Shown here: positions 1 through 64,000 of the stretch, one piece after another
Layout of the letters: each line of letters begins with the position of its first letter
How positions within the stretch are numbered: position 1 is the first letter of the stretch
NCBI GenBank assembly: GCA_963798845.1
Contig: CAWCUS010000002.1
Location: forward strand, 768,001-832,000
Reading direction: 5' to 3'
DNA from: an uncultured Gemmatimonadales bacterium
Lineage (GTDB): Bacteria; Gemmatimonadota; Gemmatimonadetes; Longimicrobiales; RSA9
Length of the DNA: 64,000 nucleotides
The notes under the pieces: model-generated
Database searches by the model: none
Seen by the model: only the letters and a program-made list of their open reading frames with translations
What the model was told of the DNA's origin: nothing
Program-made: the position numbers and the translations under genes

Positions 1-59
1 CTACGGGTCGCCGGAACAAAGGAAAAGCATACGATGACGTTCAACCATGCGAGGCTGCA

Positions 60-1169
60 GTGAGCGTTCCCCTGCTGGACCTGCAGGCGCAATACCGGAG
101 CATGTCGGGAGAGCTGGATGCGGCAGTGGCGGCGGTGGTGCAGTCGCAGCGATTCATCCTGGGCGAGCCGGTGGAGCGGCTCGAGGCGGAGCTCGCCGAG
201 CGCGTGGGCGTCCCCCACGCCGTGGGCTGCGCCAGCGGCACGGACGCGATCCTGCTCGCGCTGAAAGGGCTGCAGCTCGACCCGGGAGACGAGGTGGTGG
301 TTCCGGCCTTCACCTTCTTCGCCACGGCGGGCGCGGTGTGGAACGCAGGACTCCGCCCGGTCTTCGCCGACATCGACGGCGGGACGTTCAACCTCACGGC
401 GGACACGATCGAGGCTGCGCTCACGCCGCGCACCCGCGCCATCGTGGTCGTCCACCTGTTCGGGCAGATGGCCGTCATGCCGCCCATCCTCGCGCTCGCG
501 GAGCGGCACGGGCTGGCGGTCGTGGAGGACGCCGCGCAGTCCATCGACGCCGCGCAGCGCGTGGACGACGAGTGGCGCGCGGCCGGCTCGCTCGGCACTG
601 CGGGCGCCTTCTCCTTCTTCCCGACCAAGAACCTGGGGGGCTTCGGGGACGGCGGCCTCATGACCACCCGCGACGGAGCGCTTGCGGACCGGCTCCGCAA
701 GCTGCGCGTGCACGGCGGTCGGCAGATGTACCACCACGAGATGGTGGGGACCAACTCGCGGCTGGATGCGATCCAGGCGGCCGTCCTCCTGGCCAAGCTG
801 CCGCACCTGGACCGGTGGACGGAGGCCAGGCGCGCGCACGCGGCCCGCTACGATGCGGCGTTGGCCGGCGCCGACGGGATACGCCCCCCGGTCACGCTGG
901 ACCGGAACCGCCACGTGTACAATCAGTACACGATCCGCTGCGACGACCGGGGCGCGGTGAAGGCGGCGCTCGACGCAGCCGGCGTGGGGGCGGGCATCTA
1001 CTACCCGGTCCCCCTCCACTTGCAGGAGTGCTTCCGCGCGCTGGGATACGGCACCGGCGACTTCCCCGTGTCCGAGCGGGCGTGCGAGCAGGTACTTTCC
1101 TTGCCAGTGTATCCGGAGCTGGCGGAAGCGCAGCAGGACGAAGTGATCCGGGCCGTGACCCGGGCGTAG
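60..1169 (+). CDS. DegT/DnrJ/EryC1/StrS family PLP-dependent sugar aminotransferase
   Basis: Motifs ASGTDAI, VVEDAAQS, FSFFPTKNLGGFGDGG (PLP lysine), NSRLDAIQA, LSLPVYPEL. Confidence 0.93.
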   Translation: MSVPLLDLQAQYRSMSGELDAAVAAVVQSQRFILGEPVERLEAELAERVGVPHAVGCASGTDAILLALKGLQLDPGDEVVVPAFTFFATAGAVWNAGLRPVFADIDGGTFNLTADTIEAALTPRTRAIVVVHLFGQMAVMPPILALAERHGLAVVEDAAQSIDAAQRVDDEWRAAGSLGTAGAFSFFPTKNLGGFGDGGLMTTRDGALADRLRKLRVHGGRQMYHHEMVGTNSRLDAIQAAVLLAKLPHLDRWTEARRAHAARYDAALAGADGIRPPVTLDRNRHVYNQYTIRCDDRGAVKAALDAAGVGAGIYYPVPLHLQECFRALGYGTGDFPVSERACEQVLSLPVYPELAEAQQDEVIRAVTRA

Positions 1170-1190
1170 AAACCTCGAACACGGAATACA

Positions 1191-2525
1191 ATGCACGTTT
1201 CGGTGATCGGGACCGGGTACGTCGGCCTCGTGGTGGGCGCCGGGCTGGCGGAAATGGGGAACGACGTGATCTGCGCGGACATCGATGAGCGCAAGGTCGC
1301 CATGCTCGCCGCGGGCGAGGTCCCCATCTACGAGCCAGGGCTGGGCACCCTGGTAACGCGCAACCTCGAAGAGGGGCGCCTCACCTTCACCACCGACCTA
1401 CCCCACGCCGTCCGGGAGTCGGACATCATCTTCATCGCGGTGGGCACGCCCGAAGGCGAGGACGGCAGCGCCGACCTCCAGCACGTGCTCGACGTGGCCT
1501 CCGTCATCGGGCGGCACATGAACGGGGAGAAGGTGGTGACCACCAAGAGCACGGTCCCGGTCGGCACGGCGGCGAAGGTCCGGGCCGCGATCGAGGCGGA
1601 GACGCAACACGCGGTGCACGTCTGCTCCAACCCGGAGTTCCTCAAGGAGGGCGCCGCGGTGGACGACTTCATGAAGCCGGATCGCGTCGTCATCGGCGTG
1701 GACTCGGAAGTCGCCAGGCAGGCGCTGGGAGAGCTGTACGCGCCGTTCGTCCGCACGGGGAACCCGGTGATCTTCATGGACATCGCCTCCGCGGAGATCA
1801 CCAAGTACGCGGCCAACGCCATGCTGGCCACGCGCATCTCCTTCATGAACATGGTCTCGCGCCTGTGTGCCGCCGTGGGCGCCGACGTGGACAAGGTGCG
1901 CCAGGGCGTGGGCACCGACGACCGCATCGGCTCCTCCTTCCTCTTCGCCGGCGTGGGCTACGGCGGGAGCTGCTTCCCGAAGGACGTGAAGGCGCTCATC
2001 CGAACGCTGCAGGAGCACGGCGTGGACTCGGGCATCCTGGACGCGGTGGAGGCGCTGAACGCGGGGCAGAAGCGCCTGATCCTCGACGCCGTGGAAGAGC
2101 GCTTCGGTGCCGACCTCTCCGGGCGAACCTTCGGCATCTGGGGCATGGCCTTCAAAGCCGGCACCGACGACATGAGAGAAGCCACCTCGCTCGTCGTCAT
2201 CGAGGGGCTCCTGGAGCGCGGAGCGCGCGTCCAGGCGCACGACCCGGAAGCGATGGACAACGCACGCCGCTGGTTCGGCGATCGCGTCCTGTTCACCCAG
2301 AGCAACTACGACGCGCTCCACCAGGCGGACGCGCTGCTCATCCTCACCGAGTGGCAGCCGTACCGCCGCCCGGACTTCGAACGGATGCGCAACCTGCTCA
2401 CGTCGCCGGTGGTGCTCGACGGACGAAACCTCTTCAACCCGGAGAGGATGGAGAGCCTCGGGTTCGACTACTGGAGCGTGGGGCGCCGGGGCGTGACGCA
2501 GACCGGGAAGCGCGTCCCCGTCTGA
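1191..2525 (+). CDS. ugd: UDP-glucose 6-dehydrogenase
   Basis: GTGYVG Rossmann motif, KSTVPVGT, NPEFLKEG, GYGGSCFPKD catalytic motif. Confidence 0.95.
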   Translation: MHVSVIGTGYVGLVVGAGLAEMGNDVICADIDERKVAMLAAGEVPIYEPGLGTLVTRNLEEGRLTFTTDLPHAVRESDIIFIAVGTPEGEDGSADLQHVLDVASVIGRHMNGEKVVTTKSTVPVGTAAKVRAAIEAETQHAVHVCSNPEFLKEGAAVDDFMKPDRVVIGVDSEVARQALGELYAPFVRTGNPVIFMDIASAEITKYAANAMLATRISFMNMVSRLCAAVGADVDKVRQGVGTDDRIGSSFLFAGVGYGGSCFPKDVKALIRTLQEHGVDSGILDAVEALNAGQKRLILDAVEERFGADLSGRTFGIWGMAFKAGTDDMREATSLVVIEGLLERGARVQAHDPEAMDNARRWFGDRVLFTQSNYDALHQADALLILTEWQPYRRPDFERMRNLLTSPVVLDGRNLFNPERMESLGFDYWSVGRRGVTQTGKRVPV

Positions 2526-2577
2526 GCGCTCCGCCGCGGCGTTGATGCCGGGGTGGCGAACGACTACGTTGCACGCC

Positions 2578-3306
2578 ATGAGCAACGGTGCGCATCCGCT
2601 GATCCAGAGGGCGAGGAGCGCCATCGAGCGGCGCGACTATGTGGCCGCCCTGGCGGATCTGCGGGAGGTGGTGGAAAACTACCCGCACTTCGCGGACGTT
2701 CACCACATGCTCGGCATCTGCCTCAGCATGATGGGGCAGACCGAGGACGCCGTCGCGGAGTTCGACCGCGCCGTCGAGGCCAACCCGCACTACGTCGAGG
2801 CCCACCTCAACCGCGCCATCACCCTCAACGAGCTCGGCCGCTTCGACGAGGCCACCGAGGCGTTCGAACACGCGGCCGACGCGGAGGCGAGGGTGGGCGG
2901 CCGCTTCGCCGCGTCCGTGTCCGCCCGGATCGCCAACGCCCACGCTGCCGTCGGCGACCTCTACATGGCCGCGCGCGCGCCCGCCGACGCCGCCGAGGAG
3001 TTCAGGCGCGCGCTGGCGCTCCGCCCCACCTTCCCGGACATCCGGAACCGCCTCGGCGAGGCGCTCCTTCAGGTCGGGGATGCCGGGAGCGCGAGGACCG
3101 AGTTCGAGCGGGCGCTGGAGGCGGCGCCCACCTTCTTCCGCGCCCGCCTCAATCTCGGCCTCGCGCTCCTCCGTCTCGGCGACGCCGACGGCGCGCGCGC
3201 GGAGTGGGAGGAGTGTCGCGTCCTTCAGCCGGAGAGCCCGCAGCTGCGCGCGTTCCTGTGCCTCCTGGAACAGCCCACGGAGGAGCATGCGGGCGGCGTT
3301 GGCTGA
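2578..3306 (+). CDS. Tetratricopeptide repeat protein
   Basis: Repeated TPR helices (PHFADVHHMLG, PHYVEAHLNRA, PTFPDIRNRLG, PTFFRARLNLG). Confidence 0.85.
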   Translation: MSNGAHPLIQRARSAIERRDYVAALADLREVVENYPHFADVHHMLGICLSMMGQTEDAVAEFDRAVEANPHYVEAHLNRAITLNELGRFDEATEAFEHAADAEARVGGRFAASVSARIANAHAAVGDLYMAARAPADAAEEFRRALALRPTFPDIRNRLGEALLQVGDAGSARTEFERALEAAPTFFRARLNLGLALLRLGDADGARAEWEECRVLQPESPQLRAFLCLLEQPTEEHAGGVG

Positions 3307-3318
3307 GCCACGGGAGCG

Positions 3319-4275
3319 GTGAGGCGGATGCTTCGCAACCCCGCCGTCCGGCTACTGCTGGCCGTGCTGCTTCTGGCGCTCTGGGCGTGTGGCGACAACG
3401 AGTCCGCCATCGCCCGCGGTGACCGCCTGTGGGCCGACTCCAGCTTCGACGCCGCCATGGTCGAATACCGCCTGGCCGTCGCCCGGCACGGCGATGCAGA
3501 TTCGCGCGCCCGGCTCGCCCACGCCTACGCCCGCGCCAACCGCCTCGACGACGCGCGCGACGTCTACGCCGAGCTGGTGAGCGCGGAGCCGGCCTCCGGC
3601 TCGCAGGCCGCGTACGACTACCTCGCCGTCGCCCGCCGCGCCCTCCGTCGACAGGACGACTTCGGCGCCGCGTCCGCCGTCGACGCCGCCCTCGCCGTCA
3701 TGCCCGGCCTCCACCTCCCCGGCGCCGCGCTCGCCGTCGCGCGCTTCTACCGTGACCACGGCGAGCCGGAGCGCGCGCTCGACTACTACGCCCGCGCGTT
3801 GACCACGCTCCCGCCCGACTCCGCAATGCCGGTGCTGTACGAGATCGGGCTGCTCGAGGAGAACCGGGACAGCTGCGACATCGCCCTGGACTACTATCGC
3901 GCGTTCCGGCTCCAGGCGGCCCGCGACCAGGCGCAGCGCTCCCGTCTCGGGGAGGCCACGTGGCACACGGGGAACTGCTCCTTCCGGCTGGCGCAGCAGG
4001 CGAGAGACGCGGGCGATGCGCAGGAGGCGCTCCAGCACCTGGACACGATGATCCGCCTCGGAGAGCCGGAGAACCTGCTCGACCAGGCGTGGTTCGAGCG
4101 CGGAGAGATCCTGTACGCCACCGGCCGCTTCCAGGACGCCCTGGCCTCGTACCGCGAGGTCCTCGAGCGGAGCCCCGCCCGCACCGGTCAGCTGGTCGAG
4201 CGTGCGCAGGAGCGCATCGACGCGATCCGCTTCGGGCCCCAGCCCGCGGACACCGCCCCTCCGGTTCCACGCTAG
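3319..4275 (+). CDS. TPR-containing lipoprotein
   Basis: Signal peptide with lipobox-like LWAC; TPR-like repeats (LDQAWFERGEILY). Confidence 0.75.
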   Translation: MRRMLRNPAVRLLLAVLLLALWACGDNESAIARGDRLWADSSFDAAMVEYRLAVARHGDADSRARLAHAYARANRLDDARDVYAELVSAEPASGSQAAYDYLAVARRALRRQDDFGAASAVDAALAVMPGLHLPGAALAVARFYRDHGEPERALDYYARALTTLPPDSAMPVLYEIGLLEENRDSCDIALDYYRAFRLQAARDQAQRSRLGEATWHTGNCSFRLAQQARDAGDAQEALQHLDTMIRLGEPENLLDQAWFERGEILYATGRFQDALASYREVLERSPARTGQLVERAQERIDAIRFGPQPADTAPPVPR

Positions 4276-4277
4276 CC

Positions 4278-5480
4278 ATGAGAACGGCGGATTTCCTCGT
4301 CATCGGCGGGGGGATCGTCGGCATCGCCGTCGCGCTCGAAGCCGCCCGCCGGAACCCCGGCAGCCACGTCGTGCTCCTCGAGAAGGAGGAAGACGTCGCG
4401 CGCCACGCCAGCGGCCGGAACAGCGGCGTCCTCCACGCCGGTCTCTACTATCCGGCCGGCTCGCTGAAAGCGCGCTTCGCCCGGGAAGGGAACCGTCGGC
4501 TGACCGAGTACTGCACGGAGCGAGGGCTGCCGATCAACCGCTGCGGCAAGCTCGTCGTCGCCCGCGACGATGCAGAGCAGGAAGGGCTCCAGGAGCTGCT
4601 CCGGCGCGGGCGCGGCAACGGCGTCGCTCTCGAGGAGGTGGACGAGCAGGCCGCGCGCCAGCTCGATCCCGCCGCCCGCGTCCGCGGCCGCGCCCTCTTC
4701 TCGCCGGCGACCTCGTCCTTGGACCCGGGCGCCGTGGTCCGCGCCCTGGCCGACGATTCCCGGGCGCTGGGCGTCGAGCTCCGCACGGGCGAGGAGGTGG
4801 TCGGGGGCGGGGACGGAGACGGGGTGCGCACTCGCCGCGAGCGCTGGTCGGCCGGGTACGTCGTCAACGCCGCGGGCGCATACGCCGACCGCGTCGCCGG
4901 CTGGTTCGGCTTCGGCGAAGGCTACCGCATCCTCCCGTTCAAGGGACGGTACCTGCGCGCGGCGGCGCCGGTGCAGCTCCGCCGGCACATCTATCCTGTC
5001 CCCGACCTCCGATACCCGTTCCTCGGTGTCCATTTCACCGTGGCGGTGAACGGCGACGTCTGGATCGGTCCGACGGCCACGCCCGTGCTCGGGAAGGAGC
5101 AGTACCGGACGACTCACCTGGCCGCCGGTGAGGCGGTGGTGAACGCGTGGAGGCTGGGCTTTCTCCTGACTTCCCCCCATAATTCGGGGCTGCGCCGCCT
5201 TGCGGTGAAGGAGATCCGGCGGCATTCTCGCCGGGCGCTGGTGGCGGAAGCGGGGACGCTGGCGCGGGGGTTGCCCCCGGCGCGGAGGTGGGAGCCGCTG
5301 CGTCCCGGGATCCGCGCGCAGCTGGTGGACACGCGGACGTGGAAACTCGTGGACGATTTCGTGTACGAGGCCGACGACCGCTCGCTGCACGTGCTCAATG
5401 CGGTCTCGCCCGGGTTCACGTGCGCGTTCCCCCTGGCCGAGCACCTGCTGGACATCATCGACGGGAAGCGGGAGACGTGA
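4278..5480 (+). CDS. lhgO: L-2-hydroxyglutarate oxidase family FAD oxidoreductase
   Basis: IGGGIVG FAD motif, HASGRNSGVLHAGLYY, PFLGVHFT, GIRAQ, HVLNAVSPGFT. Confidence 0.88.
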   Translation: MRTADFLVIGGGIVGIAVALEAARRNPGSHVVLLEKEEDVARHASGRNSGVLHAGLYYPAGSLKARFAREGNRRLTEYCTERGLPINRCGKLVVARDDAEQEGLQELLRRGRGNGVALEEVDEQAARQLDPAARVRGRALFSPATSSLDPGAVVRALADDSRALGVELRTGEEVVGGGDGDGVRTRRERWSAGYVVNAAGAYADRVAGWFGFGEGYRILPFKGRYLRAAAPVQLRRHIYPVPDLRYPFLGVHFTVAVNGDVWIGPTATPVLGKEQYRTTHLAAGEAVVNAWRLGFLLTSPHNSGLRRLAVKEIRRHSRRALVAEAGTLARGLPPARRWEPLRPGIRAQLVDTRTWKLVDDFVYEADDRSLHVLNAVSPGFTCAFPLAEHLLDIIDGKRET

Positions 5481-6247
5481 AGAGAAAGTTCGGGTTGATG
5501 GGCAGGGGCCCGCGGCGCGCCCTCTGGCCCCTGCTGGCGGCCGTGGCAGCGCTGAGCGCCGCATGCGGCCCCAAAGCGCCGCCTCTGACGCAGATGACGC
5601 CCGAGGAGCTCTGGCTCAAGGGCGTGGACGCGTACAACGCCAGGCACTGGGACAAGGCCATCCGCTTCTTCGGCCAGTACATCACGGTCGGCGGCACGGA
5701 TCCCCGCGTCCACCAGGCCCGCTACTACACGGGCGAAGCGTACTTCAACGACCACCAGTACGTCAGCGCCGCGGGTGAGTTCACCCGCCTCGCCGGCGAC
5801 CTCGGCCGCACCGATCTGGCCGACGACGCTCGCTTCATGGCCTGCCGCGCCTACGAGGAGCTGTCACCCGATCCGCAGCTCGACCAGGAGTACACGCGCG
5901 CCGCCATCGACCACTGCCAGGCGCTGATCAACTACTTCCCCGACAGCAGCCACGCCGATCAGGCGCGCGAGATCGTCGCGAACATGCAGGAGAAGCTGGC
6001 GGCCAAGGTCTACGAGGGCGGCGAGTGGTACTTCCACCGCCGGGCGTACGACTCCGCCGTCATCTACTTCGACGTGGTGGTCAAGCAATACCCGCAGACC
6101 GAGCACGCGCCCAAAGCGCTCGCCCGCCTGATCCGGATCTACGACATCCTGGACTACCAGGACGAGCACGACCAGGCCGTGCAGCAGCTCCGGTCGCAGT
6201 ACCCGGACAGTCCGGAAGCCCGGGCGCTGGGAAGGACCGCCGCCTAG
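5477..6247 (+). CDS. bamD: Outer membrane protein assembly factor BamD
   Basis: Lipobox LSAAC; TPRs with LDQEYTRAAI, EKLAAKVYE..WY..RRAYDSAVIYF, YPDSPEA. Confidence 0.85.
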   Translation: MKRKFGLMGRGPRRALWPLLAAVAALSAACGPKAPPLTQMTPEELWLKGVDAYNARHWDKAIRFFGQYITVGGTDPRVHQARYYTGEAYFNDHQYVSAAGEFTRLAGDLGRTDLADDARFMACRAYEELSPDPQLDQEYTRAAIDHCQALINYFPDSSHADQAREIVANMQEKLAAKVYEGGEWYFHRRAYDSAVIYFDVVVKQYPQTEHAPKALARLIRIYDILDYQDEHDQAVQQLRSQYPDSPEARALGRTAA

Positions 6248-6314
6248 ACGCAGGCGAGCAGGGTACCGGAGAAGGCACCCCACATTTTCACGCGGAGGGC
6301 GCCGGCGGCAAGGC

Positions 6315-7202
6315 ATGAACCGGAACGCTCGGGGGATCATCGTCATCGGCGCCAGCGGTCAGCTCGGCCGCGAGGTCGCGGGCGCGGCCGAGGCCGCCGG
6401 GCACCGCGTCCTGGCCCTGAGCCGTCCGGACCTCGACCTGGGCGACACGCGCGCCATCCGCCCGACCATCGGGGCCCTCGACTTCGACGCGTGCGTGAAC
6501 TGCGGCGCCTACACGGCGGTGGACGCGGCCGAGCGCGACGCCGAAGCCGCCTTCCGCGTAAACGCCTACGCCGCGGAAGAGATCGCGCGCGCGTGCGCCG
6601 CGGGCGGACGGCGGCTGGTGCAGGTGAGCACCGACTACGTGTTCGATGGGGAGAGCGAAACCCCCTACCTCCCCGAAGCCCCGCCTGGCCCGATCAACGT
6701 GTACGGGGCATCGAAGCTGGCGGGCGAGGCGCTGGCCAGGCGCGCGCACCCGGACGGCACGCTGGTCGTGCGGACGTCGTCCGTGTTCGGCGTCGCGGCC
6801 GCCCGGGAAGGCGGTGGCGGGAATTTCGTCGAGACCGTGCTCCGGCTGGCACGGGAGCGGCAGGACCTGCGGGTGGTGAGCGACGCGGTGATGGCGCCCA
6901 CCTACGCGCCCGATCTCGCCCGGGCCATCCTCGCCCTCCTGGACTGCGATGCCCCCGCCGGGACCTGGCACGTGACCAACGAGGGGACCGCCAGCTGGCT
7001 CGACTTCGCCCGGGAGATCGTGACGCGCGCAGGGATCCACGCCGAGCTCCAGCCCATCACCGGCGACGAGTACCCCGCCGCCGCCCGACGGCCCAGGTTC
7101 AGCGTCCTGCACACCGGCCGGACCACCGAGCACATCGGCCCGCTGCCGCCGTGGCGGGAGGCGCTGGGCACGTACCTGCGAGAACGCGCCCGCAGCGCCT
7201 GA
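6315..7202 (+). CDS. rfbD: dTDP-4-dehydrorhamnose reductase
   Basis: GASGQLG, AYTAVDAAE, STDYVFDG, YGASKLAGE. Confidence 0.95.
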   Translation: MNRNARGIIVIGASGQLGREVAGAAEAAGHRVLALSRPDLDLGDTRAIRPTIGALDFDACVNCGAYTAVDAAERDAEAAFRVNAYAAEEIARACAAGGRRLVQVSTDYVFDGESETPYLPEAPPGPINVYGASKLAGEALARRAHPDGTLVVRTSSVFGVAAAREGGGGNFVETVLRLARERQDLRVVSDAVMAPTYAPDLARAILALLDCDAPAGTWHVTNEGTASWLDFAREIVTRAGIHAELQPITGDEYPAAARRPRFSVLHTGRTTEHIGPLPPWREALGTYLRERARSA

Positions 7203-7358
7203 AACGGCATCGCCGTGAGGCCGTGGGGCGTTCACGCGCCGGTGACCGGCGGTTCCGGGTGCGTCGATCGTCCGTCCTGCCGCCGTGTACGTGACGCGTC
7301 TCAGCGCGTACGTTTCCGTCTTCGTCGAAGGATGGCAGCGCGCGAACACGGGAACACG

Positions 7359-8444
7359 ATGACCGACACACCTCCCCGGACCCTCCTCGTCACCGGCGGC
7401 GCGGGCTTCATCGGCTCTTCGGTGGTCCGCCGGCTGATCCAGGAGACGCGGCATGGGTTGGTGGTGAACCTGGACGCGCTCACGTACGCGGCCAACCCGG
7501 ACTCGCTGCGGGACGTGGAGCGGAGCGACCGGTACGCGTTCGAGCGGGCGGACATCCGGGACCGGGAAGCGGTGCGCGGAGTGTTCGAGCGCCATCGCCC
7601 TGACGCGGTGCTGCACCTGGCCGCGGAGTCGCACGTGGACCGCTCCATCGATGCGCCCGGTGCGTTCATCGAGACGAACGTGTACGGCACCTACGTGATG
7701 CTGGAGGAGGCGAGGCGCCACTGGCTCCGGCTCGACGATGACGGCCGCGCGGGCTTCCGGTTCGTGCACGTGTCCACGGACGAGGTCTTCGGGTCGCTGG
7801 GGGCGGAGGGTAGATTCGCCCCGGACACCCCGTACGACCCCAGCTCGCCGTACTCCGCGACCAAGGCGGGCTCCGACCACCTGGCCCGGGCGTGGCAGCG
7901 GACCTTCGGGCTGCCCACGCTGGTCACCAACTGCTCCAACAACTACGGCCCGTTCCAGTTCCCCGAGAAGCTCATCCCGCTCATGATCCTGCGCGCGCTC
8001 GAGGGGCAGGAGCTGCCCGTCTACGGACGGGGCGAGAACGTCCGGGACTGGCTGCACGTGGACGACCACGCCGCCGCCCTGCTCCTGGCGCTGGAGCACG
8101 GCCAGCCGGGCGCCACTTACCTGTTCGGCGGACATGGCGAGCGTCGTAACCTGGACGTGGTGGAGCGGATCTGCGATCTGGTGGACGAGCTGGCGGGCGA
8201 GGAGCCGGCGGGGCCCCGGCGTCGCCTGATCCGGTTCGTGGAGGACCGGCCCGGACACGACCTCCGCTACGCCATCGACCCGGCCGAGGCGGAAGTGAAG
8301 CTCGGCTGGCGGCCACAGCGCAGCTTCGAGGCGGGGCTGCGGCAGACCGTCGCCTGGTACCTCGAGAACCGGTGGTGGTGGGAGCGGATCCGCTCGGGCG
8401 AGTACCGGGGCGAGCGACTCGGGCTGTCCGCGGAGGTGCGCTGA
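7359..8444 (+). CDS. rfbB: dTDP-glucose 4,6-dehydratase
   Basis: [56 protein letters not shown]. Confidence 0.96.
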
Positions 8445-9331
8445 TGGCGAGGAAGGGGATCATCCTGGCGGGCGGATCGGGCACACGGCTGTACCCGATC
8501 ACGCGGGTGGTGAGCAAGCAGCTCCTCCCCGTGTTCGACAAGCCGATGGTCTACTACCCGCTGTCCACGCTCATGCTGGCCGGGATCCGGGACATCCTCG
8601 TCATCTCCACGCCCGACGACCTTCCCCGCTTCCGTGCGCTCCTGGGCGATGGCGGCGACTGGGGGCTCTCCTTCTCCTTCGCCGAGCAGCCGGCGCCGGA
8701 CGGGCTCGCGCAGGCGTTCACCATCGGACGGGACTTCATCGGCGACGACCCCGTCGCCCTCATCCTGGGCGACAACATCTTCTACGGCCACGGCCTCAGC
8801 CGCATCCTCCGCTCCGCAGCAGCCCGTGAGCACGGCGCCACCATCTTCGGCTACTACGTCCACGACCCGGAGCGCTACGGCGTGGCGGAGCTGGGCGAGG
8901 GCGGGGAAGTGGTCGGGATCGAGGAGAAGCCCGCGTCGCCCCGGTCGAGCTACGCGGTGACCGGGCTCTATTTCTACGACAATCGGGTGGTGGAGATCGC
9001 GGCCGGGCTGGAGAAGTCGGCGCGCGGGGAGTACGAGATCACCGACGTGAACCTGCACTACCTCCGGCACCGGGCGCTGCGCATGGAAGTCCTCGGGCGC
9101 GGCTTCGCCTGGCTCGACACCGGCACGCACGCATCGTTGCAGGACGCGTCCGCATTCATCGAGACCATCGAGGCCCGCCAGGGGTTGAAGGTGGCGGTGC
9201 CCGAGGAGATCGCATACCGCATGGGCTGGATCGACGCCGGGGGTCTGCGCGCGCTCGCGGAGCCGCTCCGCAGCAGCGGCTACGGCGAGTACCTGCTCGG
9301 CATCCTGGAGCGGCCGGCCCGATGGACGTGA
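8444..9331 (+). CDS. rfbA: Glucose-1-phosphate thymidylyltransferase
   Basis: [42 protein letters not shown]. Confidence 0.97.
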
Positions 9332-9891
9332 CCGATCTGGCGCTGGACGGCGTCAGGCTCCTCCGGCCGCGCGTCTTCCGCGACGACCGCGGGTCCTTCC
9401 TCGAGACCTGGCGGCTGGAGCGCTACGCCGAGCACGGAATCCCCGGAACGTTCGTCCAGGACAATGCCGCAGTCTCCCGCCGGGGCGTCCTCCGGGGGCT
9501 GCACTACCAGTGGCCTGAGCCGCAGGGCAAGCTGGTCATGGTGCTCCACGGCGAGGCCTTCGACGTGGCCGTGGACCTGCGCCGTGGTTCCCCCACCTTC
9601 GGGCGCTGGGTCGGGGAGGTCCTGTCCGCCGGGAACGGCCACCAGATGTGGATCCCGGAAGGGTTCGCCCACGGATACGTGGCACTCTCCGACCTCGCCG
9701 TCTTCGCCTACAAGTGCACACGCCCCTACGTCCCCGAAGCCGACCGCGCCATCCGCTGGGACGACCCCGACATCGGCATCGAGTGGCCCATCACGGAGCC
9801 GGTCCTTTCGGACAAGGACGCGGGGGCGCCTCTCCTGGCGGACGTGCCCGGGGAGGCGCTTCCGGGACTTCCCCTCCACCCGGAGGCGTGA
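9322..9891 (+). CDS. rfbC: dTDP-4-dehydrorhamnose 3,5-epimerase
   Basis: [37 protein letters not shown]. Confidence 0.96.
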
Positions 9892-9893
9892 CA

Positions 9894-9934
9894 CGAAGGG
9901 CTCGAAGGGTCGAAGAGTCGAAGGGAACGGAAGG
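9894..9934. repeat. Short imperfect tandem repeat (CGAAGGG-type, ~5 copies)
   Basis: cgaaggg-ct-cgaaggg-t-cgaagag-t-cgaaggg-aa-cggaagg immediately after the rfbC stop. Confidence 0.6.
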
Positions 9935-9941
9935 ATGCAGC

Positions 9942-9973
9942 GGCGGGGCGGCCCGACAACGGACCGCCCCGCC
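9942..9973. terminator. GC-rich hairpin between convergent genes, possible bidirectional terminator
   Basis: ggcggggcgg...ccgccccgcc inverted repeat; no strong U-tract. Confidence 0.45.
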
Positions 9974-10018
9974 ATGCTGGTTTACGCCCCCGGGGAGAGA
10001 GGATGGGCGCGCAGTCTC

Positions 10019-10876
10019 CTACCTGTTCTTTCCGCTCGCGTTGGGGTTGCCGTTGCCGCTGTCATGGTCGAACACCACCGTGCCCGTCCACACCGTGCTG
10101 TCGAAGCAGTTCGTCGCGGTGACCGTCACCACGTACGAATGCCCGTCGTCGTCACCGCCGAGCTTGTACGCCGCGAGCGCCAGCGTCTGGGACCAGCCGG
10201 CCCCCGACAGCGCCGCCACGGCGGCCGTGGCCACGTCCATGGCCGTGTACGGGGGGGACGCCGTCGTGTCATACTCGTCGTCCACGGCGTAGGTGAGCGA
10301 GGTGGTCAGGCCCGAGTCGTCGCCTTTCCAGTCCACCGTCCCCGAGAACGCGAGATCCAGGATGCTGTTCTGGTTGAGGTTGTAGTCCTTCCGCTCGATC
10401 TCGAACGGGAACGGCGCCGGCGCGACGATGGTCAGCAGCGGGGCTTCCGTCGCCCCGCACACCTCCGCCACCACCTCGCCATCCACGCCCACGCAGTCCG
10501 AGTACTGGCTCGAGTTGTCGCCCTGGCCGACCGGCGCCAGCGCCCTCACCTTCACGCACCAGTCGTTGGCGGACCACGGCTCCTCGAACGTGGCGGACGT
10601 CGCGGGCGTCTCCACCCGCTGCGTTCCGCCCGCGCCCTGGATCACCATCTCGTAGGCGTCGGCGCCGTCCACCGCCCCCCAGCCCGCCGTGCACCACCCC
10701 TCGTCCTGGCCGGCCGCAGGGCAGTCCACCGTGGGCCCCGCCGGCGTTTCCAGCTTGCCCTGCCTCGCCGACGCCAGCGCGGCGCCGTCCGGCACCACAA
10801 GGCTATCGGGCAGGTCCGTCGTTTCCCCGCACGCCGCCAGCACGACGATGAGCGGGAGGATCGGTAGTCTCCTCAT
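10019..10876 (-). CDS. Secreted lipoprotein with beta-rich (FnIII/Ig-like) domains
   Basis: MRRLPILPLIVVLAAC lipobox; FnIII-like segment (WGAVDGADAYE...VKVRAL...SQYS); AGGAAG-type RBS. Confidence 0.7.
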   Translation of the reverse strand: MRRLPILPLIVVLAACGETTDLPDSLVVPDGAALASARQGKLETPAGPTVDCPAAGQDEGWCTAGWGAVDGADAYEMVIQGAGGTQRVETPATSATFEEPWSANDWCVKVRALAPVGQGDNSSQYSDCVGVDGEVVAEVCGATEAPLLTIVAPAPFPFEIERKDYNLNQNSILDLAFSGTVDWKGDDSGLTTSLTYAVDDEYDTTASPPYTAMDVATAAVAALSGAGWSQTLALAAYKLGGDDDGHSYVVTVTATNCFDSTVWTGTVVFDHDSGNGNPNASGKNR

Positions 10877-10928
10877 GCTTCCTCTCTCCGAGAAGCGGGT
10901 CTCGCCGGCAGGCGCCGGCAGCACCCTC

Positions 10929-11001
10929 TTCGGTAGCCCGGCCGCCTCCGCATGGGAGACCCGTGGCTTTGCGGACCGGCCTCGCGACCGGGGTGCCCTT
11001 T
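10929..11001 (-). ncRNA. Cyclic di-GMP-I (GEMM) riboswitch
   Basis: Minus strand reads AAGGGCAC-CCCGGTC-GCGA-GGCCGG-TCCGCAAAGCC-ACGGGTCT...GGCCGGGCTACCGAA: GNRA-capped P2, CGCAAAGCC junction, P3 and the 3' TACCGA hallmark; ~50 nt upstream of the lipoprotein start. Confidence 0.85.
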
Positions 11002-11261
11002 TCGGAAGGGGCGGCGGCCATCATCGGCCGCCACGCGCGCCAGGTGGTGCGGGAAACGCGCCCGCGCGAGGGTGGCCTCGCCGTTACGCCTGAACACGCG
11101 GTCCCGCTTTCACTTGCGACGACGGCGTGGAACGGCCGGTGGCCCGGGCTGGCGCAATGTGTCTCATGTCGCGCCGTTCCCGTGTAGCGGAACGGCGCAG
11201 CGGCCGCCCGCGGGGAGCCGCCAGTGGCGACGGCGTGACGCGGCGCCGGGTACCGGCGGGT

Positions 11262-11290
11262 TTGAACGGCCGCGCCATTCCTGCTACCTT
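11262..11290 (+). promoter_or_regulatory. Putative sigma70 promoter of the wzi-polysaccharide operon
   Basis: TTGAAC-N17-TACCTT with TG just upstream of the -10 (TGc TACCTT). Confidence 0.5.
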
Positions 11291-11478
11291 GCGCTCTTGT
11301 CGAAACGGGAGCCCGCCATCCCGCGCGGGATTCCCTCGAACCAGGCCAGCCGCGAGGCGAGCGCCTGGGAGAGTCCCGGGCTGCATCGGAAGCGCCCTGT
11401 GACCGAGAGGCCGGAGGCGCGTCCGGGGTGCGAGGGCGCTGTTCCCCGGCCCGACGCCATTCGGGAGAGCGAGCGGAG

Positions 11479-13011
11479 ATGCAGCTTCCTATCTCAGCAT
11501 TCGTCGCCCTGGCGCTCGTTCTCGCCGGGTCCGTTCCTGCGCCCGCCGGGGCCCAGGTCCGGGACGATGCCGGGCGCTTCGCGTCTCCGTTTCTTCCCGT
11601 CCACCACTGGGCCTTGGACGCGCTGCGCCGCCTGGACGCGATGGGGGCCGCACCGCCGGGATACGACCCGGCAACCGGCGCGCTGACGAGAGGGGAGGCG
11701 GCCCTGGCGCTCGAATTCGCGGCCGAAGCCGGCCACGGGGCTGTTGCGGCCATCGCCGGACAGTACCTCGCCCGCTTCGCCGAAGAGTTCCCGGTCACGG
11801 TGAGTGCGCTGGAGCAGCAGCGGGCCGAAGGCGCGGCCCTCCTCGGGGGCAGCATGGCGGGAGGGGCGGGCTTGAGGGAGGGCGTGGTGTCCACGGGGAA
11901 GAACACCGCCAACGGCTGGTCGGGGGCCGCGCCGGTTCCGGACCGGGCGGACGGCCTAATGGACGTCGAGCTGGCGGCCGCGGTGTTCCCGCACATGTCC
12001 GTCTCACTGTCGCCGCGGTGGGCCGCCGGGTCGGCCGGGGTGGAGAGCGGCGATGTGCAGGCGAGGGTGGCGACGGTCGGGCTATGGGCGGGGCGGCGGG
12101 CGCCTGCGTACCGGGCCGGTCGTGGTGGGGGAATCGTGCTCTCCGGGGCGGCCGCATTCGACGGTGGCGGCATGTTCCTCGCGGAGCCGCTCCGTCTGCC
12201 ATGGGTGTTCGGCGCGCTGGGACCGGTCGGGTTCGAGACGACGCTCGCCCGCGCCGCTCGCAACGGCGACGTGGCACACCCGTGGTTCTGGACCGCCAGG
12301 GGCACGGTCCACCCGCATCCGCGGCTTTCCATCGGCGTCACCCGGGCGGCGCTGATGGGTGGAGAAGGGAACCCCCCGCTCACGCTGCGGGCGCTGGCGT
12401 ACATGCTGGTCGGGAAGCACGACGGCGTGGACAGCCGGGTCGAGGACCAGGTGGTCTCGGTGGATCTGCGCTACCGTCCTCCACTTCCGATCCCGCTCTC
12501 GGTCTATTTCGAGTGGGGAGCGGAGGACAGCGCCGGGGCATGGTGGCAGGTGCCCGGACGGGTGGTGGGCATGCTGCTCCCCGCCTGGCCGGGCGCAACC
12601 TGGCTGTCGGCGGGGATGGAGCGCGCGGCATTCGCGGGCCACTGCTGCAGCAACCCGCCGTGGTACCGACACGGCTCGTTCCCGGCCGGGTGGTCCGCAG
12701 GAGGTGCGCCTCTCGGGCATCCACTCGGCGGCGAAGGAACGGAGTGGCGAGCGTATGGGGACGCGGATCTCCTCGGCGCCCGGGTGCGCCTGTCGGGCGA
12801 CGCGTTCGTCCGACACCGGGGTCCGGAGAACCTGTACGCACCCGAGCGGGAAGGGGCGAGCCGGGGTGTCCGTGTCGACGTCGCCTGGCGGCCGTGGGGC
12901 GGCCTGGAGCTGAACGCCAACGCCGAAGGCGAGAAGGCCGACGATTGGTCTCGCGCCACCGCGGCGATCACCGCCCGCCTGTTCTTCCCGCGCGTCTCGT
13001 TCGAGCCGTAG
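11479..13011 (+). CDS. wzi: Capsule assembly Wzi family outer-membrane protein
   Basis: Signal peptide; FLPVHHWALDALRRL N-terminus, VYFEWGAEDSAG, WYRHGSFPAGW, PLGHPLGG; aromatic C-terminal strand. Confidence 0.72.
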   Translation: MQLPISAFVALALVLAGSVPAPAGAQVRDDAGRFASPFLPVHHWALDALRRLDAMGAAPPGYDPATGALTRGEAALALEFAAEAGHGAVAAIAGQYLARFAEEFPVTVSALEQQRAEGAALLGGSMAGGAGLREGVVSTGKNTANGWSGAAPVPDRADGLMDVELAAAVFPHMSVSLSPRWAAGSAGVESGDVQARVATVGLWAGRRAPAYRAGRGGGIVLSGAAAFDGGGMFLAEPLRLPWVFGALGPVGFETTLARAARNGDVAHPWFWTARGTVHPHPRLSIGVTRAALMGGEGNPPLTLRALAYMLVGKHDGVDSRVEDQVVSVDLRYRPPLPIPLSVYFEWGAEDSAGAWWQVPGRVVGMLLPAWPGATWLSAGMERAAFAGHCCSNPPWYRHGSFPAGWSAGGAPLGHPLGGEGTEWRAYGDADLLGARVRLSGDAFVRHRGPENLYAPEREGASRGVRVDVAWRPWGGLELNANAEGEKADDWSRATAAITARLFFPRVSFEP

Positions 13012-13042
13012 CGCCGGGTCCCGCAATCGATCGCGCACGCAC

Positions 13043-14509
13043 ATGAACACAGTACTGCGAATCAGGGAGACGGAGCGGCCTGGGCCGACAACGCCCCGGC
13101 TCGGCCGCGAGTTGCGGCGTCACCGGGACCTGCTGGGCCGGCGGCTCGGCAGCGATGTCCGGAGGCGAGCCGCCCGCGCCGGTCTGCTCCTTGGCGCGGA
13201 TGCCCTCGCGACCGCGCTCGGTGCGGCGCTCGTCGCCCGGGCCCTCGCGCCACCTTCCGGCACGGCGCTCGCCCCGCTCCCGTTGCTCGTCGCTCTCGTG
13301 CTGACCGGCCAGATCGCAGCGCGGACGTACGGTCCCATCCGTCGGGCGTGGAACCCCGAACGCGTGTGCGCGGGGCTCCTGCTCTCGTTCGCCATCCTCG
13401 TCGTGACCGGGTACGCCGAGCCCGACCTGCGACCCGCATGGACGCCCGCCCTGTTCCTCGGCGGCTTCCTCGCTGCCAGCCTGATCGCGGTCCGCTGGTC
13501 GCTCTCGCGCTTCGTGCGCGCGCTCTACCGCCGGGGGATCGGCGTGAAGAACGCGCTCGTCGTGGGTGCGCGCGAGGACGCCCGCGAGCTGGTGGAGCGC
13601 TTCCGCGCCGGGCGCACCGACGATGTCCGGGTGATCGGTCACCTGTCCGTCGACTCCGTGGCCGACCCGACCGCGATCGGCACCCTCTCGGAGCTGCGCG
13701 CGCTGATGGAGGCGCACGACGTGCGCAGCGTCATCGTGTCATCCCGGCTCCGGCCGGCGACGTTCCAGCAGCTCGTGGCCGAGTCCTTCGCCCACGGCGC
13801 CGCGGTCAGCATGGTCCCCTCCACCGTGACGGCGCTCCCGGCCCGGTTCGGGAGCCGGACCCTCTTCGGTTGGCCGGTGCTGGAGCTGCGTGTCCCCAGG
13901 CTCCACCTGGTCCAGCTGCTGTCGAAGCGGGTGCTCGACCTCGCCGGGTCGTTCGCCGCCCTCCTCCTCCTCGCCCCGTTCTGGATGGCGACGGCCCTGG
14001 CCGTCCGCCTCGAGGGTCGTCCCGTCCTGTTCCGGCAGACGCGCCTCGGCGTGGGGGGCCGGCCGTTCACGATCTACAAGTTCCGGAGCATGCGTCCGGA
14101 CGCGGAAGCGCTGCTCCGGGACGACGAGGTGCTGCACCGGAAGTACCTGGACAACGACTACAAGCTGCCCGCGGCGGAGGACCCGCGCATCTCGCGGCTC
14201 GGCCGCGTCATCCGGCGCACCAGCCTGGACGAGCTGCCTCAGCTCTTCAACGTCCTCAAGGGGGACATGTCGCTGGTCGGGCCCCGCCCCATCGTGCCGG
14301 ACGAGATCCGGGAATACGGCGAGGAGGCGCACACGTTCCTGGCGGTGAGGCCCGGGATCACCGGGTGGTGGCAGGTCAACGGTCGGAGCGAGGTCTGCTA
14401 CCCGGAGCGCGCCGAGCTGGACATGGCGTACGTGGACGGGTGGTCGGTCCTCCTGGACCTCAAGATCCTGGCGATGACGCTTCCGCGAATCCTGCGCGGC
14501 GCGCATTGA
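13043..14509 (+). CDS. Priming polyprenyl-phosphate glycosylphosphotransferase (WcaJ/WbaP-like)
   Basis: N-terminal TM helices, KRVLDL, FTIYKFRSM, RRTSLDELPQLFNVLKGDMSLVGPRP, RPGITGWWQV. Confidence 0.93.
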   Translation: MNTVLRIRETERPGPTTPRLGRELRRHRDLLGRRLGSDVRRRAARAGLLLGADALATALGAALVARALAPPSGTALAPLPLLVALVLTGQIAARTYGPIRRAWNPERVCAGLLLSFAILVVTGYAEPDLRPAWTPALFLGGFLAASLIAVRWSLSRFVRALYRRGIGVKNALVVGAREDARELVERFRAGRTDDVRVIGHLSVDSVADPTAIGTLSELRALMEAHDVRSVIVSSRLRPATFQQLVAESFAHGAAVSMVPSTVTALPARFGSRTLFGWPVLELRVPRLHLVQLLSKRVLDLAGSFAALLLLAPFWMATALAVRLEGRPVLFRQTRLGVGGRPFTIYKFRSMRPDAEALLRDDEVLHRKYLDNDYKLPAAEDPRISRLGRVIRRTSLDELPQLFNVLKGDMSLVGPRPIVPDEIREYGEEAHTFLAVRPGITGWWQVNGRSEVCYPERAELDMAYVDGWSVLLDLKILAMTLPRILRGAH

Positions 14510-14534
14510 GCGGGCCGGCAAGCACGCCAGGACG

Positions 14535-15539
14535 ATGACGGGAGACCCCTCGATGAGCGGAAGAAGGACCGCGCTGGTCTGTGGCGCCGGCGGCTTCGTA
14601 GGCGGCCACATGGTCCGCCGCCTCGAGGCCGAGGGGTACCGGGTCGTGGGCGTGGACATCAAGCAGCACGAGTTCATGGACACGGGCGCCGACCGGTTCG
14701 TGGTGGGCGACCTCCGCGACCCGCACCTGTGCCGCGCCGTGATCGATCGCCCCTTCGACGAGGTGTACCAGTTCGCCGCCGACATGGGCGGCGCCGGCTT
14801 CGTCTTCTCGGGCGAGCACGACGCCGACATCATGCACAACTCCGCGCTCATCAACCTCAATGTGATCGAGGCCGCGCACGTGGCCGGCGTGCGCAAGGTG
14901 TTCTACTCCTCCTCCGCGTGCATGTACCCGGAGCACGCGCAGACCGACACCGCCAACCCAGGCCTGAGCGAGGACATGGCGTACCCCGCCTCGCCGGACA
15001 GCGACTACGGCTGGGAGAAGCTGTTCAGCGAGCGGCTCTACCTGGCGTTCGCCCGCAACTACGGCATGGACGTGAGGATCGCACGCTTCCACAACGTCTT
15101 CGGACCGTACGGCTCCTGGGGCGACGGGCGCGAGAAGGCCCCCGCCGCCTTCTGCCGCAAGGTCGCCGAGACGCCCGACGGCGGCGAGATCGAGATGTGG
15201 GGTGACGGCGAGCAGACCCGCAGCTTCCTCTACATCGACGACTGCCTCGAAGGCGTCCGCCGCCTCGTCGCCTCCGACTTCGCCGCCCCCGTCAACATCG
15301 GCTCGGAAGAGATGGTCTCCATCAACCAGCTCGCCCGAATGGTCATGGAGATCGCCGGCAAGGAGCAGACGATCCGGCACGTCCCCGGCCCGCTCGGCGT
15401 CCGCGGCCGAAAATCAAACAACGACCTCGCGCGCGAGAAGCTGGGGTGGGAGCCGCGAGTCCGTCTCCGGGAAGGGCTGGAGCGGACGTACGCCTGGGTG
15501 GCGGCGCAGGTCACGGACACCCTCGTCGAGGCGGGCTGA
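14535..15539 (+). CDS. GDP-mannose 3,5-epimerase-like NAD-dependent epimerase
   Basis: GAGGFVG, FAADMGGAGF, YSSSACMYPE, YGWEK, GREKAPAAFCRK, WGDGEQTRSF, GPLGVRGR match the GME family. Confidence 0.85.
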   Translation: MTGDPSMSGRRTALVCGAGGFVGGHMVRRLEAEGYRVVGVDIKQHEFMDTGADRFVVGDLRDPHLCRAVIDRPFDEVYQFAADMGGAGFVFSGEHDADIMHNSALINLNVIEAAHVAGVRKVFYSSSACMYPEHAQTDTANPGLSEDMAYPASPDSDYGWEKLFSERLYLAFARNYGMDVRIARFHNVFGPYGSWGDGREKAPAAFCRKVAETPDGGEIEMWGDGEQTRSFLYIDDCLEGVRRLVASDFAAPVNIGSEEMVSINQLARMVMEIAGKEQTIRHVPGPLGVRGRKSNNDLAREKLGWEPRVRLREGLERTYAWVAAQVTDTLVEAG

Positions 15540-15543
15540 GCCC

Positions 15544-16779
15544 TTGAGGATCGTCGTCCACGACTACGCGGGGCACCCGTTCCAGGTCCAGCTCAGCCGC
15601 GAGCTGGCGGGACGCGGCCACCACGTGCTGCACCTGTACTCCGGCTCCACGCATACGCCCCGGGGACCGGTGGAGCCGCGCGACAGTGACCCGGCAGCGT
15701 TCTCCGTCGATGCGGTCACCCTGCCGGAGCAGGTGGCCAAGTACTCCTTCGTCCGGCGACGGCGCCAGGAGGTCGAGTACGGGAAACGCCTGGTGGCGCG
15801 CGTCCGCCGGTTCGAGCCGGACGTCGTGCTGTCCGCGAACACCCCCCTCGACGCGCAGGCGAGGCTCCAGCGCTTCTGCGCGGGGGAGGGGGTCCGCTTC
15901 GTCTTCTGGATGCAGGACGCGTTCGGGGAAGGCGTGACCAGGGTCCTCCGCCGCAGGCTGCCGGTCCTCGGCGAGCCCGTGGCGTGGCACTACAGGCGCC
16001 TGGAGCGACGGATCCTCTCGGCCAGCGACGCCATCGTCCTCATCACCGACGAATTCCGCGCCGCGATCCCTCCACGCGCCCGCACCGTCGCCACCGTGAT
16101 CCCGAACTGGGCGCCCCTCGACGACTTCCCCGTGCTCGGGAAGGACAACGACTGGGCCCGTGCCCACGGCCTCGACCGCACCACCAACCTCCTGTACGCG
16201 GGCACCCTCGGCCTGAAGCACAATCCGGAGATGCTGCTGCACTTGGCGCTGGCGGTGCGGGACGATCCGGACGTGCGCGTCGTCGTCGTGTCCGAAGGTC
16301 CGGCCGTGGACCAGCTCCGGCGGCGGGCGCGCGCCCACGGCCTCGACGGGATGCTGTTCCACGACTTCCAGCCGTTCGACCTCCTCCCCCAGGTTCTGGC
16401 CACGGGCGACGTCCTCCTCGCCCTGCTCGAGGCCGACGCGGGCGCCTACGCTGTGCCGTCGAAGGTGCTGACGTACCTGTGCGCGGGAAGGGCGGTGGTG
16501 GCGGCCCTTCCACCGGGGAACCAGGCATCCCGCACCGTCCGCGAGGCCGGAGCCGGCGTGGTCGTGGCCCCCGATGATGCGGAGGCGTTCGTGCGGGCGG
16601 CCGCGGCGCTGGCGGCCGACCCGGTGCGGCGGCGGGAAGCCGGCCTCAACGCTCGAGCGTTCGCCGAGCGACAGTTCGACATCGACCGGATCTGCAGCCG
16701 CTTCGAAGACCTCCTCTTACCCGCCATGGGGCCGGGGCGACGCGGGCTCGCCCGCCCGCGGATGCCGATCAGCGCATGA
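15544..16779 (+). CDS. Glycosyltransferase family 4 (WcaI/WbuB-like)
   Basis: VIPNWA, LYAGTLGLKHNP, VPSKVLTYLCAGRAVV; TTG start inferred. Confidence 0.85.
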   Translation: MRIVVHDYAGHPFQVQLSRELAGRGHHVLHLYSGSTHTPRGPVEPRDSDPAAFSVDAVTLPEQVAKYSFVRRRRQEVEYGKRLVARVRRFEPDVVLSANTPLDAQARLQRFCAGEGVRFVFWMQDAFGEGVTRVLRRRLPVLGEPVAWHYRRLERRILSASDAIVLITDEFRAAIPPRARTVATVIPNWAPLDDFPVLGKDNDWARAHGLDRTTNLLYAGTLGLKHNPEMLLHLALAVRDDPDVRVVVVSEGPAVDQLRRRARAHGLDGMLFHDFQPFDLLPQVLATGDVLLALLEADAGAYAVPSKVLTYLCAGRAVVAALPPGNQASRTVREAGAGVVVAPDDAEAFVRAAAALAADPVRRREAGLNARAFAERQFDIDRICSRFEDLLLPAMGPGRRGLARPRMPISA

Positions 16780-18158
16780 CGTTCGAGCGGGCGCGGCTCC
16801 GGATGAGGCTGGCCCAGAACCTGGGCGCCAACGTCTCCAACCAGATGGTCACGGTGGTGATCCAGCTCGTGGGAGTGCCCGTTCTCCTGAAGGCCTGGGG
16901 GGCCCAGCTCTACGGCGAGTGGCTCGTGCTGTTCGCGATCCCGGCCTACCTGTCCATGACGGACCTGGGCTTCTCCCAGTCCGCGGGCAACGATATGACG
17001 GCGCTCGCCGCGCGGCAGGAGCGGGACCGGGCGCTGGTGGTGTTCCAGAGCCTGTCGGCTCTGGTTTACGCCATTGCCACGGCCGGTCTGTGCTTCAGCG
17101 GTCTCCTGCTGATGCGCGTCCCCGTGGGGCGCTGGTTCGGCTTCGACCAGCTCGACGGGCGCTCTGCCAGCCTCGTGCTCTTCTTCCTGGCGGCGGAAGT
17201 CTTCGCGCGACTGCCCAACGGTGTCACCCACGCCGGATTCCGCGCGAGCGGAGAGAACGCCCTGCACGTCGCCCTCAGCAGCGGGGTAAGGCTGATGCAG
17301 TACCTGGCGATCTGGGTGGTCGCCCTCGGCGGGGGAGGCCCGGTCACAGCCGCTGCGGCCTTCCTGGGCGTTCGGCTCGCCGGAACGCCCGCCGCAGCGG
17401 TGGTCATGTTCCGGCGGCACCGCTGGCTCCGCTTCGGATTCGCGAAAGCCACGGGGGCGGAGCTGCGCCGGCTGTTCCGTCCGGCGCTGGCCAATGTGGC
17501 GATCCCGTTCGCACAGGCGTTGAACATCCAGGGAATGGTGGTGGTGATCGGCGCGATCCTGGGACCGATCGCGGTGGTCGTGTTCTCCACCCTCCGGACG
17601 CTCACCCGGGTCGTGTTCCAGCTGGTCCTGTCCATCTCCCAGGCGGCGGAGCCCGAGCTCGCCGCCGCGTGGGGCGAGCACGATCGGAAGCTGATGGGCC
17701 GGCTGTTCGTGCACGTGCTCCGGGCCGGCCTGTGGCTCGCCACGGCTTCCGCCGCCTTCCTGGCGCTGTTCGGGCCGGCGCTGCTGGCCATGTGGACGGA
17801 CCACCGCGTTGCCATGGACGGACGGCTCTTCGCGTGGCTCCTCCTGTCCGCTTCGGCCGGCGTCCTCTGGTACGCCGGGCTGACGGTGTTGAAGGCTGCC
17901 AACCACCACGTCCGCATGGCGTCGTTCTACGTTCTCGCATCGCTGGCGGGGCTCGGGCTCGCGGTCGCGTTCCTGGAGCTCGACGGCGCACTGGCCGACG
18001 CGGGGCTCGCGATGTTCGTCGCCGACGCCGCACTCGGGGTCTACGGCCTGTTCGCCGCGTCCCGCTTCCTCGAGCTCTCGGCCGGGGAGGCCATCCTGCG
18101 CTCACTGAACCCTCAGCCGCTCCTGCATGCGACGCGTCCACGATTCCGAAGGACCTGA
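16776..18158 (+). CDS. wzx: Wzx-like polysaccharide flippase
   Basis: Many hydrophobic TM segments; WGAQLYGEWLVL..IPAYLSMTDLGF; locus context. Confidence 0.75.
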   Translation: MTFERARLRMRLAQNLGANVSNQMVTVVIQLVGVPVLLKAWGAQLYGEWLVLFAIPAYLSMTDLGFSQSAGNDMTALAARQERDRALVVFQSLSALVYAIATAGLCFSGLLLMRVPVGRWFGFDQLDGRSASLVLFFLAAEVFARLPNGVTHAGFRASGENALHVALSSGVRLMQYLAIWVVALGGGGPVTAAAAFLGVRLAGTPAAAVVMFRRHRWLRFGFAKATGAELRRLFRPALANVAIPFAQALNIQGMVVVIGAILGPIAVVVFSTLRTLTRVVFQLVLSISQAAEPELAAAWGEHDRKLMGRLFVHVLRAGLWLATASAAFLALFGPALLAMWTDHRVAMDGRLFAWLLLSASAGVLWYAGLTVLKAANHHVRMASFYVLASLAGLGLAVAFLELDGALADAGLAMFVADAALGVYGLFAASRFLELSAGEAILRSLNPQPLLHATRPRFRRT

Positions 18159-18194
18159 TCGCTGCACCGCAGCGTGCAGCCTGGCCGGGTGGCC

Positions 18195-18989
18195 ATGGCG
18201 CTGGTAGACCACGTCTCCCGGCTCACCCGGCCGGTACGCGCGCGCGTGGCACTGCCGGTCGCCCATGCGCTACTGCGAACGCGCGCCTCGGATCGCTTCC
18301 TGGTGTCGTACCCGCGCTCCGGCAGCACGTGGGTACGGGCCATCCTCGCCGCGATCATCGATCCGGCGGCGGGGTTCGAGTTCGATGTCTTCAATCGCAT
18401 GATCCCAGGGGTGAGCGGACGGAGGCTGCCGCACATCGCCCGAATGCGGGGGCCGCGGCTGGTCCACTCGCATTGCGGGTACCGCCGTGACCTGCGGCGT
18501 GTGGCTTACCTCGTCCGCGATGGGCGGGACGTCGTGGTCAGCTACTACCACTACACCACCGCCCGGGAAGGCATCGACATGCCCTTCGAGACGTGGCTCG
18601 AACTCTATCTCCGGCGTGGCTACGGCGCCCGCTGGCACGACCACGTCGAGGGGTGGCTCACGAAGGGGCGGGAGAAGCTCGGCGCCGACATGCTGGTGGT
18701 GCGGTTCGAGGACCTGAGGGCCGGCACCGAGCCGAAGGTCCGGGAGATCGCGCGGTTCCTCGGCGTGCCGGCCGAGCCCGATGCCATCGGTCATGCCGTG
18801 CGGATGGCGGGCCTGGAGAAAGCGCGTCAGCGAGAGGATGCCGAGTCCGGCGGGACGCGACGGCGGAACGCGCGCTTCTACCGGAGCGGGGCGGTAGGAC
18901 AGTGGGAGGCGTATCGAGGCGGCGCCGCGTGGCGGACGTTCATGGAGGTGTCGCGGCGCGCGCTGTCTCTGGCCGGGTACGAGGAATAG
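18195..18989 (+). CDS. PAPS-dependent sulfotransferase
   Basis: 5'-PSB motif SYPRSGSTW, 3'-PB motif YLVRDGRDVVVSYYH, VRFEDL, FYRSGAVGQW. Confidence 0.9.
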   Translation: MALVDHVSRLTRPVRARVALPVAHALLRTRASDRFLVSYPRSGSTWVRAILAAIIDPAAGFEFDVFNRMIPGVSGRRLPHIARMRGPRLVHSHCGYRRDLRRVAYLVRDGRDVVVSYYHYTTAREGIDMPFETWLELYLRRGYGARWHDHVEGWLTKGREKLGADMLVVRFEDLRAGTEPKVREIARFLGVPAEPDAIGHAVRMAGLEKARQREDAESGGTRRRNARFYRSGAVGQWEAYRGGAAWRTFMEVSRRALSLAGYEE

Positions 18990-19002
18990 GCGAGGCGGCG
19001 GG

Positions 19003-20505
19003 ATGCGAGACGTCGTGATCCGGGAACAGGGACGGCCGACGCTGCGCCTCAATGCGCGGCGCCTCGGCGCCGGGCTCGCCCTGCTCATGGCCGCGGCCGG
19101 TGCCGTCCAGCTGCTTCTCGGGAGCTCGCTCGCCGTGGTCCTCATGGCCGTGCTCACCGCGGTCGCCGGCCTGCTGGTGTTCGGGCTGATCGGCGCCGGG
19201 AACCTGGGCGCATGGGTGTCGCTGTTCTACGTGCTCGGCAACGTGGTCGTGGCCGTGGCGGCGAAGACGGCGCTCGGCCAGCCGCTCGAATCGTACCTCC
19301 ACGACCCTATCGGCTCGTTCGCCGCCGTCGCCGCTTCCACGCTGGGCCTGGTCGCGGCTCTCCTGCTGGTGAAGAAGGTCCACCTCGGACGGCCGATCTT
19401 CGAGCCGACCTCCGACGTCCGTTTCCTCTTCTTCCTGTCCTGGATCTCGCTCGCGCTCGGCGCGGCGTCGTGGCTCGCGAACCGACACCTCCAGGATCCC
19501 TCGGGCAGCGGCTTCGGCGGCCTGGCCCTGTTCCGCAACCTCATGCTGATGGCCGTGGTCGCCCGAACGGGCGCCCTGCTTGAACGGAGCGGGCGGCGTA
19601 CCAGCTTCGACATCCGACTGGGCCTGATCCTGGCCGTGACGACGCTGGCAGGCCTGCTCGACAACAGCAAGGCGGCGGCCGCGCTGCCGGTCATCAGCTA
19701 CTTCGCTACGCTCCTGTTCTATCGCCGCGGCCTCACGCTGCGATCGGCGATCGCACTCTCCGGTGGGACCGCGGCGTTCGTCGTCGTCGTGGCGCCCGCA
19801 ATCCACGCCCTTCGGGCGCTGGGCCAGCACGAGGTCGACCTCGAGCGGCGCATCCAGCTCGTCGCCACAAGCGGGAGCGACCTGCTGAAGGGCACCTCGG
19901 AGCTGGACCGCTTCGAGCAGCTCGCCGCGGGGCAGTTCCAGCACGGGTACTACGACTACTTCGGGGGCGGAGGGACCGGTCAGATGATCGTCGGCCGGTA
20001 CGCATCCGTGCAGCAGATCGACCCCGTGGTGGCCGAGGTGAGGCGACAGGGTGTCCGCGGCGGCGCGGCGATCTGGCCGGCGATCGCTCGCCTGGTGCCG
20101 AGCTCGTTGTACCCGCAGAAGCCACGCTACAACGAGGCCTTCAATACCCTCGTCGGCTACGGCCTGATCGACGCGGAAGGGGGGAAGTTCCCGACGCTCC
20201 CCCTCGCCGGCCAGGCCTACGCCGCCTACGGGATCCCCGGCGTGCTCGTGATCCCGTTCCTCACCTTCCTCCTGTTCTTCCTCGTCGTGAAGAAGCTCGG
20301 GTGGCAGCTGTACGGCAACGTCTACGGCATCTTCTTCTTCTCCGCGTTCGTGGTCGTCTACGCCGCGCAGGGGGACTTCGGCCAGTACTTCGGTGCCGCG
20401 CTCCGGAGTTTCCCCCTCTACGGAATCGTGTTCTGGCTCATCGCCCAGGCGTTCCGGGTACGGGTGCGGGGAGCCAGGCCGGTGCGGTCCGGCGGGTGGT
20501 CGTAG
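19003..20505 (+). CDS. Polytopic membrane protein, probable Wzy polymerase
   Basis: ~10 TM segments, a large periplasmic loop and LVPSSLYPQKP before the final TMs; position in the Wzx locus. Confidence 0.6.
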   Translation: MRDVVIREQGRPTLRLNARRLGAGLALLMAAAGAVQLLLGSSLAVVLMAVLTAVAGLLVFGLIGAGNLGAWVSLFYVLGNVVVAVAAKTALGQPLESYLHDPIGSFAAVAASTLGLVAALLLVKKVHLGRPIFEPTSDVRFLFFLSWISLALGAASWLANRHLQDPSGSGFGGLALFRNLMLMAVVARTGALLERSGRRTSFDIRLGLILAVTTLAGLLDNSKAAAALPVISYFATLLFYRRGLTLRSAIALSGGTAAFVVVVAPAIHALRALGQHEVDLERRIQLVATSGSDLLKGTSELDRFEQLAAGQFQHGYYDYFGGGGTGQMIVGRYASVQQIDPVVAEVRRQGVRGGAAIWPAIARLVPSSLYPQKPRYNEAFNTLVGYGLIDAEGGKFPTLPLAGQAYAAYGIPGVLVIPFLTFLLFFLVVKKLGWQLYGNVYGIFFFSAFVVVYAAQGDFGQYFGAALRSFPLYGIVFWLIAQAFRVRVRGARPVRSGGWS

Positions 20506-20509
20506 GCGC

Positions 20510-21589
20510 ATGAGGGGGAGCCGGGTTCTCGTGTATCGGCTCGGGTCGCTCGGCGACACGATCGTGGCGCTGCCGGCGCTGCGGCTGGTCGCCCGGGCGT
20601 TCCCCGACGCCGAGCGGTGGGTCCTCACCAACCGCAGCGAAGGCGGCAAGGCCGCCGCCATCTCGGAGGTCGTGGGTGGAACCGGCCTGGTCCACGGCTT
20701 CCTCGACTACCCGCTCGCGACGCGCAGCGCGCGCGAGCTGCTGCGTCTGCGGAGGAGCATCCGACGGCTGCGTCCGCGCACGCTCGTCTACCTGGCGGAG
20801 CCCCGGGGACGGCTGGCCGCGCTCCGCGACGCCGCCTTCTTCAGGCTGTGCGGCATCCCGCGCATCGTGGGTCTGCCCGTCGGGCGGGAGCGTCAGCGCG
20901 TCCGCGCGCTCGATCCGAGCCTGTACGAACGCGAGGGGGCGAGGCTGGCGCGGTGCGTGTCGGCGCTTGGGGACGCCCGCTGGGACGACCCGGGCTCGTA
21001 CGACCTCGCCCTGTCCGGAGCCGAGCACGAGGCAGCCCGGCGCGCGCTGGGCCGGTTGCCAGAGGATGTTCCCGTGCTCGGCGTGAGCATCGGCGCCAAG
21101 GTGGACGTGAAGGACTGGGGGGACGCGAACTGGTCGGAGCTGCTCGGATCACTCTCGGCCAGGCTGCGCTGGGGACTGGTGGCGGTCGGCTCCGCCGACG
21201 AGCGGGAGAGGTGCGACCGGGTGCTCGCGAGCTGGGCGGGGCCTTCCCTCAACCTGTGCGGCACCCTGCCCGTCCGCGTGTCCGCCGCCGTCCTTTCGCG
21301 CTGCCGGCTGTTCATCGGGCACGACAGCGGGCCCATGCACATGGCCGCCGCCGTCGGCACCCCGGTCGTGGCGGTGTTCAGCTCCCGCAACCTGCCGGGG
21401 GAGTGGTTCCCCTACGGCGACGGCCACCGGGTGCTGTACCGGCCGATGCCATGCCAGGGGTGCGGCCTGGATCGATGCGTCGAGAGGCGGAAAGCGTGCA
21501 TCCGCGCCATCACCGTGGATGACGTGCGCGCCGCGGTCCTCGAGGAGATCGGCGAGGCGGCGTCCGCCAAGCGCGGCCGGGCCACCTGA
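20510..21589 (+). CDS. Glycosyltransferase family 9 (heptosyltransferase-like)
   Basis: LGSLGDTIVALP, KDW, FIGHDSGPMHMAAAVGTPVVAVF, Cys-rich C-terminus. Confidence 0.88.
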   Translation: MRGSRVLVYRLGSLGDTIVALPALRLVARAFPDAERWVLTNRSEGGKAAAISEVVGGTGLVHGFLDYPLATRSARELLRLRRSIRRLRPRTLVYLAEPRGRLAALRDAAFFRLCGIPRIVGLPVGRERQRVRALDPSLYEREGARLARCVSALGDARWDDPGSYDLALSGAEHEAARRALGRLPEDVPVLGVSIGAKVDVKDWGDANWSELLGSLSARLRWGLVAVGSADERERCDRVLASWAGPSLNLCGTLPVRVSAAVLSRCRLFIGHDSGPMHMAAAVGTPVVAVFSSRNLPGEWFPYGDGHRVLYRPMPCQGCGLDRCVERRKACIRAITVDDVRAAVLEEIGEAASAKRGRAT

Positions 21590-23355
21590 TGTGCGGCATC
21601 TCCGGGATCGTGAGCCGCGGGCGGGCCCCCGTGGACGGCGAGGCGCTCCTCCGGATGCGCGAGGCCATGCGCGTCCGGGGTCCGGATGGGGAGGGTGCGT
21701 GGATCCGCCCGGGCGGTGGGGTGGGGTTGGCTCATACCCGGCTCGCGGTGCTGGACCCTTCGGACCGGGGTGCCCAGCCGATGCGCTCCGCCGATGGTGT
21801 ATCCTGCGTCGTCTTCAACGGGGAGATCTACAACCACCCGGAGCTGCGCCAGTGGTGCGAGTCGCGAGGGACCCGCTACGTCAGCGGAAGCGACACCGAG
21901 ACCCTGCTCCACCTGTACGCGCTGGAAGGCCCCGATTTCGTGAAACGTTTGCGCGGGATGTTCGCGTTCGCCCTGTGGGACGAGCGCCGTTCAGCCCTCC
22001 TCCTCGCTCGTGATGCATTCGGCATCAAGCCGCTCTACTACTCTCTCGACGCGGGCGAGCTGCGGTTCGCATCGCAGGTCAAGGCCCTGGTGGCGGGAGG
22101 CGTGGATGGCACGGTCGACCCGGCGGGGCTCGCCTCGTTCCTCATCTGGGGCTACGTCACGGAGCCGTTCACGTGGCATCGCCGCATCAAGGCAGTCCCG
22201 GCGGGGTCGACGATCCTGGTGGACAGGTCGGGGAGGATTTCCCTCCGGAGGTATCACCGCCCGTCCGACGCCGTCCGTCGAGACCGCCAGTGCGAACCGC
22301 CGGCGCGGCCACTGCCCGAAGCGCTGCTGGACAGCGTCGAGCATCACCTCCTGTCGGACGTTCCCGTGGGTCTCTTCCTTTCCGCCGGCGTCGACTCGGG
22401 GACGCTGTGCGCGCTCACGCAGGAATGCGCGGACCCCGCTACCCTGCAATCGGTTACAGTGCGCTTCGCCGAGCACGCGGACACGAGCCAGGACGAGGGG
22501 GCCCGCGCGGGCGCCGTGGCCGCGCGGTACGGGTGCCCGCACGAGGTGGTCACGTTCGGGCGAGCGGACTTCGAGGCCGAGCGCGACCGCATCGTGGAGG
22601 CAATGGACCAGCCCACCGTCGACGGCATCAACACGTACTTCGTGAGCGCGGCGGCCGCGCGAGTCGGCCTGAAGGTCGCCCTGTCGGGCGTCGGCGCCGA
22701 CGAGGCGTTCGGGGGCTACGGCTCCTTCCGAGAGGTTCCGGGCCTCGCTCGGGCGACGCGAGCGGTGCCGCGCCGGCTCGGACGCGGTCTGCGGAAGGCC
22801 ATCGCGCCGCTGTCCGGGCGTCTGCCCTCCCCGAAGTACGCCGGTCTGCTCGAGTACGGAGGCACCGTGCCCGGAGCGTACCTGCTGCGTCGCGCGGTGT
22901 ACATGCCGTGGGAGCTGGGGCGCATCGTCGACCCCGACCTGGCGGCCGCCGGCCTGGCGGAGCTGGACCTGGGCCGCACCCTGGACGAAGTGGTCCAGGG
23001 GATCGACTCGCCGTACGAGCAGGTGATGGCGCTCGAGCAGGAGGTCTACCTGCGGAACTGCCTCTTGCGGGACACCGACTGGGCAGGGATGGCGCACTCG
23101 CTGGAGATCCGCACCCCGTTCGTGGACCGGGGCGTGTGGGACGCGGTGGTCTCCCTCAACCGTGCCCGTCCCGCCCCGCTCGGGAAGGGCGATCTCTTCC
23201 GGACGCCGCGCCTGCCGCTACCACCCGAGCAGCAGCGCCGGGCGAAGACCGGCTTCAACGTGCCGGTGATGGACTGGGTCGCTCCCGCGGCGCGAGCGCG
23301 GCGGGGCGACGGTCGTCGCCAGTGGGCCCTGGCGCTCCTGGGGGAGCTCGCGTGA
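21589..23355 (+). CDS. asnB: Asparagine synthase-like glutamine amidotransferase
   Basis: N-terminal MCGISG, RGPD, FNGEIYN, SDTE, FLSAGVDS, LSGVGADE, SLEIRTPF. Confidence 0.9.
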   Translation: MCGISGIVSRGRAPVDGEALLRMREAMRVRGPDGEGAWIRPGGGVGLAHTRLAVLDPSDRGAQPMRSADGVSCVVFNGEIYNHPELRQWCESRGTRYVSGSDTETLLHLYALEGPDFVKRLRGMFAFALWDERRSALLLARDAFGIKPLYYSLDAGELRFASQVKALVAGGVDGTVDPAGLASFLIWGYVTEPFTWHRRIKAVPAGSTILVDRSGRISLRRYHRPSDAVRRDRQCEPPARPLPEALLDSVEHHLLSDVPVGLFLSAGVDSGTLCALTQECADPATLQSVTVRFAEHADTSQDEGARAGAVAARYGCPHEVVTFGRADFEAERDRIVEAMDQPTVDGINTYFVSAAAARVGLKVALSGVGADEAFGGYGSFREVPGLARATRAVPRRLGRGLRKAIAPLSGRLPSPKYAGLLEYGGTVPGAYLLRRAVYMPWELGRIVDPDLAAAGLAELDLGRTLDEVVQGIDSPYEQVMALEQEVYLRNCLLRDTDWAGMAHSLEIRTPFVDRGVWDAVVSLNRARPAPLGKGDLFRTPRLPLPPEQQRRAKTGFNVPVMDWVAPAARARRGDGRRQWALALLGELA

Positions 23356-23410
23356 CGCAGCTACGTGCGGCGGCGCCAGCCAGGGGCGGCGTGCGCGTGG
23401 ACGGCGTGCG

Positions 23411-24370
23411 ATGAGTGGATCGCTCCGGAGCAGTCTGCTCCGCGTCCGGTACCACGTGCGGAAGCTCAGCTGGGTGGGCGCCGCCGCGTACATGGTGCCG
23501 AACGTCGTGAACGCGTTGCTTCCCGGGCGGTGGGGGGAGGACGTTCGCGCCGGACCCCCGAGGGGTCGCGTCGCACTCTGCCTTCGCTTCCGGGACGAAG
23601 CGCCGTTCCTCGGCGAGTGGCTCGAGTACCATCGCGCCGCCGGCGTCGACCACTTCTTCATGTATGACAACTTCAGCGAGGACGACTACGCCGGCGTCCT
23701 GGATCGCTTTCCGGAGCCCGAGCGCGTGACGCTCATCGGCTGGCCGTTCTCGCCCGCGTCCCCGGGGGCGGAGCACGACTGCATCGCGCGCGCTCGCGGC
23801 CGGTTCGAATGGGTCGGATTCCTCGATGCCGACGAGTTCGTCGTGGTGCGGGACGGGCGGTCCGTGCCGGAGTTCCTGGCCGGGTTCCCGGACGCGCCGG
23901 GCGTCGCGCTGCACTGGTACCAGTACGGGTCGGCGGGACACGAGCGCAGGCCGCCGGGGAGGGTGATCGAGGCGTACACGCGTCGGAGCCGAGAGCCGAA
24001 CAGGCATTTCAAGGTGTTCGTCCGACCCGAGCGCGTCACGAGAAACCGCAACTCGCACAACTTCTACTATCGCGGGGCGGCGTGCGCGGTGCGCGAGGAC
24101 GGGAGCCGCGCGTTCGGGAGCATGGCGGCCCGGCCGGTCGCCCGGGAAGCGTGGATCAACCACTATCACTACAAGAGTCTCGAGGACTACCTGGAGAAGG
24201 CGGCCCGGTCCTCGACGCTCGATCGCTCGGGCATGGCGGAGCCCTCGCGACGGGTCGAGCTGGCGCAGAGCGCCATGACCGTGGCCAACGAAGTGGAGGA
24301 CCTGAGCGCCGTCCGCTATCTCGAGAGCCGGAAGCGCGCGCGCGGCCGGGTCAGCGGGAGTCGCCGATGA
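23411..24370 (+). CDS. Glycosyltransferase family 92 / DUF23-like (GT-A fold)
   Basis: RDEAPFLGEWLEYH..AGVDHFFMYDN.S.D, WVGFLDADEF (DxD), INHYHYKS. Confidence 0.8.
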   Translation: MSGSLRSSLLRVRYHVRKLSWVGAAAYMVPNVVNALLPGRWGEDVRAGPPRGRVALCLRFRDEAPFLGEWLEYHRAAGVDHFFMYDNFSEDDYAGVLDRFPEPERVTLIGWPFSPASPGAEHDCIARARGRFEWVGFLDADEFVVVRDGRSVPEFLAGFPDAPGVALHWYQYGSAGHERRPPGRVIEAYTRRSREPNRHFKVFVRPERVTRNRNSHNFYYRGAACAVREDGSRAFGSMAARPVAREAWINHYHYKSLEDYLEKAARSSTLDRSGMAEPSRRVELAQSAMTVANEVEDLSAVRYLESRKRARGRVSGSRR

Positions 24371-25629
24371 GGATCCTGCACGTCCAGGAGAGCCTGTCGC
24401 CCCGCTATGGCGGGCCGTCGCAGGTGCTCACTGGTCTCGCCCGGGCCCAGGAGCGCGCCGGGCACAGCGTCGTCATCGCCACCACCAACGCCGACTATCC
24501 CAGGGGCGTATACCGGGCGAGCGGCTGGGACACGCTCCCCGGGTCGCGCGTGGGCGTGCTCTACGGGGGCGTCGTTTTCCGTCCGCTCAAGGTATCGCGG
24601 TCGCTGGGGGTGTTCCTCGAGCGTGAGACCCGGGGCTTCGACCTCGTGCACATCCACGGCCTCTACAGGTTTCCTCCCACGTACGCGGCCTACCAGGCGC
24701 GCAGGCACGGGGTTCCCTACATCGTGCGGCCCCACGGCTCGCTCGATCCGTTCCTGTACCAGCGGAGCTCCCTGAGCCTCGTGCTCAAGCGCCTCCACGA
24801 GCGGCTGTTCGACCTGCCTGACCTCAAGGGCGCGGCCGCCATCCACTTCACGGCGGAAGCCGAGAGGGAGAAGGCTGCACTGGTCCCCGCCACCACTCCT
24901 TCCTTCGTGGTGCCGAACGGAGTGGAATGGGACCGCTTCGCCGAGCTGCCCGAGCGCGGCCGCCTGCGTGCGCGATGGCAGCTCGGCGAAGCCCCCGTGG
25001 TTCTGTTTCTCGGCCGTTTGCACCCGAAGAAGGGGCTGGAGATCCTGATCGATGCGTTCTCCAGGGTGCGGGGGGAAGGCAGCCGTGCCCAGCTCGTGAT
25101 CGCCGGCCCCGACAACGACGGACACGGCCGCGACGTGATCGAGTGGGTCCGTGCCCGGGAGCTCCAGGGCAGCGTGCGTTTCGTGGGCCCACTCGATGGC
25201 GAGGACGTGGTGCAGGCGTACGTCGACGCCGACGTCTTCGCGCTGCCGTCCCATACCGAGAATTTCGGCATGACGGTGGTGGAAGCCATGGCGTGCCGGC
25301 TTCCTGTCGTGGTTTCCGGCCACGTGGACATCCACCCCGCCATCCGAAGCGCAGGCGCGGGGCTGGTGGTCGGCGGCGCCCCGGAGCTGGCACACGCGCT
25401 CGACTCCCTCCTCGACGACGACGGAAGGAGGAGCCGGATGGGTGAAGCGGGGCGCGCCCTCGTTCGAGAGCGCTACACCTGGAGCGCCGTGGTCGGGGAG
25501 CTGGACGCCGCGTACGAAGCGGCGGTGGACCGGCACCGGCGCGGGCGCGGGCCGGTCGCTCCCGAGGCGCCGCACGGGTCCGCGGGTCGGACGACGCGGC
25601 AAGCGACGCCCACGGCCCCGCGCCCATAG
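24367..25629 (+). CDS. Glycosyltransferase family 4
   Basis: YGGP, PHGSL, FLGRLHPKKG, LPSHTENFGMTVVEAMAC. Confidence 0.9.
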   Translation: MRILHVQESLSPRYGGPSQVLTGLARAQERAGHSVVIATTNADYPRGVYRASGWDTLPGSRVGVLYGGVVFRPLKVSRSLGVFLERETRGFDLVHIHGLYRFPPTYAAYQARRHGVPYIVRPHGSLDPFLYQRSSLSLVLKRLHERLFDLPDLKGAAAIHFTAEAEREKAALVPATTPSFVVPNGVEWDRFAELPERGRLRARWQLGEAPVVLFLGRLHPKKGLEILIDAFSRVRGEGSRAQLVIAGPDNDGHGRDVIEWVRARELQGSVRFVGPLDGEDVVQAYVDADVFALPSHTENFGMTVVEAMACRLPVVVSGHVDIHPAIRSAGAGLVVGGAPELAHALDSLLDDDGRRSRMGEAGRALVRERYTWSAVVGELDAAYEAAVDRHRRGRGPVAPEAPHGSAGRTTRQATPTAPRP

Positions 25630-25633
25630 CGCC

Positions 25634-26368
25634 ATGGCCACCCGCCTGCTGACGAAGGGACGCAAGGCCGTGCGCGTCCTGGTCACTGCGCCGTGGCGGC
25701 GCGCCCTCCTGCGCCACCGCGTGGCCGCGGCCGTCGAGCACTTCCCGATCCTCCGACGGCTGGGGGAGCTGCGGACGGTGGTGGACATCGGCGCGAACCG
25801 GGGCCAGTTCGCACTCGTGGCGCGGCGCGTGTGGCCGGATGCGCGGATCGTGTCGTTCGAGCCGCTGTCCGGCGCCGCTTCCGTGTTCAGGGTCGTGTTC
25901 CGCGGCGACGCGCGGACGCGCATCGAGGACGCGGCGATCGCGCCACGGTCGGGCGCGGGCACCCTCCACGTCTCACGCCGCGACGACTCCTCGTCGCTCC
26001 TCCCGATCGGGCGCGCTCAGCGCGAGTTGTTCCCGGGCACCGACGAGATCCGCACCGTGGGCGTGCGCGTGGCTCCCCTCGGCGAGTACCTGGATGCCGC
26101 CATGGAGACGCCCGCCCTCCTCAAGCTCGACGTGCAGGGCTACGAGCTGGAGGCGCTGCGGGGGTGCGAGGACCTGCTGGACCGCTTCCAGTGGGTGTAC
26201 GTGGAGTGCTCGTACGTGGAGCTGTACGAGGGGCAGGCGCTGGCCGGAGAGGTGGAGGAGTGGCTCGTCGCCCGCGGCTACGTCCCGCGGGGCATCCACA
26301 ACCCGATCCGGGATCGGAGCGGCCGCCTCATCCAGGCGGACTTCCTGTTCGACAGGACGGAAGGCTGA
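25634..26368 (+). CDS. FkbM family methyltransferase
   Basis: VDIGANRGQF, SFEP, LLKLDVQGYELEAL, LYEGQ, QADFLF. Confidence 0.9.
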   Translation: MATRLLTKGRKAVRVLVTAPWRRALLRHRVAAAVEHFPILRRLGELRTVVDIGANRGQFALVARRVWPDARIVSFEPLSGAASVFRVVFRGDARTRIEDAAIAPRSGAGTLHVSRRDDSSSLLPIGRAQRELFPGTDEIRTVGVRVAPLGEYLDAAMETPALLKLDVQGYELEALRGCEDLLDRFQWVYVECSYVELYEGQALAGEVEEWLVARGYVPRGIHNPIRDRSGRLIQADFLFDRTEG

Positions 26369-26437
26369 CGGCGGCGGATCGGCGAGCCACCGTCCGGGCG
26401 CGCGCGAGGGCGGGCGCGAGGGCGACATCGCCCGGCG

Positions 26438-28871
26438 TCACACCCGGACCTTCTCGCCTTCCTCCTCCTGCCCGCCGTAGTAGTGCTGGTAGGCGTAGCC
26501 GTAGGAGCCGTACCCGCCGTAGTACTTGGCGTCGCGCCGGTAGTCGACGTCGTTGAGCACGGAGCCGAGCAGCGTCGCGCGCACGTTCCGGATCTGCTCG
26601 CTGGCGAAGCTGAGCGCCTGCTTCGGCGTGACGGAGGCGCGGGCGACGAGGACCACGCCATCGGTGTTGGTGCCCAGGACCGCGGCGTCGGTGACGAGGT
26701 TGAGGGGCGGCGAATCGAGGATGACGGCGTCGTAGCGCTCCGTGAGCGCAGCCAGGAGCGTGCGCATGTTCGTCGATCCCAGCAGCTCGGCGGGGTTCGG
26801 AGGGATGGTCCCGGAGCTCAGCAGGTCGATGGCGCCGCTGTCTCCGAGGTCCACGGTCCGGGCCGCTTGCTCCGCGGACACCGCCCCGAGCAGGACGTTT
26901 GAAAGGCCGGGCTCCCGCGGCAGGCCGAACACGGCGCTGAGCACGCCGCGTCGCAGGTCCGCGTCGACGAGAAGCACGCTGCGGCCCTGCTGCGCCAGCG
27001 TGATGGCGAAGTTGGCCGCGCTCGTCGACTTGCCTTCGCCCGGCGTCGGGCTGCTGAACACCAGCGTCCGGGGCGCGTGGTCCGGCCGCAGGAACGTGAT
27101 GTTCGTGCGCAGCGACCGGTACGCCTCCGAGACGGGGTTGCTGGGATCGTGTCCGGTGACGAGCCGCTGCTCCAGCCCCGTCGCCGCGACACCGGGCGTG
27201 CGCGTCCGGCCCCCGTTGCGGCGCATCCGGCTGTGCACGCCGTCCCAGCGGATGGTGGGGATGATCCCGAGAACGGGCGCGCCCGTGGCCTCCGCGACGT
27301 CCTCGCGCGTATGCACCGTGGTGTCGGAGTACTCCCGGATGAAGGCGACTCCGACGCCGACGATCCCACCGAGAACGAGCGCCAGCGCCACGTTCAGCAT
27401 CCCGCGCGGCTTGATGGGCTCCTGCGGCCGGATGGCCGGATCCACCACCCGGACGCTCGGGTCCTCCACGGCCTCGGCGATCTCCGCCTCCTTCAGCCGC
27501 GTCTGGAGGAGCGTGTAGATCTGCTCGAGCACCGACGTCTGCCGCTTGAGACGCGCGAACTGGACCTCCTTGGCCGGGATCTGCTCGAGCTGGGTTCCGA
27601 AACGGGCGAGCGTGGCGTCCAGCGACCGCACCTGGTTGGTCACACCCTCGAGGTACGTGGACGCGATCGCCCGGAGCTGGACTTCCAGGTCATGGATCCG
27701 CCCCGTCAGCGTGAGCACGTCCGGGTGCTTCGTGTTGAAGCGCTTCGTCAGCTCGGCGCGCGCGTTCTCGGCCTCGTTGAGTGACCGCAGCAGCTCGGTC
27801 GTCGCCTGGTTGCGCAGCAGCGACGGGAACGCGATCAGACGCCGGTAGGGCGCGGGGTCTTCCGGGTTCGCCGCCGTCGCCGTGCGGATCTCGTCCATGA
27901 GGGTCTGGAGGGCCGCGCGCTCGGCATTCGAGCTCGTCCCGCTGGCCCTGCATCTCGGCCAGGCGCTGGACCTGCGCGCTGGCCTCGTCTTCCAGCGACA
28001 CCACCTGCTGCCGCTCGCGGAAATCGCGGAGTGCATCCTCCGCGCCCGCGAGCTGGACCGAGAGCTGGCCGATCTGGTCGCGCAGGAACGCCACGGTGCT
28101 GCGCGTCTCGGTCTTCTGGACCTGGTTGCGGCGCGCGATGAACGTGCGGGCGAGGGCGTTGGGGACGTCGCGGGCGAGCCCGCGGTCGGAGCTCTGATAG
28201 TGGACTTCAACCACGTTCGCGTCCTGGTTCGGCCGCGTCACGGTGAGCGCGTCTCGCAGCCCGGCGACCGTGGCCTCGAACGACCGGACGGCGAAGCGGA
28301 CCTCGTCCTCGTCCGCGGCTCCGGGGGCGAGCACCACCTCCGCCGCATCCAGCGGAATCCGCTCGCCGACGGCGTACGTGCCCACGTCCTCGCCGGTGGT
28401 GGTGTTCCGGACGACGAAGCGGCCGTCATCCCTCTTCCGGGCCTCGTACTCCGCGTCCTCCTCGGTCTTCAGCGGCGCGCGTGTGGCGCTCACCATGCTC
28501 AGGACCCGCTCGCGCGGCGTACGCATGGGCGCTTGCAGGACCACGCGCAGGCCGAGGGAGTCCGCCACATCCTCGGCCACGACGCGGCTGCGGAGCACCT
28601 CCATCTCCGTTTCGACCTGGCTCCCGCGGGCGATGGAGCTGAGGATGTCGAGCATGGCCACCTGGGACTGCTCCTCCTCGTCGATCCGGATCGAAGTGGA
28701 AGCCTCGTAGATGGGCGTGGCGAGGAGCGTGTACGCCACGCCAAGAACGCCCGCGAGCGCGATGCACCCTGCGATGATCCAGCGATTGCGGCGCAGGATG
28801 TTCCAGATCTCGCGCAGCTCGATCTCGTCGTCGGGCCGGCCGTTGCCGGGAGCCGTGGGTCGGGAGTCCAT
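26438..28871 (-). CDS. wzc: Wzc-like polysaccharide co-polymerase / tyrosine autokinase (one +1 frameshift near 27928)
   Basis: Wzz N-terminus (EIELREIWNILRRNRW) in ORF 27690..28871; second frame carries SEAYRSLRTNI, GEGKST Walker A, DADLR, PPNPAELL and a Tyr-rich tail. Confidence 0.9.
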
Positions 28872-28873
28872 GG

Positions 28874-29548
28874 TCAGTGCGAGATGATGAGCGCGATCAC
28901 CAGGCTGACGCTGCCGGTGATGGCGGCGGCCACGATGTTCGAGTTGCGGGCGAGCCAGCTGCGCTCCGGCACGTAGAACTGGTCGCCGGAGCGGACGGGG
29001 AGCTCGGCGATCCGGGTGCGGCGGCTCAGCGTCGCCGTCAGGACCTCGCCGTCCCGCAGCAGCTGCACCCTGTCCGGGTTGCCCGCGGGCGTGGCGCCGC
29101 CGGCCATCGCGATGGCGTCCGCCACGGTCATGGTCGGGTCCACGCGGTACAGCCCCGGCCGCGCGACCGAGCCGAGCACGTTCACGCGCCGGAGCAGTGT
29201 GACGTCGACGGCCGGATCCCGGAGGTACTCGCCGTAGCCGGACACCAGCTGCTCCTTGAGCGCCGCCGGCGACAACTCCGTCACCCGCATCGCGCCCAGG
29301 AGCGGGAACACCGCCGTCCCCGTCTCATCCACCTGGTACTCCCCCGACAGGTCGGGCTCGCGCCAGATCCTGAGCTGCACCACGTCGCCCGGCCGCAGCA
29401 GCTGGTCGGCCGCCGTGGTGTCCATGGCCGGCGAGGCAGACGACGCTCCGGGCTCGGCGCTGTCCGGTGTCGCCTGTGCGGACGCGCGCGGAGGCGCCCA
29501 CACGAGCGGGAGGAGGACGGTGACGAGCAGCGGGAGCCGAAAGTTCAT
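28874..29548 (-). CDS. wza: Wza-like polysaccharide export protein (Poly_export + SLBB)
   Basis: Signal peptide, LRPGDVVQL, VDETG..FPLLG, VLGSVARPG.Y, SGDQFYVP. Confidence 0.85.
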   Translation of the reverse strand: MNFRLPLLVTVLLPLVWAPPRASAQATPDSAEPGASSASPAMDTTAADQLLRPGDVVQLRIWREPDLSGEYQVDETGTAVFPLLGAMRVTELSPAALKEQLVSGYGEYLRDPAVDVTLLRRVNVLGSVARPGLYRVDPTMTVADAIAMAGGATPAGNPDRVQLLRDGEVLTATLSRRTRIAELPVRSGDQFYVPERSWLARNSNIVAAAITGSVSLVIALIISH

Positions 29549-29635
29549 CTGCCAGCTGGTGTGTACAGCGGTGACGCCGCGCGATTGCCCGGTCCTGGTG
29601 CGGGGCGCTGGATCGGCCCCGGGGGCCGAGCGGAA

Positions 29636-29664
29636 ACAATAGCGCGGAGTGGGGGAGGGTACAA
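29636..29664 (-). promoter_or_regulatory. Putative sigma70 promoter for wza-wzc
   Basis: Minus strand TTGTAC-N17-TATTGT. Confidence 0.55.
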
Positions 29665-29763
29665 CCCGCGGTCGAGGAAGATGCGAACGGCGGGAAGCGA
29701 CGGACGGGAACGCGGATACGCGGACTCGCCACGAAAGCACGGGGGGCGCCCGGCCGGGGTCGG

Positions 29764-30366
29764 CTACTGAATCGCGGGGTCGGGGTCGCTGCCGAACCAG
29801 GCGACGGCGTAGTGCGGGGACACGGCCACGCCGAGGGCGCGCCAGGGGGCGACCCACCTCCCTTCGTTCAGGATCACGGCCCTGTGCTCGGCGCTCTGCT
29901 TCCACATGGCGAATGCCTGCCCGGTCGACATGGCCGGGGTCTCCCACGCGGCGATCTCGTAGCCCTCGCCCTGGTAGACGCCTCCGGTGATCTCGGCCGG
30001 CTTGCTCCACATGATCGGAGCGTGACTGCCGTCCTCCGTGTAGCAGCACGGCGTCCAGCTCCCCCGGTCCGACCAGCTGTGGAGGTTGCACTCGCCGCGG
30101 TCCGGCCGGTTCTCCTCCAGGTCCCTGACGTGGGCCTCCGCCACCGCCGTGAGCGAAGGGGAGACCGGAATCCCGGGCAGCCCGAGGCTGGCGCGGTAGT
30201 CGTTGATCAGCCGGGCGAGGGAGGTGGTGTCGGCCGGGAGCGGCGCTGCGCGTTCGGCCAGCAGGTCGACCGCGCAGCCGCCCGCAGGCAGGGACAGCAG
30301 CCCCGTCAGCAGCAGCACCGCGCTGGCGCGGAAGGGGGCGCGCCCCGGCCTTCGGCTTCGCTGCAC
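29764..30366 (-). CDS. CAP/SCP domain lipoprotein
   Basis: AGGC lipobox-like; LINDYRASLGL, AEAH, WKQSAEHRAVILN, WFG. Confidence 0.8.
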   Translation of the reverse strand: MQRSRRPGRAPFRASAVLLLTGLLSLPAGGCAVDLLAERAAPLPADTTSLARLINDYRASLGLPGIPVSPSLTAVAEAHVRDLEENRPDRGECNLHSWSDRGSWTPCCYTEDGSHAPIMWSKPAEITGGVYQGEGYEIAAWETPAMSTGQAFAMWKQSAEHRAVILNEGRWVAPWRALGVAVSPHYAVAWFGSDPDPAIQ

Positions 30367-30605
30367 GTCACCTTGCCTTCTCGTCGGGCGGGGGAAAAAA
30401 CGTTAACGGGCGGTATGATTGCGCATTCCGGCGGATGATGCCAGAGGGAGGCCGGCCCGGCGGCGTGGTCCGGGGGCGGGCGGTGGCCGGGGTGGCGCGG
30501 GGCGGGGGCGCCGGCGTACGCTTACAGGTTCGGATCGATCCCGGCAGGACCGGGTAGCAGAAGGACTGTGACACTAAGGGCATCGCACGCGCGAGGGCGA
30601 ACAAA

Positions 30606-33948
<3,343 letters not shown>

Positions 33949-34021
33949 CGCGGGATCCACGGAAACGTCCACTTCCGGACAGGGCACGTGAACGCGCTAC
34001 GGCCCACGTGACGAGGCGGCC

Positions 34022-34597
34022 ATGAAGGTTGGCGTCTTCGGCGGCACGTTCGACCCGCCGCACCTGGGGCACCTGGTCGCCGCGCAGGAGATCCACGCGC
34101 AGCTGCGCCTCGACCGGCTGCTGCTGGTGCCCGCGGCCGTGCCACCCCACAAGCAGGACCGGGAGGTTTCTCCGGGCGACGTGCGGCTCGAGATGCTGCG
34201 CGCTGCCGTGGGCGACGACCGCCGTTTCGAGGTCAGCAACGTGGAGCTGCGGCGGGGGGGCGCTTCGTACACGGTGGACACGCTCCGGACGCTGCGGGAG
34301 CGCCACGGCGCCACCGTGAGGCTGTTCCTCGCCATGGGCGCCGACCAGGCCGGCGAGTTCGATACCTGGCGGGAGCCCGACGCCGTCGCGGAGCTGGCCA
34401 CGCTCGCGCTGTTCGCCCGCGAAGGTCAGGCGGTGCCGGATCTCCCCGGCCGCCGCGTCGCCCACGTCACCGTTCCCACCCTCGAGGTCTCCTCCACCGA
34501 CATCCGCCGGCGCGTCCGTTCCGGCGAGCCGATCCGGTTCCTGGTCCCGGACCCGGTCGCCGCGATCATCCGCAGGGAAGGGTTGTACACCGCGTAG
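34022..34597 (+). CDS. nadD: Nicotinate-nucleotide adenylyltransferase
   Basis: GGTFDPPHLGH, SYTVDTL, MGAD, VSSTDIR. Confidence 0.95.
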   Translation: MKVGVFGGTFDPPHLGHLVAAQEIHAQLRLDRLLLVPAAVPPHKQDREVSPGDVRLEMLRAAVGDDRRFEVSNVELRRGGASYTVDTLRTLRERHGATVRLFLAMGADQAGEFDTWREPDAVAELATLALFAREGQAVPDLPGRRVAHVTVPTLEVSSTDIRRRVRSGEPIRFLVPDPVAAIIRREGLYTA

Positions 34598-34655
34598 GCG
34601 CTCCCCCCAGCCACGGCTTGGCTCGTCCGGTCCGGCTATGGACGCGCCCCGCTGA

Positions 34656-35147
34656 CTACCGCACGATCCAGGCGGTGCCGCCGACCACCAGGATGACCAG
34701 GGCAGCGGCGATCTTGACGAAAGCGGCGACGGCGCGGGCCAGCACGACGCCCCAGCCGACCCGGGACGCGGCGGCCACGTCCCGGGACTCGTACAGGGCC
34801 ACCGCGGCGGCGCCGACGAATGAGCCGAGCACGCCGGCCACGACCGGGCCGACGACGGGGACGGGCACGCCCACGAAGACGCCGGCGGTGCCGCCGGCGA
34901 TGGCGCCCCAGAAGGCCGCGGGGGAGCCGCCGTACCGGGCGCTCATGTTCCGGACAATGAGGAACTCGAGGAGCTCGGCGGCGGCGGCGAGCAGGACGAC
35001 GGCGAGGATGACGGCCCAGCCCACGGCACCGAGGAGGCCGCCGAGGGCGACGATCCCGACCATGATCCAGAGGCCGGGCCAGCCGAGAGGGATGAGCAGG
35101 ATGCAGAGGAACATCAGCGCGGCGGCAGCGATGCCCACGATGCTCAA
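34656..35147 (-). CDS. DUF456 family membrane protein
   Basis: Hydrophobic; LIPLGWPG, RYGGS..AFWGAIAG, GSFVGA. Confidence 0.75.
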   Translation of the reverse strand: MSIVGIAAAALMFLCILLIPLGWPGLWIMVGIVALGGLLGAVGWAVILAVVLLAAAAELLEFLIVRNMSARYGGSPAAFWGAIAGGTAGVFVGVPVPVVGPVVAGVLGSFVGAAAVALYESRDVAAASRVGWGVVLARAVAAFVKIAAALVILVVGGTAWIVR

Positions 35148-35159
35148 GCGGTCCTCCCC

Positions 35160-35891
35160 GTGGCGGTGATCCGCGAGTGGCCGGCCCCGGAACGTCCGCG
35201 GGAGCGGCTGCGGTCGGCGGGACCCGGTGCATTATCCGTGCGTGAGCTCCTGGCCATCCTGGTGGGGAGCGGGACGGGCGGCAAGCGAGGGACCGTCGGG
35301 GCGGGGGGTGGCGGCGGGGCACGGACGGCGGTGGATGTGGCCGCCGAGCTGGTGCGCGTGGCGGACGGGTCGCTCCGCCGCCTGGCGTCGCTGGCGCCAG
35401 CGACGCTGGAGCGGGTGCCGGGGGTGGGCGGGGCGGTGTCGGCCAGGCTGTCGGCCGCGCTGGAGCTGGGACGTCGCCTGGCTCAGGAGGGGCCGGCGGA
35501 GCGAGGGCGCATCTCGGGTCCGCGCGACGTGTACGAGCGGTGCGCGCCGACCATGCGCGACCTCTCGCACGAGGAGTTCCGGGTTCTGCTGCTGAACACG
35601 CAGCACGCGGTGGTGCGGGAAGTCACGGTGTCGCGGGGGGTGCTGGACGGGTCGGTGGTGCACCCGCGGGAGGTGTTCCGGGAAGCGATCGTCGAGACGG
35701 CCGCGGCGGTGGTGCTGGTTCACAACCACCCGTCGGGGGACCCGGGACCGTCGGCGGAGGACCGGCAGGTGACGGCGCAGCTGGCGGAGGCGGGGCGGCT
35801 GGTCGGCATCCCCGTGCTGGACCACGTGATCATCGGCGATGGCCGCTACCTCTCGTTCGTGGAAGCAGGGCTCCTGTCGGCGGCGGCCTGA
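35160..35891 (+). CDS. radC: RadC family (JAB domain) protein
   Basis: ERPRERL...ELLAIL, HhH motif, VHPREVF, HNHPSGD..PS.ED, LDHVIIG. Confidence 0.93.
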   Translation: MAVIREWPAPERPRERLRSAGPGALSVRELLAILVGSGTGGKRGTVGAGGGGGARTAVDVAAELVRVADGSLRRLASLAPATLERVPGVGGAVSARLSAALELGRRLAQEGPAERGRISGPRDVYERCAPTMRDLSHEEFRVLLLNTQHAVVREVTVSRGVLDGSVVHPREVFREAIVETAAAVVLVHNHPSGDPGPSAEDRQVTAQLAEAGRLVGIPVLDHVIIGDGRYLSFVEAGLLSAAA

Positions 35892-35939
35892 TCGGGTGCC
35901 CATCCGCCTCCCGCTGCCCGACCTCGGACCGGGACGGCG

Positions 35940-38630
35940 TCAAAGCCGCGAGATCAGCAGCAGGAGCGTTCCGACGCTGGTGGCGATCTGGATCACATCG
36001 CCCACCAGGCCGCGGACATCGGGGCGGTCGTCCTCGGGAACCAGCGGCACGGTCACCGTGCTGCCGGGCGCGGGGACGGGTCGTCGCTTGAACACCAGGA
36101 TCCGCTCGCGAACGGAGCCCTGCCCGTTGGCGTAGCGGACGTACACGTTGTCGCGGTCGGCGTGGCGCGCGTATCCCCCCGCGCTGGAGACGTAGTAGTC
36201 CAGCCCGGCGCCCTCGCGGTAGAGCACGGAGGCGGGCGAGTTCACGGCGCCCTGGACCACCACCACCGGGTTGTACTCGGCCACGTTCATGGAGTCGCCG
36301 GGGAGGATGATCAGGTCGGCGGGCGATCCGGGGTGCTCGAGCGCCTCCTCCAGGTCCACGTTGACCAGGCTGCTGTCCCTGTAGAGCTGAAAGCCCCGGG
36401 GGAACGCCGTGCGCGTGAGCCCGCCCGCGCGCTGCACCAGCTCCGACAGCCGCTCGTCCTTCGAGCGCAGCGCATAACTGCCCGGGTAGCGCACTTCGCC
36501 CTGCAGCGAGACCGTCCGCTCCGGCTCCAGGTTCGCCATCCGGCGCACGAACACGTGGTCGTGGGGCTCGAGCCGGACGGTGTCCGCGGAACGCAGTGCT
36601 CCCGTTTCGGCACCGGGCTGGGCTCCGCCATGGGCGCGGATCGCCGGTTCGGAGACGATCGCGGAGGGGCCGAGCTGAACGGTGACGGTCTCGGCGAGCT
36701 TCCCGGCGGCGCGCTCGGCGGGGTCGGGACGACGCGAGATCTCGACCGTCAGGTCCGCGTCGGGGGTGAGCCCGCCCGCCTGCAGGACGAGGTCGGCGAG
36801 CGTCATGCCCTCGTGATAGGGGACCTGGAGCCGCGGTCCCCGCCGCACCTCGCCCGTGATCTGGACCGCCAGCGAGTCGCGGAAGTCCGTGCGCGAGAAT
36901 ACCCGGATGGCGTCGTGCTCCTCCAGCTGCGGGTTCTCCACGGGCACGCCATCGCGGGTGGCGAGGGAGAACGGGACCACGTGGAGCGTGGAGTCGGAGG
37001 GGTCGAGGCGCACGATCTGGCCGCGCGGGCGGTACGCGTCCGGGCGCAGCCCCTCCACGGCCTCGATGGCGTCCCACGCCCGCATGCCGGGCCGGAACGC
37101 CACTGTGCAGAGCTGGCGCGTGGCCGAGTCGGGCATCACGGGCGGGAAGCCCGCACTGTCCGGGCGCGCCGAGGGCGCCGTGGGTGGCGCGGTGTCGGGC
37201 GGCTCGGCAGGCAGTCGCGGAGCGCAGTCCTTCCAGACCGCACCGGCCACCGTGACCACGTTCCTCACCTCGGAGCGGACGCGGAAGATCCTCAGCTCAT
37301 CGCCGTCTTCCAGCACGGGCGCGGGGGCCTTCCCGCCCAGGACCGCCGCCAGGTCGACCTCCACCACTGTCCGATCGATGCCCGGCTGCGTGCGCTGCGA
37401 CGGCGGCAGGATCCGGGTGACCGTGGCCCGGCCCGTCGCGGCCGGGGCGGTGAGGCCGCCCGCGAACTGGAGGACATCCAGCAGCGTCTCGCCAGGGATC
37501 AGCTCGTACAGGGCCGGGCGCACCACCTCGCCCTTCACCGCCACCTGCGGACCGTGGACGGGAACGAAGATGACATCGCCCGGCTGGAGCACCGCGCGGC
37601 TCACGTCCTCCCCTCGGGTGAGATAGCCGTACAGGTCGACCTGCCCGACCAGCTTCCCGCCACGCATGACGCGCACGGACCGGAAGCTCCCTTCCGGCCG
37701 CGGGCCGCCGGCGAGGTAGAGGGCGTTGAGAACGGAAGCGACAGGGCTCCCCATGTAGGACCCGGGACGCATCACCTCGCCGGTGAGAAAGAGCTGGTTC
37801 GACCGCAGCCGGCCGAGCGCCACTTCGACGTGCGCGGTGGGCTGCGGCTCCGCGGTGATGCCGGAGTACGAGCGGGCGAGCGCAGAGCGGAGGCGTTCGC
37901 GCAGGTCGGCCAGCGTGAGGCCGTTCACCCACACCTGCCCGACCTGCGGGATGACGACGAGCCCCTCGCGGCTCACTGGAAGCGTGTAGGACCTCTCCAC
38001 ATCACCGGTCAGGATCACCACCAGCTCGTCGCCGGGGCCCACGCGGTAGTCCGGAGGCACGGGCCCCATCGAGAGCGGCTCGAACTCGTTGCCCTCTCGC
38101 GCGAACGTGCGCAGCCCGAACACCCGGACACCGTACTCCCTCTCCATCGGCAATGAGTCCGGCATGAGGAGGTCCGTGCGCCGTGGCGGCGGCGCGGCGG
38201 TGTCCGGGGCCGGCTTCGGAGTCGGCGCGGGCGCCGTGGTGTCGGCGGCAGGACGGATGTTCAGTGCCCGGAGCGCGGCGAGGACGTCCGCCCCGGGCGT
38301 GGGCGGGGCAGGGATGTCCGGGTCCAGGTACGGATCGAGGATCGAGGGATCGTAACCCCTGGACGCGAGCTGCTGCCGGAGCTGGTCCGGCGTTCGCCCG
38401 GACCCGAGGAGCTGCTGCCGCAGGCGAGCGCCCTCGCCGCCCTGCAGCGCCGGCGGCGGGTTGGTCAGGCCCGTGGGCTCCTGCGCCCGCACGCCTCCGG
38501 CGGACACTGCGAGCGCGCAAAGGGAGAGCACGATGGGCGTGGCGCGGCCCGGTGCGCGGCGGGCAGCCCGCAGGAGCATGCGGAAGCGCGCCAGGTGCAG
38601 CTCTTCGATCGCGACGTTCGGGATCGACAT
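35940..38630 (-). CDS. Large multi-SLBB polysaccharide export protein (KpsD-like)
   Basis: DYRVGPGDEL, repeated GEV.RP/AGGL SLBB motifs, PGSTVTVP and a C-terminal helix; start uncertain (38630 or 38579). Confidence 0.85.
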   Translation of the reverse strand: MSIPNVAIEELHLARFRMLLRAARRAPGRATPIVLSLCALAVSAGGVRAQEPTGLTNPPPALQGGEGARLRQQLLGSGRTPDQLRQQLASRGYDPSILDPYLDPDIPAPPTPGADVLAALRALNIRPAADTTAPAPTPKPAPDTAAPPPRRTDLLMPDSLPMEREYGVRVFGLRTFAREGNEFEPLSMGPVPPDYRVGPGDELVVILTGDVERSYTLPVSREGLVVIPQVGQVWVNGLTLADLRERLRSALARSYSGITAEPQPTAHVEVALGRLRSNQLFLTGEVMRPGSYMGSPVASVLNALYLAGGPRPEGSFRSVRVMRGGKLVGQVDLYGYLTRGEDVSRAVLQPGDVIFVPVHGPQVAVKGEVVRPALYELIPGETLLDVLQFAGGLTAPAATGRATVTRILPPSQRTQPGIDRTVVEVDLAAVLGGKAPAPVLEDGDELRIFRVRSEVRNVVTVAGAVWKDCAPRLPAEPPDTAPPTAPSARPDSAGFPPVMPDSATRQLCTVAFRPGMRAWDAIEAVEGLRPDAYRPRGQIVRLDPSDSTLHVVPFSLATRDGVPVENPQLEEHDAIRVFSRTDFRDSLAVQITGEVRRGPRLQVPYHEGMTLADLVLQAGGLTPDADLTVEISRRPDPAERAAGKLAETVTVQLGPSAIVSEPAIRAHGGAQPGAETGALRSADTVRLEPHDHVFVRRMANLEPERTVSLQGEVRYPGSYALRSKDERLSELVQRAGGLTRTAFPRGFQLYRDSSLVNVDLEEALEHPGSPADLIILPGDSMNVAEYNPVVVVQGAVNSPASVLYREGAGLDYYVSSAGGYARHADRDNVYVRYANGQGSVRERILVFKRRPVPAPGSTVTVPLVPEDDRPDVRGLVGDVIQIATSVGTLLLLISRL

Positions 38631-38828
38631 ACGCGGGCGTCCAGTCGTTTCGCATAGGGGTTGACCACAGCGGGGCTCCCCCGAGCAGGGGTCGGCCCGC
38701 TGGCGGCCCGGGGAGTGCATCCGTAGCTTCACAGCAGGGCCCCGAACCGGCATCGAAATCCGGTGTAGCAAAGTTCGGCCCACCGCCGGTCGGAAGGCGC
38801 CCGGCGGGAATCACTGTCCGGAGGACCC

Positions 38829-41111
38829 ATGAATCCCACGGCATCGGCGGAGAGCCGACGCACGCCCGCGAGCGGAGACGGCGAGGGCGGTGTCGCTTCA
38901 CCCGACGGGGACGCCGAGGCGCGCGTGGCGGAGGCACTGGAGCGCCTTCCGCAGCGGCTGCGGGACGCCGTGGAGCCGTTCCGGGAGCGTCTGGACATCC
39001 CGCTGATCGCCGACGCCTACGTGTTCGCGGAGGACGCGCACCGGGGCCAGAAGCGGGCGAGCGGCGAGTCGTTCATCGTCCACACGACGGAGGTCTCCCG
39101 CATCCTGGCGGAGCTGCACCTGGACACGGTCTCGGTGGCCGCCGGGCTTATCCACGACACGGTGGAGGACACATCGCGCACGCTCGACGACGTGCGCTCG
39201 AAGTTCGGCGACGAGATCGCCCGCGTGGTGGATGGGGTCACGAAGATCGGGAAGGTGGAGTTCCGCTCGTCGACCGAGCAGCAGGTGGAGAACTACCGGA
39301 AGCTGCTGCTCAGCATGGCGAGCGACGCGCGCGTGATCCTCATCAAGCTGGTCGACCGGCTGCACAACATGCGGACGCTGGACCACCTGCGTCCGGACAA
39401 GCGCCGCCGGATCGCGCTGGAGACGCGCGAGATCTACGCTCCGCTCGCCCACCGCCTGGGGATGGCGCAGATCAAGTGGGAGCTGGAGGACCTGGCCTTC
39501 AAGCACCTGGAAACGGAAGGGTACCGGGACCTGGTGAAGAAGGTGAAGGACCGTCGTGCGGAGCGGGAGCAGTGGGTGGAAGCGCTGCGTCGCCCGCTCG
39601 CGGATGAGCTGCGCAAGGCGGGCATCCCGTGCGAGGTCTATGGTCGCCCGAAGCACCTCTGGTCGATCTACCGGAAGATGGAGCACCGGGACCGGCCGTA
39701 CGAGGAGATCTACGACCTCATGGCGATCCGGGTGATCACGGACAGCGTGGCCAACTGCTATCACGCGCTTGGGATCATCCACAACCAGTGGACGCCGCTC
39801 CAGGAGCGCTTCCACGACTACATCGCCACGCCCAAGTCGAACATGTACCGCTCGCTCCACACCACCATCTTCGGGCCCGGCGGGCGCCTGTACGAGATCC
39901 AGATCCGGACCGGCGAGATGCACCGCACCGCGGAGTACGGGATCGCGGCGCACTGGAAGTACAAGGAAGGGCGGGCCACGCCCACCCAGGGTGACGAGGT
40001 GGACGACACCCTGACCTGGTTCCGCCAGGTGCTGGAGTGGCAGCAGGACACGCGCGAGCCGGACGAGTTCATGGAGTTCCTCCGGATCGACCTGTTCCAG
40101 GACGAGATCTTCGTCTTCACGCCCAAGGGCGACGTGAAGCAGCTGCCCAAGGGGGCAACGCCCATCGACTTCGCCTTCGCGGTCCACACCGAAGTGGGGC
40201 TCCGCTGCTCGGGCGCACGCCTGAACGGGCGCATCACCCCGCTCAGCCGCGAGCTGAAGAACGGCGACACGGTGGAGATCATGACGGACGAGCGGCAGCG
40301 TCCGTCGCGCGACTGGCTAGGCTTCGTCAAGACCGCGCGCGCCCGGCAGAAGATCCGGCAGTGGATCCGGCAGGAGGAGTTCGACAGCTCGCTGAAGCTG
40401 GGGCGCGAGATCCTGGACCGGGAGCTCAAGAAGCGGCGAACGGGCAAGCCGGACGAGGCGGCGCGCACGAGCACGGCCGACGCGCTCGGGCTGCCCAGCT
40501 TCGAGCACGTGCTGGCGGGACTCGGTCGGGGCGACGTGGGGCTGAGCGCGATCCTGAAGGAAATGTTCCCGGAAGAGGACGTCACCGTCACCGAGCGGCA
40601 GCCCAGCGCTTTCGAGCGGCTGGTGGACCGGGTCCGGGGCGCCAGCAACGCCGTGCGGATCCAGGGGCTCGAGAACCTCATGGTCCGCTACTCACAGTGC
40701 TGCCAGCCCGTTCCGGGCGACAACGTGATCGGCTACATCACCCGCGGCCGGGGCATCAGCATCCACCGCAAGGACTGCCCGAACGTCCTCAACCTGTCCG
40801 AGCACCCCGAGCGGCGGGTCGAGATCGAGTGGAAAGCCGAGGCGGGTGACCGCTTCTTCGTTCGCCTCATCGTCGAAGGCGACGACCGCCGCGGCCTCCT
40901 CGGCGACATCGCCACCGCCGTCACCAACACCGCCACCAACATCTCGAGTGCCGAGATCCACGGCGTCGAGGGCGGCATGAACGGCTCTTTCGTGGTGGAG
41001 GTCGAGAACCTGGCCCACCTGAAGAAGGTGGTGCGCGCCATCCGCGGCGTGAAGGGCGTGCTCAGCGTCGAGCGGCGGGAGCATTTCGCGGAGAGCGACC
41101 TGGAGGCGTAG
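38829..41111 (+). CDS. relA: Bifunctional (p)ppGpp synthetase/hydrolase RelA/SpoT
   Basis: HD hydrolase motif IHDTVED, DRLHNMRT, RPKHLWSI, EIQIRT, TGS domain, ZFD (CCQPVPGD) and ACT domain. Confidence 0.96.
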   Translation: MNPTASAESRRTPASGDGEGGVASPDGDAEARVAEALERLPQRLRDAVEPFRERLDIPLIADAYVFAEDAHRGQKRASGESFIVHTTEVSRILAELHLDTVSVAAGLIHDTVEDTSRTLDDVRSKFGDEIARVVDGVTKIGKVEFRSSTEQQVENYRKLLLSMASDARVILIKLVDRLHNMRTLDHLRPDKRRRIALETREIYAPLAHRLGMAQIKWELEDLAFKHLETEGYRDLVKKVKDRRAEREQWVEALRRPLADELRKAGIPCEVYGRPKHLWSIYRKMEHRDRPYEEIYDLMAIRVITDSVANCYHALGIIHNQWTPLQERFHDYIATPKSNMYRSLHTTIFGPGGRLYEIQIRTGEMHRTAEYGIAAHWKYKEGRATPTQGDEVDDTLTWFRQVLEWQQDTREPDEFMEFLRIDLFQDEIFVFTPKGDVKQLPKGATPIDFAFAVHTEVGLRCSGARLNGRITPLSRELKNGDTVEIMTDERQRPSRDWLGFVKTARARQKIRQWIRQEEFDSSLKLGREILDRELKKRRTGKPDEAARTSTADALGLPSFEHVLAGLGRGDVGLSAILKEMFPEEDVTVTERQPSAFERLVDRVRGASNAVRIQGLENLMVRYSQCCQPVPGDNVIGYITRGRGISIHRKDCPNVLNLSEHPERRVEIEWKAEAGDRFFVRLIVEGDDRRGLLGDIATAVTNTATNISSAEIHGVEGGMNGSFVVEVENLAHLKKVVRAIRGVKGVLSVERREHFAESDLEA

Positions 41112-41194
41112 GCAGGTCGCGGGTCGATACCCGGCGCCGCTGCGCGGGGCGGGGCACCCCGCTGCCGCGCGAGCCACCTGCCGCGGTGCCGCGC

Positions 41195-42340
41195 CTACTC
41201 GCCGAACGCCTCGACGAGCACGTCCGCCACTTCGGGGCGCGTGAACTCCTTCGGCGGGCGCTCCCCCCGCGCCAGCATCTCGCGGACTTTCGTCCCGGAC
41301 AGGAAGACGTGCGCGTCCCTGCCGTGCGGGCACGTCTTGCGCGAGACCATCTGCTCGCAGCGCGTGCAGTACATGGCGTGCTCGAACTTGAGCGGCTGGA
41401 TTCCCAGCTTCTCCGTGTCCACCCGGTCGAAGATCGCCTGCGCGTCGTACGTGCCGTAGTAATTACCCACGCCCGCGTGGTCGCGGCCGACGATGAAGTG
41501 CGTACAGCCGTAGTTGCGGCGCATGATGGCGTGGAAGATGGCTTCGCGCGGCCCGGCGTAGCGCATTGCCGCGGGGAGCACGCTCAGCACCACGCGGTCC
41601 CGCGGATAGTAGTGCTCCAGGAGGGTGTCGTAGCACGCCATGCGGACGTCGGCCGGGATGTCGTCCTTCTTGGTGTCGCCCACCAGCGGGTGGAGCAGCA
41701 GGCCGTCCACCATCTCCAGCGCCGACTTCTGCAGGTACTCGTGCGCACGGTGCACCGGGTTCCGGGTCTGGAAAGCGACCACGGTCTTCCAACCCCGCCG
41801 GTCGAACTCGGCGCGCGTCTCGGCGGGTGTGAGGTTGCGCGCGGGGAAACCCGTGATGTCGCGCTCGTGGAAGTAGGTGATCGGCCCGGCCACGAGGTGG
41901 TCGCCGCGCGCGTCCAGCCGGGCGACGCCGGGGTGCTCCCGGTCCGTCGTCCCGTAAACCGCCGCGGCCTCCCGCTCACGGTCCCAGCCGTAGACATCCT
42001 CGACGCTCATCACCGCGGCCAGCTCGCCGTCCGGGGCGACGAGCGCGACCTCGTCGCCCGGTCCGAAGCCGGACGGATCCTCCACCGACAGCGTGACGGG
42101 AATGGACCAGGGGAGGCCGTTCTGAAGCGTCATGTCGTCGAGGACGCGTTCGTACGCGGCCTGCCCCATGAATCCCGTCAGCGGACTGAAGCCGCCTACG
42201 GCGACGAGGTAGAGGTCGGAGAGGGCAACGTCCGAAAGGCGGACGCGGGGAAGCGTCGTGGCGCGGTCGCGAAGGGCTGCGGCGTCGTCGCCGGAAAGAC
42301 GGCGGTCGACGAGGGTCCCACCATACGGCTCAATGGTCAT
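41195..42340 (-). CDS. sat: Sulfate adenylyltransferase (Sat type)
   Basis: [36 protein letters not shown], Zn motif CTRC..CPH, SGTKVR. Confidence 0.95.
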
Positions 42341-42381
42341 GGGCTTCGATGACGAGGAACGGTTCCGGAGAGGGGCGCAAC

Positions 42382-44151
42382 CTAGGGGAGGTAGAGCGCC
42401 GAGACCAGCCAGACGACCAGGGCCACCACCATCGCCGTGAGCGGCGCGCCCAGGCGCGCGTAGTCGGAGAAGCGGTAGCCGCCGGCGCCGTACACCATGG
42501 TGTTGGTCTGGTAGCCGATCGGCGTGAGGAAGGAGGCGGATGCTGCCAGCGCGACGGCGATGGCGAAGCCGCGCGGGTCGGCGCCCACGTCCACGGCCGC
42601 CGTGTACCCGATCGGGAACAGGACCACCGCGGCCGCGTTGTTCGTGATCAGCTCCGTCAGGAGCACCGTCGCCAGCACGACGCCGAGCAGCGCTCCCGTG
42701 GGGCCGGCGGCGCCAAGCGAGGAGACGATCCCGCGGGCCAGGATGTCGGCGAGTCCGGACCCGTCCATGGCGGCGGCGAGGCCGAACGCGGCGGCGATGA
42801 CGAAGATGACGTCGAGGTCCACCGCGTCTCTCGCCTCCGCCGGGGTGAGGACGCGCAGCGCGAGCAGGGCGAGGGCGCCGAGGAGGGCCGCGTTGAGCAC
42901 GGGCATCACGCCGGTTGCGGCCGCCACCACGATGGCTGCCGCCACCGCGCCCACGATCCACGCCTGCCGGCTGGTGATGGGAGGGGAGCCGCCCAGCCGT
43001 GAGACGAGGAGGAAGTCGCTTCGGTTCCGCCAGCGATCCCGGAACCCGGGGTCCGCCAGGAGGAGGAGTGTGTCGCCGACTTTCAGCGGGACCCGGCCCA
43101 GCTTGTCGCGGACGCGGTGCCCGGCGCGGTGGATGGCAAGGACCGCCGCCTGGTAGCGACCCCGGAACTCGGATTCCTTCAGCGTGTGTCCGACCAGCGG
43201 GGAGGCTTCGCCCAGCACCACCTCGAAGAAGGTGTGGTCGGGACTGTCGAACAGCTCCAGGTGGTCCTGCTCGGCGGACACCAGCCCGCGACTGCGCTGC
43301 AGCTCCACCACGTCCTCCGCCTGCCCCACGAACGTGAGCCGGTCACCGCCGTGCAGGACGGTCTGCGGCGTCACCGGGGAGATCAGCTCGCGCTCCCTGC
43401 GGATCTCCACAAGGAACAGCCCGCGCAGGTTGCGGAGCGCGGCGGCCTCCACGGTGCGGCCGTCCACGGACCCGCCGTCCACCACGTCCATGTTGACGGC
43501 GAACTCGCGCACTTCCTCCGCTGCCTGCGCCATGGGCGAGCGGCGCGGCGGGAGGAGCGCAGGCGCCAGGAGGACGATGAGCCCGAGGCCGATGAGCGCC
43601 ACCGGCAGCCCGATCGGGGTGAGCTCGAACATGCCGAGCGGGGCCTGTCCCCGGGCCTGCAGGAGACCGGAGACCACGAGGTTCGTGGAGGTTCCGATCA
43701 GGGTGACCATCCCCCCGAGGATCGACGCGAAGGAGAGCGGCATCAGGAACCGGGACGCCGACTCCCGATGCCGCTCCGCCCACCCGGCGATCTGGGGCGC
43801 GAACATGGCCACCAGCGGGGTGTTGTTCAGGAACGCCGACGCCGCCGCCGCGGGCCCGACGATGCGGCCGAGCACCCGCCGCTCGCCGTCGGACTGACCC
43901 AGCACGGCGTTCACCAGCGGCTGGAGCGCCCCCGTCTTCTCCACCGCGGCCGCCAGGATGAAGAGGGCGGCGACCGTGATCGGGGCGGGGTTGGCGAAGC
44001 CGCTGAACGCTTGCTGCGGCGTCACCACTCCGGTGATCAGCAGCGCCACCACGCCGCTCAGCAGCGTCAACGACGGGGCGAACAGGTCACGGGCCAGCAC
44101 CACGACCACGGCGGCGACCACGGCGAGCGTGATCCAGGCGTCGCCGCTCAT
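42382..44151 (-). CDS. SLC13/DASS permease with two TrkA-C domains (likely sulfate uptake)
   Basis: [49 protein letters not shown]. Confidence 0.88.
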
Positions 44152-44166
44152 CGGCAGCCGGCGGGC

Positions 44167-44793
44167 TCAGCCCGCCGCAGGCTCGGGCTCCGGGACCAGG
44201 TAGCCGTTGGACTCCAGGTAGCCCACGATCTGCTCCACGCACTCCTCCACAGACAGGTCCGTGGTGTGAACGGCCACCTCCGGGCTCGCCGGCTCCTCGT
44301 ACGGCGCCGAGATGCCCGTGAACTCCGCGATCTCGCCCGCCCGCGCCTTCCTGTAGAGGCCCTTGGGATCCCTCTCCTCGCACACCTCCAGCGGGGCTTC
44401 CACGTAGACCTCGATGAAGTCCCCCTCCGCCATGATCGCCCGAACGTTGTCCCGGTCCTCGCGATAGGGCGAGATGAACGCCGTCAGCACCACGGTCCCC
44501 GAGTCCGCGAACAGCTTCGCCACCTCGCCGATCCGGCGGATGTTTTCCGTCCGGTCCGCCGGGCTGAAGCCGAGGTCGCGGTTCAGGCCGTGCCGGATGT
44601 TGTCCCCATCCAGCACGTACGTCCGGCACCCGCGGCGGAACAGCTGCTCCTCCAGCGCCATGGCCAGCGTGCTCTTCCCCGACCCGCTCAGACCTGTCAG
44701 CCACAGCGTGACGCCGCGATGTCCCTGCACCGCTTCCCGCTGGTCCCGCGTCACGCGGCCTTTCGTCCAGTAGATGTGCTTCGATTTAGGCAT
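44167..44793 (-). CDS. cysC: Adenylyl-sulfate kinase
   Basis: [46 protein letters not shown]. Confidence 0.97.
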
Positions 44794-44814
44794 GTGCCCG
44801 CTATTTCCCGTCGT

Positions 44815-45651
44815 TCAGAGGTTCAATTTCTCGTTCGATCCACGGTACAGCGGAGCCACCACCGCCAGCACCGCGGCGTGGATCCCCGGCGCAGTGGCCA
44901 GGATGCCGTCCGGCTGGTTCGGGTCCGGCTTGTTGTAGTGCAGCCGCTCGCCCAGACAGTCCGTCACCGCGCCGCCGGCCTCCCGCAGGATGACTTCCGG
45001 CGCGCACGTGTCCCACTCCTTGAGGTACGGCACGGGATGCACGTAGACGTCCTGGCGGTCGTCGGCGATGAGGGCGCACTTGATCCCCACCGAGCCGCTC
45101 TGGGCGACGTCGCGTACCCCGAGCCGCTCCCGGATCTCCTCCACCACGGGGTCCGCGTGGGAGCGCGAGCCCACCATCCGAAGCGAACCCAGGTGGGCCG
45201 CCGCCCGACCCAGCGTACGACGCTCCCCCTGCCGCTCCACCCAGGCCCCCTGCCCCCGCGCGGCCGCGAAGAGCGCGTCGCCATCCGGCTGGTACACCAC
45301 GCCCAGCACCGCTTCGCCCGACTCCACCAGCCCGATCATGATGGAGAACTCCCCGTTCTGCGCCAGGAACTCCTTCGTGCCGTCCAGCGGGTCCACCACC
45401 CACACCCGGTCCGCGCTCAGCCGGCTCCGATCGTCCCGCGACTCCTCGGACAGGATCGCGTCCTTGGGAAATGCCGCCCTGAGACCGCCCACGATCACCG
45501 CGTTCGCCGCGTGGTCCGCTTCCGTTACCGGCGAGCCGCCAGGCTTCGAACGCGCTTTCACGTCGCCATAGAGCCTCATCGCCGCAGCGCCAGCCGCGCG
45601 CGCCAGACGGGTGGACACGCGAAGCTCGCGGGAAAGATAGGGAGTGGTCAC
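44815..45651 (-). CDS. cysQ: 3'(2'),5'-bisphosphate nucleotidase CysQ
   Basis: SPVTEAD, LSEES, VDPLDGTKEF, SRSH, EWDTCAP; GTG start inferred. Confidence 0.9.
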   Translation of the reverse strand: MTTPYLSRELRVSTRLARAAGAAAMRLYGDVKARSKPGGSPVTEADHAANAVIVGGLRAAFPKDAILSEESRDDRSRLSADRVWVVDPLDGTKEFLAQNGEFSIMIGLVESGEAVLGVVYQPDGDALFAAARGQGAWVERQGERRTLGRAAAHLGSLRMVGSRSHADPVVEEIRERLGVRDVAQSGSVGIKCALIADDRQDVYVHPVPYLKEWDTCAPEVILREAGGAVTDCLGERLHYNKPDPNQPDGILATAPGIHAAVLAVVAPLYRGSNEKLNL

Positions 45652-46082
45652 GGTCTGGAGGGGAAGTGGCGTGAAAGCGATGAACGGGAGACCCGCGACG
45701 CGCGCCCGCCCATCGGGCGAAACGAGCGTTGATGCCAACCAAGAGGGGATGGTACGGCACACACTCTCGGCGGGCAACGCCCCGACCGGGTGTGGCACGC
45801 CTGCATCATTGGAAGAGACAAGAATACGACAGCGGGAGCCCGGCGACGCCCGCTCCAGGCCCCCCGCCGGCGTTGATGGGTGGTGCTTTTCCCCGGAAAA
45901 TCGGGCTGTCCCTTTCCGCTGACTGCTCTGGAATCGCCGGGCTCCGCCGCCGCTGAACCCCATTGTAGTGCAACGTCCGGGCCGCGCCGATAGCGGGGCG
46001 GGACGACCTTCTTCGCCAGCGGGAAGGGCCGGAAACGCCCGCACTAGAACTCGCGGGTGCCTTCGGTGTATCTTCGCTCCTC

Positions 46083-48074
<1,992 letters not shown>

Positions 48075-48294
48075 GGCGGCCGCCGCCTCCCCGGGTCCCC
48101 GTCCCCGTCCTCCTCCCCGTTCGCCGTCCGGGTTTTCCCGCAGATGAAAGGAAAGCGCCTGAAACTGCCGTGACGTAGTCCCGTCATCGCGCGGAAGCGC
48201 CCGCCGCACTGGCCTTACCTACGGGAACTGCCGGACGCGGACGTGGAGGCGGACCGGGACGAGGAAACTACGGTGCGGCTTCCGGGCGGTTGGT

Positions 48295-48663
48295 TCACTC
48301 CACCGGGTCCCACCGGCGGAGGAGAGCAGTGAGCATGGCGCACACCCTGTCCGCCATGACCAGCGCCTCGTCCACTTTCTTCCGGTCCGCCAGATCGAAA
48401 AGCCGGATCTCCGTCAGGGCTGCGGCGCATTCGTTCGCGGAGGCTCGGGCGGTCACGTACCGTTCCGCTTTCGCGCCCGGCCGGTACTTGCCGGCGCCTT
48501 CCGCGATGTTGAGGTGCACGGAGCGGGCGGAGCGGAGCGCCTGGTCGCGCAGGTCCGCGCAGCCACGGGGGAGCTGAGCGCAGACCTCCCGCACGAGCCC
48601 GAGCAGATCCAGGGAGCGCGCGTGCACCTGCAGCTTCTCGAACTCGAACCGGGTCGCGGGCAT
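48295..48663 (-). CDS. Four-helix-bundle protein (23S rRNA IVS / Avd-like family)
   Basis: FEKLQV, DLRDQALRSARSVHLNIAEG, ARASANEC family motifs; 122 aa. Confidence 0.85.
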   Translation of the reverse strand: MPATRFEFEKLQVHARSLDLLGLVREVCAQLPRGCADLRDQALRSARSVHLNIAEGAGKYRPGAKAERYVTARASANECAAALTEIRLFDLADRKKVDEALVMADRVCAMLTALLRRWDPVE

Positions 48664-48901
48664 GGCAGCGTGCCGGTGAGGAAGCGACGGTGTGGGCAGG
48701 GCGAGAATGCCGCTGAATCCGGGGCACGGCCATGGCTTGGCGGGCCACTTTCCATGGGCCACCCCCATCATCCTCCTCCGCGTCCCCGCCCGGCCGTTCC
48801 CGTCGGCTGCATCGGTGCGCCAGGCGCCTCGTCGCGGCGTCCGGGAAAACCAGGATGGAGACGACGCGGACCCGGAGCTACCCTTCAGGGACCGCGATCG
48901 C

Positions 48902-50731
48902 TCAGCCCCCCGCCGCCACCTCCCTCCACCTGGGGTGGCCCCTGAGCTTCGTCCACCAGCCCTGCTCCCCGAAGTCCGTGCCGGGGTTGGCCGCGGCGTA
49001 GTGCTTCAGGAGGTCGATGGCGTGGTCGTCGTCGCCGAGGCGGCTCCACATCTCGCCCTCCAGCAGGAGCAGGTCCCGGGTCGGGTCCACCTGCTCGGTG
49101 ATCCGCGCGTGGGCCCGGGCGAGGACGGCGCGGGCGCTGTCGGGCAGGTCGGCGCGGGCGAGAATGCCGCCGATGGCGAGGCGCGCGCGGGCGACCTCCC
49201 AGTCCCGCTGGTTCACGGGGGCGAGGGAGTCGAGGGCGGCCAGGAGGTCCCAGGCGGCGGGGACGTCGGGCTCCACGGCGTCGGTGTTCATGGCGAGGAG
49301 CTGGCAGGCGACGAACCGGTAGTTGCCGGGGAAGCGCTCGCGCCCGGTGTCGCACCAGCGGGCCATCTCCCGGTACTGCCCGAGGTTGAGCGACGCGCTG
49401 GCGATGCGCCAGATCACCAGGTCCGCATCGGCCAGGTAGGCGTCCTCCTCGTACGCCTTGCGGCCGGCCAGGACGGCGGCGGTGAGGTCCGGGGCGTTCA
49501 GGTAGAGGTGGCTGAGGCAGGCGTACGCGCTGGCCAGGCGATCGTCGATGTCCACGGCGCGCTCCAGGTCCGCGCGGGCGCTGCGGAACAGCGCGTCGCT
49601 CTCGTCGCGCTCGGGGACGACCCCCATGAGCCAGTGCCAGTACTTCAGCGTGCCGCGCACTTCCAGCGCGCGGGCGTCGTTCGGGTCCAGGTCGAGCGCC
49701 ACCTGCACGCGCTCGAGGCCGCGATCCACCCACGCCTCCATGTCGTCCAGGTCCGTGCCGAGCCGGGAGCGCCGGAACGCGACGAGGCCCCGCAGCACCG
49801 CGGGCTCCGGCCAGGCGGGGTCGAGCAGCTGAGCCTGCACGAGGAGCGAGTCGGCGCGGCCGAACGCGGTGGCCATGGCCCCGGCGTCGCCCTCGAGCAG
49901 GGCGTCCTCCGCCTGCTTCCGCTCGAACTCCGCGCGCTGGTACAGCGTCCACGCGGCCAGGCTCTCCGTCTGCCGCTTGGTGTGCCGCAGCTGCACCTGG
50001 TGGCCGAGCAGCCCGCGCAGCAGCCGCGCCGTCTCCTCCGCCACCGCATCCCTCGCCGCCAGCAGCTCGGCGGCCGGCCGCTCCAGCACCGCGCGGTCGA
50101 ACTCCACGCCGCTCTGGCCGTCCACCAGCCGGACGACGACGCGCACGTCGTCGCCCACCTTCTCCACCGCGCCGTCCACCACCGTCCCCGCCTTCAGCGC
50201 ACGCCCGACGCTGTCCAGCGGCACACGGGCCTCGCGGTACGGCGCTACGGCGTTGCGGGAGAGCACGTCCAGACCGGAGACCTCCGAGAGCTCGTCGATG
50301 AGCGACTCCGTCAGCCCATCGGCCACCGGGCGCAGCTCACCGGCGGCCGACAGGTCGACGAAGTAAGGGACGGCGACGCGGCCCAGGTCCAGCGCCGACG
50401 CCTCCGCGGCCGCGAGCGCCCGACGCTGCGACCAGTAGTCGTAAGCCGACGAGCCGCTGAACCCGAGAACCGCCAGCGCCACCACCGCGATGGTGACGAT
50501 CTCCTGCACCGGCGCCTTCTGCTTCCCCTTCTCCCCGTGGTACCACCCCACCAGGACCGCCACCACGATCCCGGCCGCAAACCAGGCCAGGGCGATCGTG
50601 TAGACCACCCGCGGCAGCACCTCGCGGTCCACGAGCTGGTCGAACACCTCCAGGCCGATCCAGCCGGCCGCCAGGTACGCCGCCACGATCTGGAAGAGAC
50701 GCCGCTCCTTCATGCGCTCGAACATGCCCAT
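48902..50731 (-). CDS. Membrane-anchored TolB-N/FlgO-like + TPR protein
   Basis: ERRLFQIVAAYLAAGW TM region, VAVPYF, ADGLTESLIDELS, VGRALKAGTVVDG, then TPRs (DPNDARA). Confidence 0.75.
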   Translation of the reverse strand: MGMFERMKERRLFQIVAAYLAAGWIGLEVFDQLVDREVLPRVVYTIALAWFAAGIVVAVLVGWYHGEKGKQKAPVQEIVTIAVVALAVLGFSGSSAYDYWSQRRALAAAEASALDLGRVAVPYFVDLSAAGELRPVADGLTESLIDELSEVSGLDVLSRNAVAPYREARVPLDSVGRALKAGTVVDGAVEKVGDDVRVVVRLVDGQSGVEFDRAVLERPAAELLAARDAVAEETARLLRGLLGHQVQLRHTKRQTESLAAWTLYQRAEFERKQAEDALLEGDAGAMATAFGRADSLLVQAQLLDPAWPEPAVLRGLVAFRRSRLGTDLDDMEAWVDRGLERVQVALDLDPNDARALEVRGTLKYWHWLMGVVPERDESDALFRSARADLERAVDIDDRLASAYACLSHLYLNAPDLTAAVLAGRKAYEEDAYLADADLVIWRIASASLNLGQYREMARWCDTGRERFPGNYRFVACQLLAMNTDAVEPDVPAAWDLLAALDSLAPVNQRDWEVARARLAIGGILARADLPDSARAVLARAHARITEQVDPTRDLLLLEGEMWSRLGDDDHAIDLLKHYAAANPGTDFGEQGWWTKLRGHPRWREVAAGG

Positions 50732-50761
50732 GGTGGTCCCGGGGTGAAGGGGAAGCCGGTT

Positions 50762-52971
50762 CTAGATGGTCATTGCAGCCCCGTTGGCGCGGGAATCCAG
50801 TCCGTGGGGCGCGGGAGGACTGCCTCGTCCGTCACCAGCACCCAGGACTCCGGCTCCGACAACGAAGCTGCCCTCCGCACCCACCACCTGCGCCCAGCTC
50901 GCCAGGTCCGGAACCTCGAACGCCCAGATCGCTCGGCCGGCGCCCTGGATGTATGCGAACGCGATCCAGTTGCCGTCCGGCGAGACCACCGGGTCGGAAA
51001 CCTCGACGGACGTGTCGGAGGCAGGCGTGAGCGGCGTGTATGACCCGTCCGACACGTCCATTACGTAGAGGTGGAAGTTCGCCTCGTACACGATGTGGCC
51101 GTTTCCGAGCCAGGCGAGCGACCTGGGTTCGTGGGCGCCGACGATGTACTCGGTGGGCGTCTGGAACTCCGTGCTGAAGTATTCGAGGATCACGATCTTC
51201 CAGGAGCCGCCGCAGTCGGTGGTGTACGCCAGCGCGGACCCGTCCGGAGACCACGCCGGGCTGAGGCTGGTGCAGGGGTTCGTGGTCAGCTCGGCCCCAT
51301 CAGTGACCCGCACGTCGGACTCCGACTGGTCGTACCCGAACACCGGAACCGTGTAGATGTCGAAGTTCAGCGGTGAAACGATGTAGGGCGGCGCAGCATA
51401 GGCGATGAGACCGCCCGACGGACGCCAGTCGGGCTCGATGGGGACGACCCCGTTCGTATTCAGGGTGGACGTCTCCTTCGATGCGAGACTCATCACGCCC
51501 AGAGTCGCCGAGGGCTCCGCGCCGGTCACGTAGGCGGCGTGAGCGCTCCACGCGAGCGAACCGTCCAAGACCACTCCGTCCCGATCGTCCGTGGCGTCCG
51601 ACACCAGCAATTCCGCCGTTCCGCCCGGCGTCAGGGCGAACAGGTCGACGCTGCGCTGTTGTCCGGGTTCTCCGCCTCGAAGATGATCGTGCCGGGCAGG
51701 TCGGACCCGACCTCTTCGTACGGCGTCAGGAAGAGGTCGCTGAAGTCGTTGGCCATGCCGCCGACCACGCGCGTGGTGCGTTGCGCGTAGGCGGGCGGGA
51801 CCAGCCAGTCGAAGGCGAGGCGGAGGGTGGAGCGGAACGAGGTCAGGGCACCGACCGCCGCCGGCGCGCAGCTGAGCAGATCGGTGGCATCGACTGGTGT
51901 GAGAAGCGTCAGGATGGACGGCGCCCCGACCACGTAGTCCGCCTTGCCGATCTGCAGGCTCTCCGGGCTGTCGTTCAGGAGCGCGCTGTAGTCGCAGATG
52001 CCGACGAGGACCGGGTTGGTGAACTGCCCGGGATCCGGGAATAGCAGGTAGCGGTAGCAGTCCCACTGGGCGAGATCGGCGTCGTAGTAGCAGGTGTAGC
52101 CGTCGTCGATCTCGTCGTCCGTGAACCGCTGGTCGATGACGAGCGTGTACTCCGCGCCCTCGCCGAGCCCGGGCAGGTCGCCGGGCTGGAACCGCACGCC
52201 GGTGGTGTTGAAGCCGGCCCGCGGGTCGAAGAGGAAGAAGTCGCCGCCCGTCCCGGGGTCCACCTGTTCCACCGCGCAGTTGGTCAAACACAGATCGGGG
52301 TCGGGATAGCCGCCGTTGCCGTGGAACGCGAGGAGCCCGTTGGCGACGTCGTACTCGTATGCCGCGACGTCGATGCGGAACTTGATGGGCAGCATCCGGC
52401 CGTCCTTCAGGCCGATCATGTCGTCGCTGGACAGGTTCTTGATGTCCTTGCCGCTCTCGGCCAGCTGGAAGTCGGCGTAGCCCAGCTCGAACGCCCCGTC
52501 GTCGCCATCGAGGGTGATGATGATCCGGTAGGTGACCTGGGCGCCGTCCGCGACGGAGGTCCGGAGCGTATACGGCGCCTCGGCGGTACCGAATACCGCC
52601 TTGGTGTCGAACTGGAGATGGTACTGGCCGTCCTGGACGAGGATGCCATTCCCGACCGTGTACGTGGCGATCGGGCTCGGGGCGCCTTCGCATGTCTCGC
52701 CGCCGGTTGCCGCCTGGCAGATGATCGTCAACCTCGGATCCGCGTCGGGATCGAACAGCCCGAAGGACGCGGCCGGATCGACGGACACCATGGGCGCGAG
52801 CCAGAAGAAGTGGGGGTTGCCGGTCACGCCGGCATCCTGGTGCAGGGCGTCGGTGATGCCGGCGCGCGCGCCATCGGGGTAGAGTGCGGGTTCGGGGCCG
52901 GTGGCATCGGAGCAGGCGGTGCCGAGTCCGAACGAGGCTGCCAGGACAAGGAGCAATGCGGGTCGTCGCAT
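50762..52971 (-). CDS. Cys-rich secreted lipoprotein with a C-terminal TolB-like (PD40) propeller; one frameshift near 51653
   Basis: MRRPALLLVLAASFGLGTAC lipobox with GAGGAA upstream; second frame gives PDWRPSG, PAWSPDGSALAY and PVVSPDGNWIAF repeats. Confidence 0.7.
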
Positions 52972-53050
52972 GAGGAGATTCCTCTTCGAAGTGGTCTGTG
53001 GGTCGTCGGTGTCGGGGCCCGGCGGACAGCGCCGCCGGGCCGGCATCGCC

Positions 53051-54199
53051 CTAGATCTCGGTGCCCTCGCTGATCCAGGGGCTGCGGGTGACGGCGAGCT
53101 CCAGGACGTAGTCGCCGTCGCCATCGGAGAAGCGCTGGCGGAAGCGGGCCTCGCCGTCGCCGGCCTTCACGGCGTGCTCGAGGACGCTCCGTCCCAGGAT
53201 GAAGGTGTGGTCGGCGATGTAGTCCTCGTTGAGGAAGGTGCCGAGCCACGTGATGAGCGAGCCGGCACCGGCGACCACGGCGATGGGGGCGCCGGCGCGC
53301 CGGAGGGCGGAGAGGTAGCGGGCGGTGGCGGCGAAAACGCCCTGCGCGACCGCGTCCATCTCCTCCAGCGTGCCGCCGACGTGCTCCCAGAGCGAGACGA
53401 CGACGGCGAGGGTGGGCGGCAGCTCCATGGGCGCACCGCCCGGGCCCCAGATGCGCCCTTCGCCCGGGGTGAAGCGGCGGAACTCGCCCGTGTCCACGTC
53501 GGGGAAGACGCGGCTCCGGAGCGTGGATGGGTGTTTCCCGCCGACGTCCACGGCACCGAACACCCAGTACGGCTCGTCCGCGCCCGCCAGGTCCCACCCG
53601 GTCTCGTCGTCGCACTTGAAGCAGGTGGCCTTGACCACGCACTTCATGGTCGGACGCGAGTGGCGGCCGTGGTCGGCGGCGACCGTGAGGCCGCACCCGA
53701 AGCCTGCCAGGACGGAGGGCGGGAGCACGGGCCGGTCGGAGAGCGTGAGCGGGCCGGCCAGAATCGCGCCGGCGTCCAGGATCAGCGTGTTCTCCTTTGC
53801 CAGGAGCCCCTCCTGGACGGGCTGGAGCCACTCCGCCATCTCCTTGAACGTCACCGCCTCATCCGACTTCAGAACCCCGAACATGCCGGGGAAGAACGTC
53901 TCCCGGACGTCCCGGTCCATCTCGGCGTACAGGCGACCCTGGTCCTTCAGCTTCGCCTCGCCAAGCCCGCTCGCCATCAGCGCGTCGACGATCACTTCCT
54001 CCGCCTGCGACAGCGGCGCGCCGATGCGCAGCTTCTCGCACCCGTGCAGCGTCAGCGCCAGCAGCCAGTTCCGCTCCCGGTTCGCGGCCAGCTTCTGGTG
54101 CAGGATATGACCCCGGCCGGTGTCGGCCGCGAGGTCGCTCAGGATCCGGTCCGATGGCTGGACCGCGCGGCGTCCGATAAAGCCGGACAGTCTGGTCAC
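53051..54199 (-). CDS. Hypothetical protein (382 aa)
   Basis: Long ORF with protein-like composition; AGGAGG RBS before a GTG start. Confidence 0.7.
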   Translation of the reverse strand: MTRLSGFIGRRAVQPSDRILSDLAADTGRGHILHQKLAANRERNWLLALTLHGCEKLRIGAPLSQAEEVIVDALMASGLGEAKLKDQGRLYAEMDRDVRETFFPGMFGVLKSDEAVTFKEMAEWLQPVQEGLLAKENTLILDAGAILAGPLTLSDRPVLPPSVLAGFGCGLTVAADHGRHSRPTMKCVVKATCFKCDDETGWDLAGADEPYWVFGAVDVGGKHPSTLRSRVFPDVDTGEFRRFTPGEGRIWGPGGAPMELPPTLAVVVSLWEHVGGTLEEMDAVAQGVFAATARYLSALRRAGAPIAVVAGAGSLITWLGTFLNEDYIADHTFILGRSVLEHAVKAGDGEARFRQRFSDGDGDYVLELAVTRSPWISEGTEI

Positions 54200-54364
54200 A
54201 ACGCCTCCTGATCTGGGAATGGGAGGTCAGGCGGTTCCGGGGCTGTCCCGCACGGCTCGCTTCCCCGGAACGGGGGAATGGGCGCAATGTATTCCGGGGC
54301 CGTCACGCGGCCGTCACGCGCCGACGGGCCGCCGGAGCTGGCTGGCCGGGAGGGCTGGCCGGGG

Positions 54365-54544
54365 GGGCTGGCCGGGCGGGCGGACCGGGCGAGCTGACTT
54401 GGCGGGCGGCCGGGGCGGCGGGCCGGGTGAGCGGACCGGGCGGGAGATCGGGCGGGCAGACGCGGGCGGGTGGACGCGGGCGGGCTGGCCGGGCGGGCGG
54501 ACCGGGCGAGCTGACTTGGCGGGCGGCCGGGGCGGCGGGCCGGG
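54365..54544. repeat. 63-bp exact direct repeat (54365-54427 and 54482-54544) in a G-rich intergenic tract
   Basis: gggctggccgggcgggcggaccgggcgagctgacttggcgggcggccggggcggcgggccggg occurs twice. Confidence 0.85.
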
Positions 54545-54745
54545 GGGTGGCGGGGGGTGGCACGGGGTGGCGGGGGGCTGCGGAGGCGGGTTGGAGGGCC
54601 GGGGTGTCGTGGTCGAGAATGTCTCCAGGTGGAGCGAACCAGGGCGGGCAAAATGTACCGCTAAGATGTTGTGTCGCAATGGTTTGTGAGGATTACGCGG
54701 GAGTGGTGATTCTCTCCAGCTGGAGAGAGATCCGCGGGAGGAGGG

Positions 54746-56488
54746 TCAGGCGAGGGCGCCGGGGCGATCGAGGAAGAGGGAAGCGGCGAGGTCGGGGAAC
54801 CAGGGCTGGGCCTGGAGGCAGCGTGTGAAGGGCCAGGGTCGGAGGAAGGCGACGAGGCCATCGTGCTCGGCGAGGGCGCGCTGGAGCGCGGCGCGGGCGT
54901 CATCGATCTCGCCGCGGCCGGCGTGGACCATGGCGAGGGCGAAGGGTGGGACGTAGTGTCCACGCTGCGTGGCGTTGAGGAGGCGGTGGAGGATCCTGAG
55001 GCTGCCGTGGTCGTCGCCGGCGCGGGCGAGGACGTGCCCGAGCGAAGCCAGCATGAAGGGGTTGGCGGGGGAGACGTCGAGGGCGCGGCGGAGGTGGACG
55101 GCGGCCTCGGCGGGGTTGCCCTGGAGCTCGCGGAGCATGCCGAGCTGCCAGAGTGCCTGGGGGGCGTCGGGGTCGAGCTCGAGAGTATCCCAGACGTGGC
55201 GTTCGGCGCGGTCGATGTCGCCGGCGCCGATGTGGACCCAGGCCTCGCCGGTGCCGATGGGAATCGAGACCGGGTCGAGGAGGCGGGCGCGCCGGATGGA
55301 AGCGCGGGCCTCGTCGTGCTGCTGGAGGCTGGCGTGGACGAGGCCGATGCCCCAGTGGGCGAAGGGGAGGTGCGGCGCGACGTCGCGGGCGTGGTGGAGC
55401 CGTTCGAGCGCGTCGTCCACTCGGCGGTCGTACACGTGGGCTTTCATGCCGAGGGCCACGTGGGCCTCGGGGAGGTCCGGCTCCAGGGCGAGCGCCCGGC
55501 GCGCGGCGGCTTCCCCGCGCGGAAACGCGATCTCCGGCGGGAGGTGTGCGAAGTGGCCGAGGACGCAGTAGGCCAGGGCGGTGCCGGCGTGCGCCGAGGG
55601 GGAGTCCGGGTCGAGGGCGGTGGCCCGGGTGAAGTGGGCGAGGGCGCGCTCAATGGCCTCGACGCGCCAGCGCCGGAAGTGGTAGAGCCCGCGCCGCACC
55701 TCCTCGCCGGCGGTGAGCGGGCCGGGAGGCGTGCCGCGGGCTCCACTGCCCCGGCCCGTGCCCGGGAAGAGGCCGGCCCCGGGCTCGGGCGGGATCGGCT
55801 CGACCTGGAGTGTAAGCCCGAGGTCGCCCTCCACACGACGACGCAGCCGGTCCCGTTCCGCAAGCGCTCGTCCGCGCTCGCCCGTCTCCAGGAGCAGCGC
55901 CACCAGCCGCTCGCTGCGGGGCTCGCTGAACGGATCGATCTCGAGCAATCGCCCCAGCCACCGCGCCTCCGCGTGGCGGTCCCCGTCGGCGCGGGCGTCG
56001 GCGATCAGGCGGCCGACGGCGTCCAGCACCGCACGCTCGTACCGCTGCCGGGTCTCGTCGGTCCAGCGCTCGAACTCCGGCGACTCGGATAGGTGGAACC
56101 CGTCGAGGAAAGGCCCGGTGTAGAATCCGACCACATCCCCGGGGCGGTCACCCGCCAGCGCTTCCTCCAGGGCGGACGTGTCCGCCCAGCAGCCGGCGGG
56201 CGAAAGGCACAGCGTCTCCTCCGTGTCGCACGCCAGCACGTCGCTGCCGGCCGCGTGACGAACACGGGTGAGGAGCTGGCGCAGGGCGTGCCGCGCGTGG
56301 TGGCGGTTCCGCTCGGGCCACAGCAGCGCCGTGATGAGCTCGCGACGTCGGGGCGTGCCCGGGGGCGCCGTGGCCAGGTACGCGAACAGCGCCATGATCT
56401 TCGCGCTGCCGAGGATGCCGGGGATCTCCCGGCCCCCGTCCGCCAGGACGCGTGGCGAGCCCAGCAGCCGAAGGATCAGCGTCTGCAC
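54746..56488 (-). CDS. SARP/AfsR-like (wHTH + BTAD) transcriptional regulator with C-terminal TPRs
   Basis: LRLLGSP, ALFAYLA, RRELITALLWP..ARHALRQ, YTGPFLDGF..EFERW, DPFSE, TPR tail (ALEPDLPEAH). Confidence 0.88.
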   Translation of the reverse strand: MQTLILRLLGSPRVLADGGREIPGILGSAKIMALFAYLATAPPGTPRRRELITALLWPERNRHHARHALRQLLTRVRHAAGSDVLACDTEETLCLSPAGCWADTSALEEALAGDRPGDVVGFYTGPFLDGFHLSESPEFERWTDETRQRYERAVLDAVGRLIADARADGDRHAEARWLGRLLEIDPFSEPRSERLVALLLETGERGRALAERDRLRRRVEGDLGLTLQVEPIPPEPGAGLFPGTGRGSGARGTPPGPLTAGEEVRRGLYHFRRWRVEAIERALAHFTRATALDPDSPSAHAGTALAYCVLGHFAHLPPEIAFPRGEAAARRALALEPDLPEAHVALGMKAHVYDRRVDDALERLHHARDVAPHLPFAHWGIGLVHASLQQHDEARASIRRARLLDPVSIPIGTGEAWVHIGAGDIDRAERHVWDTLELDPDAPQALWQLGMLRELQGNPAEAAVHLRRALDVSPANPFMLASLGHVLARAGDDHGSLRILHRLLNATQRGHYVPPFALAMVHAGRGEIDDARAALQRALAEHDGLVAFLRPWPFTRCLQAQPWFPDLAASLFLDRPGALA

Positions 56489-56792
56489 ACCGCCACCTCT
56501 GCGGCGAGGGACATCTTGCGACCCGCGGAAAAGGGCGGGACGTCAGAGCGGGCGGGGCGATGGTGTGACGATCGTGTGACGCCGGTTGAAATTAAACTCG
56601 CGCACGGGTTGCGCGGACGCAACACCGCTCCCGTCGGGGGCGAGGATGAGAAGGCGGTCGTGAGATCTCCATCTGGCGGCCGCCGTCGGCTATGTTGGAG
56701 GCGTGGGCGGTCCGAGGGATCAGCAGTTCCGGAGAATCGGATGGGAGAACGCAGGCGACGCACCGAACGGATCGGGCCCCGGGGACGCGGTC

Positions 56793-58100
56793 GTGGCTGA
56801 GCGCCATCCGGAGGGGGTGCGATCCGACATCCTCGACGAAGCGGGGGTGGAGGGCTGGGGTCGTCGCATCGGGGAAGCGGCGGTGGCCGGGGAGATCCGC
56901 CTGCCACTGGTGGTGGCGCTGCGCGGGCCGCTGGGCGCGGGGAAGTCGGTGCTGGCGCGCGCGGTGGCACGCGGGGCGGGCGTCGCGCAGCCAATGCCGT
57001 CGCCCACGTACAACCTCCTTTTCAGCTACGAGGCGAGCGGGGGGTTGAGGGTGCATCACCTGGACCTGTACCGGCTGGAGGACCCGGAGGACGTGTGGGA
57101 GCTGGGCTGGCAGGAGCTGGGTGACGGCGGAGAGATCGTGCTGATCGAGTGGCCGGACCGGGCGGAGTCGCTGCTGGCGCCGGACCGCTGGGAGGTGAGT
57201 CTGAGCTTCGCGCGGGCGTCGGAATCGGGAGCGGGCCCGTGGCCGGGCACGGACGCGGGCACGGACGCGGGCACGGACGCGGGCACGCACGGGCCCCGGG
57301 GCGCGAAGCCTGGCGGTCTGCGGCGGATCACGGTGGAGCGGGTGGGGGATGCGGCGGACGTGGTGCCCCTTCCGGGACCGGACCCGGGCTCGTCGGGTGG
57401 GGCCGGCGAGGAGGAGGCGGGGATGATCAGTGTGGCGATCGAGACGGCCACGGCGGTGGGAAGCGTGGCGGTGGGGCGGGACGAGCGGGTGCTCGCGGAA
57501 GTGGCGATCGGGATCCAGTCCCGGCACGCGGAGAAGGTGCTGCCGGCGCTGGAGGCGGCGCTGGGGCTGGCCGGTGTATCGCGCGCCGAGATCGGCGAGG
57601 TGGTCGTGGGCGCGGGACCCGGTTCGTTCACGGGAGTGAGGGTGGCCGGGGCCACGGCCAAGGGGCTCGCGACGGCGCTGGATGTCCCGCTGGTCGCCTA
57701 CTCGAGCCTGCTGGCGCTGGCGGCGGGCGTGCCGTGGAACGGGCCGGTCTGCGCGCTGCTCGACGCGCGCCGGGGCGAGTGCTATGCGGGCGCGTGGCGC
57801 GTCGGCGAAGAAGAGCTGACGGTGCTGCTCGAGCCCGCCGTCGGGCCCGCGCAGCGCTTCGGCCCGGCGGCGCTGGGCAGGGGCGGCGAGGTCCTGTACG
57901 TGGGCGACGGGGCGGTGAAGTACGCAGCGGCGCTGCGGTCCGTGGGCGCTCGCGTCGGCTTGCCGGCGGCATTCCCGCGGGCGTCGGCGCTGCTCTGGCT
58001 GGCGGCATCGCATCGGTCCGCCGGCGAAGTGGACGACGTCGCCGCATGGGAGCCGGACTACGTGCGGAGGTCGAGCGCGGAGAGGGGGGTGCGCGGCTAG
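56793..58100 (+). CDS. tsaE-tsaB: TsaE domain in frame with TsaB domain (apparent fusion; TsaB ATG at 57423)
   Basis: LRGPLGAGKS, SPTYNL, HLDLYRL, LIEWPDR (TsaE); IETAT, GPGSFTGVRV, LDARRGECY, EPDYVR (TsaB). Confidence 0.88.
   Translation: MAERHPEGVRSDILDEAGVEGWGRRIGEAAVAGEIRLPLVVALRGPLGAGKSVLARAVARGAGVAQPMPSPTYNLLFSYEASGGLRVHHLDLYRLEDPEDVWELGWQELGDGGEIVLIEWPDRAESLLAPDRWEVSLSFARASESGAGPWPGTDAGTDAGTDAGTHGPRGAKPGGLRRITVERVGDAADVVPLPGPDPGSSGGAGEEEAGMISVAIETATAVGSVAVGRDERVLAEVAIGIQSRHAEKVLPALEAALGLAGVSRAEIGEVVVGAGPGSFTGVRVAGATAKGLATALDVPLVAYSSLLALAAGVPWNGPVCALLDARRGECYAGAWRVGEEELTVLLEPAVGPAQRFGPAALGRGGEVLYVGDGAVKYAAALRSVGARVGLPAAFPRASALLWLAASHRSAGEVDDVAAWEPDYVRRSSAERGVRG
57245..57287 (+). repeat. 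12-bp tandem repeat (gggcacggacgc) x3.5 encoding GTDA
   Basis: Directly visible in the tsaE-tsaB linker. Confidence 0.85.
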
Positions 58101-58556
58101 ATGGCCAGCGTCGGGGAGATCGTGGTCCGTCGCATGACGGAGCGGGACCTGGGGGACGTCATGAGCATCGAGCGGGCGTCCTTCACGGTGCCGTGGACGC
58201 TCGGTACGTTCCTCGCGCTCCTGCGTCGCGAGGACGCCCACCTGTTCGTGGCGGAGCGGGGAGACGACATCGTGGGGTACGCGGCGCTGTGGATCGTGCT
58301 GGACCAGGCCGAGCTCGGGGACATCGCGGTGGCGGAAGGGAACCGTCGGCAGGGGATCGGCGCGCGCCTGCTGGCGGCCGTGTTCGAGTGCGTGGCCGAG
58401 CGCGGGGTGCGGGAGGTCTTCCTGGAAGTGCGGGTGTCGAATGCAAATGCGCGCAGCCTCTACACACGGCACGGCTTCGAGGAGGTCGGGCGGCGGCGGA
58501 ACTACTACACGTGGCCGCGGGAGGACGCGCTCGTCCTGAAGCGGGCGATGCGGTGA
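58101..58556 (+). CDS. rimI: Ribosomal protein S18 alanine N-acetyltransferase
   Basis: GNAT motif RRQGIG, LEVRVSN..A..LY..GF, RRNYY..EDAL; follows tsaB. Confidence 0.92.
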   Translation: MASVGEIVVRRMTERDLGDVMSIERASFTVPWTLGTFLALLRREDAHLFVAERGDDIVGYAALWIVLDQAELGDIAVAEGNRRQGIGARLLAAVFECVAERGVREVFLEVRVSNANARSLYTRHGFEEVGRRRNYYTWPREDALVLKRAMR

Positions 58557-58641
58557 GGCCGGGCAGCCCGGCCGGTGAGGCCCGGGTCGAATGTGGCTGC
58601 ATTTCAATGGCTTCCCCGTCAGCCCGCGCCATTCATGTGCG

Positions 58642-58670
58642 TTGACACCGTCCCCGCGCTCGCCTAGCTT
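58642..58670 (+). promoter_or_regulatory. Sigma70 promoter upstream of the LysM gene
   Basis: TTGACA-N17-TAGCTT. Confidence 0.7.
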
Positions 58671-58790
58671 TGCCCTGTTCTCCCCACCGTAGAGGATGCC
58701 GCCCGGGGCGATCCGGTCACAGCCGTATCCCCAGGGAGACATCTGTGCGGCCCGCACGCGAAGAGGACCTGCTCTGGAAGGAGGGCCACC

Positions 58791-59933
58791 ATGAAACTGG
58801 TGACCGTGAGCCTCGTCGGGCTGCTGGTCGTGCTCCCGCTGAAGGCACAGGAACCGTCGGGAGCGCCGGTGCGGCCGGACACGGCGCCGGAGAAGCTGGC
58901 GCGGGAGCACGTGGTGAAGAAGGGGGACACGCTCTGGGACCTCGCGGGATTCTATTTCCACGACGCGTTCCGGTGGCCGATCATCTACCGGGCGAACACG
59001 TCGGTGGTGGAGGATCCGCACTGGATCTACCCGCGCGAGGTGCTGGTCATCCCGGGGCTGTACGAGTCGGTGGCGCGGGACGCCACCGTGGCCGAGGTTC
59101 GGCCGGTGGCGAGGGTTCGCGAGCAGCCGCTGCGGACCGTGTTCTACCGGCTTCCGCCGCCGCCCATGCAGCGGTCGAATCCGACGGTCCTGGGCGATCC
59201 GACGATGCGCCGGATCCCCGTGACCCCGGCGGAGTACGCCACCGCGCCCTTCGTGGCGGACCCGGAGGCGCTGACCCCGTATGGCCAGGTGATCCGGCCG
59301 CAGCGTCAGATGGGGGACGTCTCCGGGATCATCTCGACGGCGCATCCGAAGGACCTGCTCTACGTCTCGTACGCCTCGTCGGCGCGCCCGCGGATGGGCG
59401 ACCGGCTGCTGGTGGTGAACGTGGGCGAGCAGGTGCTCGGGGGCCGGGCGATGATCCCGGCGGGGATCGTGCAGGTGCTCCGGCTGGATGACGAAGTCAT
59501 GGAGACGCGCCTGGACGCGCAGTTCGACCCGGTGGAGCGGGGTCAGCTGGTGATTCCCCTCGAGATGTTCCCGGACTTCCTCGCCGAGGCGCCGGAGCCC
59601 GTGGAAGGGGGCGGCGACCTGGAAGGCCACCTGGTCCGGTTCGTGGACCGACAGGTGCTGTACGGCCCGACCGACCTCGGCTTCATCGACCTCGGCTCGC
59701 GCGACGGGGTCAGCGTCGGCGACGAGTTCGTGGCGTACGTCCCCTCGCGGGCGTCGCGCGCAGGCGGCGTCGGGGTATACGGGCACGACAGCGAGACGCT
59801 GCCGGCGCAGACGGTCGGCGTGCTGCGCGTGGTCCACGTCTCCGAGGCGTCGGCCACGGTGAAGGTGGACCAGGTGGTGGTCCCGGAGCTGGAGGACGGC
59901 ATGCAGGTCCGCCGGGTCCGCAAGATGCCATGA
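58791..59933 (+). CDS. LysM peptidoglycan-binding secreted protein
   Basis: Signal peptide; HVVKKGDTLWDLA..WPIIY..N..DPHWIYP; GGAGG RBS. Confidence 0.88.
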   Translation: MKLVTVSLVGLLVVLPLKAQEPSGAPVRPDTAPEKLAREHVVKKGDTLWDLAGFYFHDAFRWPIIYRANTSVVEDPHWIYPREVLVIPGLYESVARDATVAEVRPVARVREQPLRTVFYRLPPPPMQRSNPTVLGDPTMRRIPVTPAEYATAPFVADPEALTPYGQVIRPQRQMGDVSGIISTAHPKDLLYVSYASSARPRMGDRLLVVNVGEQVLGGRAMIPAGIVQVLRLDDEVMETRLDAQFDPVERGQLVIPLEMFPDFLAEAPEPVEGGGDLEGHLVRFVDRQVLYGPTDLGFIDLGSRDGVSVGDEFVAYVPSRASRAGGVGVYGHDSETLPAQTVGVLRVVHVSEASATVKVDQVVVPELEDGMQVRRVRKMP

Positions 59934-60091
59934 GGATTTGAAGGACCGGGGCAGGCTGCACGGCGGCCGCCGCTTCCCGGAGGCGGTGGGCCGCCGTCGC
60001 ACATTCGAGATCCGGACACCTCGTCGCCGCGCCGGACCGCGCCCGGGAGGGTCGCGGCGGACGGGCGCAGACCATCCGAGAGAGGAGTGGC

Positions 60092-61045
60092 ATGGGTCGT
60101 AACGTGCTGGTGACAGGCGGGGCGGGATTCATCGGTAGCCACGTGGCGGACGCGTTCCTGGCGGAGGGAGACCGGGTCTGGATCGTGGACGACCTGTCCA
60201 GCGGTCGGGAGTCGAATCTCCCCGGCGGTGCGGAGTTCCACCGCATGGCGATCGGCGACGAGGGGCTGAGCGAGCTCTTCGACCGGATCCGCTTCGACGT
60301 GGTGGCCCACCACGCGGCCCAGATCGACGTTCGCGTCAGCGTGGCCGATCCGCGCCGGGACGCGCGCACGAACGTGGATGGGCTCCTGAACGTGCTGGAG
60401 AACGCTCGCCGGCACCGCAGCCGCGTGGTCTACATCAGCTCGGGCGGCGTGGTGTACGGGGAGCCCGACGTCCGGCCGACACCGGAAACCGCGCCGAAGC
60501 TGCCTGCGTCCCCGTACGGCGTGACGAAGCTGGCGGGGGAGCAGTATCTGTACTACTACGCCCGGGTCCACAGCCTGGAGTATGTGGCGCTCCGCTACTC
60601 GAACGTGTACGGTCCCCGTCAGGACCCGCACGGGGAGGCCGGAGTGGTGGCGATCTTCGGGACTCGGATCCTGGGCGGGCGCCCGCTCACCGTCTTCGGA
60701 GACGGGGAGCAGACGCGCGACTACGTGTTCGTGGGCGACGTCGTGGCCGCCAACCTGGTCGCGGCCTCACTGCCGGTCGGGCCGGTGGGAACCGATCTGG
60801 ACACGCGCGCCTACAACGTGGGGACCGGGATCGAGACGTCCGTGAACACGCTGGCGGCCGAGATCATGGCCGCGGGTGAACGGGATGTGGATGTGGAGCA
60901 CGCGGCGGCGCGCCCGGGCGAGCTGCTGCACTCGTCGCTGGACATTTCGAAGCTGGAGGCGGCCGGGTGGTCGCCCCGGACGGAACTCCGCGACGGGCTG
61001 CGTCGAACGCTGGAATACCTCGAACGGGAGACGGTGAGCCGGTGA
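60092..61045 (+). CDS. NAD-dependent epimerase/dehydratase (UDP-glucose 4-epimerase-like)
   Basis: [49 protein letters not shown]. Confidence 0.9.
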   Translation: MGRNVLVTGGAGFIGSHVADAFLAEGDRVWIVDDLSSGRESNLPGGAEFHRMAIGDEGLSELFDRIRFDVVAHHAAQIDVRVSVADPRRDARTNVDGLLNVLENARRHRSRVVYISSGGVVYGEPDVRPTPETAPKLPASPYGVTKLAGEQYLYYYARVHSLEYVALRYSNVYGPRQDPHGEAGVVAIFGTRILGGRPLTVFGDGEQTRDYVFVGDVVAANLVAASLPVGPVGTDLDTRAYNVGTGIETSVNTLAAEIMAAGERDVDVEHAAARPGELLHSSLDISKLEAAGWSPRTELRDGLRRTLEYLERETVSR

Positions 61046-61756
61046 ACCTGATGGCACAGGCGAGGCCCGGCATGCAAGGGCCCCTGGAGATGATCCTGGG
61101 CGGGACGATCTCGACGCAGATCATCCTCGTGGTGCTGGCGGTGTTCTCCCTAGCGAGCTGGGCGGTCATGTTCTGGAAGTGGGGGCAGTTCCGGAAGCTG
61201 CGGCGCCAGGGAGTGCGCTTCCTCGCCGTCATCGAGAAGACGCAGCGGCTGCGCGACGCGTACCGGACGCTCACCCGCCTCCCGGAGTCCCCGTACACGA
61301 GCGTGTTCCGGCAGGGCCTCACCTTCTTCGACGAGCTTCGGCCTGGCACGCTGACCGGTGAAGAGAAGGCGAGCGAAGGCCTGAGCGAGTCGCAGCTGCA
61401 GGCGCTCTGGCTGGTGCTGGAGAAATCCCAGGCCGACGAGCGCGACACCCTCGCCGCCGGCCTGCCCTGGCTGGCCGTGGTCGGCTCGGTCTCCCCTCTC
61501 CTCGGCCTGCTCGGCACCGTGATCGGCGTCATGAACGCCTTTCTCGGCATCAGCGCCGTCGGGAGCGCAAACATTGGCGCCGTCGCGCCGGGCGTGGCCG
61601 AAGCGCTCGTGACCACGGTAGCCGGCCTCACCGCCGCCATTCCGGCCGTGATCGGCTACAACCTGTTCGTGAGCCGGCTCAACGCGTTCGGCGGCGAGCT
61701 CGAAGGCTTCGCGTCGGAGTTCATTCGGGACTCTCGCGAAGGAGCGACTGCTTTGA
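61042..61756 (+). CDS. tolQ: MotA/TolQ/ExbB proton channel protein (apparent +1 frameshift near 61724 just before the natural end)
   Basis: SPLLGLLGTVIGVM, VAPGVAEALVTT.AGL..AIPAV; removing one base gives EFIGTLAKERLL-stop at 61756. Confidence 0.85.
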
Positions 61757-62272
61757 GGGGGGCTCGGCCGCTTCGCGGCCTCGCAGAGGGGCTCGGCCTG
61801 CGGCCTCGCAGAGGGGCTCGGCCTGCGGCCTCGCAGAGGGGCTCGGCCTGCGGCCTCGCAGAGGGGCTCGGCCTGCGGCCTCGCAGAGGGGCTCGGCTTT
61901 CGGCCTCGCAGAGGGGCTCGGCCTTCGGCCTCGCAGAGGGGCTCGGCCGCCTTGCGGCCTCGCAGGCAGGCTCGGCCTTGCGGCCTCGCAGGGCGAGCGC
62001 AGCGAGCCCCACCGCGAGGCGCAGCCGAGCGCCCCTGCGAGCGCAGCGAGCCCCTCTGCGAGGCGCAGCCGAGCCCCTCTGCGAGCGAAGCGAGCCCCTC
62101 TGCGAGCGCAGCGAGCCCCTCTGCGAGCGCAGCGAGCCCCTCTGCGAGCGCAGCGAGCCCCTCTGCGAGCGAAGCGAGCCCCTCTGCGAGCGCAGCGAGC
62201 CCCTCTGCGAGCGCAGCGAGCCCCTCTGCGAGCGCAGCGAGCCCCTCTGCGAACGCCGCGAGCCCCTCTGCG
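61755..62272. repeat. Two inverted tandem arrays forming a ~520-bp quasi-palindrome
   Basis: Left: 7 perfect TCGCAGAGGGGCTCG cores at 25-bp period. Right: 10 perfect CGAGCCCCTCTGCGA cores (the reverse complement) at mostly 21-bp period. Centre near 61991. Confidence 0.95.
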
Positions 62273-62342
62273 CGGCCGCGACGCGGCCGCGCCCCCCTGC
62301 GGCGCCGCAACGCGCCTGGCCCGCCGCCGGAGGCGCCCCCTG

Positions 62343-62783
62343 ATGTGGCGTGCCTCGAGCTCGAGCGGCCGGGCGTCGCTGCCGCTCACCGCGGACATCA
62401 ACGTCACGAGCCTGGTGGACGTGGCGTTCACGCTGCTGGTGATCTTCATCATCACGGCGCCGATCCTCCAGGGCGGGGTGGAGGTGGAGCTGCCGCGGGC
62501 GGAAGCGGGGCCGATCACGCAGGGCGAGGGGGTGATCGTGAGCATGGCGGCGGACGGCAAGATCTACCTCGACGACGCGCCCATGGCGTCGCGCGAGGAG
62601 TTCCTCCAGTTCTTCCCCCAGTACATGCAGGACAACGCGGGAGAGCCGGTGTTCGTGCGGGCGGACCGGAGCGTGGCGTACGGCGAGGTGATGCAGCTGT
62701 TCTCGCTGCTGCGGCAGCTGGACGTCGCGGAAGTGAACCTCGTGCTGGAGAGCCCGCCGCGGGAGCGGCGCGGCGGCGAGTGA
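62343..62783 (+). CDS. tolR: Biopolymer transporter ExbD/TolR
   Basis: INVTSLVDVAFTLLVIFIITAP, VELP, VRADRSVAYG. Confidence 0.9.
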   Translation: MWRASSSSGRASLPLTADINVTSLVDVAFTLLVIFIITAPILQGGVEVELPRAEAGPITQGEGVIVSMAADGKIYLDDAPMASREEFLQFFPQYMQDNAGEPVFVRADRSVAYGEVMQLFSLLRQLDVAEVNLVLESPPRERRGGE

Positions 62784-62802
62784 GCGGGAGGGAGTCGGCG
62801 CG

Positions 62803-63489
62803 GTGAGCGACCGTCGTCCGGGGGCGAAGCCGGTAGGGATCTCGGTGCTGCTGCACGTGGCGGTGCTGGTACCGGTGCTCGTCGTGGCTCGGCTACCGGA
62901 GCCGATCGAGTTCGAGACCGTGAAGATCCACCTGGTCTCGGCTCCGCCCGCCGCGGTGGCGAAGCCGGCGCCGGCGGTGGTCGAGACCGAGCCCGAGCCG
63001 GAGCCGGAAAAGCCGCCGCCGAAGGTGGAGCCGAAGCCGGAAGCGACGCCGGAGAAGAAGCCGCCGCCGGAGCCGGCGAAGAAAAGGGAAGAGCCGAAGC
63101 CGAAGGTCGAGAAGCGGCCGGAGACGGAGACGTCGGAGCCGAAGCCGGAGGCGCCGCCTGCCGACGTGAGTGGCCAGGGGCTGAACGTGGCCACGGAAGG
63201 GAAGGATTTCCCCTTCCCGGATTACCTGGAGAATGTGATCATCCAGATTCACCGCTATCTCCGGTGGGACGATCCAACCCAGCCGCAGATGCTGATCTAC
63301 TTCGAGATCACGTCGGACGGGTCGGTGCGGAACGTCCGCCCGTTGCGGCGCTCGGGGAACCCGGTGTTCGACTTCCGGGTGATGGGCGCGATCGAGGCGG
63401 CTTCGAACCGGAAGGCGTTCGGACCCCTCCCGGACGGGTACGCGGCGGACGTGCTGCCGATCCAGCTGGAGGTCGAGCCAGCGCATTGA
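62803..63489 (+). CDS. TolA/TonB-like energy transducer
   Basis: N-terminal TM with SVLLH, Pro/Glu/Lys-rich linker, C-terminal domain (YFEITSDG..SGNPVFD..FGPLP). Confidence 0.8.
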   Translation: MSDRRPGAKPVGISVLLHVAVLVPVLVVARLPEPIEFETVKIHLVSAPPAAVAKPAPAVVETEPEPEPEKPPPKVEPKPEATPEKKPPPEPAKKREEPKPKVEKRPETETSEPKPEAPPADVSGQGLNVATEGKDFPFPDYLENVIIQIHRYLRWDDPTQPQMLIYFEITSDGSVRNVRPLRRSGNPVFDFRVMGAIEAASNRKAFGPLPDGYAADVLPIQLEVEPAH

Positions 63490-64000
63490 TGAGGAACACA
63501 GAAACCCGGGACGCGGGCGAGGCAGTGATCGAACGAAACGAGCGGGGCGCGGGACGGCGGGGCCAGGCGGCGGGACTCGTGCGATGGCTGGCGGCGGGGC
63601 TCCTCGCCCTTGCCGCGTGGCCGCTGGCCGCGGCGGCGCAGCGGCCGGACACGGCCATGCCGAAGGGCGTGCAGCTGAAGCTGACCTACGAGACGCGCTA
63701 CCGGCCCCGGCTCGCGGTGCCGGCGTTCACCGGACAGGACGTCGGCCCGGCGCTGGAAGAGGTGCACCGGATCGTGCAGCGGGACCTGGACTATTCCGAC
63801 CGGTTCCAGATGATGTTCACGATCCCCGAGCAGCTCCAGGACAACCCGGGGAACTACCCGGCGTGGAATTCCCTGAACGTGGTCTACCTCGTCACGGGGA
63901 CGATGGAGCGGGACGAGGCGGGCGGCTACGGCGTGCGACTGGCGCTGCACGACGTCGTTTACGGGGCCGTGAAGGAGATCCGGATGTTCCACCTGCCGGC
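63489..64000 (+). CDS. tolB: TolB-like periplasmic protein (5' part, runs off the window)
   Basis: ATG overlaps the previous stop (TGATG); signal peptide, then IVQRDLDYSDRF typical of the TolB N-domain; tolQRA context. Confidence 0.7.
   Translation, partial: MRNTETRDAGEAVIERNERGAGRRGQAAGLVRWLAAGLLALAAWPLAAAAQRPDTAMPKGVQLKLTYETRYRPRLAVPAFTGQDVGPALEEVHRIVQRDLDYSDRFQMMFTIPEQLQDNPGNYPAWNSLNVVYLVTGTMERDEAGGYGVRLALHDVVYGAVKEIRMFHLP

Follow-up and report, generated by a model that had tools for sequence, protein, structure and literature searches.

A Gemmatimonadales polysaccharide locus predicted to combine a GDP-mannose 3,5-epimerase with sulfation

The cluster described here, carried by an uncultured Gemmatimonadales bacterium, probably builds L-galactose (or L-gulose) into a sugar polymer and decorates it with sulfate, methyl and amide groups, as judged from the families of its genes. 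The reading that we favour, with some reserve, is that of a Wzx/Wzy-dependent heteropolysaccharide, exported by Wza, Wzc and Wzi in the manner of group 1 capsules, whose synthesis would include steps bringing in an L-hexose derived by GDP-mannose 3,5-epimerase (GME), sulfate, methyl and amide groups.

Organization of the locus

The window, i.e. the whole stretch of DNA that was analysed, is 64,000 nucleotides long (GCA_963798845.1, CAWCUS010000002.1:768001-832000). Coding frames were traced by third-position GC, start codons were then refined, and gene families were assigned with Pfam and NCBIfam profiles. The relevant features are listed below.

1191..2525, plus: UDP-glucose 6-dehydrogenase, uronic acid supply (Pfam; TIGR03026, 441.5 bits, cut-off 189.8)
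6315..9891, plus: rmlD-rmlB-rmlA-rmlC, dTDP-L-rhamnose supply, conserved left flank (Pfam)
11479..13011, plus: Wzi-like outer-membrane capsule assembly protein, first operon gene (PF14052, 129.8 bits)
13043..14509, plus: priming polyprenyl-phosphate hexose-1-phosphate transferase, WbaP/WcaJ type (PF02397, Bac_transf, 214 bits)
14535..15539, plus: GME orthologue (SDR epimerase by Pfam; match to PDB 2c59)
15544..16779, plus: GT4a, WcaI-like GT4 glycosyltransferase, candidate transferase for the GME product (Pfam GT4 domains)
16776..18158, plus: Wzx-like flippase of the MOP superfamily, 460 aa (language-model neighbours)
18195..18989, plus: cytoplasmic PAPS-type sulfotransferase, 264 aa (PF00685, Sulfotransfer_1)
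19003..20505, plus: 500-aa polytopic membrane protein without family, candidate Wzy (about 10 hydrophobic helices, 140-aa loop)
20510..21589, plus: GT9 (heptosyltransferase-family) glycosyltransferase (PF01075, 83.9 bits)
21589..23355, plus: AsnB-like glutamine amidotransferase (PF00733, Asn_synthase, and PF13537, GATase)
23411..24370, plus: GT92/GT2_4-like glycosyltransferase (PF01697; PF13704, 62.2 bits)
24367..25629, plus: GT4b, HpsP-like GT4 glycosyltransferase (PF00534, 118 bits)
25634..26368, plus: FkbM-family SAM methyltransferase, last operon gene (PF05050, 69.5 bits; TIGR01444, 82.6 bits)
26438..28871, minus: Wzc, PCP-2a co-polymerase with tyrosine autokinase, two overlapping ORFs (Pfam and NCBIfam domains)
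28874..29548, minus: short Wza-type outer-membrane polysaccharide export protein (PF02563, PF10531)
41195..46044, minus: sulfate activation operon with CysQ-like PAP phosphatase, CysC APS kinase, DASS/CitMHS anion transporter and Sat ATP sulfurylase

The original prediction, made from the sequence, had treated positions 11479 to 29548 as one operon. A tight unit of twelve plus-strand genes was indeed present (11479-26368, intergenic gaps of -4 to 55 nt), in the order Wzi, priming phosphotransferase, GME, GT4a, Wzx-like, sulfotransferase, 500-aa membrane protein, GT9, AsnB-like, GT92-like, GT4b and FkbM. Yet the interval was composed of two convergent transcription units, the second being wza-wzc on the minus strand (26438-29548). 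All the predicted components were present, the GT4, GT9, AsnB-like and FkbM genes among them by Pfam and NCBIfam, with weaker evidence for the Wzx and Wzy labels.

Wzi displayed a signal-like N-terminus behind its ATG at 11479, the priming transferase hydrophobic segments and a TIGR03025 score of 349.6 bits (cut-off 295.55), and Wza a signal peptide and a hydrophobic C-terminal helix. As for the Wzx/Wzy pair, language-model neighbours backed a Wzx-like protein, but neither member was identified by Pfam at E 0.01. The 460-aa protein, with its multiple hydrophobic segments, gave a weak MatE match (E 0.13), and its ESM Atlas neighbours (score 0.99) all fell in PF01943/PF13440/MatE clusters. Neither the 500-aa membrane protein nor any of its 83 relatives matched a Pfam family. 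Its AF2 model (pLDDT 87.5) gave its longest structural alignments with the SEDS proteins FtsW (Z 7.8, 226 aa) and RodA (Z 7.5, 246 aa), Foldseek placed WaaL at rank 2 (probability 0.44), and Atlas leads to O-antigen polymerase families covered only 11-21% of cluster members. This protein is a candidate Wzy polymerase, by elimination and by structural scores of a size that helical bundles reach by chance.

GME and its neighbouring glycosyltransferase

By sequence, the epimerase is a true GME orthologue equipped with the GME-specific Cys/Lys pair. Arabidopsis GME (PDB 2c59) matched it over its full length (348 bits, E 4.6e-103), against 107 bits (E 1e-29) for the next-best SDR family, so that the comparison with GMEs and other SDRs suggested by the original prediction placed it closer to GMEs. 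The three catalytic motifs that had been named were located (SSAC at residue 126, YGWEK at 158, REKAPAA at 199), together with the NAD-binding glycine motif GAGGF at residue 17 and a Ser/YxxxK triad formed by S127, Y158 and K162. C129 and K201 aligned with the Cys/Lys acid-base pair of Arabidopsis GME, which we take to be Cys145 and Lys217. All 108 GME-like sequences compared had S127, C129, Y158, K162 and K201; of these residues, C129 and K201 were missing from all four SDR paralogues of the same genome. The window enzyme thus resembles AtGM35E (PDB 2c59/2c54) in its glycine motif, Ser/Tyr/Lys residues and Cys/Lys pair, its activity being predicted. It reached no NCBIfam equivalog, the best being Fcl (126 bits, cut-off 500).

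Bacterial GMEs are widespread. In a tree of GME sequences, the nearest neighbours of the window enzyme came from unrelated phyla, and the gene occurred in only eight of the 36 other same-family genomes searched; the same-genus genome searched did not carry it.

On the evidence of gene context, the transferase linked to GME is GT4a, directly behind it, and not the GT92-like enzyme. The TTG start of GT4a lies 4 nt past the GME stop, and this translationally coupled enzyme most likely adds the GME-derived L-hexose. Relatives of GT4a (37-54% identity) were taken from 80 metagenomic loci, of which 32 held a GME-like gene (at least 45% identity); so did 14 of the 26 whose flanks extend 1.1 kb or more in both directions. 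Both genes lay on the same strand in 31 of these 32 loci, at gaps of 3-594 nt and in either order (19 and 13). Conversely, a GT4a-type partner (39-47% identity) was found in only 6 of 80 GME loci, indicating that GME has other partners too. FkbM relatives (41-58% identity) occurred near GT4a relatives in 9 of the 80 loci, and in 42 both GME and FkbM relatives were lacking from the flanking sequence, which was mostly short; one GT4a locus (L154) had no GME within 6 kb on either side. GT4a remained under the cut-offs of the WcaI family NF007640 (121.7 bits, cut-off 276) and of TIGR04007 wcaI (56.5 bits, cut-off 800); membership of WcaI was accordingly rejected and only a resemblance retained. 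No solved structure related to GT4a was found.

The GT92/DUF23-like assignment held at family level (PF01697, 80.2 bits, cut-off 23), but the tie to an L-galactose branch that had been drawn from it was not supported, since no relative appeared in the 80 GME loci or the 80 GT4a loci (E 1e-8). Characterised eukaryotic GT92 enzymes use UDP-D-galactose as donor. No PDB relative of the window protein was found by sequence search. GT4b, whose ATG overlaps the GT92 stop, scored 232 bits with HpsP NF038295, under its cut-off of 550, and the AsnB-like protein 361 bits with TIGR01536 (cut-off 267).

Sulfation, precursor supply and locus variability

The PAPS sulfotransferase foreseen by the original prediction was borne out by PF00685 (103.5 bits, cut-off 22) and by intact PAPS-binding loops and catalytic His. 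The 5'-phosphosulfate-binding loop reads P40-R41-S42-G43-x-T45, with Arg in place of the Lys of animal SULTs, and both the catalytic residue (H93) and the 3'-phosphate-binding residues are kept. Ten positions (P40, G43, T45, W46, H93, R108, D109, R111, D112 and S116) were invariant among 54 relatives. No hydrophobic (membrane) segment was detected in the protein, and its best PDB match was a cytosolic SULT (E 1.6e-17).

The sulfate activation operon is located inside the window, 12 kb from the polysaccharide locus. Sat (NF003166, 551.6 bits, cut-off 387) and CysC (NF003013, 310 bits, cut-off 163) exceeded their thresholds, the CysQ-like protein stayed under its own (TIGR01331, 179 bits, cut-off 228.8) and the anion transporter belonged to PF03600/PF00939. 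With Sat left out, the other three genes served as queries and were conserved in a same-genus genome. Judging from these genes (Sat, CysC, CysQ-like and the transporter), the genome can supply PAPS. Likewise, it can presumably provide GDP-mannose via a ManC-like gene (C1:165397-166425, 243 bits on the guanylyltransferase part of TIGR01479), and uronic acid for the AsnB-like amidotransferase via UDP-glucose dehydrogenase.

Nucleotide identity to the same-genus genome was 76-86% for rmlDBAC and 67% for Wzi. Both flanks were shared with that genome and the inner block was different, which marks a serotype-like variable locus.

Predicted product and its relationships

From the genes we infer every substrate (transferase donors included), the succession of reactions and the final polymer. 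The priming transferase would load a hexose-1-phosphate onto undecaprenyl phosphate, and four cytoplasmic glycosyltransferases (GT4a, GT9, GT92-like and GT4b) would extend it to a repeat unit of at most five sugars. One of these would be L-galactose or L-gulose, made from GDP-mannose by GME and most likely added by GT4a. While the lipid-linked unit faces the cytoplasm, the PAPS sulfotransferase would O-sulfate it, the FkbM enzyme would add an O-methyl group and the AsnB-like enzyme would probably amidate a uronic acid in it. Wzx would then flip the unit, the 500-aa membrane protein would polymerise it, and Wzc, Wza and Wzi would export and anchor the polymer. A sulfated, methylated and possibly amidated capsule or exopolysaccharide (EPS) into which GME feeds an L-hexose can reasonably be predicted from these genes; the further qualification, in the original prediction, as algal-galactan-like is unsupported and was rejected, because one priming transferase, four glycosyltransferases and the adjoining rmlDBAC genes point to a mixed repeat unit and not to a galactan.

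The same chemistry might instead serve an LPS O-antigen ligated to lipid A-core. Wzx/Wzy clusters beside rml genes are classic O-antigen loci, and here rmlDBAC lies directly upstream of an operon that includes a GT9 gene of the heptosyltransferase family; moreover, an LPS role was proposed for a characterised bacterial GME by its authors (PMC6678494, PMC8787198). However, GT9 fell under the cut-off of every NCBIfam heptosyltransferase model and no WaaL-type ligase domain was found by Pfam in the operon. Wzi, Wza and tyrosine-kinase Wzc are the proteins that serve export in group-1-type capsules and EPS, and their joint presence argues for capsule or EPS over O-antigen, which we consider quite unlikely. 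It also appears unlikely that sulfate or the GME product ends outside this polymer, the sulfotransferase acting on a lipid, a small molecule or another glycan, or GDP-L-gulose/GDP-L-galactose entering another pathway. In favour of such a destination, the solved structures closest to the sulfotransferase belong to cytosolic SULTs that act on small molecules and to the glycopeptide enzymes Teg12, Teg14 and StaL, and GME products also go into antibiotics (PMC8787198). The genome moreover displayed seven sulfotransferase-like matches in several loci (six above the Pfam cut-off), so that PAPS use is not specific to the polysaccharide locus. Yet the GME and sulfotransferase genes share a twelve-gene operon with overlapping or nearly abutting frames, the glycosyltransferase coupled to GME is of a family that tracks it across loci, and no PKS, NRPS or similar natural-product genes were seen in the window.

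A decaying or silent locus, with a genuine Wzc frameshift and a polymer that is not exported, seems very unlikely. Wzc is indeed split in the assembly, its reading frame shifting by +1 near 27925-27929, with the Wzz domain in 27690-28871 and the GNVR and kinase domains in 26438-28210, and two relatives (G021 and G032) carry both halves in one frame. The reads compared with the assembly gave no coverage at this position. However, the twelve operon genes and wza all have uninterrupted frames, and removal of one base at a CATTC word restores a single stop-free Wzc frame of 810 aa. The adjacent essential single-copy gene secA also shows at least five frame changes, and independent contigs, one of which (from X1) is otherwise identical to the assembly, are without single bases at six sites (31484, 31512, 31754/31755, 32300, 32335 and 32718), indicating spurious extra bases in the assembly. 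The break in Wzc is probably an error of the assembly too.

The locus can be set beside several known systems. Like MfGM35E of Methylacidiphilum fumariolicum (PMC6678494), the window GME adjoins a glycosyltransferase and has a methyltransferase nearby, but in contrast to that enzyme, with its proposed LPS role, it belongs to a capsule-type operon of the Wza/Wzc/Wzi kind that includes a sulfotransferase. The E. coli colanic acid/group 1 capsule system (WcaJ, WcaI, Wzx, Wzy, Wza-Wzb-Wzc, Wzi) is put together and exported along the lines predicted for the window locus, and likewise has a branch that starts from a GDP-L-hexose. L-fucose is 6-deoxy-L-galactose. Compared with that system, the window has GME in place of Gmd/Fcl, a GT4a under the WcaI cut-off, and predicted sulfation, methylation and amidation in addition. 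WcaI itself lies among fucose-synthesis genes and is a proposed fucose transferase (PMC4443731).

Synechan (xss) of Synechocystis PCC 6803, with Rha:Man:Gal:Glc:sulfate of 1:1:1:5:2, is a genetically characterised sulfated Wzx/Wzy exopolysaccharide (PMC8205485). Both loci, that of the window by prediction, are of the Wzx/Wzy type, and both have in-cluster sulfotransferase(s), several glycosyltransferases and a PCP, but xss encodes two sulfotransferases and eight glycosyltransferases together with regulators of its own, and its gene list as described names no GME (PMC8205485). The window locus, which is not cyanobacterial, encodes a single sulfotransferase and four glycosyltransferases beside GME, AsnB-like and FkbM enzymes, and carries Wza and Wzi genes of its own.

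Sulfated Wzx/Wzy clusters are known from cyanobacteria. In the co-occurrence search that the original prediction had proposed, GME and a sulfotransferase were found together in 4 of 80 GME loci of other lineages, a GT92 relative in none; the pairing of GME and sulfotransferase may only reflect that both genes are common in polysaccharide loci. Two of these polysaccharide clusters resemble the window in that less than 10 kb separates GME from sulfotransferase(s) and from either CysC/CysQ or a Sat-CysC fusion. A Nitrospirae MAG locus (L038) displayed two Pfam-confirmed sulfotransferases, CysC, CysQ, FkbM and Wzx. In an Acidobacteriota MAG locus (L057), CysQ and a Sat-CysC fusion accompany a partial sulfotransferase that was matched by HMM and phmmer only. 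Their glycosyltransferase sets differ from that of the window, neither holds a relative of the 500-aa membrane protein, and the L038 sulfotransferases fall outside the window's clade, since its HMM missed them. The gene combination is unusual but not unprecedented, and the two new points are the linkage of GME with GT4a and the variability of the locus.

Gene organization of the predicted exopolysaccharide locus

The window displayed a G+C content of 71%, so that false frames crowded raw ORF lists. Coding frames were chosen by third-position GC and gene starts were then refined. This gave 12 unbroken genes on the + strand (11479-26368), separated by -4 to 55 nt, with two export genes convergent to them.

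Genes of the operon, convergent export genes and precursor genes of the window
11479-13011, +, Wzi
13043-14509, +, priming phosphotransferase of the WbaP/WcaJ type (TIGR03025, 349.6 bits, above cut-off)
14535-15539, +, SDR epimerase, GDP-mannose 3,5-epimerase (GME)
15544-16779, +, glycosyltransferase GT4a (GT4)
16776-18158, +, 460-aa membrane protein, read as Wzx
18195-18989, +, Sulfotransfer_1 protein
19003-20505, +, 500-aa membrane protein, candidate Wzy
20510-21589, +, GT9
21589-23355, +, AsnB-type amidotransferase
23411-24370, +, GT92/GT2_4-like protein
24367-25629, +, second glycosyltransferase GT4b (GT4)
25634-26368, +, FkbM methyltransferase
26438-28871, -, Wzc, convergent with the operon
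28874-29548, -, short Wza, convergent with the operon
1191-2525, UDP-glucose dehydrogenase
6315-9891, rmlDBAC, directly upstream of the operon
41195-46044, -, sulfate-activation operon: ATP sulfurylase, DASS/CitMHS anion transporter, APS kinase, CysQ-like phosphatase

All components named in the original prediction, which proposed here a locus that could make a sulfated, L-galactose-containing exopolysaccharide, were found among the 12 + strand genes and the convergent Wzc and Wza; its end coordinate, 29548, is the Wza start. A scan of 10800-30700 revealed no promoter-like site, and six terminator-like sites against 4.3 +/- 2.5 in shuffled sequences, an uninformative outcome. Among precursor genes, one for a ManC-like mannose-1-phosphate guanylyltransferase was identified in the genome (243 bits, transferase part of TIGR01479). 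A Gemmatimonadales MAG (L027) gave the best named match of the UDP-glucose dehydrogenase, at 66%. In the sulfate-activation operon, ATP sulfurylase (551.6 bits) and APS kinase (310 bits) exceeded their cut-offs (387 and 163, respectively); the CysQ-like phosphatase (179 bits) remained under its own (228.8).

The 460-aa protein displayed a MatE match at E 0.13 and nothing better. It is read as Wzx since its best language-model neighbours were all Polysacc_synt/MatE clusters (0.99). No Pfam domain was found in the 500-aa protein or in its 83 relatives (44-62% identity), which are well conserved and without name. It presents about 10 hydrophobic helices and a 140-residue loop, and its AlphaFold model, built on 42 sequences, was confident (pLDDT 87.5). 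Foldseek comparison of this model with the PDB gave nothing at E <=0.001, WaaL ranking second with a probability of 0.44. FtsW (Z 7.8, 226 residues) and RodA (Z 7.5, 246 residues), both SEDS proteins, gave the longest all-against-all structural alignments, such Z values lying within the chance range for helical proteins. All other membrane proteins of the locus are assigned and a polymerase is required, which leaves the 500-aa protein as candidate Wzy. Searches of 300 further genomes from its phylum, of the four genomes holding the GME loci with sulfotransferase-like ORFs (L038, L039, L051 and L057) and of 401 genomes from the L057 phylum did not retrieve it. A relative of this protein (P0130) and a relative of the sulfotransferase (P0004) both derive from a contig of 10666 bases; the two genes may travel together.

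The GME and its adjoining GT4 transferase

Residues 14-327 of the epimerase matched the Arabidopsis GME (PDB 2c59) at E 4.6e-103, the best non-GME structure reaching E 1e-29 only. The catalytic motifs already quoted from the sequence were located at residues 126, 158 and 199. In an alignment of the window GME with 107 GME-like sequences from the fetched loci, S127, C129, Y158, K162 and K201 were invariant (108/108); equivalents of the Cys and of Lys201 were absent from the four other SDR genes of the same genome that served as outgroups. A scan limited by pattern and covering a single genome per species uncovered 297 stretches with GME relatives, the best 80 of which displayed 63-72% identity and came from many phyla. 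The family is not rare. Within the organism's own family its distribution was patchy (8 of the 36 other genomes searched), and none was recorded in the same-genus genome or in 24 genomes from two sister families. The closest tree neighbours of the window GME belonged to unrelated phyla.

One characterised bacterial GME, MfGM35E, is described in the literature (PMC6678494, PMC8787198); its authors report an adjoining glycosyltransferase and a nearby methyltransferase, and put forward a role in LPS as a hypothesis only. No bacterial glycan genetically tied to a GME was encountered in the literature searched.

Two proteins of the operon were considered as users of the GME product. The GT92-like protein, to which the original prediction drew attention, lost ground: no relative of it was found in the vicinity of 80 GME genes or of 80 GT4a relatives. 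The GT4a start lies 4 nt past the end of GME, and 6 of the 80 GME loci had a GT4a relative (39-47% identity) next to GME. The reciprocal scan was stronger: among 80 metagenomic loci encoding GT4a relatives (L120-L199), 32 carried a GME-like gene (at least 45% identity), as did 14 of the 26 whose flanks reached 1.1 kb or more on each side. Both genes were on the same strand in 31 of these 32 loci, with gaps of 3-594 nt and in both gene orders. In 42 of the 80 loci, most of them with short flanks, the available DNA showed no GME and no FkbM relative; one locus (L154) lacked a GME despite 6 kb on either side of its GT4a relative. Nine of the 80 loci held FkbM relatives (41-58% identity) at most a few kb from the GT4a relative, and six of the nine showed no GME in the available DNA. 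PDB sequence searches with GT4a and with the GT92-like protein returned no matches.

Fucose transfer was proposed for WcaI from its place among fucose genes (review, PMC4443731). WcaI is the nearest curated family of GT4a, at 121.7 bits, under the cut-off of 276. The fucosyltransferase role of WcaI is reported to have gained later biochemical support. L-fucose is 6-deoxy-L-galactose. The GME-GT4a pair is the most useful new lead of this study.

Sulfation genes in the operon, the genome and other GME loci

The operon sulfotransferase displayed no hydrophobic segment and should therefore work on the cytoplasmic side, which is where PAPS is available. Among solved structures, cytosolic SULTs were its best matches (E 1.6e-17). 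Among 54 relatives, the 5'-phosphosulfate loop (P40, R41, S42, G43, T45, W46), His93 and the 3'-phosphate-binding block (R108, D109, R111, D112, S116) were invariant or nearly so. No relative of the sulfotransferase exceeded 55% identity, and all were unnamed metagenomic or automatically named sequences.

Genome-wide, seven sulfotransferase-like matches were recorded (six above the Pfam cut-off). Two of the seven belong to a second polysaccharide region and are located some 20 kb upstream of the window. This organism appears to sulfate its glycans habitually. The second region (G000:C2:723600-768000, just before the window) further contained two more Wzi paralogues, an ABC transporter, a 921-aa Wza-like protein with five SLBB domains, GT61, GT2 and GT4 genes, DegT aminotransferases and two Bac_transf genes. 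Some genes looked split, a UGDH-like gene being spread over two ORFs and a Bac_transf and a GT4 gene being truncated, probably through the same assembly problem as described below. Two SDR genes of this region (L109:5892-7976) were tentatively taken for Gmd and Fcl, an assignment abandoned when NCBIfam placed them as generic GalE/RmlB-like. Elsewhere in the genome, an AsnB paralogue (29% identity) adjoined two more sulfotransferase-like ORFs (G000:C6:1092366-1095804), and L051 held an AsnB relative and two sulfotransferase-like ORFs near its GME. AsnB-like and sulfotransferase genes may go together.

In four GME loci out of 80 (L038, L039, L051 and L057), GME had sulfotransferase-like ORFs at a distance of 10 kb or less. 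This count was obtained with wider phmmer queries on a set in which only 42 loci span at least 15 kb; it is a recurrence and not a demonstrated enrichment. A clade-specific sulfotransferase HMM retrieved L057 and L051 only and was rejected as too narrow, having missed two Pfam-confirmed genes of L038. The L039 match had no NCBIfam counterpart. Locus L038, from a Nitrospirae MAG, contained FkbM, GT4, two sulfotransferases, CysQ, CysC, Wzx, an acetyltransferase, an oxidoreductase, DegT, GME and GT2. Locus L057, from an Acidobacteriota MAG, contained a partial sulfotransferase, a Wzy_C protein, GH5, GT4, WecG, a Sat-CysC fusion, CysQ and GME.

A broader reading, which we regard as possible yet rather unlikely, would place GT4a in an unrecognised family of bacterial GDP-L-galactose/GDP-L-gulose transferases travelling with GME across phyla. 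The residue so installed would then be sulfated and/or O-methylated, giving a non-cyanobacterial counterpart of the sulfated, methylated L-galactose of red-algal galactans, and the pairing of GME with sulfation genes in L038 and L057 would be convergent and not due to chance.

Locus variability and relationship to known systems

Comparison with the same-genus genome showed that rmlDBAC, the lipoprotein gene and Wzi (67-86% nucleotide identity) are conserved on the left, and the CAP-domain gene, secA and three genes of the sulfate-activation operon (CysQ-like, CysC and transporter) on the right. In the inner block, Wza and Wzc were only 30-37% identical, and no relative of GME, sulfotransferase, AsnB, GT92 or FkbM was found. 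Conserved flanks around a differing inner block are the pattern of a serotype-determining locus. Short intergenic words (around 9885-9925 and 10955-11007) flank the lipoprotein gene (10019-10924) and match many places of the same-genus genome at 79-100% identity, in the manner of a dispersed REP-like repeat.

The sole source for this organism here is an assembly that contains consensus errors. Wzc occupied two overlapping frames, in contrast to the single frame of two relatives, and dropping one base at a CATTC word (27925-27929) restored one 810-aa frame. The single-copy secA (30606-33948, +) was spread over at least three ORFs with at least five frame changes. Single bases at 31484, 31512, 31754/31755, 32300, 32335 and 32718 were missing from contigs of three public runs, which cover secA and not the Wzc break; one of these contigs (run X1) was otherwise identical to the window. 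The secA stretch of the assembly thus contains spurious inserted bases. These secA sites had no obvious CATC word in common.

Other genes of the window include a 947-aa Wza-like protein (35940-38783, -; Poly_export and five SLBB domains) located between radC and relA/spoT, away from obvious clusters. Three large ORFs (48902-50731, 51631-53124 and 53051-54199, all -) displayed a strong coding signal and no Pfam family. A 465-aa ORF (56703-58100, +), with a GNAT acetyltransferase gene after it, carries a TsaE domain and a TsaD/TsaB-type domain, an apparent fusion of two t6A-pathway proteins.

The locus shares its assembly and export logic with group-1 capsules and colanic acid, and in-cluster sulfation with the synechan xss cluster of Synechocystis, whose authors stated that, to their knowledge, sulfotransferases occurred in no other cluster for a bacterial extracellular polysaccharide (PMC8205485). 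Pontiella has also been described as having a putative sulfated cluster (PMC7356697). The window locus differs in that it associates a GME and one sulfotransferase with AsnB-like and FkbM tailoring and its own Wza, Wzc and Wzi, within a non-cyanobacterial genome. Bacterial sulfated polysaccharide pathways were worked out mainly in cyanobacteria (PMC8205485).

The prediction of a sulfated, L-hexose-containing polymer is sound; its description as galactan-like found no support. Sulfated polysaccharides are sought as biomaterials. For bacterial GME glycans and for sulfation alike, the locus offers a gene set that is compact, complete and open to testing. The GME-GT4a pair provides a concrete candidate L-galactosyl or L-gulosyl transferase, an enzyme of the kind that, according to a review of GM35E, enzymatic synthesis of L-sugar glycosides needs (PMC8787198).

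Follow-up and report, generated by a model that had tools for sequence, protein, structure and literature searches.

A fast-evolving, uncatalogued hairpin-repeat family fills many gene gaps, among them that between tolQ and tolR, in a soil bacterium and its close relatives

Introduction

Some operons of E. coli are regulated by REPs. As characterized in the accessible parts of two reports (PMC2817692, PMC3116915), the REP, BIME and REPIN elements of Proteobacteria are short, GC-rich, imperfect palindromes of high copy number and extragenic position that lie mostly just past stop codons, have species-specific sequences with compensatory changes in their stems, and occur in regular array clusters as well as in inverted doublets able to form long hairpins. 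In the corresponding part of the former report (PMC2817692), a RAYT gene is flanked by two copies of the same REP in inverted orientation, with a GT(A/G)G head beside the palindrome, and the available part of a preprint presents REPs as 3′UTR regulators (bioRxiv 10.64898/2026.03.23.713779). A different type of insert is the intervening sequence (IVS) of 23S rRNA in Coxiella and Leptospira, which carries an S23p/PF05635 gene and is folded out of the host RNA by a stem of its complementary termini; the Coxiella IVS is called a selfish element in the accessible text (PMC4990558). Finally, the G-rich heptamer arrays of Xanthomonas and Nostoc consist of 7-nt units, with proposed G-quadruplexes; the part of the report available to us (PMC4692102) describes dispersed tandem repeats of variable unit number that lie between aligned ORFs, mainly no more than 50 bp from a stop codon, with neither a hairpin module nor inverted pairing.

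Here, we analyze a near-palindrome between tolQ and tolR that lies in a window of 64,000 nucleotides, the whole stretch of DNA studied, from an uncultured Gemmatimonadales bacterium (contig CAWCUS010000002.1). Apart from the RAYT gene and the head, the features listed above for REP, BIME and REPIN elements recur in this element and its genomic family. Unlike in BIMEs, however, the units stand head-to-tail within each arm, with a single switch of orientation at the centre, and each arm has been amplified to 4–20 units; they read ...AGAGGG-GCTCG...TCGC, without a GTAG or GTGG head, flank no RAYT gene, and have their most conserved part in the 6–8-nt word between the hairpins. With the IVSs, the element shares complementary termini whose stem would fold the insert out of the host RNA and, at a sister locus and in relatives, the PF05635 protein family between identical arms. 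Unlike them, it is situated in an mRNA spacer rather than in helix 25 or 45 of 23S rRNA, has no S23p/PF05635 ORF in its tolQ-tolR copy, and possesses long tandem arrays as arms instead of a 28-bp stem; moreover, IVSs are excised by RNase III. The heptamer arrays resemble it in their dispersal, variable unit number and location near stop codons, but differ in lacking hairpins and inverted pairing. A CRISPR array, which consists of identical repeats and unique spacers of ~30 nt accompanied by cas genes, was considered and rejected, the parts between the cores here being 6–15 nt long, self-complementary and repeated.

Results and discussion

The element spans ~540 bases and comprises 8–9 units of 25 bp followed by ~13 reverse-complement units of 21 bp (Table 1). 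Tandem Repeats Finder delimited the left array at 61775–61991 (period 25, 8.5 copies, 92% matches) and the right array at 61993–62272 (period 21, 13.1 copies, 92% matches), the copy numbers at this gap being taken from the assembly alone. The 15-nt core, with up to two mismatches, was matched 21 times in the window, compared with a mean of 0.83 after shuffling, and 0 of 100 shuffles reached 21; the perfect cores of the + strand (n = 7) lie between 61781 and 61945, and the cores of the − strand between 62003 and 62273. A single core match outside the element, at 55911, is unrelated.

An earlier note on this DNA had given the counts of perfect and degenerate cores that Table 1 lists for each arm, with a 25-bp period on the left and mostly 21 bp on the right, and both repeat detection and core matching bear it out. 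The centre that it had placed between the most degenerate copies was recovered as well, and the linkers are as it gave them (GCCTGCGGCC, GCCTTCGGCC and GCTTTCGGCC in the left arm, GCGCAG and GCGAAG in the right arm). The right-arm hairpins (GC-GCA-GC and GC-GAA-GC) are shorter than those of the left arm. An element is thus present where the note had seen one, but its bounds of 61755–62272 were slightly too narrow; the actual ones are 61757 and ~62297, and the C-run at 62292–62297 pairs with the G-run at 61757–61762, which closes the stem.

Table 1 Features of the tolQ-tolR region (positions in the window).
Feature	Position	Strand	Description
tolQ (MotA/ExbB family)	61051..61756	+	Pfam MotA_ExbB, E 5.6e-29; true stop TGA 61754-61756
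Surplus T	61724..61725	+	TT where relatives have a single T; comparison with G001; short-read contig
Left arm	61757..61991	+	G-run, then 9 hairpins with AGAGGG word between; 7 perfect and 1-2 degenerate cores; period 25
Centre of symmetry	61986..61996		TCGC-AGG-GCGA
Right arm	61993..62273	-	13 reverse-complement units, 10 perfect and 3 degenerate cores; period 21-23
Outermost right hairpin and C-run	62270..62297		Hairpin of the 6-bp-stem type, as the outermost left one
Unique spacer	62298..62342	+	Common to the sister species; GGAGG 62329-62333, 9 nt before the tolR ATG
tolR (ExbD family)	62343..62783	+	Pfam ExbD, E 4.7e-25

Pfam matches on either side agree with the placement of the block between tolQ and tolR that had been proposed, and TonB_2 and TolB_N genes follow downstream of the MotA_ExbB and ExbD genes, an order that identifies a Tol-Pal cluster. 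In the assembly, the extra T at 61724/61725 fuses tolQ to a frame that is open through the whole repeat. The tolQ genes of relatives terminate in ...SEFIGTLAKERLL or ...GTLAREGRL, the same residues are found here in the +1 frame, and a short-read contig (depth 4.2, 131 nt, no differences) reads CGGGAC after 61724, i.e. one T. The 1-nt insertion is probably an assembly error that hides the tolQ stop, and the corrected stop abuts the element directly. The position of this stop just ahead of the element had been missed at first reading.

Taken at face value, the assembled frame would turn the arrays into a 196-aa C-terminal TolQ tail (430-aa ORF, 61051–62343) that overlaps tolR in a TGATG, and the frame is indeed open until the TGA at 62341–62343, overlapping the tolR ATG, with the 21-bp arm translating into a heptad whose third codon positions are 100% GC. 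Such a translated repeat is highly improbable, however, because none of the six frames is interrupted within the repeat, the left arm has a period of 25, the fusion needs one T that is missing from the relatives as well as from the short-read contig, and the other frame preserves the natural tolQ end ...GTLAKERLL*. A coding tandem repeat of in-frame, MIRU-like intercistronic units was rejected on similar grounds, the periods being 25 on the left and 21, 23, 25, 26, 29 and 30 across the genome, and the tolQ fusion depending on a single-base indel. The tolQ-tolR block is non-coding and without an ORF of its own. A scan for sigma-70 promoters gave 0 matches, and one for intrinsic terminators (GC hairpin plus T-run) in 60900–62900 gave 0 sites.

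The genome search for the core that the earlier note had proposed returned 216 copies (up to one mismatch) in the source genome, compared with 8 for a reversed control; they are grouped as 28 arrays at 23 loci, and at 16 of these loci the stop codon of a gene lies within 60 nt. The core family as such was absent from the 40 relatives searched. In a sub-clade of four genera, the same unit design was found with a spacer word that differs in each genome. Comparison of the tolQ-tolR spacers, likewise proposed at the outset, revealed a + then − pair of arrays in 8 of the 10 sub-clade genomes (defined by TolR at least 69% identical), across three genera, with the genome's own word in one arm and the complementary word in the other. 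The gap is without the element in the sister species G001 and G021, and it measures at most about 30 nt in 10 of 10 outgroups with tolQ and tolR on one contig. Rfam, run over 61000–63000 in permissive E-value mode, gave one chance-level match (14.6 bits, with the gathering score at 95.9), and no description of the family emerged from the open literature, with subscription journals and supplements outside the search; both results accord with the initial suggestion of an undescribed REP/BIME-like element. Among the papers found there, none treated Gemmatimonadota together with REP elements or RNase III. This hairpin-repeat family is fast-evolving and uncatalogued, and it fills many gene gaps in the source soil bacterium and its close relatives.

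The block could owe its form to the assembly, as a fold-back or collapsed repeat. No read spans it, reads from four of the five DNA sequencing runs gave only short contigs, with none spanning the arrays and several bins left without cover, and at least one assembly indel lies nearby. Nevertheless, the arms are unlike in period and linker, the 23 loci have unique flanks, and the layout is repeated in the same gap of seven independently assembled genomes, which makes an artefact extremely improbable and agrees with the earlier judgement against a simple fold-back chimera.

The sister species G001 already possesses 1–4 degenerate units at three of the five loci compared, which points to in-situ amplification from old seeds and not to insertion. 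No target-site duplications were seen between filled and empty sites, and the arrays replace the post-stop spacer rather than representing a clean insertion. One of the G001 loci holds a single + unit and a single − unit; this pair, the three RAYT-like genes of the source genome, and the occurrence of the elements as high-copy, extragenic, imperfect palindromes with inverted doublets would fit a REPIN or BIME mobilised by a RAYT (HUH/Y1) transposase. The three genes, however, score below the NCBIfam cut-off (50–73 versus 80 bits), each is bordered by inverted repeats of its own (29–37 nt) that bear no relation to the core, and arrays are absent from their vicinity, contrary to the idea that such a gene might be found beside core copies. 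The units are also head-to-tail rather than alternating and without the GT(A/G)G head described in the accessible part of PMC2817692, and we regard mobilisation by RAYT as very unlikely.

The unit is best divided into a GC-rich, imperfect hairpin (GC-TC-stem-loop-stem-TC-GC) and a purine spacer of 6 nt, which in the source genome is the word AGAGGG. Perfect closure of the inner hairpin was observed in 191 of 206 units and, by linker type, in 39 of 48, compared with 4.25 of 48 after shuffling. Covariation is seen in the stems, with G..C changed to A..T in 23 units and TC/TC mismatches changed to GC/GC pairs in 12. This division into hairpin and word was not made in the earlier note, which had singled out GCGNAGC as an ultra-stable DNA mini-hairpin; the available text of PMC13037366 calls the same motif extraordinarily stable, and GNA triloops make up most unit loops of the C-rich strand. 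Loops of this type, together with a word that is conserved within a genome and different between genomes, would suit a scaffold role, with the word offered as a single strand at regular intervals between the hairpins to a protein that binds DNA or RNA, such as the four-helix-bundle protein or, as in BIMEs, a nucleoid or topology factor; alternatively, the arrays might act in replication. The orientation of single arrays is concordant with the local GC skew in 14 cases and discordant in 4; with respect to the gene that the arrays abut, neither orientation is favored (about 7 versus 9). We consider a scaffold quite unlikely, the skew bias being weak (n = 18).

In the minimum-energy fold predicted for the block, the left and right arms pair with each other as a single extended duplex, almost uninterrupted save for small bulges, since the left linker finds partners in most of the right one; the four-way-junction ladder envisaged earlier is not this fold. 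Long-range pairs account for 163 of the 234, and the energy of the global fold is −471.9 kcal/mol compared with −272.1 kcal/mol for local hairpins only. The source genome's tolQ-tolR spacer has a folding z of −12, and that of the relative G071 also folds long-range (−434.5 versus −316.1 kcal/mol for shuffles).

TolQ and TolR have a stoichiometry of 5:2, and an intercistronic hairpin might be kept as an adaptive regulator that sets their ratio, be it through stabilisation of the tolQ mRNA at its 3′ end, attenuation or the uncoupling of translation. In 8 of the 10 sub-clade genomes the element has the same position and architecture and still has complementary arms while its sequence is rewritten, tolR retains its own GGAGG, and a role of REPs as 3′UTR regulators is presented in the available part of the preprint cited above; the retention of the element in three genera could reflect selection and not tolerance. 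However, G001 and G021 do without it and tolQ and tolR abut in the 10 outgroups, the same units occur in 22 other, unrelated gaps, and the turnover of words is genome-wide rather than locus-specific. An adaptive regulator appears unlikely to us.

At the sister locus C1:733812–734625, the same arms surround a PF05635 gene (four-helix bundle, 23S-rRNA intervening-sequence type); the source genome encodes three PF05635 proteins. Flanking inverted repeats of at least 40 bits were detected at 10 of the 23 PF05635 genes examined and at 0 of 200 random sites, and in three relatives (G071, G005 and G073) these repeats are each genome's own hairpin chains. One orthologous site carries arms plus ORF in G071 and ORF-less arms in the source genome, and at orthologous sites an entire cassette can be present in one genome and missing from another. 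The analogy suggests that the tolQ-tolR element may have descended from a four-helix-bundle cassette; no tolQ-tolR spacer checked had a PF05635 match. Among the papers of the open literature found to name PF05635, TIGR02436 or the family, none dealt, by title, with repeat-armed cassettes outside rRNA. The arms common to element and cassettes had gone unremarked in the initial reading, as had the apparent lack of RNase III in the lineage.

An RNase III gene was not found in the source genome or its class, and RNase III-mediated excision of the element was set aside for this reason. One may speculate that the loss of RNase III made the hairpins possible. A repeat written by a reverse transcriptase is without support, no RVT_1 having been found in the source genome. 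A reading that joins these observations, and that we put forward as a long shot, is that in a class without RNase III, IVS-type elements would have spread from rRNA-like contexts to operon gaps, never to be excised ('mRNA intervening sequences'). Between clamp hairpins, their arms would expose a genome-specific word of 6–8 nt as a single strand. A co-evolving, Avd-like protein of the four-helix-bundle type, encoded by autonomous copies, would read this word and drive amplification and genome-wide homogenisation, and the tolQ-tolR copy, having no gene, would be a non-autonomous passenger that is served in trans.

Conclusions

The explanation that we favor, and hold to be reasonably probable, is an ORF-less, self-folding, REP/BIME-like and IVS-like element of lineage-specific tandem hairpins whose nature is mainly selfish or neutral. 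The space from the tolQ stop to the tolR ribosome-binding site is filled by two mirror-oriented arrays. These would be co-transcribed with the tol operon; the arms would pair into one stem of ~160 inter-arm base pairs that folds the 540-nt insert away and brings the tolQ stop near the tolR start, so that the insert would be tolerated. The arrays may expand, contract and homogenise via replication slippage and gene conversion, and the tolQ-tolR element would be the gene-less counterpart of the same-arm cassettes that enclose a four-helix-bundle (23S-rRNA-IVS/Avd-like) gene. As a likely side effect, translation of tolR would be initiated independently instead of being tightly coupled to that of tolQ, and the upstream mRNA may additionally be protected.

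The 430-aa 'TolQ' is an example of how such arrays break short-read assemblies and create false gene fusions. The genome-wide replacement of the word, matched in both arms each time, calls for an active homogenising mechanism, and, with RNase III apparently absent class-wide, what becomes of such long double-stranded RNA can be tested directly. Here, a half-kilobase near-palindrome persists across genera inside an essential envelope operon, and its folding itself out is the reason that we propose for its tolerance. The element links REP/BIME-like hairpin repeats, long tandem-repeat palindromes and the large 'intervening-sequence protein' family, which are usually treated apart.

A repeat of imperfect hairpins and purine words

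The element between tolQ and tolR consists of two mirror-oriented tandem arrays, and the earlier note's account of this block was accurate with respect to periods, core counts, centre and flanking genes. The + strand carries 7 perfect copies of the 15-nt core and the - strand 10 perfect copies plus 3 with 1-2 mismatches, while the symmetry centre TCGC-AGG-GCGA (61986-61996) is adjoined by the most degenerate copies. The window holds 21 core matches (≤2 mismatches) versus 0.83 expected, a number reached in 0 of 100 shuffles. The element is real, its unit numbers being given as assembled, and the MotA_ExbB, ExbD, TonB_2 and TolB_N genes around it form a Tol-Pal cluster.

Coordinates of the element and its flanking genes (window positions)
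Feature	Position	Strand	Remarks
tolQ (MotA_ExbB)	ATG at 61051	+	
Element	61757-62297		
Left array	61775-61991	+	Tandem Repeats Finder: period 25, 8.5 copies, 92% matches
Right array	61993-62272	-	Tandem Repeats Finder: period 21, 13.1 copies, 92% matches
tolR (ExbD)	62343-62783	+	
TonB_2 C-terminal-domain protein gene	62803-63489		
TolB_N protein gene	from 63489		

Throughout the genome, the stretch between cores is 6-15 nt long, variable in sequence and nearly always self-complementary, with perfect closure to a loop of ≤5 nt in 191 of 206 units; 39 of 48 linker types close perfectly, versus a mean of 4.25 of 48 when shuffled. The last base of the core is part of this stem: in the 23 units of one type whose core has A in place of a final G, the linker likewise has T in place of a final C. 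Further pairing involves the outer core bases GC...GC, which enclose an invariant T.C/C.T 2x2 mismatch; in 12 units G-C/C-G pairs stand there instead and give a perfect 7-bp stem. Because of these pairings, the unit is predicted to be an imperfect hairpin, GC-TC-[inner stem]-loop-[inner stem]-TC-GC, followed by the 6-nt purine word AGAGGG, giving 19+6 = 25 nt in the left and 15+6 = 21 nt in the right array. The GNA triloops noticed earlier in most linkers were found again: on the C-rich strand the loops are mostly GCA or GAA, as in GCGNAGC, a stable DNA mini-hairpin according to PMC13037366.

The arms are predicted to pair with each other

For the RNA between tolQ stop and tolR ATG, the minimum free energy was computed as -471.9 kcal/mol, with 163 of 234 pairs spanning >100 nt, and as -272.1 kcal/mol with local pairs only (span ≤40); the corresponding values with DNA parameters are -282.6 (global) and -149.2 kcal/mol (local only). 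The fold has a z-score of -12 (20 dinucleotide shuffles). A ladder of four-way junctions, as envisaged in the earlier note, did not emerge; since most of the right linker is paired to the left one, the minimum-energy fold is a nearly continuous inter-arm duplex, with surplus right-arm units folding locally. The filled spacers of relatives likewise form many long-range pairs at energies well under those of shuffled sequence (G071, -434.5 versus -316.1 +/- 9.1 kcal/mol; G005, -376.3 versus -301.3 +/- 7.4 kcal/mol). The predicted stem extends from the G-run that directly follows the stop codon of tolQ to the C-run 62292-62297, where it closes. The ~45 nt past it are alignable with the spacer of G001, a sister species of the same genus, and contain GGAGG (62329-62333), 9 nt ahead of the tolR ATG. 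An adaptive regulatory role of the element, placed between these two genes, appears unlikely to us.

The usual fate of such an RNA stem, cleavage by RNase III, is unlikely in this bacterium, because the enzyme was detected neither in its genome nor in the sampled genomes of its family and of eight related families. Searches of the genome with PF14622 and TIGR02191 found none, and three RNase III proteins of other families in the phylum, used as tblastn queries, also gave none (best E 0.17). TIGR02191, positive in 9 of 14 model genomes used as a control, had no match in the 73 genomes of the family; across the phylum sample it was positive in 0 of 132 genomes from families f1-f8 and in 17 of 18 from families f9-f12.

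The element is non-coding

As assembled, the tolQ frame is open across the entire repeat up to a TGA at 62341-62343 that overlaps the tolR ATG. A translated repeat tail on TolQ was considered and rejected, since all six frames are open over the repeat, the left-arm period is 25 and tolQ contains a frameshift, so that the open frame is no evidence of translation. TolQ ends in ...SEFIGTLAKERLL or ...GTLAREGRL before the stop in 13 relatives, and these exact end residues, followed by TGA (61754-61756), are present in the neighbouring frame. One surplus T links the two frames (TT at 61724-61725, single T in G001); it shifts the tolQ frame 10 codons ahead of the stop and creates a spurious 430-aa ORF spanning the repeat. 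A short-read contig from sequencing run X1 (depth 4.2, 131 nt, zero differences) has the single T, with CGGGAC directly after 61724. We regard the surplus T as an assembly indel, a strain variant being less likely; upon its removal tolQ has 234 codons and its stop directly adjoins the opening G-run of the element.

Conserved place and architecture, rewritten sequence

Searching relatives for the core and comparing tolQ-tolR spacers, both proposed in the earlier note, revealed a core specific to the source genome (G000) and a design common to the gaps of a sub-clade. Forty relatives have 0-8 core matches each, within the range of reversed controls (2 in G001). A 20-nt pattern of the common hairpin and its flanks occurs in 13 of 73 family genomes (reversed control 0-1), namely in genera g1, g5 (6 of 7 genomes), g43 (2 of 2), g21, g39 and g2, many of these matches lying where contigs of short-read assemblies end. 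In g1, g5, g43 and g21, TolR shares at least 69% identity with that of G000, and in all others ≤58%. The loci read from pattern-bearing genomes exhibit one hairpin design with a genome-specific word, and in every sub-clade genome with a tolQ-tolR pair the - arm bears the complement of that genome's own word.

Gap between tolQ stop and tolR start, its content and the word of each genome
Genome	Gap	Content	Word
G000 (sub-clade)	586 nt	+ chain then - chain	CAGAGGGG
G005 (sub-clade)	about 500-600 nt	+ chain then - chain	CAACAGG
G070 (sub-clade)	about 500-600 nt	+ chain then - chain	CAAGTCG
G071 (sub-clade)	about 500-600 nt	+ chain then - chain	CAGTGTGG or CAGGGTGG
G072 (sub-clade)	about 500-600 nt	+ chain then - chain	CAAATCG
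G073 (sub-clade)	at least 660 nt	+ chain then - chain	CAACCGG or CAATCGG
G064 (sub-clade)	190 nt	+ chain then - chain	CATCAGG
G065 (sub-clade)	at least 310 nt	+ chain then - chain	CATCAGG
G001 (sub-clade)	about 66 nt	one hairpin + TCGCAG	
G021 (sub-clade)	about 60 nt	none	
Outgroups, 10 of 10 with both genes on one contig	≤ about 30 nt	none	

Across three genera, place and architecture have thus been kept and the sequence rewritten jointly in both arms. Presentation of this changing word to a protein, with the hairpins as a scaffold, seems quite improbable to us. In the outgroup G012, contig C57 ends 27 nt past the tolQ stop and tolR opens contig C62; an unassembled repeat may be located there as well.

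A genome-wide family without a RAYT partner

The genome search for further copies that the earlier note had called for was productive: in the 4.26 Mb assembly (6 contigs, 70% G+C), where the window occupies C2:768001-832000, the core has 216 matches with ≤1 mismatch (161 perfect) versus 8 for the reversed pattern. These are grouped at 23 loci into 28 arrays, each with 4-20 units and a period of 21, 23, 25, 26, 29 or 30. Sixteen of these loci, tolQ-tolR among them, are ≤60 nt from or overlap a gene stop codon, as judged with gene calls from a crude ORF filter on third-position G+C; as we read the loci, ~7 arrays are co-oriented with the abutting gene and ~9 opposed. Inverted pairs occur at 5 loci, all in the order + then -, and at a sixth locus one - unit follows a + array. 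As this order is unchanged by reverse-complementing, the asymmetry is real: whichever strand is read, the arm with the purine word comes first in the 5' to 3' direction. Of the 18 single arrays, 14 have the purine word on the strand whose local GC skew is positive, a weak bias that hints weakly at a replication-linked, strand-specific process. The longest array (G000:C2:272876-273384) has 20 units of period 26; the ORF upstream apparently stops at a TGA within the first linker (GCCTGACGGCC), in which case the element supplies the stop codon.

At the five loci compared with G001, that genome has one unit (tolQ-tolR), four heterogeneous units in the same orientation (C1:6462), one + and one - unit (C1:426789), an unrelated 75 nt (C1:719898) and 124 nt replacing 884 nt (C1:733812), and no target duplication was seen at any of them. 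Most arrays thus appear to have arisen by local amplification from old seed units and to have been homogenised, from locus to locus, to a single unit type.

A RAYT or HUH nuclease near other copies had been suggested. Three RAYT-like (REP-associated transposase) genes with Y1_Tnp domains are present (loci L031, G000:C1:548296-551532, L032 and L033; 321-375 aa; HTH-like tail in one; NF047646 50-73 bits, under the cut-off of 80), and no array is near any of them. Around each gene are inverted repeats of its own, 29-37 nt long, ~1.03-1.06 kb apart and unrelated to the core, and together the genes look like a separate small IS-like family. Mobilisation as a REP by RAYT was therefore rejected, as unrelated inverted repeats and distant arrays depart from the defining RAYT-REP arrangement given in PMC2817692. 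A search of the genome for the reverse transcriptase domain RVT_1 found none.

Related cassettes with four-helix-bundle genes

PMC4990558 describes intervening sequences (IVS) of 23S rRNA as having complementary borders, being cut out by RNase III and, in some species, carrying a PF05635 ORF, and it calls the IVS of Coxiella a selfish element; a resemblance of PF05635 to Avd, a protein of diversity-generating retroelements, is given in PMC10053308. The inverted pair at C1:733812-734625 surrounds a 136-aa ORF matching PF05635 (23S_rRNA_IVP, E 5.4e-10) and TIGR02436 (four helix bundle protein), one of three PF05635 genes in G000. The second (C6:1185657, region C6:1185366-1186210) sits between inverted hairpin chains that belong to a different family, with a word of the ATTCGA type, and the third (window 48328-48639, - strand, E 1.2e-14) is flanked by long imperfect inverted repeats, roughly at 48090-48150 and 48830-48880. 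Of 23 PF05635 genes, namely these three and 20 above cut-off in G001, G005, G071, G073 and G065, 10 are flanked by inverted repeats scoring ≥40 bits, versus 0 of 200 random positions, and in L093, L096 (G071), L097 (G005) and L094 (G073) the arms are the genome's own hairpin chains. The sole PF05635 gene of G001 (L088, G001:C1:638250-640000) has arrays of a different kind of 23-nt unit, plus a hairpin, on both sides.

A G071 cassette at a different genomic place matches the G000 cassette in ORF and arm (67% over ~550 nt); at this G071 site, G000 has a plain short spacer. A gene-less inverted hairpin-chain pair of the ATTCGA-type word family (G000:C1:560060-560668) occupies the place where G071 has another cassette with a PF05635 gene. 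Inverted pairs lacking a gene and cassettes bearing one are therefore alternative forms of a single kind of element. PF05635 had zero matches in the tolQ-tolR spacers of any genome searched, and the tolQ-tolR copy is provisionally assigned to this kind by its architecture, not by descent.

The element belongs to an undescribed, fast-evolving family of hairpin-plus-word repeats that works like REP/BIME elements, as exemplified by malE-malF in E. coli, and like IVS elements, and fails defining features of each. We consider it probable, as the most likely account, that it is mainly a selfish insert, predicted to be self-folding, which the tol operon would tolerate because its arms pair. Changed coupling of tolQ and tolR, whose products have a TolQ5:TolR2 stoichiometry, would then be a side effect.
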